Shown here piece after piece: positions 1 to 64,000 of a DNA stretch of 64,000 nucleotides. Below the pieces are notes generated by a model. It was not told the DNA's origin. It worked only from the letters and a program-made list of their open reading frames with translations, and did not search any database. Source of the stretch: a virus; IMG/VR virus record IMGVR_UViG_3300050821_006637, positions 25,067 to 89,066 of that record; one strand, written 5' to 3'. Position 1 is the first letter of the stretch. Each line of letters opens with the position of its first letter. Position numbers and translations under genes: made by a program.

Positions 1-123
1 GAACGTGCTTTGACAAAGGAGATGTTGAACAAGGGAGAATTGTGCAAGTTGTGTGAAGGACACGGAGGTTCACTACTCTATCCCTGTCCAACCTGTCACA
101 ATAGTGGAGGATTGTTAGAATGA
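1..123 (+). CDS. Partial CDS (3' end) with DnaJ-like zinc-finger motifs
   Basis: Frame 1 reads ERALTKEMLNKGELCKLCEGHGGSLLYPCPTCHNSGGLLE*; CxxCxGxG and CxxCxxxG; stop overlaps next ATG (ATGA). Confidence 0.6.
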   Translation, partial: ERALTKEMLNKGELCKLCEGHGGSLLYPCPTCHNSGGLLE

Positions 124-323
124 CTTCCATTCCCTCGCCTCTATTTTGGATGTGGCAAATCCCAGACTTCCTGCGTGAAATAGATAGAGTGAAAGAAGCA
201 CTCCAAACAGATGAAATCAAAGATTTCCGTCTCTGGCTGGCAGAAAGATGGGGAGTGAATTTAAATAGAGAAGAGATGAAGGACGGAATAAGAATAAAAT
301 CATGCACGAAGCGCATCAGTTAA
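120..323 (+). CDS. Hypothetical protein
   Basis: 67-aa ORF overlapping both neighbours in an operon. Confidence 0.5.
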   Translation: MTSIPSPLFWMWQIPDFLREIDRVKEALQTDEIKDFRLWLAERWGVNLNREEMKDGIRIKSCTKRIS

Positions 324-1042
324 CTTTTCCAAGAACCAGTAATCCCTTGGTTTCTGTCCTCCTTCCCACTAGAGGACGAAGTGAATGGTTATTGAAGTCC
401 GTAGATAGTTTGCATAGTCAAGCCGTCCACAAGGATAAGATAGAATATCTCTTTCGTGCCGACCCAGATGACTTGGAAACGATTTCTACTTGTTCTAGGT
501 TAGTCAATACTCTCCCCAATGCGGTTCTTAATGTAGAGCCACGGGGAAGAGGTTATTTGGATATGCACTTTTGGATTTCCAAACTCGCTAGCATGGCTCG
601 CGGAGATTGGCTACTAATTTGGAATGATGATGCGATGATGAAGACACCCCATTGGGATGACCTGTTGCTCAATGGCTCTGTTCAATGTTGGCACAAGTGC
701 CCAGATGTTTATATGTATGTCTTACCGAGTAGAGGGCGTCCTGGTTGTTATGAGTTCATGTTTCTTCGTCGTTCGGTGACACAGATACTCGGGCACTGGT
801 CTCTTTCTCCACATAATGACAATTGGATAATGCGGGTGATGTTAGGAGTGAATTCTGTCTGTGGTATACCGATAGAAGTAGACCATTTAAGTGATAGGAT
901 GACAGATAAGATTAGGGAGGAGACTGTCGCTGCCTATGGAGATGGACAATTGGCGAGGGAAACTTTGGAATCTCCGTGGGCGCAGAAGGCTATAGAAGAA
1001 GATATTAGGAAGTTAGCAGAGCACATTCAAAAAAATGTCTAA
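302..1042 (+). CDS. Glycosyltransferase family 2 (GT-A fold)
   Basis: PLVSVLLPTRGR N-terminus, ADPDD, ARGDWLLIWNDD (DxD-like motif). Confidence 0.85.
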   Translation: MHEAHQLTFPRTSNPLVSVLLPTRGRSEWLLKSVDSLHSQAVHKDKIEYLFRADPDDLETISTCSRLVNTLPNAVLNVEPRGRGYLDMHFWISKLASMARGDWLLIWNDDAMMKTPHWDDLLLNGSVQCWHKCPDVYMYVLPSRGRPGCYEFMFLRRSVTQILGHWSLSPHNDNWIMRVMLGVNSVCGIPIEVDHLSDRMTDKIREETVAAYGDGQLARETLESPWAQKAIEEDIRKLAEHIQKNV

Positions 1043-2834
1043 GCTCAAATTAGCTCTGGCACAATTTGGAAACTCCTACGGAGGACAGCAGGCGTTGCCC
1101 TTGAGCGTAGGGTGTCTGTGGTCTTACGCCAAGAAGGAAGGTTTGAGCACGGAATATGAAAATCCTGTCTTCCTATACAAAAAGGAAGCAGTTTCCAAGG
1201 TAGTGGCTAGAATACCTGAGGATGTAGATATAGTAGCCTTTTCGGCTTATATTTGGAACTGGAGGTTTTCAAGGGCTGTAGCGGAGGCGATTCTTGAAAA
1301 GTCACCCAAAGCGGCTATCGTCTATGGCGGCGTTCATGTACCAGACTCACCGACAGAGGAGTGGTGGCAACAACATATAGAATGTGACTATGTGCTGCGA
1401 GGAGAGGGGGAACTCTCCTTTGCTTCTTTTCTACAACAATTCGCAGCAAAGGATTCACAGAGAGACTGGAGCAAGGTGCCAGGGCTGTCCATACGGGGAT
1501 TAAATACAGAGAGGAAACAACCACCAGTAAATGATTTAACTAGTCCCTATTTGGACGGAACGTTTGACAGTCTTCTTCCCTTGGAAGAGAAATGGACAGG
1601 CTTGCAAGAATCCGATCGTGGATGTCCCTACTTTTGTTCTTTCTGTATGTGGGGCGATTCTGCTCTCAACAAAATACGCCAGTTTCCTATGAATAGAGTA
1701 ACGGAAGAGATAACTTGGTTCGGCAAGAATCGTGTGGAATTTGTTGAGGGAGCGAATGCTAACTTTGGAATCTTACCCAGGGATGTACAGATAGCCGAGC
1801 ACCTGGCTAAGACGAAAGAGAAGTACGGATTCCCACAGAAATACAGAGCCGCCTTCGCCAAGTATTCCAATAAGAGAATAATGGACCAAGTCTTTTCTGT
1901 CGCCTCTATTCTCAATAAGAGCGGACAACTCAAAGCCGTCACCCTCGCTCTGCAAAGTACAGATGATGGAGTATTGGAATCTATTGATAGAAAAAACATC
2001 TCAATGTCTGGTTTCCAAGAGTTGCAGGAAAGATATAAGAAAGATGGAATCCCCACTTATATAGAATTAATCATGGGTCTGCCTGGGGAAACTTACTCCT
2101 CCTTCAAGGCAGGTATAGATAAAATCCTCAATGCAGGAGGACATGAAGGACTCTCTATCTACCAGTGTGTGATTCTTCCTAATTCTGAGATGGACAACCC
2201 AGAATATATTAAGAAGCACGGGCTCCAATCTGTCCCTATGCGGGCGATGCTCCTCCACGGAACTCCAAATAAAGAGTGTCCAGATGAGGTGCAGGAGACT
2301 GTCATCGCCACGAATTCTATGCCACACGAGGATTGGAAGAAGACGTGGTTTCTGTCCTGGGCTTTACAGACCTTTCACTCTACTCACTTAACCCAGTGGT
2401 GGGCAAAGGAGCAGAGTGCCCTTGGCACGCCCTATTCGTGCTTCTACGAGCGTTTGATAAGGACAGCCGAGCAGTGGCCCGAGTCGGTGCTCGGGCGTGT
2501 CTATGCCCATACCAGTGCGTTGCTTGAGGCGGCGATTCAAGGAGGTAGTTGGGACAACGTCCTTCCTGGATTTGGGGACATAAGTTGGCCTCCGGACGAG
2601 GGAGCCTTCCTTATGATTGCCAAAGAACTCCATCTATTCTACAGCCAGATGAAACTTCTAAAAGATATGCCTGTCCAGCAGTGGGAATATGGACCTCCCG
2701 AGATTCCCCAAGGGAAGGAAGAGGCATATGGAAAGGTATTCTGGTACTCACGTAAAGGTGACTTGATTGGAAGTTTGAGAAAGTTCATTGAGGAATGTAA
2801 AGAGGAAAGTAAGAGGAGACTCTGTGATGACTAA
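1035..2834 (+). CDS. B12-binding radical SAM protein
   Basis: B12-binding motifs FSAYIWN, YGGVH, RGEGE; RGCPYFCSFC (CxxxCxxC); IMGLPGET. Confidence 0.9.
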   Translation: MSKLKLALAQFGNSYGGQQALPLSVGCLWSYAKKEGLSTEYENPVFLYKKEAVSKVVARIPEDVDIVAFSAYIWNWRFSRAVAEAILEKSPKAAIVYGGVHVPDSPTEEWWQQHIECDYVLRGEGELSFASFLQQFAAKDSQRDWSKVPGLSIRGLNTERKQPPVNDLTSPYLDGTFDSLLPLEEKWTGLQESDRGCPYFCSFCMWGDSALNKIRQFPMNRVTEEITWFGKNRVEFVEGANANFGILPRDVQIAEHLAKTKEKYGFPQKYRAAFAKYSNKRIMDQVFSVASILNKSGQLKAVTLALQSTDDGVLESIDRKNISMSGFQELQERYKKDGIPTYIELIMGLPGETYSSFKAGIDKILNAGGHEGLSIYQCVILPNSEMDNPEYIKKHGLQSVPMRAMLLHGTPNKECPDEVQETVIATNSMPHEDWKKTWFLSWALQTFHSTHLTQWWAKEQSALGTPYSCFYERLIRTAEQWPESVLGRVYAHTSALLEAAIQGGSWDNVLPGFGDISWPPDEGAFLMIAKELHLFYSQMKLLKDMPVQQWEYGPPEIPQGKEEAYGKVFWYSRKGDLIGSLRKFIEECKEESKRRLCDD

Positions 2835-4548
2835 ACCGATTATCGGGTTCCTTGGCGTCGGCAAATTAGGTTTGCCTCTGGCTGTCTCTATCGCTATGAA
2901 GGGACACAAGGTTCTGGCTTATGATGTGAATCCAGGCTTGATGAAGAAGCAAATCTGGCCTCATAGAGAGACTGGACCCGACGGAACTGGAGACTTCCAA
3001 CCTTACTTGGATTCTGCAGATATTACTTTCTGTCCGTTAAAAGAGGTCGTGCAGGGAAGTGACATTATTTTCTTGTGTGTGCAGACGCCACACGGAGCGG
3101 AATATGAAGGCATTACGAGGTTGCCGTTTTCTAGGGCAGACTTTGACTATAAGTATCTAAGAGAAGTCGCCCAGCAGGTATCTGAGTATGTTACGCCTCA
3201 ACAAGCTGTATCTGTCATCTCTACGGTACTTCCAGGTACGATGAGGAGAGAAGTTCTTCCCTTTTTGCCAGAGGCAGTCTATAATCCTGCTTTCCCTGCT
3301 ATGGGGACTGTGATGAGGGATTTTTTAGAGCCGGAGTTCATCCTCTTGGGTGGGACACCTGGTCCGTCTGTCACAAAGCTCAAGGACTTCTATTTCCATC
3401 TACTCAATAGGTTCTGTACTGTGATAAGTATTGAAAGTGCAGAATTGTCCAAGTGTGCGTACAATACTTTCGTATCTATGAAAGTGACAGTCACCAATAT
3501 GCTGGCAGAGGTAGCCCATAAGATACCTGGGTGCAATATAGATGAAGTGAGTAGGGTTCTCACGTCTGCGACGAGGAGGGTTTGTTCTCCTGCTTATATG
3601 CAAGGAGGGATGGGAGACGGCGGAGCGTGTCTAGCAAAAGGAACCCTTGTTCGGGTACGAGACGGATGGAAAGTAATAGAACAGATACAGCCTGGGGAGT
3701 GGGTTCTGGGTCTAAATGAGAAGACAAATGAGCCAGCTTGGAATTGTGTGGAAAAGGCTATCTGTAAGGGTAAACAGCAAGTCCTTCGTGTCAAGTTTGA
3801 CGACACGGAAGTGAAAGCCACACCAGACCATAAGTTCTTTGTCTCTCTGGGTGCTGCTCCCCATAATTGGATGAAATTGGAGGATACAATCACCAGGAAG
3901 AATGTCGGTGGGCAATATGTAGAAGGACACCGATTTTTGGGGATTAGATTGCTGGATGAACGTCCGTTTCTAATTGAATCTTGCTCTATGAAAAATGACG
4001 TGACAGCGGAGGTGTGGGATTTGTATAATGCATGTCCCCATCATAACTTCTATGCCAATGGTATCTTAGTTTCAAATTGTCATCCCAGAGACAATATCGC
4101 TATGTCCTGGCTCGCAGAAAAGTTGAAACTTTCTTCTAATCTTTTTGACAAAGTGATGGAAGCCAGAGAATGGCAGACGGAGTGGTTGGCAGACCTTTTC
4201 TGTACACACGGAAAAGATATGCCGAAGTATCTCCTCGGCAAAGCCTACAAAGCCGATAGTGCTATCGTTGCTGGTTCTGCATCTGTCCTCCTTGCCAACA
4301 TCCTCTACGAAAGACAAATAGACTTCGCACATTGGGACCCCTATATTGACATAGATGACGAGGATGAGGTAGGGGAGTTCCCAGTTAAGAATCCCTTTGC
4401 AGAAGAGAAAGCGTGCTTCTTCATCGGCACACAGCATTCTATCTTTCGAGAATATAAGTATGCTCCAGGTTCTGTGATTTTAGACCCATTTAGATATATC
4501 CCAGAACAACCAGGAGTAAAGATAATACCAATAGGAGTAGGGAGATGA
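2827..4548 (+). CDS. ugd: UDP-glucose/GDP-mannose dehydrogenase family protein, intein-containing
   Basis: GVGKLG Rossmann motif, STVLPG, AELSKCAYN, GxGGx-[intein]-CHPRD, LGKAYK; start placed at ATG 2827. Confidence 0.88.
   Translation: MTKPIIGFLGVGKLGLPLAVSIAMKGHKVLAYDVNPGLMKKQIWPHRETGPDGTGDFQPYLDSADITFCPLKEVVQGSDIIFLCVQTPHGAEYEGITRLPFSRADFDYKYLREVAQQVSEYVTPQQAVSVISTVLPGTMRREVLPFLPEAVYNPAFPAMGTVMRDFLEPEFILLGGTPGPSVTKLKDFYFHLLNRFCTVISIESAELSKCAYNTFVSMKVTVTNMLAEVAHKIPGCNIDEVSRVLTSATRRVCSPAYMQGGMGDGGACLAKGTLVRVRDGWKVIEQIQPGEWVLGLNEKTNEPAWNCVEKAICKGKQQVLRVKFDDTEVKATPDHKFFVSLGAAPHNWMKLEDTITRKNVGGQYVEGHRFLGIRLLDERPFLIESCSMKNDVTAEVWDLYNACPHHNFYANGILVSNCHPRDNIAMSWLAEKLKLSSNLFDKVMEAREWQTEWLADLFCTHGKDMPKYLLGKAYKADSAIVAGSASVLLANILYERQIDFAHWDPYIDIDDEDEVGEFPVKNPFAEEKACFFIGTQHSIFREYKYAPGSVILDPFRYIPEQPGVKIIPIGVGR
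3628..4077 (+). mobile_element. Mini-intein (150 aa, no endonuclease)
   Basis: Starts CLAKGTLV; block B ATPDHKF; block F VWDL...HNFYANG; ends ILVSN followed by +1 Cys; removal restores GDGGA-CHPRD. Confidence 0.92.
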
Positions 4549-4820
4549 GCGCCGAATCCACTAGCCCTGATTGCGGTGAATCCTTTCTACACGTCCATCA
4601 TTGTGAAGGTTGTGGGAAGTGGCGGTGTGAACGTTGCCAAGAGAAACATAATAGCCATTCCTCTTGTTCCATAATCTCGGCAGCCGAGAAACTGCAGAAA
4701 GCCGCTCGTGCCGTTTGTATGGAGGCACATATGTCCATAGAAAGAATTCCAAATTCCCTTCACCGAACGATATACGAATTAGGCATCGCCCACGATGCCT
4801 TTTTAGATGCGCGAGGTTAA
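4545..4820 (+). CDS. Hypothetical Cys/His-rich protein
   Basis: CEGC and CERC motifs; ATGA overlap with ugd. Confidence 0.5.
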   Translation: MSAESTSPDCGESFLHVHHCEGCGKWRCERCQEKHNSHSSCSIISAAEKLQKAARAVCMEAHMSIERIPNSLHRTIYELGIAHDAFLDARG

Positions 4821-5001
4821 GATGACCTTCCTACCAGCAGATTTCAATCTTCCAAAATGCGTCACGTGCGGAAAAACGCAACTCTGCGATTTCTGTCTTC
4901 GCTATAAGATTGATAATCGGTTATCATTTTCAAAAGATGCGAAGTGGGAACCGATGAAAGGACATTGCTTGGATGGAGTATCTGTTAAAAAGGTAAGATA
5001 G
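4807..5001 (+). CDS. Hypothetical small zinc-finger protein
   Basis: CVTC...CDFC. Confidence 0.4.
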   Translation: MREVKMTFLPADFNLPKCVTCGKTQLCDFCLRYKIDNRLSFSKDAKWEPMKGHCLDGVSVKKVR

Positions 5002-5053
5002 CCGCTATACTTAGAGTGAGGGAGACCATCTACAGATTCTGTGGGATTCTGCT

Positions 5054-7867
5054 ATGCCTGTTGTCACAGACGTAAGAGACCATTTGAGATTGCCACCGAG
5101 GGTCTCTCCTTCTCTCTTCAAGCCGAAGTTTAAGAAATCCCTTCCTCCAGCCCTTCGATTTACAAAAAGATACTTCAAACCAGTCTATTGGTGGAAGTCT
5201 TTTGACTATAAACGAAAAGCAGCGGATGGCTCTGACGCTAGTGCAGAATCTCTTTCTCCGGAAACTCCGGAACCGATTGAACCGCCGAAAGAGGCACCGA
5301 AAGAGGAGAAGAAACCGAAAGGGTATTCTAAGGCTGAGTTAGCTGACCCCGCTTTGTTGGAAGCGAGGAAACAAGCTAAACGAGAGGCACAGAAGGCAAG
5401 ACAAGAGGCTAAGAAGACCGGAACGTATGTTCCTAAAAAAACTGGTGCTCGTCAAGGTATGACTCCGGAGCAAAAGGCGGAAAGAGAACGGGAAAGAAGA
5501 AGGGCACAGAAAGAAGGAACGGAGTTAACTACTTCCACTGGGGAATCCACCGAGCAACACGCCGAACGTCTTGCCAATACGAATGAGGAATTAAAATTAC
5601 AAGCACGGAAAGTCACCCAGAATCGAAGAGGGTGGGAAACACCGGAGGATTTTAAGGAGCGAGTAGATACAATTGTAGATAGAAGAATGGCTTCCCTGAA
5701 GAGACCAAAGAAACGAGCTATAGTCGAAAAGCAAATTCTAAATGAGATTATCCAATCAGGGGAAAAGAATAGAGGTTATACGGAAGAGCAGTTAGATGAG
5801 GAACTCGGTAAGCGGGTAGATAAAGAAGCTGAAAAGAAGTATGGGAAGCCGCCCTCTGAGATAATGGCTTTGGCTGAGAAGGATGATTATCTGGCTCTTG
5901 AACTAGCTGAACTGATAGACAGAGTCCGTTCCCAAATCAAACGAGAGTGGTCCTATAAAAAGAAACCTACTCTCGCTCCCAAAGGTACAGACAAAGCCAG
6001 AGCGTGGCAAGGACTTGAGCCAGCAGAAAGAGTGGAAGGGGAAGTGAGCCCCCATCCTGAAGAGATGCCTGTCGCTTCTACAGACCAACCCAATAGATTC
6101 GTTCCTTCTACGGAATTATCAAAAGAGGGAGAAGGGACTAAGAAACCTAGCAGGATGCCCCCCTTTATTCCGCCTCCTCTAAAAGGGAAACCAGGCTCAA
6201 AGCCCCGTCGTGGAGAAACACAGCCTCAATTAGACCCATCCGTAAATCCACAGATTCCCCTTGAGGATTTACCTGGAACGACTCCTATTCCTACAGATTT
6301 TGGACGTGGGTCAACAGAGCACGGCACTCCGTTCATTCCCCAACCGGAAAGAGGGAAGCCTGGTTCGAAACCTCGGCACGGAGAAACAATCTCTCATGTC
6401 CCGCAGATTCCTCTTCACGATATTCCTGGAACGGCACGTCCCAATCCACAGGCTGCTTCTGTGGGTTATGGACAAGAGCGGACGCCTTCCAATCAAGGAG
6501 GCAATGTCGCCACCTCTATTCCACCAGAATCTGAAGACCCTCTGGCTATGGAGAAGATGCCCGAATACAGAGCCAATAAAAGAAAGTTAGAATCGGCATT
6601 CCAAGGTGGTGGGGAGTCTGGTTGGGGTTTCTCCGTTCCTTTCACAGAAAGAACAGCCTTCCCCCAGAGAATTAGACCAAAAGAAGGCGGAGGAATGGAA
6701 CGAGTCCCCTTGAACGAATTTCCCAATGTTCAAGCACAGACACCAGAGAATCTAGAGGCCATAAAAGAAAGATATAGAACAGAATACCCTCCCCACCCTG
6801 TCGATCCTATATCTGGGAAGCCAATAACTCCTTTGAAACCACCTGAAATTAGAAGGAAACGCACTGCTTCCAGAGAGACAGAATACATTCCATTCAATGC
6901 TTCACCCAAAGATTTACCATTGGAAGTCCGTGAAGCATTAGGAGTGGATTGGAATAAGCCTCTTGGACGACAAAGTAAAGAAGCCAAAGACAATGAAGAT
7001 ACCTTTCTTTCTTTACTTAGTACAGAAGGAATGCCACAGGGATTGGTGGAAGGACCACCAGAGTCCAATGGTGATGTTACAGAAGGTGTTCAATATGCAA
7101 TAAATAAGAAGTGGGGGAAACAAGTTTCCTTCTCTTATGTTATCCATAAGACGAAAGTAGAACCAGGAGAACCCCAACCTCCAGAGACGATGTCTGCAAG
7201 AGAGTTGAGAGAGACACTTCTGGGTATGAATCCAGAATATCCGATTGAGATGCTCCCAGATATTATTTCAGTTAAGAGGAGGAATGTCTTCGTTGCTACA
7301 GGTGGAATGGGTAAGAAGAAACGGGGGAAGCCTACGGAAGCCCTTGTGATGAAGATGCCTGCCGGTAGCCGCGAAAGATATATGGATGGTGTTGCTTCTG
7401 AATTGGGACTTAATGTAGAAAGAGAAGACATTCGTCAGAAGATACAAGCCCAATTGGCGAATGAAGACCCGATGCTTTTCCAGTATCTGCTACGGAAAAT
7501 GGGAGCCAGTGCAGAGGAAGCAGCGAAAGCGACAGCACAATACATAGGTGAGGCAGAAACCAATAAACTCTTCCGTGCCTACAGACAACGGACAGGGGAT
7601 ACGTCAAGATGGTTTAGCTCCCGTCGTGGAGCTGGGGAAGAGAACGCAGCTAAGAAACGACGAATGGCTGCTGCTCAACAAGCACATGAAACAGGTGAAG
7701 AGAATGCAGAACGTCTGCGACGTATGCAAGCTGGACAAGTTGGTGGAATGGAACGCAGACGAGACCAGGCAGAGATAGATAGACGCAAGGAAGCTGAAAG
7801 GATTTATCAGCAGAAGGAAGCCCAGGAAAGATTGAAACGTGAACAAGGGTTAAGTGGGGGTCTTTAA
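5054..7867 (+). CDS. Large charged/Pro-rich hypothetical protein, possibly an internal virion protein
   Basis: 937-aa ORF; internal repeat PFIPxPxxGKPGSKPRxGET...PQIPLxDxPGT twice; KKSL/WKSF/RKAA near N-terminus. Confidence 0.75.
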   Translation: MPVVTDVRDHLRLPPRVSPSLFKPKFKKSLPPALRFTKRYFKPVYWWKSFDYKRKAADGSDASAESLSPETPEPIEPPKEAPKEEKKPKGYSKAELADPALLEARKQAKREAQKARQEAKKTGTYVPKKTGARQGMTPEQKAERERERRRAQKEGTELTTSTGESTEQHAERLANTNEELKLQARKVTQNRRGWETPEDFKERVDTIVDRRMASLKRPKKRAIVEKQILNEIIQSGEKNRGYTEEQLDEELGKRVDKEAEKKYGKPPSEIMALAEKDDYLALELAELIDRVRSQIKREWSYKKKPTLAPKGTDKARAWQGLEPAERVEGEVSPHPEEMPVASTDQPNRFVPSTELSKEGEGTKKPSRMPPFIPPPLKGKPGSKPRRGETQPQLDPSVNPQIPLEDLPGTTPIPTDFGRGSTEHGTPFIPQPERGKPGSKPRHGETISHVPQIPLHDIPGTARPNPQAASVGYGQERTPSNQGGNVATSIPPESEDPLAMEKMPEYRANKRKLESAFQGGGESGWGFSVPFTERTAFPQRIRPKEGGGMERVPLNEFPNVQAQTPENLEAIKERYRTEYPPHPVDPISGKPITPLKPPEIRRKRTASRETEYIPFNASPKDLPLEVREALGVDWNKPLGRQSKEAKDNEDTFLSLLSTEGMPQGLVEGPPESNGDVTEGVQYAINKKWGKQVSFSYVIHKTKVEPGEPQPPETMSARELRETLLGMNPEYPIEMLPDIISVKRRNVFVATGGMGKKKRGKPTEALVMKMPAGSRERYMDGVASELGLNVEREDIRQKIQAQLANEDPMLFQYLLRKMGASAEEAAKATAQYIGEAETNKLFRAYRQRTGDTSRWFSSRRGAGEENAAKKRRMAAAQQAHETGEENAERLRRMQAGQVGGMERRRDQAEIDRRKEAERIYQQKEAQERLKREQGLSGGL

Positions 7868-7889
7868 GAAGTTTTAGGAGACGCACATC

Positions 7890-8114
7890 ATGGATTCTGT
7901 TCCAGACTCGTGCTTCTGCACGAATCCTATCCAATTCATCGCTAGTCCTACCGAATCTGCTCTACGACAGCAGGTTTACGATGAGACGAAGCAATCCGTC
8001 ATCCAATTCATCACAAAAGTAGCCGCCTGTTGGACGGATGATGTCATCGTGTCCAATGTATTGGATTCCTTGATTTGGGAACTTAATAATGAAGTAGAAG
8101 GAGATGAGAAATGA
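7890..8114 (+). CDS. Hypothetical protein
   Basis: AGGAG RBS upstream; coupled to next gene. Confidence 0.55.
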   Translation: MDSVPDSCFCTNPIQFIASPTESALRQQVYDETKQSVIQFITKVAACWTDDVIVSNVLDSLIWELNNEVEGDEK

Positions 8115-8431
8115 AACGAATGATTTTGACTGTTGTCTTCAAGCACGCTTCTCAACCATTACAGATAATGTTGCCAGATGGAGAGGCACAGAGTCTCGTC
8201 CGTGCTTTCACGTCTGGTGCGAAGGCAGGTTATGCTCATGGCTATGTGAAAGAGGAGGACTTCACTTATTCTTTTGATTGGAGTGAAGTCGCTGCTCTTT
8301 ATTTGAATAATTTGGAACTTTTGCAGAAGGCACACGCAGAAGCACAGAAGCAACAGATGGCGGGAAAGCCGAGTCTTCCCCCTGGAAAGGGTTTTGGACC
8401 AGATTACTTTGGACAGAGTGGGAGGAATTAG
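8111..8431 (+). CDS. Hypothetical protein
   Basis: ATGA overlap with GAAGGAG RBS. Confidence 0.6.
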   Translation: MKRMILTVVFKHASQPLQIMLPDGEAQSLVRAFTSGAKAGYAHGYVKEEDFTYSFDWSEVAALYLNNLELLQKAHAEAQKQQMAGKPSLPPGKGFGPDYFGQSGRN

Positions 8432-8433
8432 AG

Positions 8434-8856
8434 ATGAGTGATTTCAAACCAGGTGACGTAGTTAGATTGAAGAGTGGTGGCCCGAAGATGACTTTGGGGA
8501 ACTTTGTCGAGATGGGTGGCAACCCTAGAACAGCCTATTGTTCTTGGTTTGATGGTGGAAAGATGGATACTGCTGCGATATTTCTCCATTGTTTGGAAAA
8601 GGTAGAGGAAGAAAGGAGTTGTGAGCCTAGAGTAGAATATCGTGCTCTTCCCTATGGTGGCAAGTTGTTGGAAGGAGCCAAAGGAACACACGTAAGCGAT
8701 GTGATTGCCTATACTCTGCAGGAAGGTTATGATGGTTTCGTTTTCAATGATGTCATCGTCCGTGTGTGGAAAGATTGTACTATCGGAGAATTGATGGAAG
8801 AATATAATCGACTCCACAAATTGAAGTACGAACAGATGTATGGAAAAGGAAAGTAG
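8434..8856 (+). CDS. DUF2158/YodC-like domain protein with C-terminal extension
   Basis: FKPGDVVRLKSGGPKMT...CSWFDG signature. Confidence 0.8.
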   Translation: MSDFKPGDVVRLKSGGPKMTLGNFVEMGGNPRTAYCSWFDGGKMDTAAIFLHCLEKVEEERSCEPRVEYRALPYGGKLLEGAKGTHVSDVIAYTLQEGYDGFVFNDVIVRVWKDCTIGELMEEYNRLHKLKYEQMYGKGK

Positions 8857-8874
8857 AAAGAATAGGAGACGAAG

Positions 8875-9648
8875 ATGAAACAGATAGACGTAGGCACGTT
8901 TGAAACGACCCTCCACGGACTCCCCTTCCTCTGTAGTGACGATGCTGCTGTAGGCAGGGTAATCAAAAAGAATGAATATGAATTGAGTGAAATCTACACC
9001 ATCACTCAAGCTATCAAGCCTGGAGATGTTTTCGTTGATGCTGGAGCAAACGTCGGCATCTTTACAACCCTCGCTGCCAAACTCGTTGGCTCTACTGGCA
9101 GAGTGTTCTCTTTTGAACCAGACCCCTTCAATCAAAAGATTCTTCGTACCAACGTAGAAAAGAATGGTTTTGGGGATAGAGTGCATATTCATAACGCCGC
9201 TGCTGGTGCGAAACAAGGATGGAAGTTCCTCTATCAAAGCATCAACAATACTGGTGACCACAGAACCTGGAACGACGGGAAAGAGGAACGACCGACGGCT
9301 TCTGTAGAAGTACAATCCATTGATGATGTTTTGAAGGATTGGCAGAGGATTGATGTTCTCAAGGTTGATGTCCAAGGGGATGAGATGAATGTGCTTCGGG
9401 GAGCAGAGCAAGTGATTGACCGCTCCCTCGGTATGTTTTTATCCATAGAATATTGGCCTTACGGATTAACACAGAATGGAAGTTCCCCAGTTGAGTTTGC
9501 CGACTGGCTGTTCTCTCGCTTCGTCTGTTATGTGATGTATCCACAGCAAGCTGGGATGATGCAATCTTGCACGAAGGAAGCCTTGTTGAATGTTTTTGGA
9601 CATAACGATGACCAAGTATTGAATCTTTGGTGTGTTAGAAGGCGATAA
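8875..9648 (+). CDS. FkbM-family SAM methyltransferase
   Basis: FVDAGANVG, VFSFEP, KVDVQGDEMNVLRGA. Confidence 0.9.
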   Translation: MKQIDVGTFETTLHGLPFLCSDDAAVGRVIKKNEYELSEIYTITQAIKPGDVFVDAGANVGIFTTLAAKLVGSTGRVFSFEPDPFNQKILRTNVEKNGFGDRVHIHNAAAGAKQGWKFLYQSINNTGDHRTWNDGKEERPTASVEVQSIDDVLKDWQRIDVLKVDVQGDEMNVLRGAEQVIDRSLGMFLSIEYWPYGLTQNGSSPVEFADWLFSRFVCYVMYPQQAGMMQSCTKEALLNVFGHNDDQVLNLWCVRRR

Positions 9649-9674
9649 TAAAGTAGGAAAGAGGAGACGCTAAG

Positions 9675-11402
9675 ATGTTGAATTTCGTTAAGCAAGATGG
9701 TTGGAAGGTACTTGAACTAGGTAATGGAGGAGCTTCTCTCCCCAATATTGATGTAAGAGTGGATAAGAACCCTGTGGAGGGAGTCACTCACTTCTCTGCT
9801 AACTTAGATGCGGACGAGTGGCTGGAAATCGGCAGTGATGCCTTTGACCTCGTTGTCTGCCAGTGCTTTACAGAAGTAGCCACTCATCCTCTCTCTTTCC
9901 TCAAGCAAGTCCTCCGTATCCTCAAGCCAGGAGGGAATATTCTCTTTGAGGCGGAATATAGGAATGAAGTGGAGGAGGGTTCTTCTGTCCTCACTCCTTC
10001 TAAAGCCTCCAAGTTATTCACCTCTGCTGGATTCAAAGATGTCCTCCTTATGCCTGTTAGTGAAACGAGGATGAGCATAGAGGCGGAGAAGGGTTTGGGG
10101 GGGAAGCCTGTCGCCCAAGTGCCCGTAAACCCCCTAGAAAATGCACCAAACGTGCGAGGAGACACTCAAACACCCCAAGGGGTGTCAACCACCACCTTGC
10201 CTGTTGAGGCTGTTTCACAGCCTCCTACGCAACCGAGTAAGCCAGCGAGTGAGATTTACAACAGAAAGTATTTTGAGAGCTACCAAGGAGGAGGCTTTCT
10301 ATGGGATTTTCCTTCCAATGAACTCATCGCACGGAAACTCGTATCCACTTACTCTCCACAAAGTGTCCTTGAACTCGGTTGCTCACGCGGATATGTAATC
10401 AAGCGTCTCCAGGATAGAGGAATCCGTGTCCAAGGAGTGGACGTTAGCAAGCACGCTTGGATGACGAGGGTCTGCGACCCGATTATTATCCATGACTTAT
10501 TGGAATCGCCGTGGCCTCTCGGAAAGCAGGAATTTGATTTATGCTTTACGCAGAATCTGTTAGAGCACATTCCGGAAGCAAAGTTAGAAGTATTCGTAGA
10601 AGAGCTAAAGCGGGTTTCCAAGAGAGGCGTCCACGCTATCGTCTTCCAAGGAACCCCAGCTCAATTGGATTCCACACGCTGCACACTCAAAACCAAGGAT
10701 TGGTGGAAACGAATATTACCAGAGACGCATGAGGTAGTTGACCCGACGGAATTGACTGGTGATGGGACTCTGCCAGAGGACTATGTGAAGGGAGACGGGA
10801 AGATAAAGTTGAATCTCGGATGTGCCTTCACTATGTATCATAACGGGTGGCAGAGTCTGGACGTGATAGATGCCATTGGATTTTCGCAGGCTTTTGGATA
10901 CAACTTCAAGCGGCACGATATCAATCAAGGTCTCCCGTACTCCACTGGGGTAGTTGACTGCATCCAACTTCATCACGTGTTGGAGCACTTTTCTTACGCA
11001 GATGGTTTGAAGTTGTTAAGGGAGTGCAGAAGGGTGATACGGACAGACGGAGCGATGAGGATAGTAGTGCCTTCGACAAAGAAATTGTGTGAACTTTACG
11101 CCAGTGTATCTACCCATTTGCGAAAACTGGAAGAGTTTGATGAAGTAAATGAAGGTTGTTCTAAATCAGTTACAGACTCACAGCGTCTTTGGTCTGTATT
11201 AGGAGAAGGGCATCGTGCGTTTTATGATTTGGAAACAGCAGAGTATTTACTCAAGGAAAGTGGCTGGACTCCTTACTTATCTGCTTTCCGGTCCTCTTCG
11301 TCATCTGGGCACATTGCTCTCCAACAGATACAGAGAGAATGTGTGGAGTATGATTACGGCGGATTGAGCCTCTTCGTCAATGCTCTTCCTTCTGTGGGTT
11401 GA
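9675..11402 (+). CDS. Protein with three tandem class I SAM methyltransferase-like domains
   Basis: VLELGNGG...RILKPGG; VLELGCSRG...GVDVS...LLEHI; LNLGCA...HVLEHF...ECRRVIRTDG. Confidence 0.8.
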   Translation: MLNFVKQDGWKVLELGNGGASLPNIDVRVDKNPVEGVTHFSANLDADEWLEIGSDAFDLVVCQCFTEVATHPLSFLKQVLRILKPGGNILFEAEYRNEVEEGSSVLTPSKASKLFTSAGFKDVLLMPVSETRMSIEAEKGLGGKPVAQVPVNPLENAPNVRGDTQTPQGVSTTTLPVEAVSQPPTQPSKPASEIYNRKYFESYQGGGFLWDFPSNELIARKLVSTYSPQSVLELGCSRGYVIKRLQDRGIRVQGVDVSKHAWMTRVCDPIIIHDLLESPWPLGKQEFDLCFTQNLLEHIPEAKLEVFVEELKRVSKRGVHAIVFQGTPAQLDSTRCTLKTKDWWKRILPETHEVVDPTELTGDGTLPEDYVKGDGKIKLNLGCAFTMYHNGWQSLDVIDAIGFSQAFGYNFKRHDINQGLPYSTGVVDCIQLHHVLEHFSYADGLKLLRECRRVIRTDGAMRIVVPSTKKLCELYASVSTHLRKLEEFDEVNEGCSKSVTDSQRLWSVLGEGHRAFYDLETAEYLLKESGWTPYLSAFRSSSSSGHIALQQIQRECVEYDYGGLSLFVNALPSVG

Positions 11403-11426
11403 GAGTTAACTAGAAAAGGAGATGAA

Positions 11427-11861
11427 ATGATTCATTCTATTCAAGTTGGATGTGATGAGGATGGAGACAGAGGAGTGGTTCTTTACGAAGGTCCAGAATT
11501 CGTTAATCTGTCTAAGTTGAGTGATGATTTCTACAAAAGATTCGTCGTGCCTGAATCTGACTATCCTGAATGTGATGCTCCACTCCTCCCTCAAGAACCT
11601 CGGAATGACAATTCTGTTTCTTGTTGTTCTGGTTTCTTTACTGGATTCGAATTTAAGAATTACGATCACCAGTCAAAGGAATACAAGGCATACGAAAAGG
11701 AATGTAATAGAATAAGGAATGCCTGGGTTAAGGAACGAGAAGACAGAATAAAAGAGGCGAAGAAGACCTATCCTGGAAAGGAACTTTTTGATATGTTCCT
11801 TTCCTACTTGGAAATTGAGCACGGATTCAAAAAAGTTCCGTGTAGGGAGTGGAACCTCTAA
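11427..11861 (+). CDS. Hypothetical protein
   Basis: AAGGAG RBS; 144-aa ORF. Confidence 0.6.
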   Translation: MIHSIQVGCDEDGDRGVVLYEGPEFVNLSKLSDDFYKRFVVPESDYPECDAPLLPQEPRNDNSVSCCSGFFTGFEFKNYDHQSKEYKAYEKECNRIRNAWVKEREDRIKEAKKTYPGKELFDMFLSYLEIEHGFKKVPCREWNL

Positions 11862-11873
11862 ATCCATCACAGA

Positions 11874-11914
11874 TTGACCCCTACCCCACTCTATCCATAA
11901 ACTAGAGTGGGGTA
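11874..11914 (+). promoter_or_regulatory. Sigma70-like promoter overlapped by a perfect 12-bp inverted repeat
   Basis: TTGACC (11874) - 18 nt - TAAACT (11898); TACCCCACTCTA / TAGAGTGGGGTA arms flank the -10 box. Confidence 0.5.
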
Positions 11915-11937
11915 TTTTATTTACTGGGGTCTCTTTC

Positions 11938-14900
11938 ATGTCTCCCAAACCTCTTCCTCGCTTACCTAGTGTCCGTCCCTCTCCATATCGAACCAAATCC
12001 CTCTCTAAAGCCTGGGGACATTCCAGCGAATATTCCCCCGACCTCTATTCTGCGATGGATTTTGATGGTGATGTGAAACGAGGCTTGATACCAGTAAAGA
12101 ACATCGCCCAACCGAATGACTTCTGGTGTCATCCCTGCTGTGTGGCGATGATTTGTCACTACTGGGGAGTAGGACCGAAAAACGTCGCCTCTATCGCCAA
12201 AGCCCTCGGCACGACAAGGAAGTATTCCACAGACCCCAGAAAAGAAGTTCAATTCTACAAATCTCTCGGATTACAAGTAGAAGATAAGCATGAGATGACT
12301 TTGGAGCATCTCATGCACTATTGGAAGATTGGATGGCCTTGTCAAATACTTTTACAAGAATATGGAGACCCGACAGAGGAGGAGAAACATCCCGACGCCA
12401 AGAAACACGGAGCTACGAGTAAGGATGACGAGGCTGCCTATGACTACGGACACTCTGTCGTCTATGTGGGAGGACCAGCTCTTGGTCTCATCTTTTGCCA
12501 AGATCCCAGCCTCGAAAATATTATGAGTAACGAAGGGGGTGACGAGGCGAAGGGGTTGATGCCCATTCCTGTTTTGAAGTTCCTCAAGGTATGGCACGAC
12601 AGAGACCAGTGGGGTCATCAATATGTGCGATATGGAATCGCCGTCGGTCCTCCTCGTTGTGTTTCAACTAAAGGACTCAAGTCTCAAGTCGTTGCCGTCC
12701 CTGGTCGCTCTAACCAGCAGATAGCCAAGACACCATTGAGCGGAGGAAATCTTTTTGGGCAGACTCCTGAGACGGAGGAAATGCGTCCTGTCTGGTACGG
12801 AACTGGAGAGGGGAGGAATCCAAAGAACCCAGAATTGACGGAAGACCACCCAAAGCACAGATTGAAGAGTTTAGAGAAGAGTGATGGACATAAGCCTACT
12901 CTTGCTGTTGACTTAGATGGAACCCTCGCCGAGTATGATGGATGGAAGGGAGAGGAGCACTTTGGAAAACCTCGTCAAGGTGCCAAAGATGCGATGCAAG
13001 CCTTCAAGCAAAGAGGCTACGAAATCATCATCTTTACGACACGAGGCAACACAGAATTAGTCCGTCAATGGTTGAATGAGAATGGAATAGTCTTTGATTA
13101 CATAAATGAGAATCCCCACCAGCCAGAAGGTTCCAACGACGGAAAGCCGATTGCCGACCTTTATATAGATGACAGAGCAGTGGATGCCAGAGGCGAGTGG
13201 AGTAAGATAGTCTCCGAAGTTGAAAGAAGGCTACGAAGTAAGCCAGAGGAAAAGAAATCAAAGTTCTCCTCCACGCAGTTCAACCTCGCAGAAGCAGGCT
13301 ATCCCCGCTCCCAAGGTTCTCCCCTTGAAAAGATAAAAGAACTCCAAGATAGAATCTCGGATGACGATTTGGCGGATGATGGTAAAGAGAAGGAGCACCA
13401 CGTCACCTGTCTCTATGGTATTCATTCTGAGAACCCAGAAGAAGTGAAGAAGGTGGTAGAGCACTGGGTGAGGCATCATTCAAGGACTATCTATGCCAAG
13501 TTAGGTGAAGTCTCCATCTTTGCAGGTGGTGAGGATAAAGATTACGATGTGATTAAGATTGACGTGGAGAGTGAGGATTTGCACTCTTTGAATAAGATAC
13601 TCAAAGAAAGTTTAGAGCACACGGACACCCATCCTACTTATCATCCACACTTGACGCTTGCCTATGTGAAGAAGGGGATGGGAGAGCAGTACGCTCAAGG
13701 TTTGAATGGGATGTGGAGTCCTGGGCACGAACTCCTCTTCCACAAACTCCATTTCTCAGATAAGGATAGAAAGCACACGATAATTGACCTTTGGGACTTG
13801 GCGAAGAATGAAGTCCCTTCCAAGTGTCTCCTCTGCGGCAGTCATAAAATCAAGGCTTTCCAAGATGGTGAGCCAGGATGGAGATGCACAGAAGCTCCTT
13901 GTGAGTGGTCGTTGACTCAAGCGGGAGCACCGAATGACCATATGGAGGCTCCTGGCGGGATGACTGTCATCCAAAACCAGGAACCTTGGGAACGGAGCGG
14001 AGGAGAGAATCAACACTGGGAGAGGGACGGACAACTCTTTTACTTCGGTCCCTCATTCCAAAATCCTTCGTATCCAAACTATCCTAGAAAGAAGGATTTG
14101 GATGAAGCCGAGGGTACACAGCAGCCGAAAACAGAGGAACCGAAGCAAGTAGAACAGCCAGAACAGGCAAGACAACCAGAGCAACAACCATCTGTTCCAG
14201 TTGAAAGGTCAAATCAATCTATAGAACCACTACAACAGGATAAAGTAGAATCTGCCCCAGTGCAACAGGATGACTCGGAAGAAATTCATCATACCATTGG
14301 AAAATGGATAGATGACAGATATGCGGATAAATTTGCTGAATATGCGTCGGCTGTTCCACAGGTTCGTAACTGGTTGAAATGGGTTGGACAGCAACCAGCT
14401 TCTGGAGAAAGCGGTATTAATGAGGCTGTTTGGGTAGAGGATGCAGATGTAGTTTCCAATATGGTGATGGCATCCCAACAGAATCCAGCCATCCTTAATG
14501 AAATCCGTCCTGGCTTTGGGCATATGAAGATAAGAGAGGAAAAACAGAAACAGCAGCAGGCAACCCTTCCACTTCTCGTCCCAATAAAAGACCCTAAGAA
14601 CTTCGGACAGATTTTGAATAGAGGACAAACGGCTGGAGGATTGGCGATTCCTCTAAACATTAGTATGGAGAAGCGTTCCTATCCTCCAGAGATTGGGCAG
14701 TTCGTTGTTTTTAGAAACCCAGAAGGAGAAACCATTCAACTTGGCAGGATAAAAGATGTCCAGCCAAGAGAGAACAAGTGGGATATTAAGATAGAGCCGC
14801 AGTATAGACAAGAGTTTGAAAAGGATGAACTGGAGGCTTATGAAAATGGGCTCAATGCAGGGTACTCCCCAACTGACGAACTACCATTCCCAAAGGAACC

Positions 14901-17900
14901 TAAACTTGCTCAACTCTTTTATGCAGGGGTGTATGACCGACGGAACTATCGTATTCCGGGTTCTGCCCTCGGTACACCTGCTTGGGGAGGTGACGTAAGA
15001 GAGTTTTGGGATGGATGGTATGCTTTGGAATCACATCGTTCCATTTTTTCCTATCTAAAACATTATAGACCAGATATCCTAGATGAAAGTGACCCTAGTT
15101 CTGCTAATACATTGGCAACCCAATTAAATCCAATAGTAGAAGAATCATGGTTTCAGGAATTAAGAAAGAATCCTTATGCTGGGAAATTAGATTACGAACG
15201 GATAGTAGAAGGAGTCATCAACACTAGATTCCCAAAAGCCTCTAAATCCCTCCATATCAAATCTCAACAGACTTGTCCCGACGGCACTCCTCGCGACAGA
15301 AACACGAATAGTTGTGACGGACATAATGTTCCTATCGTCACAGAAATGGGAATAGAGCAGGGAGACCATCACATTGGTGGGGAGATCCCCTCAAGTGGCA
15401 AAGGTTATATTCAGCCAGGATTAGATGCCTCTGCGGGCATTCCCAATGATTATCCACAAGAATGGGTCTTCTACCTCCAAGCCTATAACCGATGGCGAGT
15501 GAAGCCTGATATATTAGGTGAGAGAAGATTGCGGATGGGGTATGAGAGGAGAAAGTCTCCGCAGGATATGGCATTACAGAATGATGAGGAGTGGAGATTA
15601 AAGGAGCAGAATAATACCTTTGAAAGCCAGATGGAATTAGTTAAGAACCCGATGGGGAATGCTTTAGAGCAGGTGATGGAAAAGAGAATCACTTGTCCCA
15701 ATGGCACTCCTCGTCCTTATGGCAGTGACACCTGTTCTGGCAGACAAGCAGATTCATGGGATGGAGTAGTAGATAAGAATAACAAGCCTGGATGGGCAGA
15801 ATATCCAGACTATGCTCCTGTCTCTGGTGTTGATACACGGAAGCCAAAGGACAGAGAAGAACCTGTCGTTGGACGAAGAAGATTCTTTAATAAAAAGGAT
15901 ATGGAGGAAGGACAATCTGCACAGCCAGCAGAACCGAAGGTAGAAGAACCCAGCACTCCTCATGGATGGGGAACTGCGGGGGATGAGCCTGTTGCTCCTA
16001 TTCCACACGAGATACCGGAAGATGAGAATCCTCCTTCTCCAGCACAAGGGATGAGGAGGATGTATAGAGGAACTAGAGGGGGTGAACTGCCACACGAACA
16101 CGCCTACTTCTCAGACGAAAGAGGGCTTCCAGGCGTCGCTCGTGCCTTCGCTAAAGTTCCTGGCAGACGATTAGTCTATGTGGATGTGCCAGAAGAGATA
16201 GCACAGCAAGGATTACAGACAGGAGCAGTGACAGAGGGAGAATATAAATTACCAGAGGAGTACAGACGCCAAGTTCGGTATATGAAGTTCTTTAGTACGA
16301 AACGTGCGCCATATCCGAATCAACATCTCTGCCCCGATGGAACTCCTATGCCTCCAGGCACTGGGACGTGTGCTGGAAGAGAAGGTTGGGTTCCGTGGAC
16401 AGAAGAGCAGAGGCAGCAGTTCACTTTGCAGGAGCCACCGAAAGGACCGAAGCCTTATCAACAAGCACCGATGAGGGGGAAGTACCCAAACAATCCTTCT
16501 GTTCGTCTGTCTCCCTACTCTACGAAACATTTGGATGAGCAGGGTGGAGAAGTTCCACCCAGAGGACAGATGAAGGAAGCGGAGAAGTATGACTTCGTCA
16601 CCCTGCCTAAAGATGTTTCTGGGACGAACTGCGGAAATTGTCTATTCGTCAAGGAGAAAGGGGAGGGACACATCTGTGGTCATCCCAAGCTCTATGGCTT
16701 GCCAGTGAATGAGAACAACTGCTGTGCGTTATGGGATGCGAAGAGTACGATGCGAGCGTGGGAAAAGAAACTCTGTCCCAACGGCACTCCTCTTCCTCGT
16801 GGCATTGGCACTTGTGCAGGACGTGGATTGCCAATGCACTTTCACGATAACGAAAATTATAATTCCGTTGCAGCAGGACCAGACCACGTAGAAAGTCCCG
16901 AAGTGCTTGAGGGACAGGATTGGAAGTCTTTAGAGAAAGCGATGTCCTGGCTCGCCTCCGGGAGCGGAGGTGATTTAGTAGATGAACCAGAATGGAAAGG
17001 TCCTCGTCCCAAGAAAGTCAAGTCCTCTCCTTATTCAAAGATGCTTTACAGAACCAAGGCAGAACCTCCGTATACGGGTGTATTCAAAGATTCATTGGGA
17101 CGGAATACCTGTTATCAAAACGGAGTCAAAGTTTCCTGCGTCCAAATGGGCATAGAGGAAGACCCAGAGCCAGAACAAAGTAATTCCCTCTTGGCAGGCA
17201 CTCAACACGCGGGAGGGGCAGCGAGTAATGAATCCCCGACGATGTATGGAGGGGCCGGAGGTTCCGTCACTCAAGTAAGATACGCTTTGATATTTGATAG
17301 TAAGGGTAGGCTGTTGGTGAATGAGGAGGATATGGAGTTGGGAGGATTCGTTTGGCAGATTCCAGGCACCACGGAACAGGAGGTAGAGAAGGGGATAAAA
17401 GAGCAGACGGATTTGAAAGTGAACTTATTTGGAAAGTTGGGAGATGCTGGTAGTGGACAAGGGTATTATCTATTTGAAGTGAAGGAACAGAAGAGACAGG
17501 GACGAAAGGCACTTGAGCCAATAGAGCCTGCGGAACCAGAGGAGCCCAAAGAGACGGAGACAGAATCGCCGAAAGAACAAAAGACAGAGGAGCCATCTTC
17601 TTTCTCTCCACCTGTGCAGAATGAACCAGTAGAAAGGGACTGGGGTGATGATTTTCCAGAAGAGGGGTCATATGGTCTAAGGATGCCCGAGCCTAAACCT
17701 TCTCAACTAGAAGTTCAACAAGAGATAGATGCAGAGCCATCTTGGGGCGAATCCCCACGGACGGAGGAATTACAGTTAATCTATCAACACGCTGAGCAGT
17801 ATAAAACACAAAGAGCACAAACAAGTAATTATGATATTGAATTACCAAGTGACGAGGAAATAGCTACAGGACAGTACGAGTCATTTGGAACTGGAAGTCT

Positions 17901-18642
17901 CCATCAACTAGAAATCGGTAAGCTAATCATTAATGGGGCGTCTTATTTTACGAAAGGATTGCCAAAAGACAAGACTGTTAATGAGATAATGGCTAATAGA
18001 TTAGGTCACATTGCTGGGGTTCCTGTCCCGTCTGTCCGGCAAGTTAATTTGATGCATCTGCCTCGAGAATCTGAAGCACCCGATATAGCTATTCTAACGC
18101 CGTGGCTAGAGGGACAGACAGTAGAAGAGATAATGACTGGGGTTTCTACTCTAACAGAAGAAATGGGCAGTGATAGAAGTTATGGAATGGATTTCCTAGA
18201 ACAAATCGTCCAACCAGGAGATGTAGACTTACAGATACTCTTTTCCTTTTTAGCAGGATTACAAGATAGGCATTTGGGAAATTATATGGTTTCTGGAGGT
18301 AGATTAATCTCCATTGACCATGAATGGATGAGACGGGATGACACTCAAGAAAAGTTCCATAGCATTGGAGAAGATGACTTGTTATTCCTTTTATCCCAAC
18401 AGATGTATGGTTCACCTCCTTATAGGGTAGATGACATTCCTTTGAGTCAAGATATTGCTAAGATACTAGCTTCTAAAAAGGAGGAATATATTGCAGCGTG
18501 GAAAGAGGTAGACCCAACAGAATTAGGATTAGATTCTTTCTTAAAACGACTAGAGGTACTTGAGAGATTTAGCGAATCTGAGGATAATACCTATAAGACC
18601 CTATCCTCAATCTCTAGACAGATATTCGGAATACCAAAATGA
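11938..18642 (+). CDS. 2234-aa multidomain polyprotein: C39-like peptidase, HAD phosphatase, Acb1-like 2H phosphoesterase, ART-like, HiPIP-like, Nudix-like, C-terminal HipA/PI3-4K-like kinase
   Basis: QPNDFWC...GHSVV...QDPS; AVDLDGTL...YIDDRA; HVT...HLT; YRG..YFS..EGEY; NCGNC...C...CCALW; QDRHLGNY...IDHE. Confidence 0.85.
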   Translation: MSPKPLPRLPSVRPSPYRTKSLSKAWGHSSEYSPDLYSAMDFDGDVKRGLIPVKNIAQPNDFWCHPCCVAMICHYWGVGPKNVASIAKALGTTRKYSTDPRKEVQFYKSLGLQVEDKHEMTLEHLMHYWKIGWPCQILLQEYGDPTEEEKHPDAKKHGATSKDDEAAYDYGHSVVYVGGPALGLIFCQDPSLENIMSNEGGDEAKGLMPIPVLKFLKVWHDRDQWGHQYVRYGIAVGPPRCVSTKGLKSQVVAVPGRSNQQIAKTPLSGGNLFGQTPETEEMRPVWYGTGEGRNPKNPELTEDHPKHRLKSLEKSDGHKPTLAVDLDGTLAEYDGWKGEEHFGKPRQGAKDAMQAFKQRGYEIIIFTTRGNTELVRQWLNENGIVFDYINENPHQPEGSNDGKPIADLYIDDRAVDARGEWSKIVSEVERRLRSKPEEKKSKFSSTQFNLAEAGYPRSQGSPLEKIKELQDRISDDDLADDGKEKEHHVTCLYGIHSENPEEVKKVVEHWVRHHSRTIYAKLGEVSIFAGGEDKDYDVIKIDVESEDLHSLNKILKESLEHTDTHPTYHPHLTLAYVKKGMGEQYAQGLNGMWSPGHELLFHKLHFSDKDRKHTIIDLWDLAKNEVPSKCLLCGSHKIKAFQDGEPGWRCTEAPCEWSLTQAGAPNDHMEAPGGMTVIQNQEPWERSGGENQHWERDGQLFYFGPSFQNPSYPNYPRKKDLDEAEGTQQPKTEEPKQVEQPEQARQPEQQPSVPVERSNQSIEPLQQDKVESAPVQQDDSEEIHHTIGKWIDDRYADKFAEYASAVPQVRNWLKWVGQQPASGESGINEAVWVEDADVVSNMVMASQQNPAILNEIRPGFGHMKIREEKQKQQQATLPLLVPIKDPKNFGQILNRGQTAGGLAIPLNISMEKRSYPPEIGQFVVFRNPEGETIQLGRIKDVQPRENKWDIKIEPQYRQEFEKDELEAYENGLNAGYSPTDELPFPKEPKLAQLFYAGVYDRRNYRIPGSALGTPAWGGDVREFWDGWYALESHRSIFSYLKHYRPDILDESDPSSANTLATQLNPIVEESWFQELRKNPYAGKLDYERIVEGVINTRFPKASKSLHIKSQQTCPDGTPRDRNTNSCDGHNVPIVTEMGIEQGDHHIGGEIPSSGKGYIQPGLDASAGIPNDYPQEWVFYLQAYNRWRVKPDILGERRLRMGYERRKSPQDMALQNDEEWRLKEQNNTFESQMELVKNPMGNALEQVMEKRITCPNGTPRPYGSDTCSGRQADSWDGVVDKNNKPGWAEYPDYAPVSGVDTRKPKDREEPVVGRRRFFNKKDMEEGQSAQPAEPKVEEPSTPHGWGTAGDEPVAPIPHEIPEDENPPSPAQGMRRMYRGTRGGELPHEHAYFSDERGLPGVARAFAKVPGRRLVYVDVPEEIAQQGLQTGAVTEGEYKLPEEYRRQVRYMKFFSTKRAPYPNQHLCPDGTPMPPGTGTCAGREGWVPWTEEQRQQFTLQEPPKGPKPYQQAPMRGKYPNNPSVRLSPYSTKHLDEQGGEVPPRGQMKEAEKYDFVTLPKDVSGTNCGNCLFVKEKGEGHICGHPKLYGLPVNENNCCALWDAKSTMRAWEKKLCPNGTPLPRGIGTCAGRGLPMHFHDNENYNSVAAGPDHVESPEVLEGQDWKSLEKAMSWLASGSGGDLVDEPEWKGPRPKKVKSSPYSKMLYRTKAEPPYTGVFKDSLGRNTCYQNGVKVSCVQMGIEEDPEPEQSNSLLAGTQHAGGAASNESPTMYGGAGGSVTQVRYALIFDSKGRLLVNEEDMELGGFVWQIPGTTEQEVEKGIKEQTDLKVNLFGKLGDAGSGQGYYLFEVKEQKRQGRKALEPIEPAEPEEPKETETESPKEQKTEEPSSFSPPVQNEPVERDWGDDFPEEGSYGLRMPEPKPSQLEVQQEIDAEPSWGESPRTEELQLIYQHAEQYKTQRAQTSNYDIELPSDEEIATGQYESFGTGSLHQLEIGKLIINGASYFTKGLPKDKTVNEIMANRLGHIAGVPVPSVRQVNLMHLPRESEAPDIAILTPWLEGQTVEEIMTGVSTLTEEMGSDRSYGMDFLEQIVQPGDVDLQILFSFLAGLQDRHLGNYMVSGGRLISIDHEWMRRDDTQEKFHSIGEDDLLFLLSQQMYGSPPYRVDDIPLSQDIAKILASKKEEYIAAWKEVDPTELGLDSFLKRLEVLERFSESEDNTYKTLSSISRQIFGIPK

Positions 18643-18839
18643 AGATAGAAGTTCACTTTCGAGACCAAATTATCGGCACAGGCACCAGCCGAGGGAATGA
18701 AGTCTTTTGGGAAGGTGAAGGCTCCAACCGAATAAAAATGATTGCCGCCCATTATGAACGACAAGGGTTCAAAGGAGACGTTCTACTCCAAAAGATGTTA
18801 GAAAGACTCCAAGGAATGTGGTGGGCTCAAGAAATATGA
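18639..18839 (+). CDS. Small kinase-associated protein (partner 1)
   Basis: ATGA overlaps on both sides; resembles 22392..22646. Confidence 0.65.
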   Translation: MKIEVHFRDQIIGTGTSRGNEVFWEGEGSNRIKMIAAHYERQGFKGDVLLQKMLERLQGMWWAQEI

Positions 18840-21800
18840 ACTTCCTCTCCCTCAAAGAAATTGAATTTCGTCTAAAAGAAACCGACAATCCCGAATGGAT
18901 TGAACGGGCTACTCCCCTTTTGAAAGAAGCCTTCCGCCAATGGCGTCATCTTCACTCAAAATCTGCGAGTCGCTCTCCACAAGGGAAGGAAATGGCTTCT
19001 GTCCATCCTTCTCCTTACTCAAAGATGCTTTATTCTAAGAAAGCCCGTCCAAAAGTCACTTTTACTGGCAGACAGACGGATGCACAAGGACGGCAGACTT
19101 GCTTTAGAGGTGGAAAACACGCTCCATGCGAGGAATTTGGCGGACAGAATCAAGGATGGACGGGAGTAGAGCAAGAGCACTTACAGAAGGAGGGAGAAAA
19201 GGACTTAGAAACGACGGAAATAGAGCAGAAGAAGCCAAAACTACCTGAAAAAGTGGGCGAAAATCCGCAGATACAGCAACCAGAACAGCCAGAAGCAGAA
19301 GAAAGGGCGAAAATACAGCCAAATCCGTCAAAAGTAGAAGGATTTACGGAGGAACAGCCAGAACAGGTGAAAACCACAGAGGAGCCGAAGAAACCGCTTC
19401 CAAGTTCTCCGTCTACGAAACCTATTTCCAAATTTAAGATATCTTCGGAAAACGCCAAGTTAAATCCTTATTTTGATGATGGGTATTGGGAGGAGATTAA
19501 GGAGTCCATACGGGGTTTAATTTCGAGTGGAAGTGAATCTTCTATACAAACTCAAGATATAACACAGGACCAAACGGCTGGTATCCTCGCTTCATTTGTT
19601 GGGGCTCCTCCTAATTCTACTATACAAGTGTTCGATGTTAGCCAGAAGAGTGGGGGACGTTACACTACCCTTGATGTGACGAATCCTATGTTTAAGAATT
19701 GTGTAAGAACTCTACTCGTCCGTTCAAATGGCACTAAGGAGATAAGGAATGAAGAATTAGTCCTAAAGCCGCAATACAGAAACAATGGCGAGGGGTCTAA
19801 CATCTTTTATGCTCAAGTGCAAAATGCGGCTGCTTATGGGTTCTCGGAAATATCTACTTCAGCGGGTAGTGGACGAGATATGAACGGGGTTACTACATGG
19901 CCACTGCTGGGTTATGATGCTTCTATCCAAGAACTTTTTGATGGGTTAAGAAATCCTGAATCCTATGACTATTTTAAAAGAATTTTCCCAAACGCATACA
20001 GCATAAGTGAAATTATTGAGTCGCCCGAGGTGCCTTTATCTAAAGACCAGTTGCGTCAGGTTAATTATTCACTGGCTTCCTTGGCACAATGGCGGGGTTT
20101 GCCTTACACTAAGAAAAATGTTGTGAATGGAAGGGATTGGTGGAAGGCTTTTATACAGCAAAGTCGTCATCTTACTATTTCTGTTGATATGACATTTAAC
20201 CTACATGAAGGCTCTACCTCCCGTAGGATTTTAGAAGCCTATATGAAACAACGTCAAAGGAGAACCAAGGCAATGGATATGCCGAAAGAAGATTATGAGG
20301 ACATTAACTTAGCCCCGTGGGAGGAAGAAGCCTTAGAACGTGCGTGGGATAGTTTGGATAAGCAAACTTACGGACAGAAAGGTCTTCCTCCACTCCCCGA
20401 CCAGACAGAAACTACTCTTAAATCTCCTCCCAAGGTTCCTCAATCTCGCTTCCATTCCTTCTTCCACGAACATAAAGCACTCGGAGAACGGAAAGCACCT
20501 CCTGCTCCAGGCAAGTATCCCAGTGACCTCAATGTCTCTAAGGTCACTTCCAATCCCTTACCCAATGCCCATCCGCCAGGAGAGCAACCACCCCCAGTTC
20601 CAGAGAATTCCGTCCAACACGGAGCACCAGATACGGCTGCTCTCCAACAGATAGAACGATTGGTTGGAGAAAGGGGACAGGGGACTGGATTAGCACACGA
20701 AATCCGTGCCCATCAAGTGGATGCGTCTATCCTCCAGCAATTCCAAGCACACGGAGTTGCCTCACTCACGGACTTATCTAGCTTTCTAAGACAGCAAGGA
20801 GAAGCGGATTCTGCGAACTTAACAGAATTCCACGATGATGAGTCTCCTTTCGTGGTTTTGAGTCAACCTCAACAGCAGATAAGTGGACAGAATGCGCCTT
20901 CCGTGGTAGTGGGGAAGCCATATGATAGAGTTATCCATCTTTTAGAGGAGGCATTCCCTGGAGTTCACTTCTTGCCAGTGGAAGAGGCGGCGAATCAGTT
21001 GAAAGAGGCGGCTCAGAGCAATCCGTTGCCAGCAGCGAAAAGTTTTGGACAGAAGTCTAACTCTGTTGTTGACAACACGAACACGAAGTTGCCGCGGATG
21101 CCGAGTCACCAGACACAGAGTACGAGCAAGCCGGGAGGTGCCCAGCAACAGCCCCAGCAAGCCCCTACACAAGCCCCACAAGCTGTTCAACCAGTGCAAC
21201 AGGCTATACCAGCACCTTTGGCACAGACGCAGTCTACAACACATTTCCAGCCCCAAATACAGCAACCTGTTGAACAATCTGCTCAACCACTAAACCAAGC
21301 GTCAGTTGAGCCAATTCAACAAATCGAAGCTCCACTCACTGGGACACAAGATTCCGGTGCTCTAAATCTTTCTCCAGAAGGACCGAATGCTTATTATGAC
21401 TATGCGTCTGCTTCACTCTACGGAGAAAAGATGGCAGAGCAGGCGCAGAAACTTTATGAACAACAAGGACTGCCTTATGAAGAAGCTGCCTCTCTAGCAA
21501 AGGATGCTTATAATCAAGCAGTGGACGAATGGAATCAAGCACGATGGAACGAAAAGGGAATGAATGAAGCCCCCCTCCCAGAAGGAGAAACCCTAACTTC
21601 TCTTACTACAGAAATAGGACGTTTTCTTAGTACGGCACCAGAAGTGAAGAAAGAAAAACTTGGGAAAGGCGAGAATGGTGCTTGGAACGTAGAAGTAGAA
21701 GGTGGTTATCGTGGTGTGCAGAAATTAGGGAGAGATGAAGCTTTTGATGCCGAAAGAACCACTGGGATTAAAAGTGGAACTATGTATCGCAGAGAAATTG

Positions 21801-22399
21801 CAACGAGTTCCGTAGCTAAAGCCATCCTTGGAGATAAATTTAATCTAGTACCGGAAACCGTCCTCCGTCTCCAGAATGGAGCTCCAGGCAGTATGCAGAG
21901 TTATGTTGAAAACTTTAGAGCAGCGAGTGAAGTTGACTCAAAAATAGCTTATGGCAATAATCGAGAAGCCCTCCAATGGGCTTGGGTTTTGGATTACTTG
22001 ACAGGAAACACAGATAGACATTTAGGTAATCACGGAATAAATGAATCTGGAGAATTAGTGTTGATAGACAATGGTTTGAGTATGCCGAGCAGAACAGCAC
22101 GATTTGAAAGAATGTTTGAGTACCGAGCGGCGAATATCCTTGCCCAAGGTATTACTAAAGATATAAAGCTGCCCGATGTCGCTTCCATCAAAGATAAATG
22201 GGCGACACTTGAAAAGATATTCATAGAATGTGGAATAGATGAAAGGGCGATAAATTTGGCTAAATATAGATGGAACGATTTAGTTCTATTCTCTGGTCGT
22301 GCGTGTAGAGACGTTCCGTCTCTTTCTGGTAATACGACTATGTACGGAATGTATACGAAACAGATAGACCTATTGAAAGCAAGAGGGATAAATGCTTAA
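18836..22399 (+). CDS. Multidomain polyprotein with GNAT-like domain and C-terminal PI3/4-kinase-like domain
   Basis: Start moved to ATG 18836 (ATGA overlap); LKPQYRNNGEG...AG...NGVTTWPLLGY (GNAT-like); REIA...LVPET...LDYLTGNTDRHLGN...LIDNG (kinase). Confidence 0.8.
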   Translation: MNFLSLKEIEFRLKETDNPEWIERATPLLKEAFRQWRHLHSKSASRSPQGKEMASVHPSPYSKMLYSKKARPKVTFTGRQTDAQGRQTCFRGGKHAPCEEFGGQNQGWTGVEQEHLQKEGEKDLETTEIEQKKPKLPEKVGENPQIQQPEQPEAEERAKIQPNPSKVEGFTEEQPEQVKTTEEPKKPLPSSPSTKPISKFKISSENAKLNPYFDDGYWEEIKESIRGLISSGSESSIQTQDITQDQTAGILASFVGAPPNSTIQVFDVSQKSGGRYTTLDVTNPMFKNCVRTLLVRSNGTKEIRNEELVLKPQYRNNGEGSNIFYAQVQNAAAYGFSEISTSAGSGRDMNGVTTWPLLGYDASIQELFDGLRNPESYDYFKRIFPNAYSISEIIESPEVPLSKDQLRQVNYSLASLAQWRGLPYTKKNVVNGRDWWKAFIQQSRHLTISVDMTFNLHEGSTSRRILEAYMKQRQRRTKAMDMPKEDYEDINLAPWEEEALERAWDSLDKQTYGQKGLPPLPDQTETTLKSPPKVPQSRFHSFFHEHKALGERKAPPAPGKYPSDLNVSKVTSNPLPNAHPPGEQPPPVPENSVQHGAPDTAALQQIERLVGERGQGTGLAHEIRAHQVDASILQQFQAHGVASLTDLSSFLRQQGEADSANLTEFHDDESPFVVLSQPQQQISGQNAPSVVVGKPYDRVIHLLEEAFPGVHFLPVEEAANQLKEAAQSNPLPAAKSFGQKSNSVVDNTNTKLPRMPSHQTQSTSKPGGAQQQPQQAPTQAPQAVQPVQQAIPAPLAQTQSTTHFQPQIQQPVEQSAQPLNQASVEPIQQIEAPLTGTQDSGALNLSPEGPNAYYDYASASLYGEKMAEQAQKLYEQQGLPYEEAASLAKDAYNQAVDEWNQARWNEKGMNEAPLPEGETLTSLTTEIGRFLSTAPEVKKEKLGKGENGAWNVEVEGGYRGVQKLGRDEAFDAERTTGIKSGTMYRREIATSSVAKAILGDKFNLVPETVLRLQNGAPGSMQSYVENFRAASEVDSKIAYGNNREALQWAWVLDYLTGNTDRHLGNHGINESGELVLIDNGLSMPSRTARFERMFEYRAANILAQGITKDIKLPDVASIKDKWATLEKIFIECGIDERAINLAKYRWNDLVLFSGRACRDVPSLSGNTTMYGMYTKQIDLLKARGINA

Positions 22400-22646
22400 A
22401 GTTCCTTTCTATAAGAATGCAAACTTCGCCCAGGAACTAATAGGATGGATTGTCCTTCGAGATAATCACCTCTCTGTCTATCCGTCTGATGCCCTGTCTC
22501 TGAAAGCCATCTTAGAGGGTCCTGTCATCAATAAAGATAACGAAGTTATCCTGTCGACAGAGGACCCCGAAGCCTGGTTGAAGGCACTTCCTCTCTTCTA
22601 TCGCGGTTCGTACTTCTGGGCTGGCAAAGCCGAAGAGGAAGAGTGA
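22392..22646 (+). CDS. Small kinase-associated protein (partner 2)
   Basis: Overlaps kinase gene stop; ends WLKALPLFYRGSYFWA. Confidence 0.65.
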   Translation: MLKVPFYKNANFAQELIGWIVLRDNHLSVYPSDALSLKAILEGPVINKDNEVILSTEDPEAWLKALPLFYRGSYFWAGKAEEEE

Positions 22647-22736
22647 TGAAGACTAAACATTTCTTGCCTTAAACATCACATCTAATCTATCGTTCCTATA
22701 GGGTCTTTCTTTTCTTCCTATTAGGAGACTATAGCC

Positions 22737-22961
22737 GTGCCTCAAATTAATCCACAGACTGGAATCCCAGAACCTTTGTCGCAGACTCCGGAGGAGAGTT
22801 TTCGAGCGACTTTGGACGACGTGATTCTGGTTATTCAAAAGTTGGCTCCACTCAGTGCCGATTTGGATAGTTTGGTTGAAACTCTTCAATTCGCACTGAA
22901 GAATGATTCTCAGTTGAATATGATTCTTCATTTGGTTCGTCCGGTGGGGTTGAAAAGGTAA
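22737..22961 (+). CDS. Hypothetical protein
   Basis: TAGGAG RBS, GTG start, 74 aa helical. Confidence 0.55.
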   Translation: MPQINPQTGIPEPLSQTPEESFRATLDDVILVIQKLAPLSADLDSLVETLQFALKNDSQLNMILHLVRPVGLKR

Positions 22962-23034
22962 ATTACTAATAGAGGGGTGCTTGGTTGCTATACTATAGTA
23001 GGGTTTCAGCAATTTCCTATTATAGGAGACAATC

Positions 23035-24096
23035 ATGCAGGCAACAAAGAGAACTGGTGTTTATCTTTGGAAGTGCTTAGTGTCTGGGAAATGTTATGTT
23101 GGAAGTGCTTCTATCTCTTTTAAGGACAGGAAGAAGAGTCATTTAAGTGATTTACGAAGGGGAATTCATTATAATCGGTATTTTCAGGCTGCTTGGAATA
23201 AGTATGGTGAAGACACGTTTGAGTATTGGGAATTAGAAGTATGTCCTCCAGACCAGTGTATTGAAAGGGAGCAGTATTGGCTAGATTTGTATCAGGCAGC
23301 TGATTCTAGATATGGGTACAATTTATCCCCAACTGCTGGAAACTGCCGTGGCGTCATAAAAAGTGAGGAGGCAAGAGCCAAGCATTCCGTATTGATGAAG
23401 AAAAGATATGAAGACCAAGAAGAAAGAGAAAAAACAAGGCTCTGCACAAAAGAGGCATATGACGACCCTGGGTTAAGGGGAAAGATTTCTCAAGCAGTAA
23501 GAGCAGCAAATGAACGACCAGGGATTGTAGAGAAAAGGGCTGCTGCGGTTAAAAAGTCTTATGAGGACTTCCCTCTTCGTAAGAAAAAGAAGGCTGAAGA
23601 AGGTCTAGAGAATTGGAATAAGGCAACAGAAGAGGAGAAGAAAAGTCGGTTATCTGGTCTTGTTGCTTGTTGCACGGATCCAGAACTCAAGAAGAAGAAA
23701 ACTGAAGCCGTTCGTGCTGCTTGGGAAAATAAAACAGATGAAGAGAAAGCGGCTTACGCAGAAAAGAAAAGAAAAGATTTATCCAGTCCAGAGGTAAGGA
23801 AGAGGATTTCTGAAGGATGTAAGAAAGGCTGTGCTATACCAGGACAAAAGGAACGGAAATCTAAAGCCACTGCCGAAGGATGGAAAGACCCTGAGAGTAG
23901 GGCGAAGAGGATAGAAGGGCTTAAAAGAGCCGCTGCCACTAATAAGAAAGCGGCGGAAAAGCGTGTCGCAGGGATTAAAGCAGCCTGGGCAGACCCTGAG
24001 AAACGAGCGAAGCGGTTAGCGGCTATTAAAGAAGGTTGGGCGAGAAGAAGAGAAAGATTAAAAGAAGAGAAAACCAAGGTTCCAAAGGATGAATAA
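23035..24096 (+). CDS. Free-standing GIY-YIG homing endonuclease with basic helical (NUMOD3-like) repeats
   Basis: GVYLW...CYVGSA...R..H...EQYWLD...GYNL; repeated AWxDPE motifs. Confidence 0.88.
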   Translation: MQATKRTGVYLWKCLVSGKCYVGSASISFKDRKKSHLSDLRRGIHYNRYFQAAWNKYGEDTFEYWELEVCPPDQCIEREQYWLDLYQAADSRYGYNLSPTAGNCRGVIKSEEARAKHSVLMKKRYEDQEEREKTRLCTKEAYDDPGLRGKISQAVRAANERPGIVEKRAAAVKKSYEDFPLRKKKKAEEGLENWNKATEEEKKSRLSGLVACCTDPELKKKKTEAVRAAWENKTDEEKAAYAEKKRKDLSSPEVRKRISEGCKKGCAIPGQKERKSKATAEGWKDPESRAKRIEGLKRAAATNKKAAEKRVAGIKAAWADPEKRAKRLAAIKEGWARRRERLKEEKTKVPKDE

Positions 24097-27000
24097 AGAA
24101 GTTCTATCTCTGTTAGATGCAAGGGAAAAGGATTTCCCTTTCCTCGACTCGAGTCAATATAGTTACAAATTAGCAGGAGGATCATACGGGCATGACGTCC
24201 CAGTCGCCATTCGAGATTTGGATATAGATGAAAAAACGATGAGCCTGTGGATTCCCGTTTGTGACGGCAATCGCAGAGATGGAGTAGGAGATTTGCTCGA
24301 TGTCCTTGGAATTGACACTTCTAGGCATAAAAAGAACCCCATATGTTTATTAGATCATGGGAAACAGATTCCACTTCCAATTGCAAGAGCCAGAGAAGAC
24401 CCCAAAGATGAGGAATCTTACACCTTTCGAATAAATCCTGGGGAAAAGACGGCAGGATGTAGGGCATATTTTTATCAAGGAAAAGAGAATTGTGATGAAG
24501 TATTAGGATGCAAACAATTTGAGCACGGGATTCTATGTCACCAATTGTTCCATATGGCGGCAAACGGGTTTTTGAACTCAGGTTCCATAGGCTACCAAAT
24601 AATTTCTGCCGACCCACTTCCAGAAGATCCATATCGTGGCATACCACGAGGGATGCATCTACAAAGGATACTTGCCCTCGAGAATTCTTTAGTCGTTTTG
24701 CCGGCCTCTCAGGATACTGTAGGAAAGTCCACTAATACAGATGTATACCCCTACTCCGCCAAGCACTTGGAGGCTTGGGAATACACCCAAAAATCTCGCA
24801 TCTGTGGCTCCCCTCCCTCCCCCTACTTAATCAAAGCCTTCAGTTCCTTCGCTCCTCCTCATAAGGCACAAGTGGTAGGTGGCTATGATTCTAAAGGAAT
24901 GAGAACTATTATAGAAGATAGTTCTGGTAATCCTAGAGTCACTTCTAAACCATTAGGGAAAGGAGGAGTTGAAGATACTGCAAAGGATTTGTCTATTCAT
25001 ACAAAGTCGGCAGAAGCAATATTACACGGAAAACCACACCCCCCAGGATGTAAATGTGCCAAGTGTATCAAGGAACTCCCATCCAAAAAGTCCTGTTCTT
25101 GTGATTCCTGCTCCAAAGGTCACTCGTGTCCTTGCGACACGAAAACCAAGGGAGTGAAGGACTTAGAGAATCAACCTGCTTCTGCTCTTCCTGAGAAGCC
25201 GACGACGAAGCCTGTTCCCACGTCACAATCTGCTCCGGGTTCTCCGCAACCAGCACAGCAGACGAAAACACCGAAACAGGCTGCGAATGTAGGACAACAG
25301 ACTCCTCGTAACTTAACTCCTGCTCCTGCTCCAGTTCCTTCTCAACAGCAAGGACAGGCATCGCAGCAAGCGTCCGTTCAAAATACTCCACAAGGACAGA
25401 TAATAAATCCAGTTACGCCTAATGCCGCTCTCTCTGGCCTAAGTACTGGAGCAGTGGAGATACCACAAGGGCAGCAGATTCCTCTCGCTCCGGTTCCTAC
25501 TTTCAATCCTGCTCAACCTCAAAGAAATCCTGTCCAAAACACACCGCAAGGACAGACCCCTCCGCCTCTACCGAAACCAAAGTATCCCTACTCTCTACCT
25601 GTTCCCCCTGGTCAGCAAGCTGAACAAGCTCCACAAACCTCTGGTCCTCCTCCACTTACGCCTGAAAGACTTGCGGCTACGCAAAGAACGAATTTCAACC
25701 CCAAGAATCTTCATCTGAAGAAAGTCGATTACTCCAAGTTAACACCAGAGCAAGCGACGAAGAAAGCCACGCAAGCGGCTCTAGCTGCTGGTGCGAATAA
25801 AAAGCAAGCACAACAGATTGCGAAGCAAGTCGTAGAACAGATGAAGAGGATGGGGAATAGACAACATCGTCAACAGCGGAATGCTAGATGGACGCCCCAA
25901 GGACCGAAATCCTTGGATATGAATTTCCATATCAAGTCTCTCCGCTCTAAATATGGAAAGAAGTCCTTACCGAATACAGGTAGGAAGTTTGAGGCGACGC
26001 CAGATGGGTCTTCACTTACACCGAAACTTCGTGGTGCCCCCAAGGTTCCTGGTCCCAAGCCAGTTGGAGAAGGTGCTTCACAGACACCTCCTGTCACTCC
26101 TAAACAAGACCCTACTTTCAAACCAGTGAAAGAAACACCACCAGGAAATATTGAGGCGTATAGAAACGTCGGTGACGCCTCCAGTGGTGCATCAAATAAC
26201 GAATCTAGAGAACCTCTCACGGAAGGAAGTATTCTGCCAGAGGAAGGATTTGAAGAATACCAGGAATGGACTCCAGAGAGTAATGAAGTAGGAGAGGAAG
26301 GAAGTGGAGAAGCACAAGAATATTTAGAACCAGACCACATTGATTTATGGATAGGAAATCACGTAGCCAATCTTGTGGATTCTGGTGCCTTAGAAAATTG
26401 GAATAAGGAAGATGGTTTTGATGCCTCTATTACAGAAATAATGGATCAAATTAGTGACGAGGCAAGAGCAGAAGGGTTTGAGGGTGAAGAATATATCAAG
26501 ATTATGGATGGGGTAATAGAAAACCTTCGGCTCGTATGGCTTGATACATTTGGAGATTGGGGTGGTGAAGGAATCGGACCTTTTGAAAAATCCCTCCGCT
26601 CCAAATATGTGAACAAAGATTCAAAGAAAGAAAAGAACCCTCCAGCCAGACGAAATAAGAAGACTGCCAATCGTCATATGGCAGCAGGAATAAATTCTGC
26701 TTTGGATAAAAGTGCTGGACTTAAACATCTGGGAGTTCCTAGTATGAACATAGGGAACATAGGAATCAAATGGTTAGATAAAAAAAGTCTTCTGGGACTA
26801 CGAGACAAGTATAAGACGGCGAAGGGAAGACTGAAGCGACACAGGAAAGGTTCCCCTTCCAAGGCTTCTGTCCACGTATCCAGTAAAGACCTTGATAAAT
26901 TAAGAAAAGACGCCGAATCTAAAGGCGTTGCCGTCAAGTGGAGAAGTGATGATGGAAAAGGGATGGCGAAAGTCCTTTTAGAAGGTGATGGCGGCGTCAT

Positions 27001-29932
27001 AGAAAAGTTGGCGAATGCTCACGGGAAACTGAGGAAGAAGAGTCTTATGGGTAGTGAAGCCAAAGACTTTACTGATACGAAGAAGCCTTTGGGACCGATT
27101 GGAACCCTTCCAGGTACTACTCCAAGCCGTGAAAGAGAAACCCTCCAGGAAGCTCCTCTCACCGAAGGTGAGTTAAGTACGGAAAGACCTGGCGAGCCAG
27201 AAGCAACGGATGTATTGACAGCCCATAAAGAGGAAAAGAATATGAAGGTGAAGACGAAGGCTGCCGACCCGTTGACGGACCCCAATATGCCTCTCCCAGA
27301 AGAAGGAACGGAAGATTCCCTCCCCCTTGAGGGAAACCCAGACCTCGGTGCCACAGATGAGATGGGTGGAGACCTTGGTGATGAAGAAGACTTAGGTGAT
27401 ATGGGTGGTGATGAGTTTGATATGGGTGGACTGGATGAAGGTCCCGAAGCTGGTGGATTAGGCGAAGAGGGTTCTGGCGAAGAACCCTACGGAATGCAGG
27501 TGATGCGTCGTCTGTGGGATGACACCGCTGGTCTCCTCCACGAGTATGACCAGTTTATGGAACACTTGGAAGACGAAGCCACTCGTGGTCTCCTCCAGTC
27601 AATGCTTGAGTATCTGTCTTCCCACTTGGAACGATTGGAAAGCCACGTAGCCAGTCATCCTCGCTACGGAGAATTTCCGGGTCTTGGTGGTGAAGAGGGT
27701 GAAGAAGGAGCCGAAGGGGAGATGGGTGAGGAGGCTCCTGGCTTGGAACCAGAAGAAGGTGAAGACGTAGAAGCCTCCAGTGGACAGAGAGAAGAGCCGA
27801 CACCAGAAGAAGCTTTGATGGGAATGGCACCAGATGCCGCTCAAGGTATTCCTGGTCCTTTTAAGAGTTTAGGAAGCGTGAAGGGTCGCTTAACGAAAGA
27901 GCAATACTTCGCTCGTGTCAAGGCTTTGAAAGGTCTTCACAAGACGAAAGCCATTGATGGCGGAGAGATGCCGCACGATGACGCCTCTTCAACCCAAGGT
28001 GAAATCCAAGGGATGAATGAAGAGGCGACGAATGGAGCCGAGACTCCTCCTGGCTTTGACCACGAGCATAAGAACCTCACCACTCTCGCTACGCTCGCTC
28101 GTCTCCGTAAGGATTTGATGGGAATGGGCGCTGGCGACCAGGAGGGTGAAGAAGAATTGCAGAAGCGACTGTCTCTCATCTCTAAGATTAAAAAGATTGA
28201 GTCCTTGGTGACAGACAAGGCGGAAGAGATTCCTGGTAAAGAGAGTGAGATTATCACTGGGCAGACTGGAAAGAAGTCACAGCCTAGTGAGCATACGGAT
28301 TTGACTCCTGAAAAAGCGGGACGAATGTTAGAAGAGAATGAAGCTAACGGAGAACCTTTAACCAAGAAGCAACGCGGCTTCTTTGGAGCGGTACGCGGGA
28401 AGAAGGATAAAAAAATGAGTAAGAAGTCTTTGCTGCAAGAGCGGGTCTCCCTGCGTAACCGCTGGAAGGCCATCAAACAACTCCACGCCAAACATCTTGA
28501 TGAAGTTAATCAAGAGAAATCCCTCATCTCCTCTATGTATAAAGGACTTGAATCCAAACAGGATATGAAGTCCGTGCAAGAGAAGCAATGGCTCCATAAA
28601 AGATTCAAGGCTCTTGAAAAGAACCTTGACCCGTATTCTCAAGAGAAGACCTACATCGTCTCTCGCTTCAAGGACTTGAACTACTCCTTGAAGAAAGAAT
28701 ACAACTGGGAACCTGGAGCGGAAGACAAGAAGGCGAATGATACCGTCAAGGCTTTCGCCAAGAAGTTCAACTCCAACCACAAGAATCTTTTGGGTGAGGC
28801 GAGGAAGTTTCTCACGGAACTCAAGTCTGTCTCCCCAATGGCTTTCGGTGACCCGCATCGCCAAGAAGCGTACCACCTTTCCAAGTGCTTGCACCAGATT
28901 ATCGGTGATGTTTGTGGGAAAGGTTCCGTCCAGGCTGGATTGCAGAACTTGGCTAAGACGCTCGTCACAGAAGAGATGCCTGCGGAAGTTGGGAATAAGC
29001 CGAAGGGACCTTCCAAATACAATCCTAACGGCGAGCCGATGCAGCAGTGGGAAGAGTCGGAATCCGTCGTCAAGGGTAAGAAGAATGTTTCTTACGAATT
29101 CCCAGAACTTGCCAAAGAGAGGGAAGAAGTAAACGTAGAGCACCCGAACTCCAATCCACAGGCGAAGCCACACGATGAGCATATGCCATACCACGAGGGA
29201 GAGCATCTTCCCATCGGTGGTGTGAATGCGAAGGGAATTGGCGAGCGAGGTAGCTTCCCTGAGATGTGTGAGGAAGATGGTGTTGTCAACCTCACCGACC
29301 CGAAGGGACCTTCCAAATACTCTCCAGGCAAAGAACCCCTCCAGCAGTGGAAGGAAACCCTCGTCAAAGGTCTCCAGTCCATCGGTCAAACCGCCAACTT
29401 CTTTAAGATGCTGTCGTATAAGAAGGACTTCGGCGACGATGACCAGGAGATGGCTGGGAAGTTCGTCCTCATCCTTGCCCCCATTGAATCCCTCGCTGGT
29501 CATCTCGGTATGGAAGCCGAGGAAGGACTTGAGGGATTAGAAGAAGGTCCCTTCGGTATGGATGAAGGGTTAGAAGGTGAGTGGATGGAAGAGGAGATGG
29601 AAGAGCCAGAGCACGCTGACATCGCTAATGAAATGGGCGAAGAGATGGGTGGAGAGGGAACTCCTGGCGAGTTGATGGAGGAAGAAGAGGGTGAAGAGGA
29701 AAATGAAGAGGAGGCTGCACACCCAGAGGCTCCTGGTGAGATAGGTGAGAAGAAACAGAAGAGCCTCGCTCACGCAACTACGAAGGAAGGTTCCAATGGC
29801 AAGATGCCTAAAAGGGGTGGAATGAGTGAGAAAGATTTGAATGGTGTGATGACGGACAATATGCACCAGACACAGACGCTTTTGAATCTGCAACAGAGTT
29901 TACAGAACCTGTTGTCGAGATTACCGAATTAA
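24089..29932 (+). CDS. HK97-type prohead protease fused to a very long scaffold/cargo region (1947 aa)
   Basis: RDGVGD, NPICLLDHG (His), SGSIGY (Ser), LENSLVVLPA (Glu); directly upstream of MCP; C-terminal amphipathic helix. Confidence 0.85.
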   Translation: MNKEVLSLLDAREKDFPFLDSSQYSYKLAGGSYGHDVPVAIRDLDIDEKTMSLWIPVCDGNRRDGVGDLLDVLGIDTSRHKKNPICLLDHGKQIPLPIARAREDPKDEESYTFRINPGEKTAGCRAYFYQGKENCDEVLGCKQFEHGILCHQLFHMAANGFLNSGSIGYQIISADPLPEDPYRGIPRGMHLQRILALENSLVVLPASQDTVGKSTNTDVYPYSAKHLEAWEYTQKSRICGSPPSPYLIKAFSSFAPPHKAQVVGGYDSKGMRTIIEDSSGNPRVTSKPLGKGGVEDTAKDLSIHTKSAEAILHGKPHPPGCKCAKCIKELPSKKSCSCDSCSKGHSCPCDTKTKGVKDLENQPASALPEKPTTKPVPTSQSAPGSPQPAQQTKTPKQAANVGQQTPRNLTPAPAPVPSQQQGQASQQASVQNTPQGQIINPVTPNAALSGLSTGAVEIPQGQQIPLAPVPTFNPAQPQRNPVQNTPQGQTPPPLPKPKYPYSLPVPPGQQAEQAPQTSGPPPLTPERLAATQRTNFNPKNLHLKKVDYSKLTPEQATKKATQAALAAGANKKQAQQIAKQVVEQMKRMGNRQHRQQRNARWTPQGPKSLDMNFHIKSLRSKYGKKSLPNTGRKFEATPDGSSLTPKLRGAPKVPGPKPVGEGASQTPPVTPKQDPTFKPVKETPPGNIEAYRNVGDASSGASNNESREPLTEGSILPEEGFEEYQEWTPESNEVGEEGSGEAQEYLEPDHIDLWIGNHVANLVDSGALENWNKEDGFDASITEIMDQISDEARAEGFEGEEYIKIMDGVIENLRLVWLDTFGDWGGEGIGPFEKSLRSKYVNKDSKKEKNPPARRNKKTANRHMAAGINSALDKSAGLKHLGVPSMNIGNIGIKWLDKKSLLGLRDKYKTAKGRLKRHRKGSPSKASVHVSSKDLDKLRKDAESKGVAVKWRSDDGKGMAKVLLEGDGGVIEKLANAHGKLRKKSLMGSEAKDFTDTKKPLGPIGTLPGTTPSRERETLQEAPLTEGELSTERPGEPEATDVLTAHKEEKNMKVKTKAADPLTDPNMPLPEEGTEDSLPLEGNPDLGATDEMGGDLGDEEDLGDMGGDEFDMGGLDEGPEAGGLGEEGSGEEPYGMQVMRRLWDDTAGLLHEYDQFMEHLEDEATRGLLQSMLEYLSSHLERLESHVASHPRYGEFPGLGGEEGEEGAEGEMGEEAPGLEPEEGEDVEASSGQREEPTPEEALMGMAPDAAQGIPGPFKSLGSVKGRLTKEQYFARVKALKGLHKTKAIDGGEMPHDDASSTQGEIQGMNEEATNGAETPPGFDHEHKNLTTLATLARLRKDLMGMGAGDQEGEEELQKRLSLISKIKKIESLVTDKAEEIPGKESEIITGQTGKKSQPSEHTDLTPEKAGRMLEENEANGEPLTKKQRGFFGAVRGKKDKKMSKKSLLQERVSLRNRWKAIKQLHAKHLDEVNQEKSLISSMYKGLESKQDMKSVQEKQWLHKRFKALEKNLDPYSQEKTYIVSRFKDLNYSLKKEYNWEPGAEDKKANDTVKAFAKKFNSNHKNLLGEARKFLTELKSVSPMAFGDPHRQEAYHLSKCLHQIIGDVCGKGSVQAGLQNLAKTLVTEEMPAEVGNKPKGPSKYNPNGEPMQQWEESESVVKGKKNVSYEFPELAKEREEVNVEHPNSNPQAKPHDEHMPYHEGEHLPIGGVNAKGIGERGSFPEMCEEDGVVNLTDPKGPSKYSPGKEPLQQWKETLVKGLQSIGQTANFFKMLSYKKDFGDDDQEMAGKFVLILAPIESLAGHLGMEAEEGLEGLEEGPFGMDEGLEGEWMEEEMEEPEHADIANEMGEEMGGEGTPGELMEEEEGEEENEEEAAHPEAPGEIGEKKQKSLAHATTKEGSNGKMPKRGGMSEKDLNGVMTDNMHQTQTLLNLQQSLQNLLSRLPN
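29000..29356 (+). repeat. Internal duplication KGPSKY(N/S)PxxEP(M/L)QQW
   Basis: ccgaagggaccttccaaatac occurs exactly at 29000 and 29300. Confidence 0.7.
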
Positions 29933-30015
29933 TTTTCACGGAAGCAAGTTCGAACGGAGACGGAATGTCGGTCCCAACTTAGAGGCCGGGGCCGGAACAG
30001 AAAGAGAAGAAGAAG

Positions 30016-31482
30016 ATGGCTGCTCCTACTTTTGAGACGGTAGCCCTGGCCACCCAGCAGAACGGCGAGGCTATCCAGTCGTTGAATAAAACCCTCGGGA
30101 CTGTTGTTGATAAACTCTCCCGTATGCCAATGCCCGGACAACCGACGCCGGAACAAGCATTCGGTACTCCTTGGATTCGTAATGGTGAGAGTTCTTTGGA
30201 TGACTCCAGAGGCTTCTCCTACCTCAAAATGATTGGGCACATCGCTGGCTTCGTCCCAGACGAGCAGTGCAAGCATGAGCGGAACCTCGCCATGAGAATG
30301 GCGAAGTGCCTCTATGCGGATGCTGGCAACGACGGCTATCAGTGGGCTTCTCAGAATCGCCTTGGTGAGAAGAAATTCCTCGCTCCACTCGCTCCTAACT
30401 TCCTCCAGGACAACTTCGTTGACCGGAGCTTCCGTCGTGAGATGAAGCAGATGGTCGCCGCAGGGACGGACGGAGCCGACCTGGGAGAAGCGAGCTGGAT
30501 TAAGCGAAAGATGCTTTCCCAGCAATATGGGACGAAAGCCCTTTCTTGGTTGAATGAACTCACTGGTGGTGCTATCGTCGCTCCGCCTGAGATGGGTGAG
30601 TTGATTGAACTTCTGAGAAATAAAGAGGCTCTGGTCAATGCAGGAGCCAGAGTTGTTCCTCTACCTCCACAGGGTAGATTAAAGTATCCTCGCCAGACTT
30701 CTCCATCCAATACCTTCTGGGTTGGTGAGAACTCTCCTATCACAGAATCCATCGTCGGTACTGGTGAGATTACTCTGCAAGCTAAGAAGCTCGCAGTCCT
30801 CATCAAGGCACCGAACGAGTTGATTCGTTTTGCCTCACCTGCGGCAGAGGCGTTGCTCCGAGACGATATGACGAAGAGTTTGGCTCTTGGTTTGGATTTG
30901 GCTGGATTAGAGGGACAGGGGAGTGACGTCAAGCCTCGCGGTGTGATTAACTATCCTGGAATCAACAGAATCCAGTCCTCTCAGATTGGTGTTAACTCTG
31001 GTGGTGTGGTAGTTGGACAGGACATCTACCGAATGATTGCTGCGGTAGAGGAAAGTGACGCGGAGTTCGAAGCGTACATCATGCGTCCGAAGACTCTGTA
31101 TAAGTATTATCAGCTGCGAGCTGATGCCGTCGTGGCGGGTGATGCGGCTGGTCCGTATCTGTTCAACCTGATTAGAGAGGCACAGGATGACACGCCCGCT
31201 TCGTTGGCTGGTTATCCCGTGGTGAAGTCGACTCAGGTTTCTCAGACTCGTTCCTATGCGGCTGCGACAAATCTGACCTATGTGGTTGGTGGAATGTGGA
31301 GTGATATGCTCATCGGTATGTTCGGTGCGATTGAGTTCGCGGCGACCACGATGGGTGACACCGCTTTCGTCAATGACCAGACGTGGGTGCGTGGTATTCT
31401 GTCGGCGGACGTGCAGTTGAGGCACGAGGCGGCGTTCGTTTTACTTGACAATCTCAACACTCTAGTTACGGCGGCAAGCTAA
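30016..31482 (+). CDS. Major capsid protein (HK97 fold) with N-terminal delta domain
   Basis: TGGAIVAPPE, WVGEN, KKLAVLI..PNELI, PRGVIN, LAGYPVVKS, D...RH..AF; likely maturation site TK|ALS at K174. Confidence 0.93.
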   Translation: MAAPTFETVALATQQNGEAIQSLNKTLGTVVDKLSRMPMPGQPTPEQAFGTPWIRNGESSLDDSRGFSYLKMIGHIAGFVPDEQCKHERNLAMRMAKCLYADAGNDGYQWASQNRLGEKKFLAPLAPNFLQDNFVDRSFRREMKQMVAAGTDGADLGEASWIKRKMLSQQYGTKALSWLNELTGGAIVAPPEMGELIELLRNKEALVNAGARVVPLPPQGRLKYPRQTSPSNTFWVGENSPITESIVGTGEITLQAKKLAVLIKAPNELIRFASPAAEALLRDDMTKSLALGLDLAGLEGQGSDVKPRGVINYPGINRIQSSQIGVNSGGVVVGQDIYRMIAAVEESDAEFEAYIMRPKTLYKYYQLRADAVVAGDAAGPYLFNLIREAQDDTPASLAGYPVVKSTQVSQTRSYAAATNLTYVVGGMWSDMLIGMFGAIEFAATTMGDTAFVNDQTWVRGILSADVQLRHEAAFVLLDNLNTLVTAAS

Positions 31483-31591
31483 CTCAGTGTTTGAGTTGGG
31501 AACTGACGCAGCCTTATGTGTCAGTTGTACATCTGCGGTCTTCAGGTTGATAAGCGATAATAATATGTGTATCTCTTACCAGCCTGAAGAC
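31479..31591 (+). promoter_or_regulatory. Three consecutive stem-loops after the MCP gene
   Basis: ctaactca/tgagttgg; aactgacgca/tgtgtcagtt; gtcttcaggttgataag/cttaccagcctgaagac (G-U compatible). Confidence 0.5.
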
Positions 31592-31620
31592 AAGCAGCAG
31601 AAACACAAAGGGAGACTGAA

Positions 31621-32508
31621 ATGAGTTCTATTACAGGGACGCTTTCTAAGGAACTTTGGAATCACAGACGGGACGTCATTATTTCTCGTTTCCAAACAGA
31701 CGACCCGAAGGATATTGCTAGAGACCTTGGTATGGATTGGACGAGTGTATATCGTTGGGCACGAAAACTAGGTATTGCTCCTAAAGGCAATGTCCGTCGC
31801 GCCCATCGCAATCAGTCCTGCAACATCCATTACTTTGACCAGTGGTCGCCAAATATGGCATATATCCTGGGGTATCTTTTTGCAGATGGCTCAGTTACGG
31901 AAGCTGGTGTAACGGCAGATGCTACTGAAAGTGACAAAGGTATTTTAGAATTCATCAAGGCGGAAACTAATTCGGTTTTGTCTATCAAAACATATGCCGG
32001 TACAAACGGGACGAAGACTTATTGTAGGATTCATCTTAATAGTAAGGTTATAAGAAATAAGCTGGTTGAGTTAGGAATGAAGCCCTCTAAAACATACTTA
32101 GATGATCCGTATCCAAATGTTCCAGAAGAATTAAATGGACACTTTGTTCGGGGATTCTTTGATGGAGATGGGAGTGCTAGTAAAGACGGAACTGAGATTA
32201 AATTTATAGGAACCATTAAATTTATCCGGGGTCTAATTGGCTCTCTTGTTCAATTAGCTGGTATGAAAGAAGCCAAAATCACTAAGTTTCTAGGAGAAAG
32301 AGCTACTTGGTGTGTTGTTCATTGGCACCACCGAGATGATATTGAAAGATTTTACCGTCACATTTATCCTGTAGACGGTTACGGGTTCTGTTTGGAACGT
32401 AAGCGGGCTAGGTTGGCGGGACGGCTCGCGAGACCTTATCGTGTCAATTGTGTTCCGCCGGCTTTTAGACGCAAAGGAGGGATGGCTGAATGTCAGCAAA
32501 TCTCTTAA
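31621..32508 (+). CDS. Free-standing double-motif LAGLIDADG homing endonuclease with N-terminal HTH
   Basis: AYILGYLFADGSV and HFVRGFFDGDGS; DIARDLGMDWTSVYRWARKLG HTH. Confidence 0.9.
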   Translation: MSSITGTLSKELWNHRRDVIISRFQTDDPKDIARDLGMDWTSVYRWARKLGIAPKGNVRRAHRNQSCNIHYFDQWSPNMAYILGYLFADGSVTEAGVTADATESDKGILEFIKAETNSVLSIKTYAGTNGTKTYCRIHLNSKVIRNKLVELGMKPSKTYLDDPYPNVPEELNGHFVRGFFDGDGSASKDGTEIKFIGTIKFIRGLIGSLVQLAGMKEAKITKFLGERATWCVVHWHHRDDIERFYRHIYPVDGYGFCLERKRARLAGRLARPYRVNCVPPAFRRKGGMAECQQIS

Positions 32509-33182
32509 TAGATTTGGGTAATACGGGTCATTTTAACCCGTCCCTAATCGCAGTCAATGGCCCGCAGTCTGGTACGGTTATTGGTCTACCTATTGATTTG
32601 GGTGACGCCAATACCTTTACCAATGTCTGGGTCGTTGCCAACGTTGCCAGCGGTCCTATTACGTTGCAAGTCCAGTGTAGTGATAGCCCTTCGGGCTTTA
32701 TCCCCTGGGGTGGAGGAGTCCCCCCTAGTGGAACCTTCACAGACCCCACCAGCGGTGCGGCTCAGTTGCCGACAAACTTTAATTCTGGTGGGCTTCTAAT
32801 TATTAATTCTGGGACTTATGCCATTCCTGGAGGAGGAGCTCCATTTTCCGGTCAGCCTGGTGTTCCCGGTGGCTATGTGGCTGGCTATGCTCCGGCCTCC
32901 TATCCGTTCGGTGCCACTCCAGTTATAAATGGTATGGGAGGAACTGCTTTCCTATTTAGTGGTTTGTTCCCAGAATTTGCCTCTGGTGGGATTGGTTTCG
33001 GAGGCTTCCAAAGAACCGGACAGTATGCCAGATTAAACCTGCTGGTTGGTTCTGGTGGCGGTAGTACAAGTGGTGGACAAGTCGTTGTCATCGGGGGATT
33101 CCTCTCTCAGAAACGCACCACGGGTTCTGGTGGCGGTTTCACGTGGCTTCCTCAATCCGGACCCAATGTCGCCAACGTGTAA
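32490..33182 (+). CDS. Putative capsid cement/decoration protein, paralogue 1
   Basis: Follows MCP; G..IDL, QVQCSD...FTDPTSG, FQRTGQYAR shared with two paralogues. Confidence 0.65.
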   Translation: MSANLLIDLGNTGHFNPSLIAVNGPQSGTVIGLPIDLGDANTFTNVWVVANVASGPITLQVQCSDSPSGFIPWGGGVPPSGTFTDPTSGAAQLPTNFNSGGLLIINSGTYAIPGGGAPFSGQPGVPGGYVAGYAPASYPFGATPVINGMGGTAFLFSGLFPEFASGGIGFGGFQRTGQYARLNLLVGSGGGSTSGGQVVVIGGFLSQKRTTGSGGGFTWLPQSGPNVANV

Positions 33183-33194
33183 GGAAGGGGAAAC

Positions 33195-33947
33195 ATGAGC
33201 GCTAATCTTATTGTTGATGTAACGAATACCGCAAACTATGAAGTTTCGGCATTTGCTAATACGAACAACCTCTCTGGTGCTACTACTATCGGGCAGATAG
33301 TAGACCTGTTGAATAGTGACACGTACTGCAACCTGTTCGTTGTAGCACCAGGAGTATCTGGCGTCATCCAGGTGCAGGTTCAATGCACAAACCAGTTGAA
33401 TGACGCTGGGTCTGGGTCATTCTGGTCGGGTGGTGGTTTCCCTGTGTCGGGAGCTTTTACTGACCCAACGAGTGGGCTGCCACAACTGCCGACTGTCTTC
33501 CAGTCTGGTGGTAACGTCTACTTTAATAGTGGAGTTTATCAACTTCCAGGTGGGGGATTTCCTCCTACTTCGGGAGGTAATATCCAACCATTGGTTGGTG
33601 GTTATCCTGCTGGTTCTGTCCCATTTGGTCTTACGCCGATTTATAATGCCCAGGGCGGGGCGTATCCTATTCCAGTTCTTTCTGGTGGTGGGACTGGTGG
33701 CACTAGCGGCGGTGTGCTGAGTGGCTTCTTCCCTGTCTTCGCTTCTGGTGGAATTGGCTTCGCTGCCTTCCAGCGGACGGGACGATGGGCAAGAGCTAAC
33801 ATCATAACGACTGCACTTACAGCAGTTTCCGGTACAGCGACTACTCCAATCTTTGCCGGTTTTATCAGTCAATTGGACACAACTGGTTCTGGAGGAGGTT
33901 TCAGCTGGCTTCCTCAATCTGGTGGTGGGAACACCGCCTCTGTCTAA
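33195..33947 (+). CDS. Putative capsid cement/decoration protein, paralogue 2
   Basis: MSANL..D, QVQVQCT, FTDPTSG, FQRTGRWAR, GSGGGFSWLPQSG. Confidence 0.65.
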   Translation: MSANLIVDVTNTANYEVSAFANTNNLSGATTIGQIVDLLNSDTYCNLFVVAPGVSGVIQVQVQCTNQLNDAGSGSFWSGGGFPVSGAFTDPTSGLPQLPTVFQSGGNVYFNSGVYQLPGGGFPPTSGGNIQPLVGGYPAGSVPFGLTPIYNAQGGAYPIPVLSGGGTGGTSGGVLSGFFPVFASGGIGFAAFQRTGRWARANIITTALTAVSGTATTPIFAGFISQLDTTGSGGGFSWLPQSGGGNTASV

Positions 33948-33964
33948 GAAGTGTTTATCCAAGA

Positions 33965-34008
33965 GGGAGTGTGTGCTCACTGCCCAAGGGCACCACTCCC
34001 TTCTTTTT
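33965..34008 (+). terminator. Intrinsic terminator-like hairpin
   Basis: gggagtg...cactccc stem followed by ttcttttt. Confidence 0.5.
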
Positions 34009-34022
34009 AAGAGGGATGTGAT

Positions 34023-34340
34023 ATGAGTGCCTATAATGCACCTGTGATTCCAACACAGACGACACGCAGTATCAATATCGGTTGGGTTGGATTGCCGATG
34101 AATACCGCCAATCAGATTTTATCAGCCAATGCTAATCGTGAGAAGGTCATTCTCAATGCTCCAATTGTTGGTGGTTGTAATATTTATCTAGATACCAGTA
34201 ATACTGTTAGTCCCACCACGAGTTTCCTTATTACTCCTCTTCCCGCTGGTGGTTTGGAGCTAGATTGGCCTACAGATATATGGGCTTATGCAGAAGCAGC
34301 TAATAACCACATAACATTTGCTGAGAGTGTTCTCAGTTAA
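34023..34340 (+). CDS. Small beta-rich virion protein
   Basis: ANANREKVILN...IYL...GGLELDW..DIWAYA; within head module. Confidence 0.6.
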   Translation: MSAYNAPVIPTQTTRSINIGWVGLPMNTANQILSANANREKVILNAPIVGGCNIYLDTSNTVSPTTSFLITPLPAGGLELDWPTDIWAYAEAANNHITFAESVLS

Positions 34341-34350
34341 GGGGACAAAG

Positions 34351-35112
34351 ATGGCTCAGCAGATTGTAGACCTCGGATCACGGGCACAATTCGTGCCTTC
34401 CATAGTTGGTGCCAGTCCGTCCTCTGGTACTCTGGTCGGCTTTCCTGTGGATATGAAGGATGCTGATTCATACTGCAATGTTTGGGTCGTTACGACGTCA
34501 TGTAGTGGTCCATTCCAAATCCAAGTACAGACAACAGACACATTAAGTGGTTTGTTAGTTTCTGGTGGTGGAGTTGTTTCAGGCGCTTTCACCGACCCCA
34601 CATCTGGACTGGCTTCCGTCTCAGTAGGAACTACTTTTCCTACATGGTTCCAGTCTGGTGCAATCTTAACTATTAATTCTGGTTTATGGCCGACTATTGG
34701 TGGGGGGATGGCTCAATCGGCTGTCAGTGGTTTTCCGCTTAGTGGCGGAGTCACACAAGCCTATATGGGAGGATTCCCTCAAGGAACTTTCCCATACGGA
34801 TTGACACCTACCATCCAGTTCATGGGCGGTACGGCTTTTGTACCGAACACACCGGGAATATCTGGTGTGGGGGCTGGTATCCCCCGCTTTAATTCTGGTG
34901 GTATGGCTGTTGCCGGATTTCAGAGGGTTGGTCAATATGCTAGACTGCTCCTCCTCTCAGGTGGTACAAGCACCACGGTAATCGCTGGTTTCCTGTCTCA
35001 ACTTATGGGCGGAGGCGGCGGGTTTTCCTGGAGTCCTGGCTCTGGTCTCTCTGGCGGTGTGGGAGGAACGGGATTCGTCGGTAATGGTGCAATTGGAATG
35101 CCACTTGTTTAG
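34351..35112 (+). CDS. Putative capsid cement/decoration protein, paralogue 3
   Basis: Start at ATG 34351 (AAGGGG RBS); FTDPTSG, FQRVGQYAR, GGGFSW. Confidence 0.65.
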   Translation: MAQQIVDLGSRAQFVPSIVGASPSSGTLVGFPVDMKDADSYCNVWVVTTSCSGPFQIQVQTTDTLSGLLVSGGGVVSGAFTDPTSGLASVSVGTTFPTWFQSGAILTINSGLWPTIGGGMAQSAVSGFPLSGGVTQAYMGGFPQGTFPYGLTPTIQFMGGTAFVPNTPGISGVGAGIPRFNSGGMAVAGFQRVGQYARLLLLSGGTSTTVIAGFLSQLMGGGGGFSWSPGSGLSGGVGGTGFVGNGAIGMPLV

Positions 35113-35128
35113 ACGAAAATTCAAGTAA

Positions 35129-35199
35129 ATTCCGCTTTCGTCTCCGGCGGAATAACACTCCCGGTGAGTCCCGCTCGTTGCGGAGGCAAGCCGGGAGTG
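35129..35199 (+). promoter_or_regulatory. Twin GC-rich hairpins between head decoration and neck genes
   Basis: attccgc/gcggaat and cactcccgg/ccgggagtg. Confidence 0.4.
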
Positions 35200-35217
35200 A
35201 GTTTGAGGGAAGAATAA

Positions 35218-35919
35218 ATGCTGTGGACTAACCTCACCAACTTGAAAAGTTTACTGGAGATAGACCAGAATGATAACAGCCAAAACTGGCTCCTCAATCA
35301 TTTTAATGAGTGGGTGACGGATATATTAGAAACTTTACTCAACAGAAAATTCACCTATGCGACGAGGACGAGGTATCTGCAAGGCTCTGGTATCATCAAA
35401 CTCCTCTACCCCTTCCGTCCCCTCTACCCCTTGGCACCGCCACCCCAAGCAGCGAGTATGCCCTTTAGCACGCTTACAGTAGCCATAGACCAGCAGGGAA
35501 ACTTTGGGGAAGCCGTTGGTGCCTTTGCAGGCACTCCCCTTATCTATGGCACAGATTACTGCCTTAAAATAGACCGAGATGATGGGGGAAGTGATGAGGC
35601 AATCCTCTATATGGTCGGTGGTTACTGGCCTCGTCCCGTCTGTCGTCAACCAGGACTCCTTTCCTCTTTCATCGGAACGGATTTAGGAAGTATTCAAGTA
35701 ACGGCGACAGCGGGGTATACGATTGACACTCTCCCTGCTCAATTGAAGATGGCAGCGGAAATGATGGTTGCTAGATTGGCGTATATTATGCCGTTAGGAA
35801 TGGAGACTACTTCCGAGAGTTACATAGATAGAAGCATTGCTTTGAGTCCCGAGGACAGGGACTATCTATATGGGATGGTGAAACACTTAGTTTGGCAGTT
35901 TCGGAATTGGAAGTTTTAG
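35218..35919 (+). CDS. Head-tail adaptor (gp6/gp15-like)
   Basis: LTNLKSLLEI...LETLLNRKF...IQVTATAGY....PAQLKMA pattern; position after head genes. Confidence 0.75.
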   Translation: MLWTNLTNLKSLLEIDQNDNSQNWLLNHFNEWVTDILETLLNRKFTYATRTRYLQGSGIIKLLYPFRPLYPLAPPPQAASMPFSTLTVAIDQQGNFGEAVGAFAGTPLIYGTDYCLKIDRDDGGSDEAILYMVGGYWPRPVCRQPGLLSSFIGTDLGSIQVTATAGYTIDTLPAQLKMAAEMMVARLAYIMPLGMETTSESYIDRSIALSPEDRDYLYGMVKHLVWQFRNWKF

Positions 35920-35940
35920 TTTTATTGTTGGGATGGTAAG

Positions 35941-36366
35941 ATGCCTCTTAAAAAAAGAAACCAACACGTATTTCATCGTCGCCTGTATGCAGGTGAATTA
36001 GAGAAGGTCATCCTCCTGAAGCGGCTTGATGACCAGAATGAGGGGAGTGTAACGGCTTATCAACTTTTCCAATGTAGGAGAGGGAATATCACTAAGAGCG
36101 GTGAAGCCATTTACAAGGACACGGGTGCCTTCACTTATCTTCAATGGTTGATACCTTGCACAGAGCTGAGAAGGGTTGGAGTCAACTACCTCAATGTGTT
36201 GGATAGAATAGTAGACCAATTTGGGATGTTCTGGCAATCGGAAAGCCCTGAAACAATCACCCTGGCAATCTTTGACAATTATTATGTTATCCCAGCAAGG
36301 AGGGTTGACCCATATCCAAATGAAATTTTAGTTGGCATCCCTGGCATTGAGCTTCCGTTACCTTAA
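35941..36366 (+). CDS. Putative head-closure/neck protein
   Basis: Synteny after the adaptor; DRIVD..G..W motif. Confidence 0.5.
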   Translation: MPLKKRNQHVFHRRLYAGELEKVILLKRLDDQNEGSVTAYQLFQCRRGNITKSGEAIYKDTGAFTYLQWLIPCTELRRVGVNYLNVLDRIVDQFGMFWQSESPETITLAIFDNYYVIPARRVDPYPNEILVGIPGIELPLP

Positions 36367-37313
36367 TCTGGTAGTGGTCGTTTCTTTTTCTTTCGCATCC
36401 ACGGCTTCAAAGAAGGGGTAGTAAGTGCTTCCAGCATATCCCAACCTGCTACTCGAACTCGATACCATACGTTGTCGTAATTAACCTTGTAGATTTCACA
36501 CCATTCTTTCAAACACTTTGTTTCTCCATTAATAGTATATTGAGCGGCACTCTTCTTTCTATGAGAATCCTTCACTTTTTGGCTTCTTTTGGTTTCGTAT
36601 TCTTGGTATGCTTCCGGGTTCTCTTTCAATTTGTCACGCCATTTGTGTTTACTAGAACCTTCCCCACCAAAAGGAGTTGTTAATGCTCGCTTTAAATCCC
36701 ATTTCATCCATAGCCTCCACTTTACCAAACCAAAATCTAATCCATAGGCTTCACACCATTCTGGTAGCGTTTTAGTTACTCCGTCTATCGTATAAGGTTT
36801 AGATAGAAATCTTTTCTTTCTATTCTCCAACATTGCCTTTCGTTTAATCGGGTCTTGCCAAGCCTTTTTAAGCCCTTCTGATAGAGACTCACTTGCCTTT
36901 CTTCTATTTTCAGGGTTAGAAAAGCGTTTTGCGGCTGCTTCATTTGACTTTTTTAATCTGATTTCCGTCCAAAGGTGGTTTTGATTAGTCCGCACTAAAT
37001 CCAAATCAGAATTGAGAATAAATCCTCTGCCCAACTCTTTTAAGAATTTCTGCTTACAAAGGAATTCTTGAAACTCCACTACATTGGGATGACATCTTCT
37101 ATATATGATAGGAGAGAATGACTCACTATACTCATTCCACATCTTTTGTAGACGTGGGGTTGTGTGCTTGTTCCTTCTCAATTTAGACAGATGCTCATTC
37201 CACCTATCTCGAAATCCTCTCTCAAAGAAGACCCCACCAATATAAACATATCTCTCACCTTCCACCCAAAACTCAAGCAAATATACCCCTGTTTCAAATA
37301 GTCTCATTGCCAT
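36363..37313 (-). CDS. Free-standing GIY-YIG homing endonuclease (opposite orientation)
   Basis: GVYLL...YVYIG...RWNEHLSKLRRNKH; two C-terminal YTI(D/N)G.TK.L.EWCE...ALTTP repeats. Confidence 0.85.
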   Translation of the reverse strand: MAMRLFETGVYLLEFWVEGERYVYIGGVFFERGFRDRWNEHLSKLRRNKHTTPRLQKMWNEYSESFSPIIYRRCHPNVVEFQEFLCKQKFLKELGRGFILNSDLDLVRTNQNHLWTEIRLKKSNEAAAKRFSNPENRRKASESLSEGLKKAWQDPIKRKAMLENRKKRFLSKPYTIDGVTKTLPEWCEAYGLDFGLVKWRLWMKWDLKRALTTPFGGEGSSKHKWRDKLKENPEAYQEYETKRSQKVKDSHRKKSAAQYTINGETKCLKEWCEIYKVNYDNVWYRVRVAGWDMLEALTTPSLKPWMRKKKKRPLPD

Positions 37314-37480
37314 TTTCTCCGTAAGTGTTGTAGTACAATATCAAATAATTATCGCTTGTGCTAAAATCAATCATCTCAGATTTCATGGTGGATAAGAACT
37401 CTCTCTAATCCTTACACTACCAGTGGTGGGTTCCCACATCTATGTGAGAGGGCCTAGACTAAAAGAGTGGATAAAATATT

Positions 37481-39982
37481 ATGTTAATCGGTCCCTTTCA
37501 ACTACTTTCCGGCTCTGTACAGAGTGGCAATACAGGGAATTCTGCCATTCTGTCGGGGAATCTCGGCAGTGGGCAGATAGGAAGTTTCCATCTGGCCAAC
37601 GGAGCCGTATTGAGTGGAGATGTTGGACTCTTAGCTATCTCCAGTGGGAATCTCGGCACCCAAATCATCGGTGTCGTCCACATCCAATCTGGGGGACTAG
37701 GAAGCGGAGCACTCGCTTCCGGTGCTATCACCCCACTCCTCTTTAGTGGACTAATCGTCAATCAATCGGGTTCCATCACGTCGGGACTCCTTGCTACGGC
37801 GAGTACGACAGCAGCAGTGGCGAGTGGAAACATTGCTAGTGGCTCTGTCGGTGCCGTACACTTCGCTAGTGGCATCAATTTCCTCTCTTCAGGGAGTGTG
37901 ATAAGTGGCTACCTGGGTTCAGGCTCCGTCAACAGCGGAGCCATATCAAGTGGCATCATCGCTTGGTTTAACTTGTCCTCTGGAGCCGTTCGTTCAGGCA
38001 ATCTGGCTCAAGGCTCCGTCTACAGCGGAATTTATGCCCCTGCCAGCATCGGTACTATTCATGTTATCAGCGGAGGATTCCTGTCCGGGGCATATGGAAG
38101 CGGACAAGTCGGTCCGTTCATCCTTTCGTCAGGGGCGGTACAATCGGGCAATATCAGCAATAATGCCGTTCTGTCAGGGAACATCCAGGCTGGTCAGATA
38201 TCTACGCAACATATCCAATCAGGTGGCTTTGCGAGTGGAGCGTTAGCGAGTGGAACTTTACTCGCCAATCAATTCGGTTCTGGGATTACTTTCGTCGGCA
38301 GTGGGTCGGTAGGCAGTGGAAGTTTAGCTTTCAATTCGGTGTTATCTGGGAATATTGCCAGTGGGCAGATAGGTTCTTTCCATCTGGCGAATTTCTCTGT
38401 TCAAAGTGGAGACATAGCAAGTGGAGCAGTTACATCGTTTGGGATTGCATCTGGTCAAATTTCTACTCTTCTGGTTGTTAGTGGTGGCTTCGGTTCTTCA
38501 GCGTATGGCAGTGGGTCGGTCGGGCGGTTCACACTGGCACCTCTTTCGGTTTGGTCGGGGGCTCTTGGCTCTGGGTCCGTTACCTCCGGTATTATTGCCA
38601 GCGGTTCACTCGGCTTATCCCAAATTGTTAGCGGGGGTATCGGTAGCGGGTTACTATCTTCCGGAAGCGTCGGAAGTATCTTCCTGGGTGTCGGAGCTGT
38701 TCTATCAGGAAATGTTGGCTCAGGTGCAATTACAAATTTCCAAATCGCTTCAGGAACGATTGGAACGCTTTCCATCGTTAGTGGAGGACTCGGCAGTGGT
38801 TCCATCGCTAGTGGAACACTAACAGCTTTCAACTTCGCCAGTGGAGCCACCTTCCTCTCAGGCTCCATCGGTCCTGCTCAACTCTCCAGTGGTTCCGTCG
38901 GTAGCGGCGTCGTCGCCTCTGGTGCAATCCAAGGAGCCTCCGCCTCTGGTGCTAGAAACATCGCCTCTGGCACGATTGGATTCTTTGACTTAGGAAACGG
39001 AGTAATCTTATCTGGAACGATAGGAAGCGGACAACTAACGAACTTCCACATCCAATCCGGTGGCTTTACGAGTGGTGCCTATGCTCTCTCTTCCATTATT
39101 GGATTGAATCTCGCTAGTGGTTCTGTTGGAAGTGGGAAGTTCGGCTCTGGTGCTATCCAGGCTGTGAATCTAGCCAGCGGCATCATCAATATCAATCAAA
39201 TCTCCTCTGGTGGACTCCAGTCTGGGAGTATTGCCAGTGGAACATTGACTCTGCTCAATATGGTGAGTGGATTCTCCATTCCACTTTCTGGTTCTATCAA
39301 CACGACGATGATAGGGTCTGGGGCTATCAATTCTGGGCAGATAGCTCCAGGTGCCGTATTTGGGACGGCTATTTCTGGTTATCCTGCATTGATATTTGCT
39401 GGCTCCATAGGTCCGAATGAACTGGGAAGCGGAGCTGTTACGAGTGGAGCGATTGCCAGTGGACAGGTAGGTCTCTTCGCTCACGCTTCGGGCGTCACCT
39501 TCTCTGGTGGACTACCTCTGGGAGTCATCACTTCCGGCTTACTTGGTTCTGGCATAGTAGGACAGATTCACATTGGGCAGCCTATCTATCCCTATTTTAC
39601 GATGACAGCAGGGGAAACGATTAGTGGCTTTACCTCCGTGGCGATTTTGAGTGGTGGTGTAGCAGGAAACGCCAATGCGGCGAGTGGATTAAGACTCCCT
39701 GCGGTGGGATTCTGTGCAAGTGGTGCAGTTTTCGGTTCTCTAGTTCAAGTCTATACTGCGGGTCTTTTCACTACTTTGAGTGGTGTCCCTTGGAGTGGAA
39801 ATAATGGAAGGACTCTTTACGTCGGCTCTGGTGGGAGTATAGTCCTTGCCAGTGGTTTGACTTCTGGTCAAGGATGGCAGAGGTTCGGTGTCGCCACGAG
39901 TGGTGGCTTAGTCGTAAATATTGACACTAGCGTTACTTCGGGCGGAATCCAGTCACCAATTGCTGGTGGAGGATTCTTCTAA
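37481..39982 (+). CDS. Ser-Gly pentapeptide-repeat virion fibre with C-terminal cement-like domain
   Basis: About 700 aa of [ILV]-x-S-G-x periodicity, almost uncharged; C-terminus TAGETISG...PAVGF...G..LYVG. Confidence 0.7.
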   Translation: MLIGPFQLLSGSVQSGNTGNSAILSGNLGSGQIGSFHLANGAVLSGDVGLLAISSGNLGTQIIGVVHIQSGGLGSGALASGAITPLLFSGLIVNQSGSITSGLLATASTTAAVASGNIASGSVGAVHFASGINFLSSGSVISGYLGSGSVNSGAISSGIIAWFNLSSGAVRSGNLAQGSVYSGIYAPASIGTIHVISGGFLSGAYGSGQVGPFILSSGAVQSGNISNNAVLSGNIQAGQISTQHIQSGGFASGALASGTLLANQFGSGITFVGSGSVGSGSLAFNSVLSGNIASGQIGSFHLANFSVQSGDIASGAVTSFGIASGQISTLLVVSGGFGSSAYGSGSVGRFTLAPLSVWSGALGSGSVTSGIIASGSLGLSQIVSGGIGSGLLSSGSVGSIFLGVGAVLSGNVGSGAITNFQIASGTIGTLSIVSGGLGSGSIASGTLTAFNFASGATFLSGSIGPAQLSSGSVGSGVVASGAIQGASASGARNIASGTIGFFDLGNGVILSGTIGSGQLTNFHIQSGGFTSGAYALSSIIGLNLASGSVGSGKFGSGAIQAVNLASGIININQISSGGLQSGSIASGTLTLLNMVSGFSIPLSGSINTTMIGSGAINSGQIAPGAVFGTAISGYPALIFAGSIGPNELGSGAVTSGAIASGQVGLFAHASGVTFSGGLPLGVITSGLLGSGIVGQIHIGQPIYPYFTMTAGETISGFTSVAILSGGVAGNANAASGLRLPAVGFCASGAVFGSLVQVYTAGLFTTLSGVPWSGNNGRTLYVGSGGSIVLASGLTSGQGWQRFGVATSGGLVVNIDTSVTSGGIQSPIAGGGFF

Positions 39983-40121
39983 GATAAACGTAAAGTTTGA
40001 TTTCAAGTAAACTAGAAATGGGAGACAGAGGAGTGATTCGTCCTCAATCTTCGGTGTATCTACGTGTGCGATATACGGGTGCTTGAGTAGATACATGAAG
40101 GATTAGATAAGGAGGAAGCCT

Positions 40122-40964
40122 GTGACTCGGCAGTATTTCATTCGCTAAGAGTGCCTTCACACGGCAACGTGTGATGTGAACTTGGCTGTTTGCGGGAAAA
40201 ACCGAGTATCCTAATCTACCAGAACTTGCCACCACGGAGACGGGGTAAAAAAGATTAGGTGCGGTCAATCCGCAGGGAAGACGTGGCTGTCCCCTCAACG
40301 ACTAAACGCCAAGCACCCTTAAACCCGAAGGGTGATGATATAGTCTGGTCTGTATGGCGACATACAGAGATAGGCAGAAATGACCTATCCCCGAAAAGGG
40401 TAACAAGAACGAAACGGCGAAACTATGGTCGCAGTGAAAGGGAATGCCAATTCCCTGATTGCGAATACCACGCAACTGGGACTCTCCCAAGATGCTATTT
40501 CAGTTACTGAATATTGGAATTTGGATGACATCGGTGTCGATGCTTATGGCAATACAGGAAGACCAAATCCACCAGACAGACAGGTTTTCGGTGGCTATGC
40601 TGCCATAGAAATGAATTTAGTCCATTATGATGTAGGCATACTCCAAGAATGTATCCGTCTCTCTTGGGGCGGTGCTCCTGCAGAAGGACAACAAGCACGA
40701 GCAGGAACTCTTTATGGAGGGAATGTTCCCCTCTATAATCCAGGGAATTTCTATATCAGTGTGGGGGTTTCCTCGCCTGTAGGTGGAATACCTTGGACAT
40801 TCTTAGCTTGCACCCTAAGTGAACGTCCTTTCGTGTACCCTCTAGGCACGAAAAGAAGTGTTGTGGTTCTAAGATGGGATGCTATCGCTTATTCTGTTGA
40901 CCCCTGGAATGGTGGAACTGGTTCGCTGGGTGTTCCCGTTTATACACATCAACTTTTGGTCTAA
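40122..40964 (+). CDS. Tail tube-like protein 1, spliced: join(40122..40141,40412..40964), 190 aa
   Basis: AAGGAGG RBS and GTG; spliced N-terminus MTRQYFINGETMVAV aligns with paralogue MGRAYQIFGEAMVLV. Confidence 0.75.
40142..40411 (+). mobile_element. Group I self-splicing intron (270 nt, no homing endonuclease ORF)
   Basis: P tgcgggaaa, Q aatccgcag, R tcaacgactaaacg, S gatatagtctg; U-G 5' splice site (cau/gug), terminal G, in-register P10 (ucgcu/ggcga); splicing restores frame. Confidence 0.9.
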
Positions 40965-41651
40965 ATGGGTCGTGCATATCAAATCTTTGGCGAGGCGATG
41001 GTTTTGGTTCGCTTCGCCTTTGGGGTTCCCTATCCTGATGGGACAGACCCTGAATTCATTGGTCCTAATGTCTGGGAACTAGGACTAACACAGGACCCGA
41101 TTACTGTCACTCCAAACTTCTATTACAAAGATATAAATATTGATAGTTTCGGTCCAAACGTCCCTGCTGATGTCCTCTCTCAGATAGCCGATGTGACGAT
41201 AGAGTTCAACTTAGTACATTATGACCCTGATGCTATTGCTTATTATCAAAGAGAGAGTTTAGCGGGTGGCGGTGCAGGGTTTGAAGACACAGATACACAA
41301 GGAAAGGTTACTTATGCAGGAGAGCCTTTGGGTGGGGGGATTCCCCTCTACGAAGCAGGAAATGCTTTTGTAGGATTGGAATTCTCTAATTTGAGTTTAG
41401 ATAGTTCTCCTGTCACATTCCCAGCTACCTATCTAGTTGACCCGCCTGTAAAATATAAAATCGGTACGAAAAGAACGATTTTCGAGTGTAAAGCACGCGC
41501 CCTCCCCTATGCCCCATTAACCCTCCAATCTGGTTCCTATACTAGTTACTCAAATACATCATCGAATCCAATTATCACAAATTTCAATTACTACACTATT
41601 CCTATTAATGGGAATATTTTGGTAACGAGCACAGACCTAGAAGATCTCTAG
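40965..41651 (+). CDS. Tail tube-like protein 2 (paralogue)
   Basis: LGLTQDPI, DI.ID.FG, IEFNLVHYD, GG.IPLY..GN, GTKR shared with upstream gene. Confidence 0.7.
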   Translation: MGRAYQIFGEAMVLVRFAFGVPYPDGTDPEFIGPNVWELGLTQDPITVTPNFYYKDINIDSFGPNVPADVLSQIADVTIEFNLVHYDPDAIAYYQRESLAGGGAGFEDTDTQGKVTYAGEPLGGGIPLYEAGNAFVGLEFSNLSLDSSPVTFPATYLVDPPVKYKIGTKRTIFECKARALPYAPLTLQSGSYTSYSNTSSNPIITNFNYYTIPINGNILVTSTDLEDL

Positions 41652-41664
41652 AAAGGAGACTCTT

Positions 41665-42294
41665 ATGTTTTCTGCTATACGTTCCGCAGTTCAGTGGCTT
41701 CTGCGTAAAGTTGGCGTTCTTCCCTCTCCTGGTATTGATCTCTATCGCCCCAAAGAGCGAAAGCTCTACGGATATTGGAATGGATATAAAACAATCTGGG
41801 AAGACCCGATGGTTCTTTGGAAGAGGTTTATGGACGTAGGGCCAGAACTTTCCGCTGACATCCGTGCTTCCAATTTCGTTTTGAATAATAATTACAAAGC
41901 TAGTATTGAAGCTAGTGACAATATCATAGATAAGATTCGCTCTATCTTTGATGTGAAGCCATATGACAAGGAGAACCCTTGTCAAAGTGGATTGACGGAA
42001 ATCCAACTCACAGATTTACTTGGTCACTTTATGATGTATTGTGACTACATAAAAAAAAATGGTCAGGAGAATCCTCCTCCTATGCCGACTGGGGAACCTA
42101 CGCCATCTCCTTCCAACTTGCCTACAGAAGGAAACCCAGCTATGAAGCTAGATTCGGTTTCGACCTCAACCGAAGAACTTCCTTCTATAGACAAGCCCAC
42201 GCTGTCGCCTTCGGTATCGGAGTCGCCCTCGGATTCATCGAACCAGGACTTGATTATTTTAGGTCCAACACAGACGGAGAGGGCGAAGCCCTGA
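41665..42294 (+). CDS. Tail assembly chaperone (lambda gpG-like)
   Basis: Between tube and tape measure; YIKKN slippery site followed by low-complexity S/P/T tail. Confidence 0.7.
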   Translation: MFSAIRSAVQWLLRKVGVLPSPGIDLYRPKERKLYGYWNGYKTIWEDPMVLWKRFMDVGPELSADIRASNFVLNNNYKASIEASDNIIDKIRSIFDVKPYDKENPCQSGLTEIQLTDLLGHFMMYCDYIKKNGQENPPPMPTGEPTPSPSNLPTEGNPAMKLDSVSTSTEELPSIDKPTLSPSVSESPSDSSNQDLIILGPTQTERAKP

Positions 42295-42317
42295 TGATGA
42301 AAGGACAATTTACTAAG
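42051..42317 (+). other. Programmed -1 frameshift site and gpT-like frame
   Basis: A9 run at 42051-42059 (A AAA AAA); -1 frame open from 42060 to TAA at 42315-42317 (WSGESSSYADW...EALMMKRTIY*). Confidence 0.75.
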
Positions 42318-42349
42318 ATTTCACGAAGGAAGTAATGGAGAACAAGTAA

Positions 42350-43696
42350 GTGGCTGAAGAAGGGAAGAATCTATTTGGGGACTTGCTGAAGAATTTGCAG
42401 CAGACTCTGCGAGGTAATCTCTTAGAATCTCTGACTAAAGGGATAAAGGGTATGATGCCCAATCTCTTTGGTTCGCAGAAGGATAGTACGAAGAGTGGTG
42501 GTGATGGTTTAGCAGGGATGTTCCAAGCCCTCATGGCAAAGATAGACTCTCTCATCTCCAAGTTAGATGCGTCCTTTGGTATTAAAGACGCCCAAGGAGT
42601 TAATCAACAATTTTCTCCTTCTGGCTCTATGCCATCCATAGGAGGGAAGATAGGTTCTAAAGGTGCTTTTGGAGGATTAGAAGGGGAATATGATAAGCAA
42701 TTAGATTCCTTGCTCAAAGGCGGAGCTAATCTCTTTAATTTTGGGAAGAAGTATGAAGGCGTTGGTGATACGAATGTAAAGAATGACACACTCACTTCTC
42801 TGCTTAACCAATTCACTGGAGGAGGGGGAAAAGCGGGTGGAGCGGCAGCGAAAGGAGCTGGAGCGGCAGAAGGTGCTTTAGGAGGTATAGAGGCTGCGGG
42901 AGCAGCAGCAGCACCAGAAACAATGGGCTTAAGTTTAGCTATCCCTGCTATCATAGAATCCGTGAAGATGGGTTTTGAGCACATTTCGGCTATCGCTGGT
43001 CATATAAAAGATGTCGGAGCATCGGGGTTCAATGCTTTTAAGAGTGAAAGAGCAGAAGATATAGGCGGGAATTTACTTGAAGGAGGGAAGTCTACTGTCA
43101 AAGGGGTCGCTCGTGCTGCTGGTGGTCCTTTTTTGGGAGGATTAGCCGAAACTGGTGCAGAGATGGGTATGGCGATAAATCCTTTCATCCAAATGGCTGA
43201 GGTAGGATTCAAAGCCATAGGATTTCTAAGAGATTTCAGTGACCATCTAACTAAAGCCAACCTCCAATTTGCTCAATTCAGTGGCAGTATGGCGATGGTG
43301 CAGGCTAGTTTTGAAGTCCAAAAAATATTTTTAGATATGGCAAGAGGCGAAAGAAGAGCCGCTAGTGCGATGGGATTGGTCAACGCACAGATGGGCACAG
43401 AAAGGATGTTAGCACCATTAGAGGACCAATGGGCTAATATGAAAGCTGACGTGATGTCCTCTTTCCATGATCTATTCCAGGGTTTATTTAAAGATGTTAT
43501 CCCCTCTTTAATGGATTTTATGAAAAGCACCCAAGAAGTATTGACACATCTAATACCACAGGCAGCGAGGGACCTTATTAGAGAAACACGAAGAGGCAGA
43601 GAATTGGATGAACAATTGGAAGGCATCCGTTTCAGACAAGGGAATGAAAGAACTAGAAGAGAATTCCTCAATAGATTTGGAAGAGGAGAGTTGTAA
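42350..43696 (+). CDS. Tape measure-like protein (short, 448 aa)
   Basis: Ala/Gly-rich helical composition; follows the frameshifted chaperone. Confidence 0.65.
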   Translation: MAEEGKNLFGDLLKNLQQTLRGNLLESLTKGIKGMMPNLFGSQKDSTKSGGDGLAGMFQALMAKIDSLISKLDASFGIKDAQGVNQQFSPSGSMPSIGGKIGSKGAFGGLEGEYDKQLDSLLKGGANLFNFGKKYEGVGDTNVKNDTLTSLLNQFTGGGGKAGGAAAKGAGAAEGALGGIEAAGAAAAPETMGLSLAIPAIIESVKMGFEHISAIAGHIKDVGASGFNAFKSERAEDIGGNLLEGGKSTVKGVARAAGGPFLGGLAETGAEMGMAINPFIQMAEVGFKAIGFLRDFSDHLTKANLQFAQFSGSMAMVQASFEVQKIFLDMARGERRAASAMGLVNAQMGTERMLAPLEDQWANMKADVMSSFHDLFQGLFKDVIPSLMDFMKSTQEVLTHLIPQAARDLIRETRRGRELDEQLEGIRFRQGNERTRREFLNRFGRGEL

Positions 43697-45048
43697 TGTC
43701 TGTTGTGATCTATGCAGGAATTCAGCTTCCCTATTCCAATTCTACTCAGTTTGCACAAAGGGCTATCTACGAAGAGAGTAACACAGACAGAATCCTAACT
43801 GAATTTGATATTTCTGTACAATGTCTTATTTCTAGCACGTATGCTGCTTTATTGAATCCTAGATTAGGAAACGTCACTGGCAATCCTGCTGACTTCATGG
43901 CTTGGATAAGACAGAAATTGCTAACTACGAAGCAGAGGCTTCAATTCTTGGTGAATGGAGTAGACTTAATTCCAAATGTGCAGACTGGGAATCCAGGAAT
44001 TGTAGATGCTTATAATGGTCCTTTGCCACAACATTGTGAACTAACCCAATTGACGGATACTCTTTTTGTAATGAATTATCGTATCCTCGCCAAATACTGG
44101 GAGAATAATAATGGAGACCTTCCTTCTGTACCTGTGACAGGAACGAATAATCCTGGTGGTTATATTCTTTATAATAGATGGACGGAATCCATCCGTATCG
44201 ACCAAAATAATTATACTGTGAGGACAAGGAGTGGAAAGTTTGCTATCCGCTCAGATAATGTAGGTGGTTTCATAGCGGACCAGCTACGATCTCAGATGGC
44301 GGTTGTAGGTACACCAGAGAATTTCATTAGAACGAGGAATGAATACAAGGTAGACCCCAGCGGACTTATTCTAGCCTATGTGCAGGAGGACACTGAAGTC
44401 TATAAAATGCCTCCCTTCCCTGCTTTCACCGCGGATGGGTCGATAACTCTGTCTGCTACGAATATCGGAGCACAATGGTTTGCTGATGTCCACGTTCATT
44501 TGGTCGGAAGTGCGATAACAAATCAAATCAGTTTGATTCGTGCTGGTTTCTTCATTTGTACCGATAAGGTAGCTCGTGTTTGTGCCAATCAACCAGGGAA
44601 CCCCAGTTTCATTCCTCTTAGTGCTTCTGTTACAGAGGATTTGTGGAAGAATGAAGTCACATTGGATATGCGATTTAGGATTCCAAAGACTAGTCTTCGA
44701 ATACTTGCAGTGGCTGGGCAACAAGGAGCTCCAAATCCAAATGATATCAACTCGTACTTTTTGGCTTCTTTCGTAGGATTAGATAATTTCACACCGATTT
44801 CTGACCCAGTCCCTCCTCTTATTAATCCTAGACCTAATTATTTGGTTTATGGCACAGCGGGACTTTTACTACGAGCAGCTTCCTATTATGACCCGAGCAT
44901 AGTTGGGGTGCTATTATCTAGTCCTAACGTAGCCATAGAGAATGGAGTTGTCCCAACACAGCCAGGAGCACTCTCTGCCCAACTCGCTACTACCAATCAA
45001 GGTGTTACCACTGAATTACCGGAAGTTGGCACCTTGGGGGCAAGTTAG
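43696..45048 (+). CDS. Tail tip/distal tail protein
   Basis: TAATG coupling after tape measure; beta-rich composition. Confidence 0.55.
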   Translation: MSVVIYAGIQLPYSNSTQFAQRAIYEESNTDRILTEFDISVQCLISSTYAALLNPRLGNVTGNPADFMAWIRQKLLTTKQRLQFLVNGVDLIPNVQTGNPGIVDAYNGPLPQHCELTQLTDTLFVMNYRILAKYWENNNGDLPSVPVTGTNNPGGYILYNRWTESIRIDQNNYTVRTRSGKFAIRSDNVGGFIADQLRSQMAVVGTPENFIRTRNEYKVDPSGLILAYVQEDTEVYKMPPFPAFTADGSITLSATNIGAQWFADVHVHLVGSAITNQISLIRAGFFICTDKVARVCANQPGNPSFIPLSASVTEDLWKNEVTLDMRFRIPKTSLRILAVAGQQGAPNPNDINSYFLASFVGLDNFTPISDPVPPLINPRPNYLVYGTAGLLLRAASYYDPSIVGVLLSSPNVAIENGVVPTQPGALSAQLATTNQGVTTELPEVGTLGAS

Positions 45049-45056
45049 GAGCTAAA

Positions 45057-45644
45057 ATGCCACAAGAAGGCCAATTAATCCCGAATCCTGTTTTACCTAC
45101 CTTTACTATTGAAGTTTTAACAGCAGATGATAGTTCGGGTCTCTTCTTCACTCCAATAAAGGGAGTTTGGACAGAATATTATATCAAAAATTCTTATTTT
45201 ACAGATGGGCATCGTTATCAGATGGGGGTAGCTTCGCCTGGTGGTTTTCTAGGTGCCAGTGTGGCTTTTGTGCAGACTACTGCGCCGACTCTTTTATGGC
45301 AGTGTGACTGGATTGCGGCTATGGAGAATCAAAGTCCTGTCATCCCAAGTCCTACTCTATTGAATGACCCTGGTTGGGTATTTTTAGACCAAGATATAGA
45401 GCCGGAACAAATGGAGTTAGGTGTGGATGGTGGCACATATATTTATTCCGTTCGCGGAACTTACTGGTTTGGGCACACGAATCCTAGTGCTGCGCAGTTA
45501 GTGTATTCTATTGCTCCGTGGTTTAATGATGCGGGAGGAGTGGCTCTGCGTATCATCTCCAATTTGCAGACGCAAGGTTACTTAATAGATGCTCCGCAGA
45601 CCATCCCCAATATTCTTCCTCCCAGTGCAGGAGCTTTGAATTAG
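45057..45644 (+). CDS. Putative tail protein
   Basis: AGGAG RBS; synteny. Confidence 0.5.
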   Translation: MPQEGQLIPNPVLPTFTIEVLTADDSSGLFFTPIKGVWTEYYIKNSYFTDGHRYQMGVASPGGFLGASVAFVQTTAPTLLWQCDWIAAMENQSPVIPSPTLLNDPGWVFLDQDIEPEQMELGVDGGTYIYSVRGTYWFGHTNPSAAQLVYSIAPWFNDAGGVALRIISNLQTQGYLIDAPQTIPNILPPSAGALN

Positions 45645-45847
45645 AAGTTGATTTTACCAAACTTTCGTCCTATGTCATTCTCCTCCGCCCATTGAGTCCA
45701 ATTCCGTTTCGCTCTTTCCTTCTCCTCTCGTAAGGGTTGCGTAGCACCTTGGAGAAGAGTGAGTATGAGATAGGTGCAAGCTGAATTGAGAGCAAAACTA
45801 TGAAAGTGTCCTTCTAATTTTGTCTGCTCACCAAAGATACTTTTCAT
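45641..45847 (-). CDS. Hypothetical protein
   Basis: AGGAG RBS on minus strand; fills the intergenic gap. Confidence 0.4.
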   Translation of the reverse strand: MKSIFGEQTKLEGHFHSFALNSACTYLILTLLQGATQPLREEKERAKRNWTQWAEENDIGRKFGKINF

Positions 45848-45926
45848 AAGAGTCTCCTATACTAGAAAGGGCGAAACCTTAAAGTATATGCTCGGTAAGT
45901 AACCCAGGCAATATGGATTATCGCTT

Positions 45927-46130
45927 ATGTTAACAGAGTATATGCGTCTACTGGATATCTATCACACGGAAATCAATTCCTTCGGCTGGGACCAAAGACT
46001 TCCTGTCCTTACTACCCAAATGGAAAGAGTTTGGAAGAAGTTAAGCAAAGAGGACAGAGAATCTGCTCTCAAATACGCACATAAACTCTATCAAAAGAGA
46101 ATCCAAGATAAGCACTTAGAAAAGGGTTGA
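45927..46130 (+). CDS. Hypothetical protein
   Basis: 67-aa ORF ending just before the next start. Confidence 0.45.
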   Translation: MLTEYMRLLDIYHTEINSFGWDQRLPVLTTQMERVWKKLSKEDRESALKYAHKLYQKRIQDKHLEKG

Positions 46131-46131
46131 A

Positions 46132-49100
46132 ATGAATTACCTATTATCCTACGCAGGCATTCCTCTCTTATCTGACCGCGGACAAGCTATTCGTTTGCCG
46201 ACAAGTGTTCGTCCACGAGGACAAACAGATTCTCAAAGTCCCGGTAATAGACAACAAGTAGAACCAGAATTGATTGACGAAATCAATCGTCTCCTTGAAC
46301 TCGGTCTAATCAAAGACAACGCTTATCCAAATAATTATCCAGGGAAGACTCTTTCCAACTTGGCGAAGAGATGGCCGATTTATCAGTGGCCGGAATTCGG
46401 TGTAAGAATAAACGAGTGGTTCTATCCTCACGGAGCGAACCAGTGGTCTGTCTTCCGTGGCCTCGCCACTTCGAGTATGGTTCAAGCTATGCTCTTGCAG
46501 ACGATGGGGAGCAACCCCGCTTCCTTCATCATGCAAAGTGCTCCTATCTCACCAGACAACCCTACAGGTGACCCCACTTTCTACACCATTGAAACTCCGA
46601 TGTATCTGCTTCCGCCTCGTCCGTTGGCGGAACACGGAGGGTTCTTTAACGGATTGTATTTGATAACTCTAGTGGATTTGAGATACTACTTCCAAGGGTG
46701 CAATTCCACCCTCTGGCCTCTCCTCAATCAAAACACCACCTGGCTTCAATTAATCAATCAACTCGCTACGGATTTAGGGATTACTCTAACTATCCCCACA
46801 CCGATAGAGTCGAGTTACGGACAACCAGAAGTTGATAGTCAACTTTGGACGAACTTGGAAAGTAGTGCCGTCCTCCTAGATTGTGTCGCTGCTAATGTCG
46901 GTCGTACTGTCGTACGGAACTTGGATGGAACCTTCTCTTTTCTCACCACGGCAGAGTCCGTCACTCAAGTTCAATTGAATAGAGGGGAAGATTCGAACGT
47001 AGTGAGATTGGCAGGAGGGGACATCTTTGCCAATGATAATCAATTCGCTGGCAATCTTGGAGTGAGTAGGAACGCAGTTCTCCCTGAATCTGTGGTCGTC
47101 TCTTATCCCAAGTATGTGATTGGAAATGACCCTGTTCCTCACTTTTTGAATACTAGATATGGAGTCACTCCTAGACCGACGGCGTGGGTAGAGGATTCAT
47201 ATGGAGATACTTGGGACACGCAGATATTCTTACTTTCTGGCATCCTAAGTGGCTCCACGGGATTCGGTGTCAGTAGTGGTTTATTCATCTCTGGACAGAC
47301 TTTATCTGGGAATACTTTTAATTCTGGCTTGATTGGAGTGCCTGGATTAAACATCGTCCTTCACGACACGGCGAAAGCGTACTTTTCTGGAGAGGCTCAA
47401 GCCTTCAGTGGAAATCCATTGAATGTTAGTGGATTGACTCTTTTAGCAACTCAGTTAGCCAATGGATATTTCAATAAGCAAGTGGATGTGGCGTTGGATG
47501 AGGTTTATCCTGGGACGTATGAGTGGGAGCCAGAAGGGATTCATAACTTGGTTTGGACGTATAGTGACAGGAAGAGGCTCGCCGCCACTCGTGTCATTCG
47601 TCCTATGTGGAATCAATTAACGAGTCAATATCAGCACGCGATTCCTTTGCAATCGGGTTCTCAGACTATCGTTATTCCTCCTGGGGTTGGGGGACGGAGT
47701 GTTGCTCAGACGTGGAGAGACCAGGGAGGAAATGAAGTCCCTGGAGTCAACTTAGTAACGGTATTGGGTGGGAGTGTTTCTGGTATTCTTTATTCTGGGG
47801 GAGTGCAAGAGGTTATTTTTGCAGTTTCAGGTGGAAGTAGTGTTTCTAGTGGTCCAGATTTGCAATGGGTGGAGACTTTATCTACTACTCTCTATCAACC
47901 TTTGGCTTTGAGTAGAATTGTCAGTGGTGTTAGTTCCGTGTCTGGTTCTACTACTCTCACCACGAATTCTGTTTTCAATAATTCTGGTAATCTCCAAGGG
48001 AGTGATTTTGGTGTCTATGTATGGTCTTCTGGTCTTGGCTTCAACACTAAGATTAGTAGTATCAATACACTCAGTGGAACTTTAACACTGAGCAAAGCAG
48101 CAATAAAGACAACGAGTGGAATCCCTTTGATGGTCAACACCATTTGGGGATACAATGCTAGATTAGCGAACTGGTTTCCTGGTCCAAGTAACTCGGGGAA
48201 TACTACTTATCAACAAGATGAAGGAGTTTGGCAGAATATCGGTAATGTCTCTAATGTTTGGCTGGTCGGTCCTAATGGTGAAAAGCCAGTTCTATATCGG
48301 TCCTTGGGTTTGGCGGTAGGATTTGAGGTTGCAGGAGTTAGATATCAATGTCGTAAATTGGGTGTGGACAGTAGTGGTACAGCTATTTGGGCAATGGCAT
48401 TCCCATTCCCACAGCAAGCCGTATTACAATGTATAAATAATCAAATTCAGGGACTCACTTTAACAGATGGAGCGCAGCTGTCTTCCTGCTTCCTTGCTTC
48501 TGTAATTGGAGAAACAGGGTCTGTTACTGGGAATGCTTTTATAGCGGATGTGAATTTTACGATTCCATCGCAGTTTTCTAACAACACCAGAACATTTGCA
48601 CAAACAAATCAATATCTGGGGAGATTTATTGGAGTAGAGAATGTTTCCGGTATGCCTGTCTATTCTATGGATGCTTGCACAAGACCGCAGTATTTTTCTC
48701 TTTTCAATGGTGTTGCCACTCAGCTTTCAACTATTTCTGGAACTCCTTATTCTGGTTTCATTGGTTACGCAGCTAACGTAGTTGATTGGGCAGGAAATGC
48801 GTGGGCCTCTGAAACTGCATCTATAAATCAAGTCTGGTTGACTTTTGCTAATTTTGATTCCAGTCCAAATTACTCCTTCGTATCAGGGTGGATGAATCCA
48901 TCCGCCGGTGGTGGTTCTGTGTATCAAGGATTTGGGCCTGTGGCACTTGCCAGTGGTGGCGTCCCTATCTATTCAACACATGACGTAGGAGCATCTTTAG
49001 GAGGTTTGAGTCTACCAGTCAGTGGGACAGGATTTTCCGGCGGATTACAGTCTCCTAATTTTAGTGCTGGTGGGGCAATAAATTGTACTGTTCCAGGTAT

Positions 49101-49491
49101 TTCTACGAACGTTAACAGCGGGGCTCTCGTCGAATGTTTAGTCGGTGCAGGTGGTGTAAGTGGTACTGGTGGTCTGCACTTGATAGCTAATTCGAATCCA
49201 ACCGGTGCTCCTCCTCGATATGCAATATATATCGGAAGTAGTGGAGTTATAAATGAGCTTGGTGGCGGCAATTCGCTTCTTGCTGCGGCTGCTGGTTTAT
49301 ATCTTGGAAGGGGAGGAACAAATTTTATTGGAGACAGCTTTATAGGCGGCTTGATTCTTGGTGGTGGAGCGATATCAGGATTCGTTAATGCCCTCAACAG
49401 CATTGGAGGCTACGCTTCTGGTATCCGTCAAGCCCTCGTCCATACCGCTGCCAATACAATGACATGGGCGGCTTGTTCTGGAGTCATATAA
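46132..49491 (+). CDS. Large tail tip/hub-fibre protein with Ser-Gly-rich C-terminal half
   Basis: 1119 aa; YLITLVDLRYY...LLDCVAANVGRTVVRNLDG hub-like N-part; SG-rich beta C-part. Confidence 0.65.
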   Translation: MNYLLSYAGIPLLSDRGQAIRLPTSVRPRGQTDSQSPGNRQQVEPELIDEINRLLELGLIKDNAYPNNYPGKTLSNLAKRWPIYQWPEFGVRINEWFYPHGANQWSVFRGLATSSMVQAMLLQTMGSNPASFIMQSAPISPDNPTGDPTFYTIETPMYLLPPRPLAEHGGFFNGLYLITLVDLRYYFQGCNSTLWPLLNQNTTWLQLINQLATDLGITLTIPTPIESSYGQPEVDSQLWTNLESSAVLLDCVAANVGRTVVRNLDGTFSFLTTAESVTQVQLNRGEDSNVVRLAGGDIFANDNQFAGNLGVSRNAVLPESVVVSYPKYVIGNDPVPHFLNTRYGVTPRPTAWVEDSYGDTWDTQIFLLSGILSGSTGFGVSSGLFISGQTLSGNTFNSGLIGVPGLNIVLHDTAKAYFSGEAQAFSGNPLNVSGLTLLATQLANGYFNKQVDVALDEVYPGTYEWEPEGIHNLVWTYSDRKRLAATRVIRPMWNQLTSQYQHAIPLQSGSQTIVIPPGVGGRSVAQTWRDQGGNEVPGVNLVTVLGGSVSGILYSGGVQEVIFAVSGGSSVSSGPDLQWVETLSTTLYQPLALSRIVSGVSSVSGSTTLTTNSVFNNSGNLQGSDFGVYVWSSGLGFNTKISSINTLSGTLTLSKAAIKTTSGIPLMVNTIWGYNARLANWFPGPSNSGNTTYQQDEGVWQNIGNVSNVWLVGPNGEKPVLYRSLGLAVGFEVAGVRYQCRKLGVDSSGTAIWAMAFPFPQQAVLQCINNQIQGLTLTDGAQLSSCFLASVIGETGSVTGNAFIADVNFTIPSQFSNNTRTFAQTNQYLGRFIGVENVSGMPVYSMDACTRPQYFSLFNGVATQLSTISGTPYSGFIGYAANVVDWAGNAWASETASINQVWLTFANFDSSPNYSFVSGWMNPSAGGGSVYQGFGPVALASGGVPIYSTHDVGASLGGLSLPVSGTGFSGGLQSPNFSAGGAINCTVPGISTNVNSGALVECLVGAGGVSGTGGLHLIANSNPTGAPPRYAIYIGSSGVINELGGGNSLLAAAAGLYLGRGGTNFIGDSFIGGLILGGGAISGFVNALNSIGGYASGIRQALVHTAANTMTWAACSGVI

Positions 49492-49507
49492 GAATAAAGG
49501 ATAAGCA

Positions 49508-50566
49508 ATGTATAAAACCTTCCTCATCTCCGTCGCCCTCCTTTTCCCCATTGGCTTACTTCTGCTACCCCAAGCACGAAGCCAGCATACCACTAGAAAC
49601 GCACAGAACGCCGTCTATCGCTATGAAGACTATCGAGGCATACAAACTACCCTCTCCACCTGGGCACGCGAATCTAAGGGCTTGGCAAGCGTCTTTACCT
49701 ATGGAACCAGTACGAGAGGACAACCACTCACTGGTATCGCCCTCAAAGGAAAAAATAAGTTCAAGTCCTCCGTCCTCATCCAGGCGTCTATACACGGGAA
49801 CGAGCCATTGAGTTCCACTGTCATCATGTCCTATCTCCAGAACCTCCTGTCGGGGTATGGAAAGGACAAAGAGTTGACAGAGTTGATTGATTCCAGGGAC
49901 ATCTATATCATCCCAGTCCTCTGTCCCGACAGTTTCCCTCACTCAAGGTACAGCGATGGAGTTGACCCAAATAGGAACTTCAACGGAAACTCCGTCACCG
50001 CTATCGCTGCGATAAAGAAGTTCTTTCTTGAAAAGAAACCGAGTGCCTGTTGGAGTGGACACACTTACGGACGACTCTTTATGTATCCATATGGAGATGC
50101 CACACAAAGATGTGTTGATGACGGAAAGATGTTGGACTTGTATACGAGGATGAGTAGATTAGCAGGATACAGAGTATTGAGAGGGTGCCAGATGTACGGA
50201 CACCCGATAATGGGTTCAGAAATTGATTACTACTATCGTCAAAACAGAAGCGTTTCCGTCGTCGTAGAATATGGAAGCCATCAGCGGATTCCGTCGTTGC
50301 AAGATACACAGATAGAATTCAATAAGACGTGGGGGGCTTTCCTCCTCTGGCTGAAAGAAGCCCCTGTGATGTTGAAAGAATCACCTGCCCAGGACATCCT
50401 CAATAAGAGGAGACAGGTTTATCAACGGATGACGTGGAGCCGTGCTCCGTCCTGCGATGAATCCTATGCAATAGATAGTAAGAGAGAAGAGGATTACTCC
50501 TCCAAAGAAGATGAAGGCAGGCCAGATAGGCTTGGATGTGAAGTTAACGTTCATGGGTCTTTCTAA
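49508..50566 (+). CDS. M14 zinc carboxypeptidase with signal peptide
   Basis: Hydrophobic N-terminus; IHGNEP (HxxE), DPNRNF, SGHTYG, VVEYG catalytic Glu. Confidence 0.88.
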   Translation: MYKTFLISVALLFPIGLLLLPQARSQHTTRNAQNAVYRYEDYRGIQTTLSTWARESKGLASVFTYGTSTRGQPLTGIALKGKNKFKSSVLIQASIHGNEPLSSTVIMSYLQNLLSGYGKDKELTELIDSRDIYIIPVLCPDSFPHSRYSDGVDPNRNFNGNSVTAIAAIKKFFLEKKPSACWSGHTYGRLFMYPYGDATQRCVDDGKMLDLYTRMSRLAGYRVLRGCQMYGHPIMGSEIDYYYRQNRSVSVVVEYGSHQRIPSLQDTQIEFNKTWGAFLLWLKEAPVMLKESPAQDILNKRRQVYQRMTWSRAPSCDESYAIDSKREEDYSSKEDEGRPDRLGCEVNVHGSF

Positions 50567-50653
50567 TTCCAGATAAGAAAAGAGTTATCAATCCTCGCAT
50601 TCCCCAACCAATAGCAAATCCACCGAGGACGCAGAGAATCTTATCTATGTCCA

Positions 50654-50905
50654 TTAGTCCTCCATTTCATTATCTCCATAAGCACTTTCCACGACGTTTA
50701 GGGCTTCCACCTTGGTCCAGTAATGTTTGAACCACGGATAAGTTCCATCGGTGTCTGTAGTATGGAAGTCGATGAGAAGCCATCCTCCTTTAATGGTTTC
50801 CGGTACGAGGCGGAAACGGAGGTCTTCACTTTCCAAACTGCCAGAGAGGTCGTCCTTGCGTAGAGTCCATTCCATCGGTTTCGTCCTTTGAAGTTGAGCG
50901 TCCAT
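50654..50905 (-). CDS. Hypothetical protein
   Basis: Minus-strand operon, AGGA RBS. Confidence 0.5.
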   Translation of the reverse strand: MDAQLQRTKPMEWTLRKDDLSGSLESEDLRFRLVPETIKGGWLLIDFHTTDTDGTYPWFKHYWTKVEALNVVESAYGDNEMED

Positions 50906-50906
50906 T

Positions 50907-51122
50907 TTATCCTACCTTCCAACTCTTCCTAATGTTTCCTTCCCTATCCACAATCTCTACTGCATCTGCTCCGTCAAAAGACATTCTGTCTCGGTATTTC
51001 TTTTTGACGATACTTTCTGCCTCAGCAAGTGTATCTGCCTCTGCGACGAGGAAAGTATCATATCCAGGGTCTTCAAATGTATCCCAGTGGTAGATACCGA
51101 ATTCTTTCGTATGTGTAATCAT
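50907..51122 (-). CDS. Hypothetical protein
   Basis: Coupled small ORF. Confidence 0.55.
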   Translation of the reverse strand: MITHTKEFGIYHWDTFEDPGYDTFLVAEADTLAEAESIVKKKYRDRMSFDGADAVEIVDREGNIRKSWKVG

Positions 51123-51304
51123 TCTACTCCCCTTAGGACGAGCAACCCTAACTGCTCACTATGTTCATCAAATCCAAATACACATCTGCCATCCAGTTTC
51201 ACAGGTATCTTTTTCTCTTTGATAATTCGCAACGCAGCGGCACGCATTCCTGCGTAGATAGCCTTGCGATGGTCTACAGTAAGAATATAGTCATCATCCA
51301 TCAC
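51119..51304 (-). CDS. Hypothetical protein
   Basis: Coupled small ORF. Confidence 0.5.
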   Translation of the reverse strand: MMDDDYILTVDHRKAIYAGMRAAALRIIKEKKIPVKLDGRCVFGFDEHSEQLGLLVLRGVE

Positions 51305-51546
51305 TCTTTCTCTCCTGCTATCTGTGCTTCTAAGTCCTCACACCTCTCCGCCAAATCATCACATTCACTTTCCTTTTCTGCATACTCTGCTTTCCAATAT
51401 TCCATTTCCTGATTCCTCTTATTCAAAAGCCATTCCAAGGCTTCCATCAATGCCAAGGTATCAACTGGCTGTCCTAGTGCTATCGCTGTCTTGGCAAATT
51501 CAAGTTCTTCGCGAGGGGAACTACCCTTAAGAAATGTATTTCTCAT
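51301..51546 (-). CDS. Hypothetical coiled-coil protein
   Basis: AAGGAG RBS; coupled. Confidence 0.55.
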   Translation of the reverse strand: MRNTFLKGSSPREELEFAKTAIALGQPVDTLALMEALEWLLNKRNQEMEYWKAEYAEKESECDDLAERCEDLEAQIAGEKE

Positions 51547-51694
51547 TTTCTAACTCCTTGTATTTCGTATACCAATAATCACAAAGTTTATTCCAATACT
51601 TCGCATCCTTTCTTGCTTGTAGCCATAATCCAAGAAAAACAACTGCAGAACCAAATAACCATAATTCAAGTAAACAATTAAAGAGATTGGTCAT
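51527..51694 (-). CDS. Small single-TM protein (missing from ORF track, 55 aa)
   Basis: MTNLFNCLLELWLFGSAVVFLGLWLQARKDAKYWNKLCDYWYTKYKELENEKYIS*; fills the gap and resembles neighbours. Confidence 0.6.
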   Translation of the reverse strand: MTNLFNCLLELWLFGSAVVFLGLWLQARKDAKYWNKLCDYWYTKYKELENEKYIS

Positions 51695-51697
51695 CCT

Positions 51698-51889
51698 TCA
51701 ATCCTTTCTAGGAATAAAAGTATCTAATAAGTCATAATATTCTTGGGATACTTTGTCTCTTTGTTGACAAACCCTCCTCCACGCCCTCTCCCACTCTTTA
51801 GCATTCTTCCGTTCATATTTCCAAACGATGAGGAGGAAGACATTGGCGAGGACACTAAGAGTGAAAGTTATTTCAATCAGATAAGACAT
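51698..51889 (-). CDS. Small single-TM protein
   Basis: N-terminal TM then WKYERKNAKEWERAW. Confidence 0.6.
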   Translation of the reverse strand: MSYLIEITFTLSVLANVFLLIVWKYERKNAKEWERAWRRVCQQRDKVSQEYYDLLDTFIPRKD

Positions 51890-52067
51890 CGTTCATCACC
51901 TTTCTACAGGTGTCCGTAAGAATCTCCTCTCGTTCCTCTTCTGGGAAATTCTCTAATAACTTCTGGATAGCCAACTCCCAAAAAACCATCTTTCCTCTTT
52001 CGTACCAGTAGAGGAAGCCGAAGGCGATTGTAGTAGCGAGGAAAAACCAAGTGAAGAAAGAGTTCAT
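51873..52067 (-). CDS. Small single-TM protein
   Basis: N-terminal TM then YWYERGKMVFW. Confidence 0.6.
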   Translation of the reverse strand: MNSFFTWFFLATTIAFGFLYWYERGKMVFWELAIQKLLENFPEEEREEILTDTCRKVMNDVLSD

Positions 52068-52288
52068 TCTCCCTCCTCTTTTCTTTCGCCTTCTTTAATT
52101 ATCTTTTCCAAATCTGCTTTAAGTCGCATTCTCTCACTTTCTATTATTGCAGTCATAAATTTGCAGAGGAGGATACAACTACACACTGCCGCAACGGACA
52201 AACATACACACCATTCCCAATTCATCCAGTTCATTTCCCTTTCCTTCGGTAAGTCGCCTTCAGCATTTCTTCCAAACATTGAACACAA
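52064..52288 (-). CDS. Small membrane protein (true start probably an internal Met)
   Basis: Cys-rich hydrophobic segment plus charged tail. Confidence 0.45.
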   Translation of the reverse strand: MCSMFGRNAEGDLPKEREMNWMNWEWCVCLSVAAVCSCILLCKFMTAIIESERMRLKADLEKIIKEGERKEEGE

Positions 52289-52443
52289 TAATTGGCTCTA
52301 CACCAGTTGACAATGCAATAACATTGATGATAAGTATGAACGCCTTTATGTTTCTCATACTCTAATTCACTACGCAACCAGCGGCGAGTGCGATGGTGGG
52401 GAGGTCTCTTTTCCAATTCTTCTCTAGCTTCTTTAGGTGTCAT
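52231..52443 (-). CDS. Small Cys/His-rich protein
   Basis: HQCYC...C...CVQC. Confidence 0.5.
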   Translation of the reverse strand: MTPKEAREELEKRPPHHRTRRWLRSELEYEKHKGVHTYHQCYCIVNWCRANYCVQCLEEMLKATYRRKGK

Positions 52444-52452
52444 TTTACTTCT

Positions 52453-52686
52453 TTAGAGATTAGAATTATCTAGTATAGGTTTGACAGGACGACGGACGGA
52501 AAGGTAGTAATAGTCACCGACGTGGTGAATGGAAATCGGTTCCCATCCCAGATTTTCCTTCAACCAACCATTCATCAAATCATCCAAGTCGCCAGTGCGA
52601 TTTTTATGATTATACCACGATGTGAAAGCAGTTCCATAGAAACCAATTGTCTTCACTTCCCACATAATCATTCCTCCTTTAATCAA
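52453..52686 (-). CDS. Hypothetical protein
   Basis: AAAGGAGG inside the 5' end suggests an internal start; GWEPIS motif. Confidence 0.5.
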   Translation of the reverse strand: MIKGGMIMWEVKTIGFYGTAFTSWYNHKNRTGDLDDLMNGWLKENLGWEPISIHHVGDYYYLSVRRPVKPILDNSNL

Positions 52687-52689
52687 CCT

Positions 52690-53610
52690 CTAACCCAAGT
52701 AACTATCGTCCTCATAACCATCATCGTACTCCCTCGCTACCTCTTTCAAATACATCAAATTCGTATAGATTATCTGCCTCATCCTCTCCCTCGTCACTGC
52801 CCTCTCTACAAATCCCTCAAACACCAAAGCACTCGCTACCTCATCCAATGTCAATCCTTCCAAGTAATACATCTCAATCGCCCGACGAGGAACCCTCTGC
52901 AAGTGGGAGAGGATTCTATCCAAATCTATCTGTGCATCCATCTTCTCATATAACCGAGTAGTCTGCTTATCTACTATAGACTCTGCCAACGGACAACCCA
53001 TATCCTCATTTCCATTCAACTTCTGCCCGAGCCTCTTTATCTTTCTCACTGCCTTGGCTTGACGACGACAATGCTTCTGTCCTAACGTCACATCGTCCGT
53101 CGGTCCCGTCCTCAATATCCATTCTGGGACTGGAATAATGCTATCTTTCTGCAGAAGACGATTCAAGGCTTGACGAATCCAATACATCGCATAGGTGGAG
53201 AACTTCCATTTCCGAGAAACATCAAATAAATCTGCTGCCCTTGTCAAAGACATGATGCCTTCTTGCATCGCATCTTCAAGTGGTATTCCAGCACTGATGA
53301 GGAGTTGACGATATTTTTGGTGGACGAGTTGACCGACGAGTCCTTCATTGTTCACCACCAAGTTATTTCGATAAGTTAATAGATTAGCCTTTGCAACGCA
53401 CAGGTAAGCGTCTAAGGCGTTTTGAATAGGGGAAGGGAGGTTTGGACCAAGCCAGCATAACCACGTAGTCAAAGCGTTAATTTGGTCTAGTGCCCGTTCC
53501 AGGCTGATGGCATTGGGAGACTCACGGAGTCGTCGGGCTTTGTAATAAGCAGCAGGACCAGTGGGTACTTGAGAGACTTGAGGAATGGAGCTTTCCATCT
53601 CAAACTCCAT
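52690..53610 (-). CDS. Sigma70-family RNA polymerase sigma factor
   Basis: Region 2 DAMQEG..L.RA..LFD....KFSTYAMYWIRQA; region 4 LTLDEVA...VTRERMRQI. Confidence 0.9.
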   Translation of the reverse strand: MEFEMESSIPQVSQVPTGPAAYYKARRLRESPNAISLERALDQINALTTWLCWLGPNLPSPIQNALDAYLCVAKANLLTYRNNLVVNNEGLVGQLVHQKYRQLLISAGIPLEDAMQEGIMSLTRAADLFDVSRKWKFSTYAMYWIRQALNRLLQKDSIIPVPEWILRTGPTDDVTLGQKHCRRQAKAVRKIKRLGQKLNGNEDMGCPLAESIVDKQTTRLYEKMDAQIDLDRILSHLQRVPRRAIEMYYLEGLTLDEVASALVFEGFVERAVTRERMRQIIYTNLMYLKEVAREYDDGYEDDSYLG

Positions 53611-53611
53611 T

Positions 53612-53809
53612 CTATGCTGCTTGAGTAGATTTTCGTTTTTTAGGAAGGGGTAGTAGTTCTTGGAGGAGGTTTTCTAATTCCTCTAATTCTTGCAGAATTG
53701 CTTGGTTTTGAGCAGTGGGTACAGATTGGAGAGATGATTGAGCTTGGAGGAAGAGGACACTCCTACTTAGATAACCAGAAGTGAAAGACATTGATGTAAG
53801 TGGCAGCAT
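53612..53809 (-). CDS. Hypothetical protein
   Basis: Ends adjacent to the sigma start. Confidence 0.4.
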   Translation of the reverse strand: MLPLTSMSFTSGYLSRSVLFLQAQSSLQSVPTAQNQAILQELEELENLLQELLPLPKKRKSTQAA

Positions 53810-53872
53810 AACTCATAATTCTCCGCTGATAGTGAAGGAGGATTGGCTTCATTGCCACAAGAAATTTCAACT

Positions 53873-54064
53873 TTAGATGTCTTTTTCTAGTTCTTCTAAA
53901 TATCTTTTTAGATGATGATATTCTTTATCCCTAAAATCCCAGATTTCGTGCCAGACTTGGTCATCTTCCTTCCAATGTATCCAAAGTAGCCAACAGACGA
54001 CCCAACCAGAGAAACCGAAGATAGTAGAAAGGATGAGGAAGGCTAGATTAGCTGTTGTCATCAA
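53873..54064 (-). CDS. Small single-TM protein
   Basis: TM then WIHWKEDDQVWHEIW. Confidence 0.6.
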   Translation of the reverse strand: MMTTANLAFLILSTIFGFSGWVVCWLLWIHWKEDDQVWHEIWDFRDKEYHHLKRYLEELEKDI

Positions 54065-54284
54065 CCCACTCTCCCTTCCACTCCTCTCCCTCGTAGGCGT
54101 CTCTTAGTTGAGCTTCCAAGTCTTCAACTTCCTCTTCTAAGTTTTCCATCTCTTCACGGGCATCGGCGTATTTTCCTTGCCAGAATCGGATGTCTTTTTC
54201 TTTTCTGTGAATGATGAATGTGAGGAAGACTACCCAGAAGAGATAGGCAGCAGTGATACACCAGAAGAGAGTGTCTTTATCCAT
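54048..54284 (-). CDS. Small single-TM coiled-coil protein
   Basis: TM then HRKEKDIRFWQGKY and coiled coil. Confidence 0.6.
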   Translation of the reverse strand: MDKDTLFWCITAAYLFWVVFLTFIIHRKEKDIRFWQGKYADAREEMENLEEEVEDLEAQLRDAYEGEEWKGEWVDDNS

Positions 54285-54517
54285 TAGTCGTCATATCTCC
54301 CATAAGGCATTGCTTGGTCTATTAGTTCTTCTAATTCCTTCACTCTGGCTTCAAGTTCTTCAACCTTAGATTCAGAATGGACGGCTCGTCGAATCCAGGA
54401 GTGGAGAGCAAAGATGCAATAGGCTCTGTAAACGGAACTGGATAGTCCATAGTTGGTAGCCATTTGCATATCCCGTCTGGCATCCCTTTTCATGTCCAAT
54501 TCTGTCGGTGGTTCCAT
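54284..54517 (-). CDS. Hypothetical protein
   Basis: AAGGA RBS; TAATG coupling. Confidence 0.55.
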   Translation of the reverse strand: MEPPTELDMKRDARRDMQMATNYGLSSSVYRAYCIFALHSWIRRAVHSESKVEELEARVKELEELIDQAMPYGRYDD

Positions 54518-54567
54518 TCTTAATTCCTTGTTATACTTCTAGTATACTCTTTTTGGAGGGTGCCAGT

Positions 54568-54912
54568 GTGCCTGCCGTATTCTCTCAGTTCTCACTTCCA
54601 CTTCAAAATGACGGGACACTTACTATCGCTTTACAGCCACCGAATCCCATATCTGGGTGGCAGATACAATGTGACCTGTTGCAAAACTTCGGTGGCAATC
54701 CTATCTATAGTGCCTACGTCTCCTCTGGCTTCAATAACGTTAGCGGAATCAATGTCATTGACGGAATAAACGGAGTCTTTACCATCACATTCCCTTCGCT
54801 CATTTTGAGTGGATTTCAAGAAGGAAATTATCCTTTCGACGCGTATAGACTGAGTGGCGGAGTGAGGATGACAGACCTCGCATTCGGTTTCCGTTGTGCC
54901 CAGCTCAATTAG
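54568..54912 (+). CDS. Ig/BppU-like beta-sandwich virion-type protein
   Basis: GGAGG RBS and GTG 54568; ISGWQI...INVIDGINGVFTITF...GNYPFD pattern. Confidence 0.55.
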   Translation: MPAVFSQFSLPLQNDGTLTIALQPPNPISGWQIQCDLLQNFGGNPIYSAYVSSGFNNVSGINVIDGINGVFTITFPSLILSGFQEGNYPFDAYRLSGGVRMTDLAFGFRCAQLN

Positions 54913-54923
54913 GAGAAACTTAG

Positions 54924-55247
54924 ATGGGTAGGATTAGGGGCTTACTGGCTAGAGGAATTGAGGCTGCTAAGAATTTCTTAAACTTGCCTGGTTCTAAGGT
55001 TTCTGATTGGACAATAGGACGGGATGATTGGGTTCAAGGTGGAATGTGGGTTGATGTTTCTAGCAGTTGTGTGGAAGCAATCAGATATAGCAAAGAGGAT
55101 AGAGTTTTATATGTGAGGTTCAAAAAGACTGGAGTTTATAAAGCCGAAGGCATCCAGCCCCAAGCGGCTATCAATATGTTTTCCAGTTCTTCTATGGGCA
55201 AGTTCGTCTGGCACCAGGGTCTAAGAAGTATTCTTAAGAAAGTTTGA
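54924..55247 (+). CDS. KTSC domain protein
   Basis: VSSSCVEAIRY...LYVRFK..GVY...SSSMGKFV. Confidence 0.85.
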   Translation: MGRIRGLLARGIEAAKNFLNLPGSKVSDWTIGRDDWVQGGMWVDVSSSCVEAIRYSKEDRVLYVRFKKTGVYKAEGIQPQAAINMFSSSSMGKFVWHQGLRSILKKV

Positions 55248-55290
55248 AAACGGGCGTCCGTGCCCCCTCACGCGGTCTTAGCATCCCAGC

Positions 55291-55473
55291 CTATTCCTTC
55301 TTTTCCTTTTCTTTCAATTTCCTCATCTTATGTGCCCAGTTGAGCATATAGCAGAAGTCCTCTGCTAGTTCTTGTTTATAGAATGGAATGGGCAGACCTG
55401 AAATCTCCCAATATTCATTTGGTCTTAACCATCCCACAGGGGCGTGATACTTAACTTGATAAGGACCTTCCAT
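55291..55473 (-). CDS. Hypothetical protein
   Basis: AGGAG RBS on minus strand. Confidence 0.5.
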   Translation of the reverse strand: MEGPYQVKYHAPVGWLRPNEYWEISGLPIPFYKQELAEDFCYMLNWAHKMRKLKEKEKKE

Positions 55474-55506
55474 TCAATTCTCCTAGCAGATGGGGTTTGA
55501 AGTAAG

Positions 55507-55579
55507 AGTAGGTGGCGGGATTTGAACCCGCAACATCCAGCTTGGAAGGCTGGAACTCTGCCAATTGAGTTACACCTAC
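55507..55579 (-). tRNA. tRNA-Gly (TCC)
   Basis: GTAGGTG/CACCTAC acceptor stem, CCAGC-CTTCCAA-GCTGG anticodon arm, GGTTCAAATCC T-loop, U discriminator; no encoded CCA. Confidence 0.95.
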
Positions 55580-55757
55580 AGGGTGCCATTCTTGGCAGAA
55601 CTACCTCTGCTGTCGTACACCTCTTGGTGCTTTAGAGTTCAAGAATGGCAGTTGCATCCATCTCACGTAGCTTATGAGGACGATTGTTCGACAGGGATTT
55701 TACTCCCTGGCACGGACCTGGCTATCCGCTGTTCCGTGGCTAACGACACTTTCTAAA

Positions 55758-55833
55758 TGCCGGGAACTGGATTTGAACCAGTGACCTTCTGCTTATGAGG
55801 CAGACGAGCTAAACCAGACTGCTCCATCCCGGT
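55758..55833 (-). tRNA. tRNA-Met (CAT), initiator-like
   Basis: ACCGGGA/TCCCGGC with A1:C72 mismatch, TGGAGCAGTCTGG D-arm, TCTGC-CTCATAA-GCAGA anticodon arm, GGTTCAAATCC. Confidence 0.92.
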
Positions 55834-55863
55834 CAAAAAGTGCTAGGGTTTTATCCCTAGCAC
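55834..55863 (-). terminator. Hairpin and U-tract directly 5' of tRNA-Met
   Basis: Minus strand GTGCTAGGG-ATAAAA-CCCTAGCAC-TTTTTG. Confidence 0.5.
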
Positions 55864-55905
55864 CGCGATTGCTACTCTACTATCGCTTACAGCAAAAGTC
55901 AAGGT

Positions 55906-56652
55906 CTAGTCGGCAGTTTTCTCTTTAACATATAGAACGCCGTTCTTGGCTGTGTACTCGCCATCAAGAATCCGACTCGTCTTCTCCGTGCTCTCTGTCA
56001 AAGAGTTCGCCGTCACTTTACGAAGGCACTTGCGAGCCGCCTCGTTAATGGCTCGGCAGTCACTCCAGCCAAACTCTTCATTCGCTTTCGTGCCGTTGAC
56101 ACGGATGGAGGCAAGATTACAGGTCCGCCAGGTTTTTGCTGTAACAGAAACACCTCCCTTCGTCAAAGTGCCAGGACCATCCTTTCCCTCCTTGGCTTCC
56201 CAACCCTCCGCACTATTCAAACTGGCAATCAACTTCTGTGCCTCTGCACTGGGGGGAGGAGGAGCGTCCGCAAACCAGTGATAAGTCTTGGAGATGAAAC
56301 CCGTCTCCAGGACACCATACCACAGAGCACCTTGGAGGAGAAACATAAAAATTCGCCGCTTCATCAGAAAAACTCCTTCGGTTAAAACAGAACTGAAAAG
56401 AGGTTGAACACTTTTGGACAGGTTCTTTGTTAAGTGAAAGAGACCCATTAGAGTGAGGACAGGAAAGATAGTTGGAATGAAGACACAGGCGATTTGGAGG
56501 GGATTTTCTGGAACATCAGGGTACGTCCATACTTTGATTCTCTTTAACCAGTCATCTGTCATCACACAGAATCCAAAACAGAAAAACCACCACACAAAGG
56601 AACCGAGAATAGAACTAAGGAGGCTCAAACCGATGATTTCTCTTCCTGACAT
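55906..56652 (-). CDS. Membrane protein (possible internal second start MKRRIF)
   Basis: Three hydrophobic segments then a soluble domain. Confidence 0.55.
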   Translation of the reverse strand: MSGREIIGLSLLSSILGSFVWWFFCFGFCVMTDDWLKRIKVWTYPDVPENPLQIACVFIPTIFPVLTLMGLFHLTKNLSKSVQPLFSSVLTEGVFLMKRRIFMFLLQGALWYGVLETGFISKTYHWFADAPPPPSAEAQKLIASLNSAEGWEAKEGKDGPGTLTKGGVSVTAKTWRTCNLASIRVNGTKANEEFGWSDCRAINEAARKCLRKVTANSLTESTEKTSRILDGEYTAKNGVLYVKEKTAD

Positions 56653-56981
56653 TTCTTCCTCCTCGTAAGAGAGTTGATAGCAGTGTCTAACACTTCAATC
56701 ACTTCCTTGTGGGTATGAGAGTCATTGAAGTCTATTACAGCGCAGTTTTTTATCACTTCTTTCACTTTACGATGAGCTTTGGTGTAAGCATCGTTCCCAG
56801 GATATTTTTTATCAATACATCTCATCGCTCCTCCAAGACACCAGCGACGGGCTTCTGGGTGATCTGGCTGTACTCCTATTCCTCTCTTCGTCTTTGCCCA
56901 CGCATTCTTACACCAATAGCAGGGACTTTTAATCAGTTCTTTCACTTCCACCAAAAACTGCCGAGCGGATATCTTTTTCAT
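56625..56981 (-). CDS. Conserved phage protein (DUF6197-like)
   Basis: WCKNAWA...WCLGGA...IDFNDSHTHKEVIEVLDTAI. Confidence 0.65.
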   Translation of the reverse strand: MKKISARQFLVEVKELIKSPCYWCKNAWAKTKRGIGVQPDHPEARRWCLGGAMRCIDKKYPGNDAYTKAHRKVKEVIKNCAVIDFNDSHTHKEVIEVLDTAINSLTRRKKCQEEKSSV

Positions 56982-57169
56982 TTCTTCTCCTTCGCTGCTT
57001 TTATCTTATCTCGCATAATTCTTATCATCTGTTCTAATAACTCAGCTTCATATTCTGCAAATTCTTCACCTGGGGTTCTTTCTACGTGGTCAATAACCGC
57101 CTGTAGGATTTGACTCCAAGAGATATATGCAACGCCACCGACAGAGACGTGATGAGGGAAGCGAGACAT
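56978..57169 (-). CDS. Hypothetical protein
   Basis: Coupled small ORF. Confidence 0.5.
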   Translation of the reverse strand: MSRFPHHVSVGGVAYISWSQILQAVIDHVERTPGEEFAEYEAELLEQMIRIMRDKIKAAKEKK

Positions 57170-57759
57170 TAATCCATCCCCTCCAAATTAATGACTTTTC
57201 CAACCTTCATCCACGAGTGACCAGAGCTAAGGATAATCTGCACACCCATCTCTTTGGACAGAACTAAGAGTAGTTGAGCAAAACGCTTCCTGTTCTCATC
57301 CCCATTCAAACCCCTCATCGGTTCATCCAGGCAGAGTAATTTTCTAGGCGTTGGTTTAGTGAGGACGAGCGATGCCAGTCTAAGAGCCAGAGCCGCGACA
57401 TCTATGGCTCCTCCCTCTACCTCTCTCCTTGGGTTATCGTAAACTTCTCCATCTTTGGCAAAGCACAAAGAGGCTTCTGTCTTCCCTCTCTTCTGGGCGA
57501 ATTGGATAAGAAACTCATGTGCCTCTTCCTCTCCAAATACTGCTTGCAAAGACTTCGTAACCACGGAAGCGAGCTGTCTATGGGCAGATTGCTGAACTTT
57601 TTCTGCGACTGCTTGGACCAACTTCTGTCCTTCAAGCACTTGGGACAGGTGTTCTTTGGCATCTTCATAATCCATTGCAGATTGTTTGACTTGTTTCTTA
57701 GCTTGGGCATATTCTAAGAGTTTGCCGTCTAACTGACGTCGGAGTTGGAGGAGCATCAA
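57169..57759 (-). CDS. sbcC: SbcC/Rad50-like ATPase, C-terminal half
   Basis: Coiled coil, signature-like VEGG, ALALRLA, Walker B LCLDEP, QIILSSGH. Confidence 0.8.
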   Translation of the reverse strand: MMLLQLRRQLDGKLLEYAQAKKQVKQSAMDYEDAKEHLSQVLEGQKLVQAVAEKVQQSAHRQLASVVTKSLQAVFGEEEAHEFLIQFAQKRGKTEASLCFAKDGEVYDNPRREVEGGAIDVAALALRLASLVLTKPTPRKLLCLDEPMRGLNGDENRKRFAQLLLVLSKEMGVQIILSSGHSWMKVGKVINLEGMD

Positions 57760-57977
57760 TCCCTGTCCGTGGTTGGCAGTCCTTTAGATGTTGGAACAGA
57801 TTCCCACAAGTCCTCCATCATTTTCCTCTTCCTCAAGTGCTCAATCACTATCTTAGCGGCTTCGCCGCTGGCAAAGGTATCCGCTTCCGTGTGTTCAATC
57901 TCCAGTGGAGAGGTAGAGAGGAGGCTCCAGCCATAGTATTCCAAGATTTCTTTGTCACTCATATCATTTTCCCCCAA
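57756..57977 (-). CDS. Hypothetical protein
   Basis: ILEYYGW....SPLEIEH...FASGEAA. Confidence 0.55.
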   Translation of the reverse strand: MGENDMSDKEILEYYGWSLLSTSPLEIEHTEADTFASGEAAKIVIEHLRKRKMMEDLWESVPTSKGLPTTDRD

Positions 57978-58203
57978 AATTCTTTTGGTACGCTGTTATT
58001 TTATCGCTTATCTCCGTTTCAAGGGCGTCCTTCTGTTTCATCAACTTGGCGTAAAGTTTCTGGGCTTCCTCACTCCGTACACATCCAAATTCATTCTGTA
58101 GTTGAGTGAGGAGAGCGTCACGTTCTCCTTGTGCTCTGTCAAGGGCACGCCTCTTAGATTGGGCTAAATCTTTGAGGCGGAGGAATTCTTTGAGGTCAAA
58201 CAT
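57964..58203 (-). CDS. Small coiled-coil protein (possible middle piece of split SbcC)
   Basis: Heptad pattern; between sbcD and sbcC-C. Confidence 0.55.
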   Translation of the reverse strand: MFDLKEFLRLKDLAQSKRRALDRAQGERDALLTQLQNEFGCVRSEEAQKLYAKLMKQKDALETEISDKITAYQKNFGGK

Positions 58204-59119
58204 TACTCACATCCAACGCTCTTAATATTATCGCCTTCACCTCGTCACCTACCTTCTCTCTTTTCAAGAGATGATGGATGGAGGCAGAAAAGTCCAACGC
58301 CACATCCCCAAGGTGGAGGAGTTCTTCAACGAAAGAGTTAGCTCCAATCTGCTCTGACGCCTCTTGCACCCACTTTTCAAAGTCAATCCATTTATCTTTG
58401 CTGGTATCCAAGTAATGACGTTTGATAGTTCCGTCATGGTAAAGGATACCAACGGAAGGTTGATGAGTTATCTCATCCCTCCTTCTTCTTTGAAAGCCGC
58501 CGCAGTTGAAAATCTTATAGGCATCAAATGGGATGTGATTATCTCCAAAGATAGCCATATCATACCCATAGAGTTGACCTTGTTTGGCGAGCGTCCTTTT
58601 TTCCTCTGGGGCACCAGGATAGGATGTATTAGAATCCTTCCAAATGTAGTCGTGGACGACGGCGACTTGGAAAACTCCTTTCCTTTCGACTGGATTCGCT
58701 CTTACTTCATAGCCACAAGGGAAGCCGTGGAGAAGCAGTTTGCAGTCTCCATTTGCATAAGTGACGTGTCCAGGCTTCAAATCCGTTATCACACCACTCT
58801 CTACCAAGGCTCCATATCCGCTTCGGTGCATATCTGCTAGATTGTGAGCAGGGAGGTCATGATTGCCAGCGACGGCATAGACACCACCTGTGAATTGATT
58901 GAACATTCGCATCGCAAAGGTGACTAATTCCAGCGGTGGAATGGCGCGGTCATAGATATCTCCTGCCAGGAGTAGCGGCAGTCGTTTCTCTGTCAATGAT
59001 AAGACTTGTTCAATGTATCCTTGTTGCACTCCATACCAATCCTCCTCCTCACTGCGAGCGATAGGGGGCTTGTGGGAAAGGTGCCAGTCCGCGGAGACGA
59101 TAGCGAGTGGGATGGTCAT
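58196..59119 (-). CDS. sbcD: SbcD/Mre11-like metallophosphoesterase nuclease
   Basis: ADWHL, AGDIYD, AGNHD, VVHD, FGDNHIP, NCGG. Confidence 0.88.
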   Translation of the reverse strand: MTIPLAIVSADWHLSHKPPIARSEEEDWYGVQQGYIEQVLSLTEKRLPLLLAGDIYDRAIPPLELVTFAMRMFNQFTGGVYAVAGNHDLPAHNLADMHRSGYGALVESGVITDLKPGHVTYANGDCKLLLHGFPCGYEVRANPVERKGVFQVAVVHDYIWKDSNTSYPGAPEEKRTLAKQGQLYGYDMAIFGDNHIPFDAYKIFNCGGFQRRRRDEITHQPSVGILYHDGTIKRHYLDTSKDKWIDFEKWVQEASEQIGANSFVEELLHLGDVALDFSASIHHLLKREKVGDEVKAIILRALDVSNV

Positions 59120-59877
59120 TCCTTTATCCTTTTGAGGCAGTCTTTTAACATAGAAATCAATTCATTGTCTTCTGCTTGATTGATAGCGGGAGATTTTTCC
59201 AAATCGTGTACTCTTTCCTCTAGCAACTTGATAATTCGTTTCCTCTCCTCCTCTTTCGCTTTCTTAATAATCGTGTCCGCAGTGGCGAATTTAGCTGTCA
59301 CTTTCACCTCATCTCCGTACAATGTCTTTTCATATTCGGTATGCCAACAAGTCATAGTAGGAAGATTTGAGATAAAAGAACCCCACCCCATCTGTTTCAA
59401 ATGTGTCTCACTCTTCTCTTTCTCATCTTCGGGAGATTTCTTATGTGTACAGAGTAGATTGAGAATTCCTGTTCGTACTGCTTTTGCTGTAATCTTAAGA
59501 TTAGAAAGGACTTCATTGGCTCCGCCTTCACTACGGAGGAGACCGAGGAGGAGGTGCTCTGTGCCTACATAATTGTGATTGAGATTCCTCGATTCCTCTA
59601 GGGCATATTGAATGGATTGTTTGACGTGTTCCGTTTGAGGCAGTTTCCCCATGAAGACAGGGTCTTTTTTAGGTGGAACAAGTCTTTCCGTCTCCTCTCG
59701 TAGTTTCTTCAAGTCAACATCCAAATTCCTTAGCACGTTGGCAGCGACACCAGAACCTTCCTTACAGAGACCGATGAGGACGTGCTCTGTGGAGATGTGA
59801 GTGTGATTGAGCCTCTGGGCTTCTTGGTTCGCCAGTTGTATCACTTTACGTGCGCGATCTGTAAATTTTTCAAACAT
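59116..59877 (-). CDS. ClpC N-terminal domain protein without AAA+ modules
   Basis: MFEKFTDRARKVIQLANQEAQRLNH...TEH and second repeat LNHNYVGTEHLLLGLL; unrelated C-terminal tail. Confidence 0.9.
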   Translation of the reverse strand: MFEKFTDRARKVIQLANQEAQRLNHTHISTEHVLIGLCKEGSGVAANVLRNLDVDLKKLREETERLVPPKKDPVFMGKLPQTEHVKQSIQYALEESRNLNHNYVGTEHLLLGLLRSEGGANEVLSNLKITAKAVRTGILNLLCTHKKSPEDEKEKSETHLKQMGWGSFISNLPTMTCWHTEYEKTLYGDEVKVTAKFATADTIIKKAKEEERKRIIKLLEERVHDLEKSPAINQAEDNELISMLKDCLKRIKE

Positions 59878-59880
59878 CGT

Positions 59881-60072
59881 TTATTCCTTTCTAAGAACTT
59901 CTGCATTAGGACACGCTTTATCGCAAGACGTCCACATCCATCTTGGAAGGGATAAATATTTCCCATCTACGCGAACGAACCAAATTCCATTTTCATTCTT
60001 ACAAAGAAGGAAGTGGAGGAGGTCTCCTGGTGTGTTTATATCTGGGGGCTTTTCCATTCTAATTCTTTCCAC
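59881..60072 (-). CDS. Hypothetical protein
   Basis: Coupled small ORF. Confidence 0.45.
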   Translation of the reverse strand: MERIRMEKPPDINTPGDLLHFLLCKNENGIWFVRVDGKYLSLPRWMWTSCDKACPNAEVLRKE

Positions 60073-60820
60073 GTAGTAAATCTAAGACCCAGCAACCGCG
60101 GACGTGGGTTACTTCGCTGGCTCGTGCTTGTTCCAAACAATCACAAGCCATATAATCTGCGTGTCTGTCACAGCATCCTATTATCGAATCCTTTGATGCA
60201 ATAACTTCTTTCTCTGTTGGACCTGGAGGATGCGTGAAGCGGCAGTGAGCTAAGGTTTCCTCATCTGTACATCCTGCTTCCTCAAGTGCATCCGCCAATA
60301 TCGGCATCTCCTCCCATCTACGTTCTTGGTAGATAGTTTGAGCCATTGAGGGGATGAGACCAGAGTGCCATTGCAACACATCTTCAAGAATCACATCATC
60401 TTGTTGATAGTTTTCTGCTTTGTTTTCTAATACAATTCCAATGTCTCTCGGTAGTACAACACGCATACGAAACGGGTTGCCGAAGATGTCGCGGAGGAGA
60501 TTGGCACGGAGGGAAAGACGAGGTCTATTACTACCCCTCTCCGTCCATCCTTTCGCCCATATTTTATCTTCTACTTTGCTTAGACCATTAGGATATTCTT
60601 TCATTCCTTCTTTTTCGTACTTTTCCACTATTTCTATATCTGTGCCTCTAGCAAGGCAACAGGCACACGCATAGAGCCTCGCCTTCCTATCTGTAAGAAC
60701 AGGATGAGGAGTAGAGTAGATAACAGGGTAGGAAATCGAAACTCTACCTTTCCCACCAGTTTGGAGGAAGTGAAACATCGCCGCAGGGTCTTTACTCGTC
60801 AACCATTCTTGTTCTGTCAT
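60059..60820 (-). CDS. Gemmata-type expanded-family protein
   Basis: MTEQEWL...DP..M, LLRDIFGNPFR, MPILADALEEAGC, HVRGCWVLDLL; start placed at MTEQEW by recalled family pattern. Confidence 0.75.
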   Translation of the reverse strand: MTEQEWLTSKDPAAMFHFLQTGGKGRVSISYPVIYSTPHPVLTDRKARLYACACCLARGTDIEIVEKYEKEGMKEYPNGLSKVEDKIWAKGWTERGSNRPRLSLRANLLRDIFGNPFRMRVVLPRDIGIVLENKAENYQQDDVILEDVLQWHSGLIPSMAQTIYQERRWEEMPILADALEEAGCTDEETLAHCRFTHPPGPTEKEVIASKDSIIGCCDRHADYMACDCLEQARASEVTHVRGCWVLDLLRGKN

Positions 60821-60866
60821 AATCGTGCCGAAGTGTCTCTCATAGAGTTCATTTAGAAATTCATCC

Positions 60867-61760
60867 CTAGTTAAGCGTCTGCCCGCAGATGGGGCAGTTT
60901 TCTTTCGTGTAATCTGCAAGTCTTTCTTGGATTTCTGTCCATTCTTTATTGATGCCATCCAAATACCCCTCCCCCCTCTCCAAAGCAGATATCTTCTGTT
61001 TCAAATCACTCAATTGTTGATTGACGAATACCAATCTGTCACCCACATCCAAAATCTTCAGTAACCTCCTCATTTCTTTCTCCCCGTTGAGAAGCAAATG
61101 CTCTTTTTCCTCCAATCTATCTAAGATAGAAGAGAGGACGGAGAGGTCTTTTTCTGTCTTCCCTCTTTTCTCCTCTGCTTCCTCAATTTCTTTGAGTTTG
61201 GTATCAGCATCTTTGACCCAAGCGAGGTCATCTCTCTTCTGTTTGGCTGCTACTAAGTTATCGCTGCTCTCCGTTACTCTGTCCTTCGCTCTCCTCGCAC
61301 TTAGAGAAAGACTTTCCAAAGTTCTATCTATCAAATCTAAGTTGACGATGGAGTTGAGTTGACGGGCGACTTCTGGTTTGGAGAGGAGGAGCCAGTAAGG
61401 TCCGTCGAACTGGTCTGAGAAAGAGGAAGGATTTAAACGGAGGAGATTGGAGATAGCAGACGGAACATCCCCATTCAAAGCCTCATAGATTTGTCCATCA
61501 TACTCATATCCATTAGAAGTGGGGGTTCTATATCTCTTTATCGTCTGTCCATCTAATGTGAGAGAGGAGGAGCACTCCTTCGTTCCTCTCCTTATGTATC
61601 TATCTCCTCGTGGTTCATTTAGACAGACCCAAGTAAGACCACGGAGGGCACAGGACTTGCCTAAGCCCGATTTTCCATAGAGAATCGTCAAATAAGGGTC
61701 AAAGTCAATTTCCAGAGTTCCCCACTTCTGGAAATTGTGGAGGAGGAGTTTTTCAATCAC
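60867..61760 (-). CDS. sbcC: SbcC/Rad50-like ATPase, N-terminal half ending at the zinc hook
   Basis: LHNFQ, Walker A GKSGLGKS, Q-loop SDQFD, coiled coil, terminal CPICG. Confidence 0.85.
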   Translation of the reverse strand: MIEKLLLHNFQKWGTLEIDFDPYLTILYGKSGLGKSCALRGLTWVCLNEPRGDRYIRRGTKECSSSLTLDGQTIKRYRTPTSNGYEYDGQIYEALNGDVPSAISNLLRLNPSSFSDQFDGPYWLLLSKPEVARQLNSIVNLDLIDRTLESLSLSARRAKDRVTESSDNLVAAKQKRDDLAWVKDADTKLKEIEEAEEKRGKTEKDLSVLSSILDRLEEKEHLLLNGEKEMRRLLKILDVGDRLVFVNQQLSDLKQKISALERGEGYLDGINKEWTEIQERLADYTKENCPICGQTLN

Positions 61761-61971
61761 CTCTCCAGGGCTCCTTGTTCTTTTGCTGTTCCAGCAATTC
61801 TATAACTGCTTGAGATTCATCTTCCTCTAGGGTGGTTTCACCACTAGAGGTGTGAACTTCTACTCCGTGTTGACTGATATGGATGTGACTAAGGTCCAGT
61901 AGATTGAACCAGTAGGAACCGACGGCGAGGAAGGTGGTGTCCTCACCGATTTGGATGAATTGAGCCTTCAT
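61753..61971 (-). CDS. Hypothetical protein
   Basis: AGGAG RBS, coupled. Confidence 0.55.
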   Translation of the reverse strand: MKAQFIQIGEDTTFLAVGSYWFNLLDLSHIHISQHGVEVHTSSGETTLEEDESQAVIELLEQQKNKEPWRGD

Positions 61972-62849
61972 TCTGCACTCCTTTCATTTCTATCGGCAAG
62001 TTCTTGGGCAAGTTCGTCCGTGGTAAAATCACTCAAAAATTTCTTCTTTCGTCCATTAGCGAATAAGTCCCAAGTATGAGGGAAGATTTCGGCGATGAAG
62101 GAGCCGAGGGTATTAGCATATTGACGAATCTCATATTGAGCATTAGGAGCCATACGGAGTTTTAGAAACTTCAGCCAATTGAGTAGATTGGCACTTGCTC
62201 TCATCCGTGAGTAGCGACCGACGGGAAGGTGGACTCTGGCTAATTCTTTGGGGACTCCGTGTTTGAGGCCGTCTTGATATACTCTCTCTTGAGAACGATA
62301 CTCTTGTCCTACCATTTCTTGGAATAACCGAGCGTTCATATCGGTCAGTTCTTCAGCCCCTTTTATCGTCCCCGCCTGCTTATTCGTCTTACTATTAATG
62401 AGGAGCCGTTCTGTTGTAGGGATGTAATTGACGTCTGGGAGTGGAATGTACCGAGCACTCATTTCGTTGTATGATTGAGTTCGATGACGGTGCCATTCCC
62501 GGAAGACCATAATAGGAGCTTGAACTTCTATGACTAGACCCGCCATCTCAAAAGGTGTGGAGTGTTCATTCTCCCATAGATAGCGAAGGAGTTTCTCATC
62601 CCCAGGTTCAGTCACTCTTTCATGTTGACAAAGCATCCGTTCTTGAGTGACATACGAATGCCATTCTTCTGGTTTATGAGGATGAGGGGGTAGTCCACAT
62701 TTCTTACATTTCGTAATCGGTCCCCATCCCAGGAATCCTTTACCAGTGGACATCCTGGCTGCCTCTACAATCGCCTCGTCACTCCCCCACGCTTCCACAA
62801 ATTCAAGGTATCCGTAGTCTAAAATAGCTACTCTATGTCCTCTTTGCAT
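61968..62849 (-). CDS. thyX: FAD-dependent thymidylate synthase ThyX
   Basis: AARMS, HSTPFE, REWHRHRTQSYNEMSARY, ELARVHLP, AQYEIR. Confidence 0.95.
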   Translation of the reverse strand: MQRGHRVAILDYGYLEFVEAWGSDEAIVEAARMSTGKGFLGWGPITKCKKCGLPPHPHKPEEWHSYVTQERMLCQHERVTEPGDEKLLRYLWENEHSTPFEMAGLVIEVQAPIMVFREWHRHRTQSYNEMSARYIPLPDVNYIPTTERLLINSKTNKQAGTIKGAEELTDMNARLFQEMVGQEYRSQERVYQDGLKHGVPKELARVHLPVGRYSRMRASANLLNWLKFLKLRMAPNAQYEIRQYANTLGSFIAEIFPHTWDLFANGRKKKFLSDFTTDELAQELADRNERSAE

Positions 62850-62863
62850 CTTTCAACCTTTCT

Positions 62864-63064
62864 TCAAACCTTTTTGACACCAACCATCTTATCACCAATC
62901 CGCACGCGGGAACCCAATCCCTTCACCCACTTCAACTGCAACTTGGCGTCTTCTAAAGTTCTTCCTTCCAAGAGCCATAGGGAGAGGAACTCCTCTTCAT
63001 CTACATCAATCTCAGGGAGACCTTGTGCCTCTTCTCTCATTTTAAGATAGTCTCGTCTTTTCAT
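62864..63064 (-). CDS. Hypothetical protein
   Basis: Coupled small ORF. Confidence 0.5.
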   Translation of the reverse strand: MKRRDYLKMREEAQGLPEIDVDEEEFLSLWLLEGRTLEDAKLQLKWVKGLGSRVRIGDKMVGVKKV

Positions 63065-63294
63065 ATATCAATTCCTCTTTCATCATAAAAGTAGAAAAGT
63101 CCGTCTAATCTCACATCTTGTAAATCATCGCTCTTTAACTCTTTTAATTTCTCTTGGAGTTCTTTAGGCAAAGAGGCGAGGAATTGTCCTGGCTTTGAAC
63201 CTTTATTCCTCGCCTCTCTCTCCCTAGGAGATAAACAACCCCAATAAGAATGAACTTGGACTGCCAAATCTAAGAAGATTTGCTTGGCACTCAT
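63061..63294 (-). CDS. Hypothetical protein
   Basis: ATGA overlaps. Confidence 0.5.
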   Translation of the reverse strand: MSAKQIFLDLAVQVHSYWGCLSPREREARNKGSKPGQFLASLPKELQEKLKELKSDDLQDVRLDGLFYFYDERGIDI

Positions 63295-63704
63295 TCTGGC
63301 ATCTCCTCATCTTCATCATAAAGAAGATAACTTTCACTGCATAAATCACACAAGGGATAGAAAGCAGGTAAATCCCTCACCTCCGTGCTCTCTGGCAAGC
63401 CGAACCACGTCTCACTAAGGAGATGAGCGACTTTGCGATTTCTATCTTCAACCATTCTGTCAAAAGCCGACAGAGGGTCTTCCTCCGTGTGGCTTTCAAT
63501 GCTTTCTCTAATAGTATCACACATCAATTCTGCTGCGTGGGCGGTGATGCGGGCAGGAGGTGCCCATCGACCATAGACAGGATGGTAGGTGGCGATGAGG
63601 TTTCTTAACGCTCCCTTATAGTAATCCAAAGTCATCCACCACTCTTCACGTGTTTTAGGATAATCATTTGGAGGGGCTTTCCTGTTCATTTTTATCTCCT
63701 TCAC
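63291..63704 (-). CDS. Hypothetical protein
   Basis: 137-aa ORF, probably starting at MNRKAP after AAGGAG. Confidence 0.6.
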   Translation of the reverse strand: MKEIKMNRKAPPNDYPKTREEWWMTLDYYKGALRNLIATYHPVYGRWAPPARITAHAAELMCDTIRESIESHTEEDPLSAFDRMVEDRNRKVAHLLSETWFGLPESTEVRDLPAFYPLCDLCSESYLLYDEDEEMPE

Positions 63705-63879
63705 CAGCGATGAGGAACAATTCCCACATAGTTTCAGCTGCTTTCAAAGCTTCCTGGTCTTCCACTACGCCATCAAGGGCGTGCCACTTGGGAACGGAAA
63801 TGGTGACGGCTTCTTTATTAGGAAAAATTACGAAGTAATTCGTTGGGATGAGAGGGTGGTAGTCGGCTTCCCTCATCAA
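63664..63879 (-). CDS. Hypothetical protein
   Basis: Small ORF in the minus-strand run. Confidence 0.4.
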   Translation of the reverse strand: MMREADYHPLIPTNYFVIFPNKEAVTISVPKWHALDGVVEDQEALKAAETMWELFLIAGEGDKNEQESPSK

Positions 63880-64000
63880 AGTAAGGTCTTTATACTTTTC
63901 ACTAGTTATCAGTTGTGGGACTGACAGAAAGACTCACCCCCTTTTTCGATTCATCTAAGTTTTGTAAGATAAGTAGAATATCCTTCGGTTTTACAGCACG

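Follow-up and report, generated by a model that had tools for sequence, protein, structure and literature searches.

The question raised by this locus is why two giant proteins, encoded ahead of the capsid genes of a phage, carry the same lysine motif as its protease-scaffold and its major capsid protein (MCP). We have studied a window of 64,000 nt (positions 25,067 to 89,066 of IMG/VR record IMGVR_UViG_3300050821_006637), and positions are given in this window unless otherwise stated. It holds the block of head-morphogenesis genes of an uncultured phage, within a record of 89 kb which is about 85% complete. Four ORFs on the plus strand are of interest: A (11938–18642, 2234 aa), B (18818–22399, 1193 aa from a GTG or 1187 aa from the first ATG), C (24089–29932, 1947 aa) and the MCP (30016–31482, 488 aa). 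A first-pass annotation, made from the sequence alone, placed the giant proteins A and B just upstream of the protease-scaffold and MCP genes. They are indeed upstream and on the same strand, but B does not adjoin C: in between there are an 84-aa ORF, a 127-aa ORF on the minus strand and a GIY-YIG homing endonuclease (23035–24096). A relative, L007, also has a multi-module protein, of 844 aa, upstream of its protease-scaffold and MCP genes. Searches of the whole record recognised no portal, terminase or MuF; a MuF domain was also searched for in A and B and not found, in agreement with that annotation.

All the instances of lysine followed by a small and a hydrophobic residue which had been listed are present in the sequence (a slash marks the putative cut). 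In A they are found at K20 and K24, K245 and K248, K310 and K314, K440, K719, K1103 and K1108, K1320, K1530, K1663 and K1667, K1707 and K1857; in B at K48, K75, K484, K521, K553, K741 and K913; in C, K/SLRSKY is found twice, at K616 and K834; the MCP has K174/ALSW. The motif proposed from them, K[SAGDH][LMF], is enriched but looser than the real signal, which is K/[SA][LM], with K/D[LM] weaker. In A, B and C together KSL is the top tripeptide among those seen at least 5 times (15 seen, 2.04 expected, Poisson p 5e-9). Each protein was compared with 1000 composition-preserving shuffles. The looser motif is found 16 times in A (mean of the shuffles 4.9, reached by 0/1000), 31 times in C (7.3, 0/1000), 7 times in B (2.6, 17/1000) and twice in the MCP (1.1, 307/1000); 112 other ORFs have 51 (48.3, 379/1000). 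The core motif K[SA][LM] is found 8 times in A (1.5, 1/1000), 12 times in C (2.6, 0/1000), twice in the MCP (0.5, 70/1000) and 21 times in the 112 other ORFs (17.7, 239/1000). A and C are enriched and the other ORFs stay at background; the same test gives no enrichment for the control motifs R[SA][LM] and K[LM][SA]. B, which had also been listed as a carrier of the motif, has 2 core sites against a mean of 1.1, a number reached by 295/1000 shuffles and not significant. With little signal by itself, it is a weaker case than A.

The same signal is found among distant relatives of C. A profile of its protease domain gave 974 representatives at E<=1e-3, and we counted tripeptides beyond residue 290 in the best 149 of them, with the protein of this phage excluded. 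KSL is seen 400 times against 39.0 expected (10.3-fold), KAL 306 times against 51.0 (6-fold) and KSM 113 times against 15.8. The versions with arginine are not enriched in these 149 relatives (RSL 22 against 27.5 expected, RAL 23 against 37.7) and the permuted words KLS, SLK and LSK are up only 1.4–1.7-fold; the signal is specific for lysine. At least one KSL is found beyond residue 230 in 134 of 148 proteins of the clade. Judged by these counts, the signal is a clade-wide property of scaffolds fused to an S78-type protease, and the density of the motif noted in the protease-scaffold is borne out in C and recurs in its relatives.

C had been described as a protease joined to a scaffold, and it does start with a prohead serine protease domain of the HK97/S78-assemblin type (aa 1–249, 24089..24835, plus strand). 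The AF2 model of its first ~250 aa has a pLDDT of 77.9; VIA-align gives T4 gp21 as its best match (Z 9.7, rmsd 3.1 over 139 aa), followed by three herpesvirus proteases (Z 5.5, 5.0 and 3.6). A BFVD search gave 93 matches at E<=1e-3, many of them named prohead protease. Pfam S78 is matched by 27 of 41 relatives, and the domain of this phage has no match to S78 even at E<=10. Residues H90 and S166 are invariant in the alignment. The domain ends at the invariant K249, which reads K/AF here and K/SL in most relatives, with the P2' Leu kept in at least 90% of the 41-sequence alignment. A pattern for this end reads K/SL in 69 of the 78 proteins which it matches, and is silent in the other 71 of the 149. 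Here the domain ends with the pattern SPY..K/, which is also present in the N-terminal leader of A. The rest of C is a Lys/Glu-rich, scaffold-like extension of about 1700 aa (24836..29932, plus strand) with 18 K[SAD][LM] sites and two GPSKY.P..EP.QQW repeats (nt 28991–29092 and 29291–29392); it matches no Pfam or PHROG family. Such extensions give the relatives of C total lengths from 252 to 2169 aa.

The MCP, which is 23–31% identical to its nearest cultured relatives, has an N-terminal delta-like domain (aa 1–174, 30016..30537, plus strand) which ends at K174. The predicted mature HK97-fold protein follows (aa 175–488, 30538..31482, plus strand; phrog_617 E 3e-39; Pfam Phage_capsid E 2e-33, residues 185–478), and the Pfam profile starts at aa 185, soon after that lysine. 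The 8 aligned MCPs all retain the element Y-x-x-K/[AT]LSWLNE, and conservation climbs sharply past the lysine, so that K174/ALSW, as previously suggested, is the likely delta-domain junction. In HK97 the capsid protein is cut between K103 and S104, with L105 next (PMC10275583), which is the precedent that had been invoked for a cut at K/SL. A copy of the mature N-terminus is found in A (aa 1667–1690, K/AMSWL..GG.LV..PE, 16936..17007, plus strand), flanked on both sides by lysine sites. In the best BLASTP segment 10 of 19 residues are identical (MCP 174–192 with A 1667–1685, E 0.07); with P0006, a homologue of A, they are 13 of 18 (E 0.001). A pattern scan also detects the element in the homologues P0006–P0008 and in 4 of 149 protease-scaffold relatives. 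The cassette seems to be a copy of the start of the mature MCP (~18 residues), beginning exactly at the lysine of the predicted cut.

A itself is, by its sequence matches, a polyvalent-type multi-enzyme protein with shuffled modules. P0006–P0008 carry modules of A in a different order, with 43–48% identity over 11–14% of its length, and the motif is replicated in them (KSL 10 against 2.16, KAL 12 against 2.74). P0008 also has a Pfam ART-PolyVal domain (E 3.7e-22). There are ten K[SAD][LM] sites in A: K20, 88, 108, 310, 719, 1103, 1320, 1663, 1667 and 1857. Its features are all on the plus strand. According to the listed sites it starts with a leader (aa 1–24, 11938..12009) which ends ...VRPSPYRTK/SLSK/AW; P0006 and P0008 have similar leaders in their first 31 aa. 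Then comes a C39-like cysteine peptidase module (aa 52–190, 12091..12507; Pfam Peptidase_C39_2, E 3.8e-5, 24.7 bits against a cut-off of 24, profile positions 2–142 of 143), with K88 and K108 inside the domain. A HAD-like phosphatase module (aa 318–438, 12889..13251, phrog_1238 E 1.6e-25) is bordered by K310/SL, 8 aa upstream, and by K440, 2 aa downstream. Both modules had been claimed, and both have a family match here. The nuclease described as Acb1-like is found at aa 464–579 (13327..13674), with two H-x-T motifs (H488 and H571): it passes as a member of the 2H phosphoesterase superfamily (Pfam 2_5_RNA_ligase2, E 3.6e-7, 30.8 bits against a cut-off of 27), but not as Acb1, which has only 17.4 bits against 27.

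The remaining modules are less clear. A candidate ART-like module (aa 1335–1460, 15940..16317) has Tox-ART-HYD1, PARP and Arr clusters as top ESM-Atlas neighbours, with scores 0.85–0.90 and few shared features, and no Pfam match in this region; the same module closes an unrelated protein of 1049 aa (P0161). The ART assignment in A and the GNAT assignment for a region of B are based here on language-model neighbours, and both are leads only. The catalytic-loop region of a C-terminal PI3K/HipA-like kinase lies at aa about 2103–2131 (18244..18330). Of the two kinases that had been proposed, that of B passes Pfam (PI3_PI4_kinase, 30.2 bits against a cut-off of 27.1), but that of A is weak (E 0.005, 17.2 bits, under the cut-off); the loop G..DRHLGN...L..ID is common to both C-termini. 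The AF2 model of A 1090–2234 has a mean pLDDT of 37.6 and is too poor to place structural domain borders in the second half of the protein.

The sites had been described as lying in linkers between folded domains, and this is partly supported: they are found near module edges but are not depleted inside domains. Five of the 42 K[SAD][LM] sites are within 12 aa outside the edge of a Pfam/PHROG envelope, a zone which has 2.4% of the residues (p 0.0035, or 0.0020 against a lysine null). They are also closer to homology breakpoints than random lysines, with four p values which combine to 0.0022; of these four tests, two do not come near significance (p 0.18 and 0.37). Inside recognised domains there are 4 of the 42 sites against 12.3% of residues (p 0.40), and a first boundary test was null: the interior of BLAST segments, which makes up 69% of residues, had 28 of the 34 sites. 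Flank composition is a weak feature (hydrophobic fraction 0.257 against 0.277, p 0.022), and Pro/Glu/Gln content does not differ (p 0.34). The sites also follow their modules: K/[SA][LF] is found 12–13 aa before the LAVD anchor of the HAD module in 4 of 4 homologues, where the module lies at residues 322, 1236, 752 and 2490, and the site before the 2H module is kept in 3 of 3 homologues, at a different position in each.

B has an N-terminal SPYSKMLYSKK/ element, the candidate GNAT-like region, a Pro/Gln-rich middle and its kinase at the C-terminus (aa 1025–1096). Its N-terminus aligns with the C-terminus of the polyprotein P0007, and its residues 256–521 with P0008 178–464. A 72%-identical relative, P0163, begins as a separate protein of 715 aa, with a 45-aa leader ending at a conserved QK/GL site; the listed site EK/GM (K913) is not kept in it. 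A highly charged protein of 937 aa (5054..7867, plus strand; K 9.0%, R 8.9%), which matches no Pfam or PHROG family, has a leader ending ...SPSLFKPKFKK/SL (K28). It is a possible third cargo protein, a weak assignment because it has only 2 K[SAD][LM] sites.

The giants share the lysine signal with the MCP and the scaffold, so the head-maturation protease probably cuts them inside the capsid. We lean towards the reading, by a little more than an even chance, that A and B are loaded in the prohead, cut there by the protease of C and delivered as separate modules. C would cut after lysine when Ser or Ala and then Leu or Met follow, often with an aromatic residue 3–4 positions upstream. This signal marks the MCP junction (K174/AL) and the boundary between protease and scaffold (K249), and recurs a dozen times or more within the scaffold. 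A, B and perhaps the 937-aa protein are polyvalent multi-enzyme proteins, with the signal in the N-terminal leader and near module borders; their modules include the C39-like peptidase, the HAD-like phosphatase, the 2H phosphoesterase, the PI3K/HipA-like kinases and possibly the ART and GNAT. The cargo would enter the prohead along with the scaffold, and the activated protease would cleave scaffold, MCP and cargo at the common signal. Small scaffold peptides would then exit, while the folded enzymes would remain and reach the host with the DNA, where they might have an anti-defence role. Of the earlier interpretation, the protease, the clade signal, the MCP junction and the polyvalent nature of A are retained; the broad motif, B and its site at K913, Acb1, the kinase of A and the ART and GNAT modules were overstated.

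Two alternative cutters had been overlooked: the C39-like peptidase of A and, outside the window, a trypsin-like peptidase of 239 aa (genome 17363–18082, Pfam Trypsin_2 E 3e-16). The latter could make the lysine cuts in place of the S78-type protease, since many S1 peptidases cleave after basic residues. We find this very improbable: its gene has glycosyltransferase genes around it and is distant from the head block, arginine is not tolerated in the motif, and the motif tracks the S78-type family in 149 representatives chosen by that domain alone. C39 peptidases cleave after Gly-Gly, not Lys, which also counts against a release of the modules by the peptidase of A, possibly after injection. 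Such a release is one variant of a reading which we consider rather unlikely, but less so than the other alternatives: the giants would be packaged with the motif acting mainly as a docking or loading signal, bound by the capsid interior, the scaffold or the protease, with only the leader trimmed or no cut at all. The copy of the MCP N-terminus and the PSP[YF] leaders would be as useful for docking as for cutting, the lack of depletion inside domains agrees with it, and A does have its own peptidase above the Pfam cut-off. Built-in peptidases have been proposed to self-process polyvalent proteins, and N4 vRNAP is described as packaged unprocessed (PMC5512222). Against docking, the motif is lysine-specific with defined P1' and P2' residues, and it stands both at the maturation junction of the MCP and where the protease domain ends, which is the pattern of a cleavage site. 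It also equals the K/SL which the HK97 S78 protease already cleaves (PMC10275583), a point which weighs against trypsin as well.

It is quite improbable that A and B are late multi-domain cytoplasmic proteins which obtained the motif by exchange of linker cassettes with the scaffold gene, with no proteolytic role. Linker-like K/[ST]LR.KY.K elements do occur in scaffolds and polyproteins alike, B has little enrichment, and the search for MuF, portal-binding or other known virion-anchoring domains gave nothing. Yet the enrichment is repeated in the distant homologues P0006–P0008, the sites stay beside the same module wherever it sits, the leaders are at N-termini and both genes are in the head block. 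Finally, the C-terminal kinases might be toxin modules paired with downstream immunity genes, which is compatible with the cargo reading but doubtful. Their common catalytic loop and the small ORF which follows each giant (66 aa, 18639–18839, after A; 84 aa, 22392–22646, after B) agree with it; these two ORFs are dissimilar and match no Pfam family, and the 66-aa ORF overlaps both adjoining genes and may not be real.

The proposed packaging of enzymes delivered as modules recalls several known systems. The protease and MCP are like HK97 gp4/gp5 in the S78/assemblin fold, the N-terminal delta domain and a cut, predicted here, after a Lys, which in HK97 is followed by Ser and Leu. HK97 has no separate scaffold and is not known to package enzyme cargo; the protease here bears its long extension. 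In T4 the internal proteins and Alt have a capsid targeting sequence which is removed by gp21, and the packaged ART enzyme is injected. The leader of A, which is also short, N-terminal and ends at a predicted prohead-protease site, is by this analogy a candidate capsid-targeting element; T4 has one enzyme per protein instead of a multi-module chain, and leader sequence and protease specificity differ. The giant phages SPN3US and phiKZ have T4 gp21-type proteases which cut after Glu, mostly removing propeptides. In these phages the prohead protease processes many ejection proteins, internal proteins of the head which pass into the host, and some have several cut sites (in SPN3US, 14 in 9 proteins; PMC10052503, PMC5694885, PMC7411985). 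Here, in a genome of ~89 kb, the motif is of HK97 type and lies between enzyme modules of one chain. The anti-restriction proteins DarA and DdrB of P1 are processed and incorporated in the head (PMC5512222, PMC12810830), as we propose for the cargo; they are separate proteins with other domains, and no shared repeated site motif is reported for them in these sources. MuF-fused toxins and effectors also lie in head gene blocks and are presumed to be delivered by the virion, but here neither A and B nor the rest of the record gave a match to MuF.

For the polyvalent proteins of phages and conjugative elements, delivery together with the DNA has been predicted (Iyer, Burroughs, Anand, de Souza, Aravind 2017, PMC5512222). 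A resembles them by its many unrelated enzymatic domains in one polypeptide, encoded among late virion genes, by its 2H phosphoesterase and by the ART-PolyVal domain of P0008. A hub zincin-like metallopeptidase has been proposed as their processing enzyme, and a few have at their C-terminus an assemblin-like peptidase which probably processes them (PMC5512222); the zincin-like metallopeptidase and MuF described there were not found here. In the literature searched we found no paper linking polyvalent proteins to site motifs of a prohead protease. This locus differs from those systems in that the protease has a gene of its own, in fusion with the scaffold, and in that an explicit, statistically supported putative cut-site signal is common to cargo, MCP and scaffold.

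The genes with which we are concerned lie on the plus strand, in a late region of virion genes. They code for A, a giant multi-enzyme protein of 2234 aa (11938–18642), B, a second giant of 1193 aa which starts from GTG (18818–22399), C, a protease-scaffold fusion of 1947 aa (24089–29932), and the major capsid protein or MCP (30016–31482; 488 aa), which matches Pfam Phage_capsid PF05065 from residue 185 with E 2e-33. B is separated from C by an ORF of 84 aa (22392–22646) and a GIY-YIG homing endonuclease (23035–24096). The genes of A and B precede those of C and MCP within a distance of 12 kb. The MCP gene starts 84 nt past the end of C, and the order C then MCP recurs in two loci of relatives, L003 and L007.

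C had been called a protease-scaffold in the first-pass annotation; the assemblin/gp21-like fold of its N-terminal part and the S78 matches of its relatives bear out a prohead protease there. C itself has no Pfam or PHROG match, and its own protease domain does not match S78 even at E<=10. Its first ~250 residues are conserved among relatives, and 27 of the 41 that were aligned match Pfam PF04586 Peptidase_S78 at E<=1 (best E 9.3e-6). The AF2 model of residues 1–267 has a pLDDT of 77.9. Its best match by VIA-align is T4 gp21 (5jbl_A), with Z 9.7 and rmsd 3.1 over 139 aa, far above the next unrelated rows; the proteases of HCMV, VZV and KSHV come after gp21 with Z 5.5, 5.0 and 3.6. Foldseek against PDB alone is weak, with gp21 on top at E 0.14, and 93 predicted viral structures in BFVD match the model at E<=1e-3, many of them labelled prohead protease. 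Residues H90 and S166, the candidate catalytic His and Ser, are invariant across the 41 sequences; H80 is invariant too, and H146 and H190 almost so.

Proteins with this protease domain stand out by a lysine motif. A profile search gave 974 representatives (clusters at 50% identity) at E<=1e-3, 249 of them at E<=1e-30. Their length varies from 252 to 2169 aa, so that the N-terminal protease bears a variable tail. We have counted words beyond residue 290 in the best 149 of the 974 representatives, this phage's protein excluded. KSL is found 400 times with 39.0 expected (10.3-fold), KSM 113 times with 15.8 expected (7.1-fold), KAL 306 times with 51.0 expected (6.0-fold), KAM 111 times with 20.7 expected (5.4-fold) and KDL 195 times with 45.8 expected (4.3-fold). 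Arginine does not replace lysine in these relatives: RSL is found 22 times (27.5 expected, 0.8-fold) and RAL 23 times (37.7 expected, 0.6-fold). The permuted words KLS, SLK and LSK are merely 1.4–1.7-fold above expectation. At least one KSL is present beyond residue 230 in 134 of 148 proteins. The protease domain ends with the form ...SPYL[IV]K/SL, where the slash indicates the predicted cut; K249 is invariant, and Leu is the second residue after the cut (P2') in at least 90% of the 41 sequences. K/SL is found at this end in 69 of the 78 proteins matched by pattern, while 71 of the 149 are unmatched by it; in this phage the domain ends in K/AF.

The same motif marks the capsid protein, which is of the HK97-fold type with an N-terminal extension ahead of its PF05065 domain. 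The junction of the delta part (the N-terminal part of MCP before K174) had been proposed at K174/AL, and conservation agrees with this: Y-x-x-K/[AT]LSWLNE is kept in all eight relatives, and conservation jumps immediately after K174 when they are aligned. For HK97 itself the cleavage site is given as K103/S104, with L105 next (PMC10275583). Since the motif is found throughout the clade with the protease, at the MCP junction and at the HK97 site, we infer that K/[SA][LM] is the cleavage specificity of the C-type protease, as read from this pattern and the HK97 precedent.

All motif instances listed in the first-pass annotation are found in the sequence. Its motif is enriched in the giants, as it had claimed, but the real signal is narrower, with K[SA][LM] as the core. 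We compared each protein with 1000 composition-preserving shuffles. The core is present 8 times in A (1.5 expected, reached by 1/1000 shuffles) and 12 times in C (2.6 expected, reached by 0/1000). The values for B (2, with 1.1 expected) and for 112 other ORFs (21, with 17.7 expected) are not significant. The looser form K[SAGDH][LMF] is found 16 times in A with 4.9 expected, 7 times in B with 2.6 expected (17/1000 shuffles) and 31 times in C with 7.3 expected; in the other ORFs, outside the giants, it shows no enrichment (51, with 48.3 expected). Control motifs, with Arg for Lys or with the order swapped, were not enriched in the shuffle test. Among tripeptides seen at least 5 times in A, B and C together KSL comes first, with 15 observed and 2.04 expected (p 5e-9); KDL is observed 8 times with 1.58 expected.

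A has five homologues besides itself. Three of them (P0006–P0008) replicate the enrichment, with 10 KSL (2.16 expected) and 12 KAL (2.74 expected). The distant polyvalent proteins P0009 and P0010 have no KSL enrichment, but they are not a clean negative control: what precedes their 2H modules is ambiguous, with K/SI in one case. A K/[SA][LF] is found 12–13 residues before the HAD module in four of four homologues, in spite of the different positions of this module (residues 322, 1236, 752 and 2490), and a site precedes the 2H module in three of three. The motif had been described as separating folded domains. Among 42 K[SAD][LM] sites of five polyproteins, 5 are located at most 12 residues outside the edge of a Pfam/PHROG envelope, a zone with 2.4% of the residues (p 0.0035); sites are thus enriched at the edges, but they are not depleted inside envelopes, where 4 of the 42 are found. 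Sites are closer to homology breakpoints than random lysines, with p values of 0.18, 0.37, 0.0008 and 0.11 (combined 0.0022). The interior of BLAST segments gave a null result (28 of 34 sites interior, with 69% of residues), which is uninformative because the segments run through conserved linkers. Composition proxies for linker location are weak. A search with B gave two proteins, B itself among them. The relative P0163 is a separate protein which corresponds to the C-terminal 670 residues of B, and its leader of 45 aa ends at a conserved QK/GL. K913, another of the sites listed for B, is not kept in this relative.

Profiles support several of the enzymes which had been assigned to the giants: the peptidase, HAD-like and 2H modules of A and the kinase of B, which is above the Pfam cut-off. 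The ART and GNAT modules are language-model leads only, and the PI3K/HipA-like kinase match in A is weak. The C39-like peptidase (C39_2) of A covers residues 52–190 with 24.7 bits (cut-off 24) and the HAD-like module residues 318–438 (phrog_1238, E 1.6e-25). The 2H phosphoesterase (PF13563, 30.8 bits, cut-off 27) has its H-x-T motifs at H488 and H571. It had been called an Acb1-like nuclease; the superfamily is right, but Acb1 itself (PF23474) reaches only 17.4 bits with a cut-off of 27. The reported absence of a MuF domain is correct: PF04233 has no match in A or B at E<=0.01, nor is MuF matched at E<=1 in the whole 89-kb record, which is ~85% complete. MPTase and ART-PolyVal are not matched in A and B either; P0008 does match Pfam ART-PolyVal, with E 3.7e-22. 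P0006–P0008 have the modules of A in a rearranged order, and modules of B are fused within P0007 and P0008. Residues 1100–2234 of A have two shorter homologues; the AF2 model of residues 1090–2234, from an alignment of six rows, is unusable (mean pLDDT 37.6). A has several unrelated catalytic domains, whose order is shuffled in homologues, and we take A and B as polyvalent proteins of the class of Iyer et al. 2017.

The ART-like module of A is also found at the end of P0161, an otherwise unrelated protein of 1049 aa on another contig, with ~64% identity; P0161 has no Pfam or PHROG family match. This module therefore moves between carrier proteins. A also contains four CP[DN]GTP-x(6)-C-x-G knuckles, every one of which opens a module (15274–15321, 15694–15741, 16330–16377 and 16774–16821), which are present in its homologues too. 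Both kinase-ended giants are trailed by a small ORF, of 66 aa after A (18639–18839) and the one of 84 aa after B; the two ORFs share no similarity and match no Pfam family.

Two further elements accompany the predicted cut sites. A, P0006 and P0008 each have, no later than residue 31, a leader of the form [VR]-x-P-S-[PRS]-[FY]...K/. A protein of 937 aa (5054–7867) starts with a variant (SPSLF), which likewise ends at K/. The leader form recurs within the chains, and it is similar to the last residues of the protease domain. The other element is a copy of the MCP N-terminus after the predicted cut. The best BLASTP segment between MCP and A (MCP 174–192, A 1667–1685, E 0.07) begins exactly at the cut-site lysine, and with P0006 13 of 18 residues are identical (E 0.001). 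A pattern scan finds this cassette in four of four polyproteins (A, P0006–P0008) and in 4 of 149 scaffolds; further K/ sites flank it.

Beyond the probable cutting of MCP and scaffold by the protease at the motif, we infer the following steps. Scaffold, MCP and cargo chains would co-assemble into the prohead, and the protease would then cut K/[SA][LM] sites where these are exposed. The peptides of the scaffold would exit the capsid, while folded enzyme modules would remain and pass into the next host along with the DNA. The predicted products of A include a peptidase (residues ~25–245), the HAD (315–440) and 2H (441–719) modules and a kinase (1858–2234). A broader view appears to us possible but rather doubtful: a large, wholly uncultured clade would use a polyprotein capsid-cargo strategy, in which a portable code would allow any enzyme module to be placed in a chain, taken into the prohead and set free. 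Such a code would have three parts, the PSP[YF]..K/ leader, the K/[SA][LM] joints and the cassette which mimics the capsid cut site and N-arm. Release of the modules would be in step with capsid maturation, and the cassette would be a new device for capsid docking or substrate presentation, without a described counterpart.

Other explanations may be considered. The motif may serve for docking and be cut little or never, the giants may be processed by the C39-like peptidase which A itself contains, or they may stay outside the capsid altogether. The lysine-specific enzyme may also be a different one, as the record codes for a trypsin-like serine peptidase of 239 aa (genome 17363–18082, outside the window; Pfam Trypsin_2, E 3e-16) that may act as a second protease directed to Lys. 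Its gene sits among glycosyltransferase genes. The association of the motif with the S78-type domain throughout the clade and the precedent of HK97 favour cutting of the cargo by the prohead protease over all these rivals.

Packaged effector proteins are trimmed by prohead proteases in T4 and P1. In internal proteins of the T4 type a targeting peptide loads the protein and is cut off by the prohead protease; here the leaders end at K/ and their loading role is putative. Processing of packaged proteins by the prohead protease is also described for SPN3US and phiKZ (PMC10052503). For polyvalent proteins, Iyer et al. 2017 propose processing by built-in metallopeptidases, and they mention an assemblin-like peptidase only as a rare C-terminal domain (PMC5512222). 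In the literature searched we have found no paper which links polyvalent proteins to a prohead protease or describes this Lys-motif system. If our interpretation is true, the novelty is a multi-enzyme chain with a lysine cut-site code common to capsid and scaffold in an HK97-type phage. Trimming of packaged effectors by prohead proteases would reach HK97-type phages in a new form, with whole enzyme kits made as a single chain and a readable code. It offers a testable alternative, at the level of sequence, to metallopeptidase processing of polyvalent proteins. With the Lys-Ser/Ala-Leu/Met code one could predict, in hundreds of related uncultured phages, where modules end and which mature products arise, and the code would be a natural handle to load chosen proteins into the capsids of laboratory phage systems.

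The record (89,066 bp, linear) is judged ~85% complete, and profiles of portal and large terminase gave nothing above threshold in it. Megablast of the region gave no match to cultured phages. The best cultured matches of MCP have 23–31% identity over at most 70% of its length, those of A are solely stand-alone HAD or 2H genes which each cover 5–8% of it, and no relative of the protease domain of C is detectable among 50,697 cultured phage records. Scans of viral and of metagenome sequences gave 12 and 18 loci of relatives, mostly on short contigs.

Some other features of this genome should be mentioned. The scaffold extension of C has two GPSKY.P..EP.QQW repeats (28991–29092 and 29291–29392), and a similar one, of the form ...DYSPNKEPMQQH..., is found three times in the relative L007 (L007:4265–7534); the repeat possibly binds the capsid. 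At the start of the record, outside the window, two Lys-rich ORFs (genome 23–211, 62 aa, and 198–1247, 349 aa) have two KSL each, and the longer one has 4 K[SAD][LM] with 0.69 expected; both are possible additional substrates inside the head. Lys makes up only 0–2% of many tail and surface ORFs. We considered lysine depletion of virion proteins as the footprint of a Lys-directed protease and rejected it: Arg, Asp and Glu are equally scarce, which indicates a general depletion of charge with no effect specific to Lys. Virion-type ORFs nearly without charged residues are found at 32490–35112, 37481–39982 and 46132–49491 and at L031:1513–9129, in coordinates of the whole genome. The protein of 833 aa at 37481–39982 has 0.1% K, 0.7% R and 0.7% D+E, and the one of 250 aa at 33195–33947 has no Lys. 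The late region is rich in selfish elements: a LAGLIDADG endonuclease (31621–32508) directly follows the MCP gene, an ORF of 610 aa has internal LAGLIDADG and intein-splicing signals (L031:14188–16020), and weak intein/HINT signals are found within a UDP-glucose dehydrogenase gene (2788–4548). Upstream of the cargo genes (1035–2834 and 8875–11402) there are a B12-binding radical SAM protein, a FkbM methyltransferase and a protein of 575 aa with multiple methyltransferase domains, which may form a modification module.
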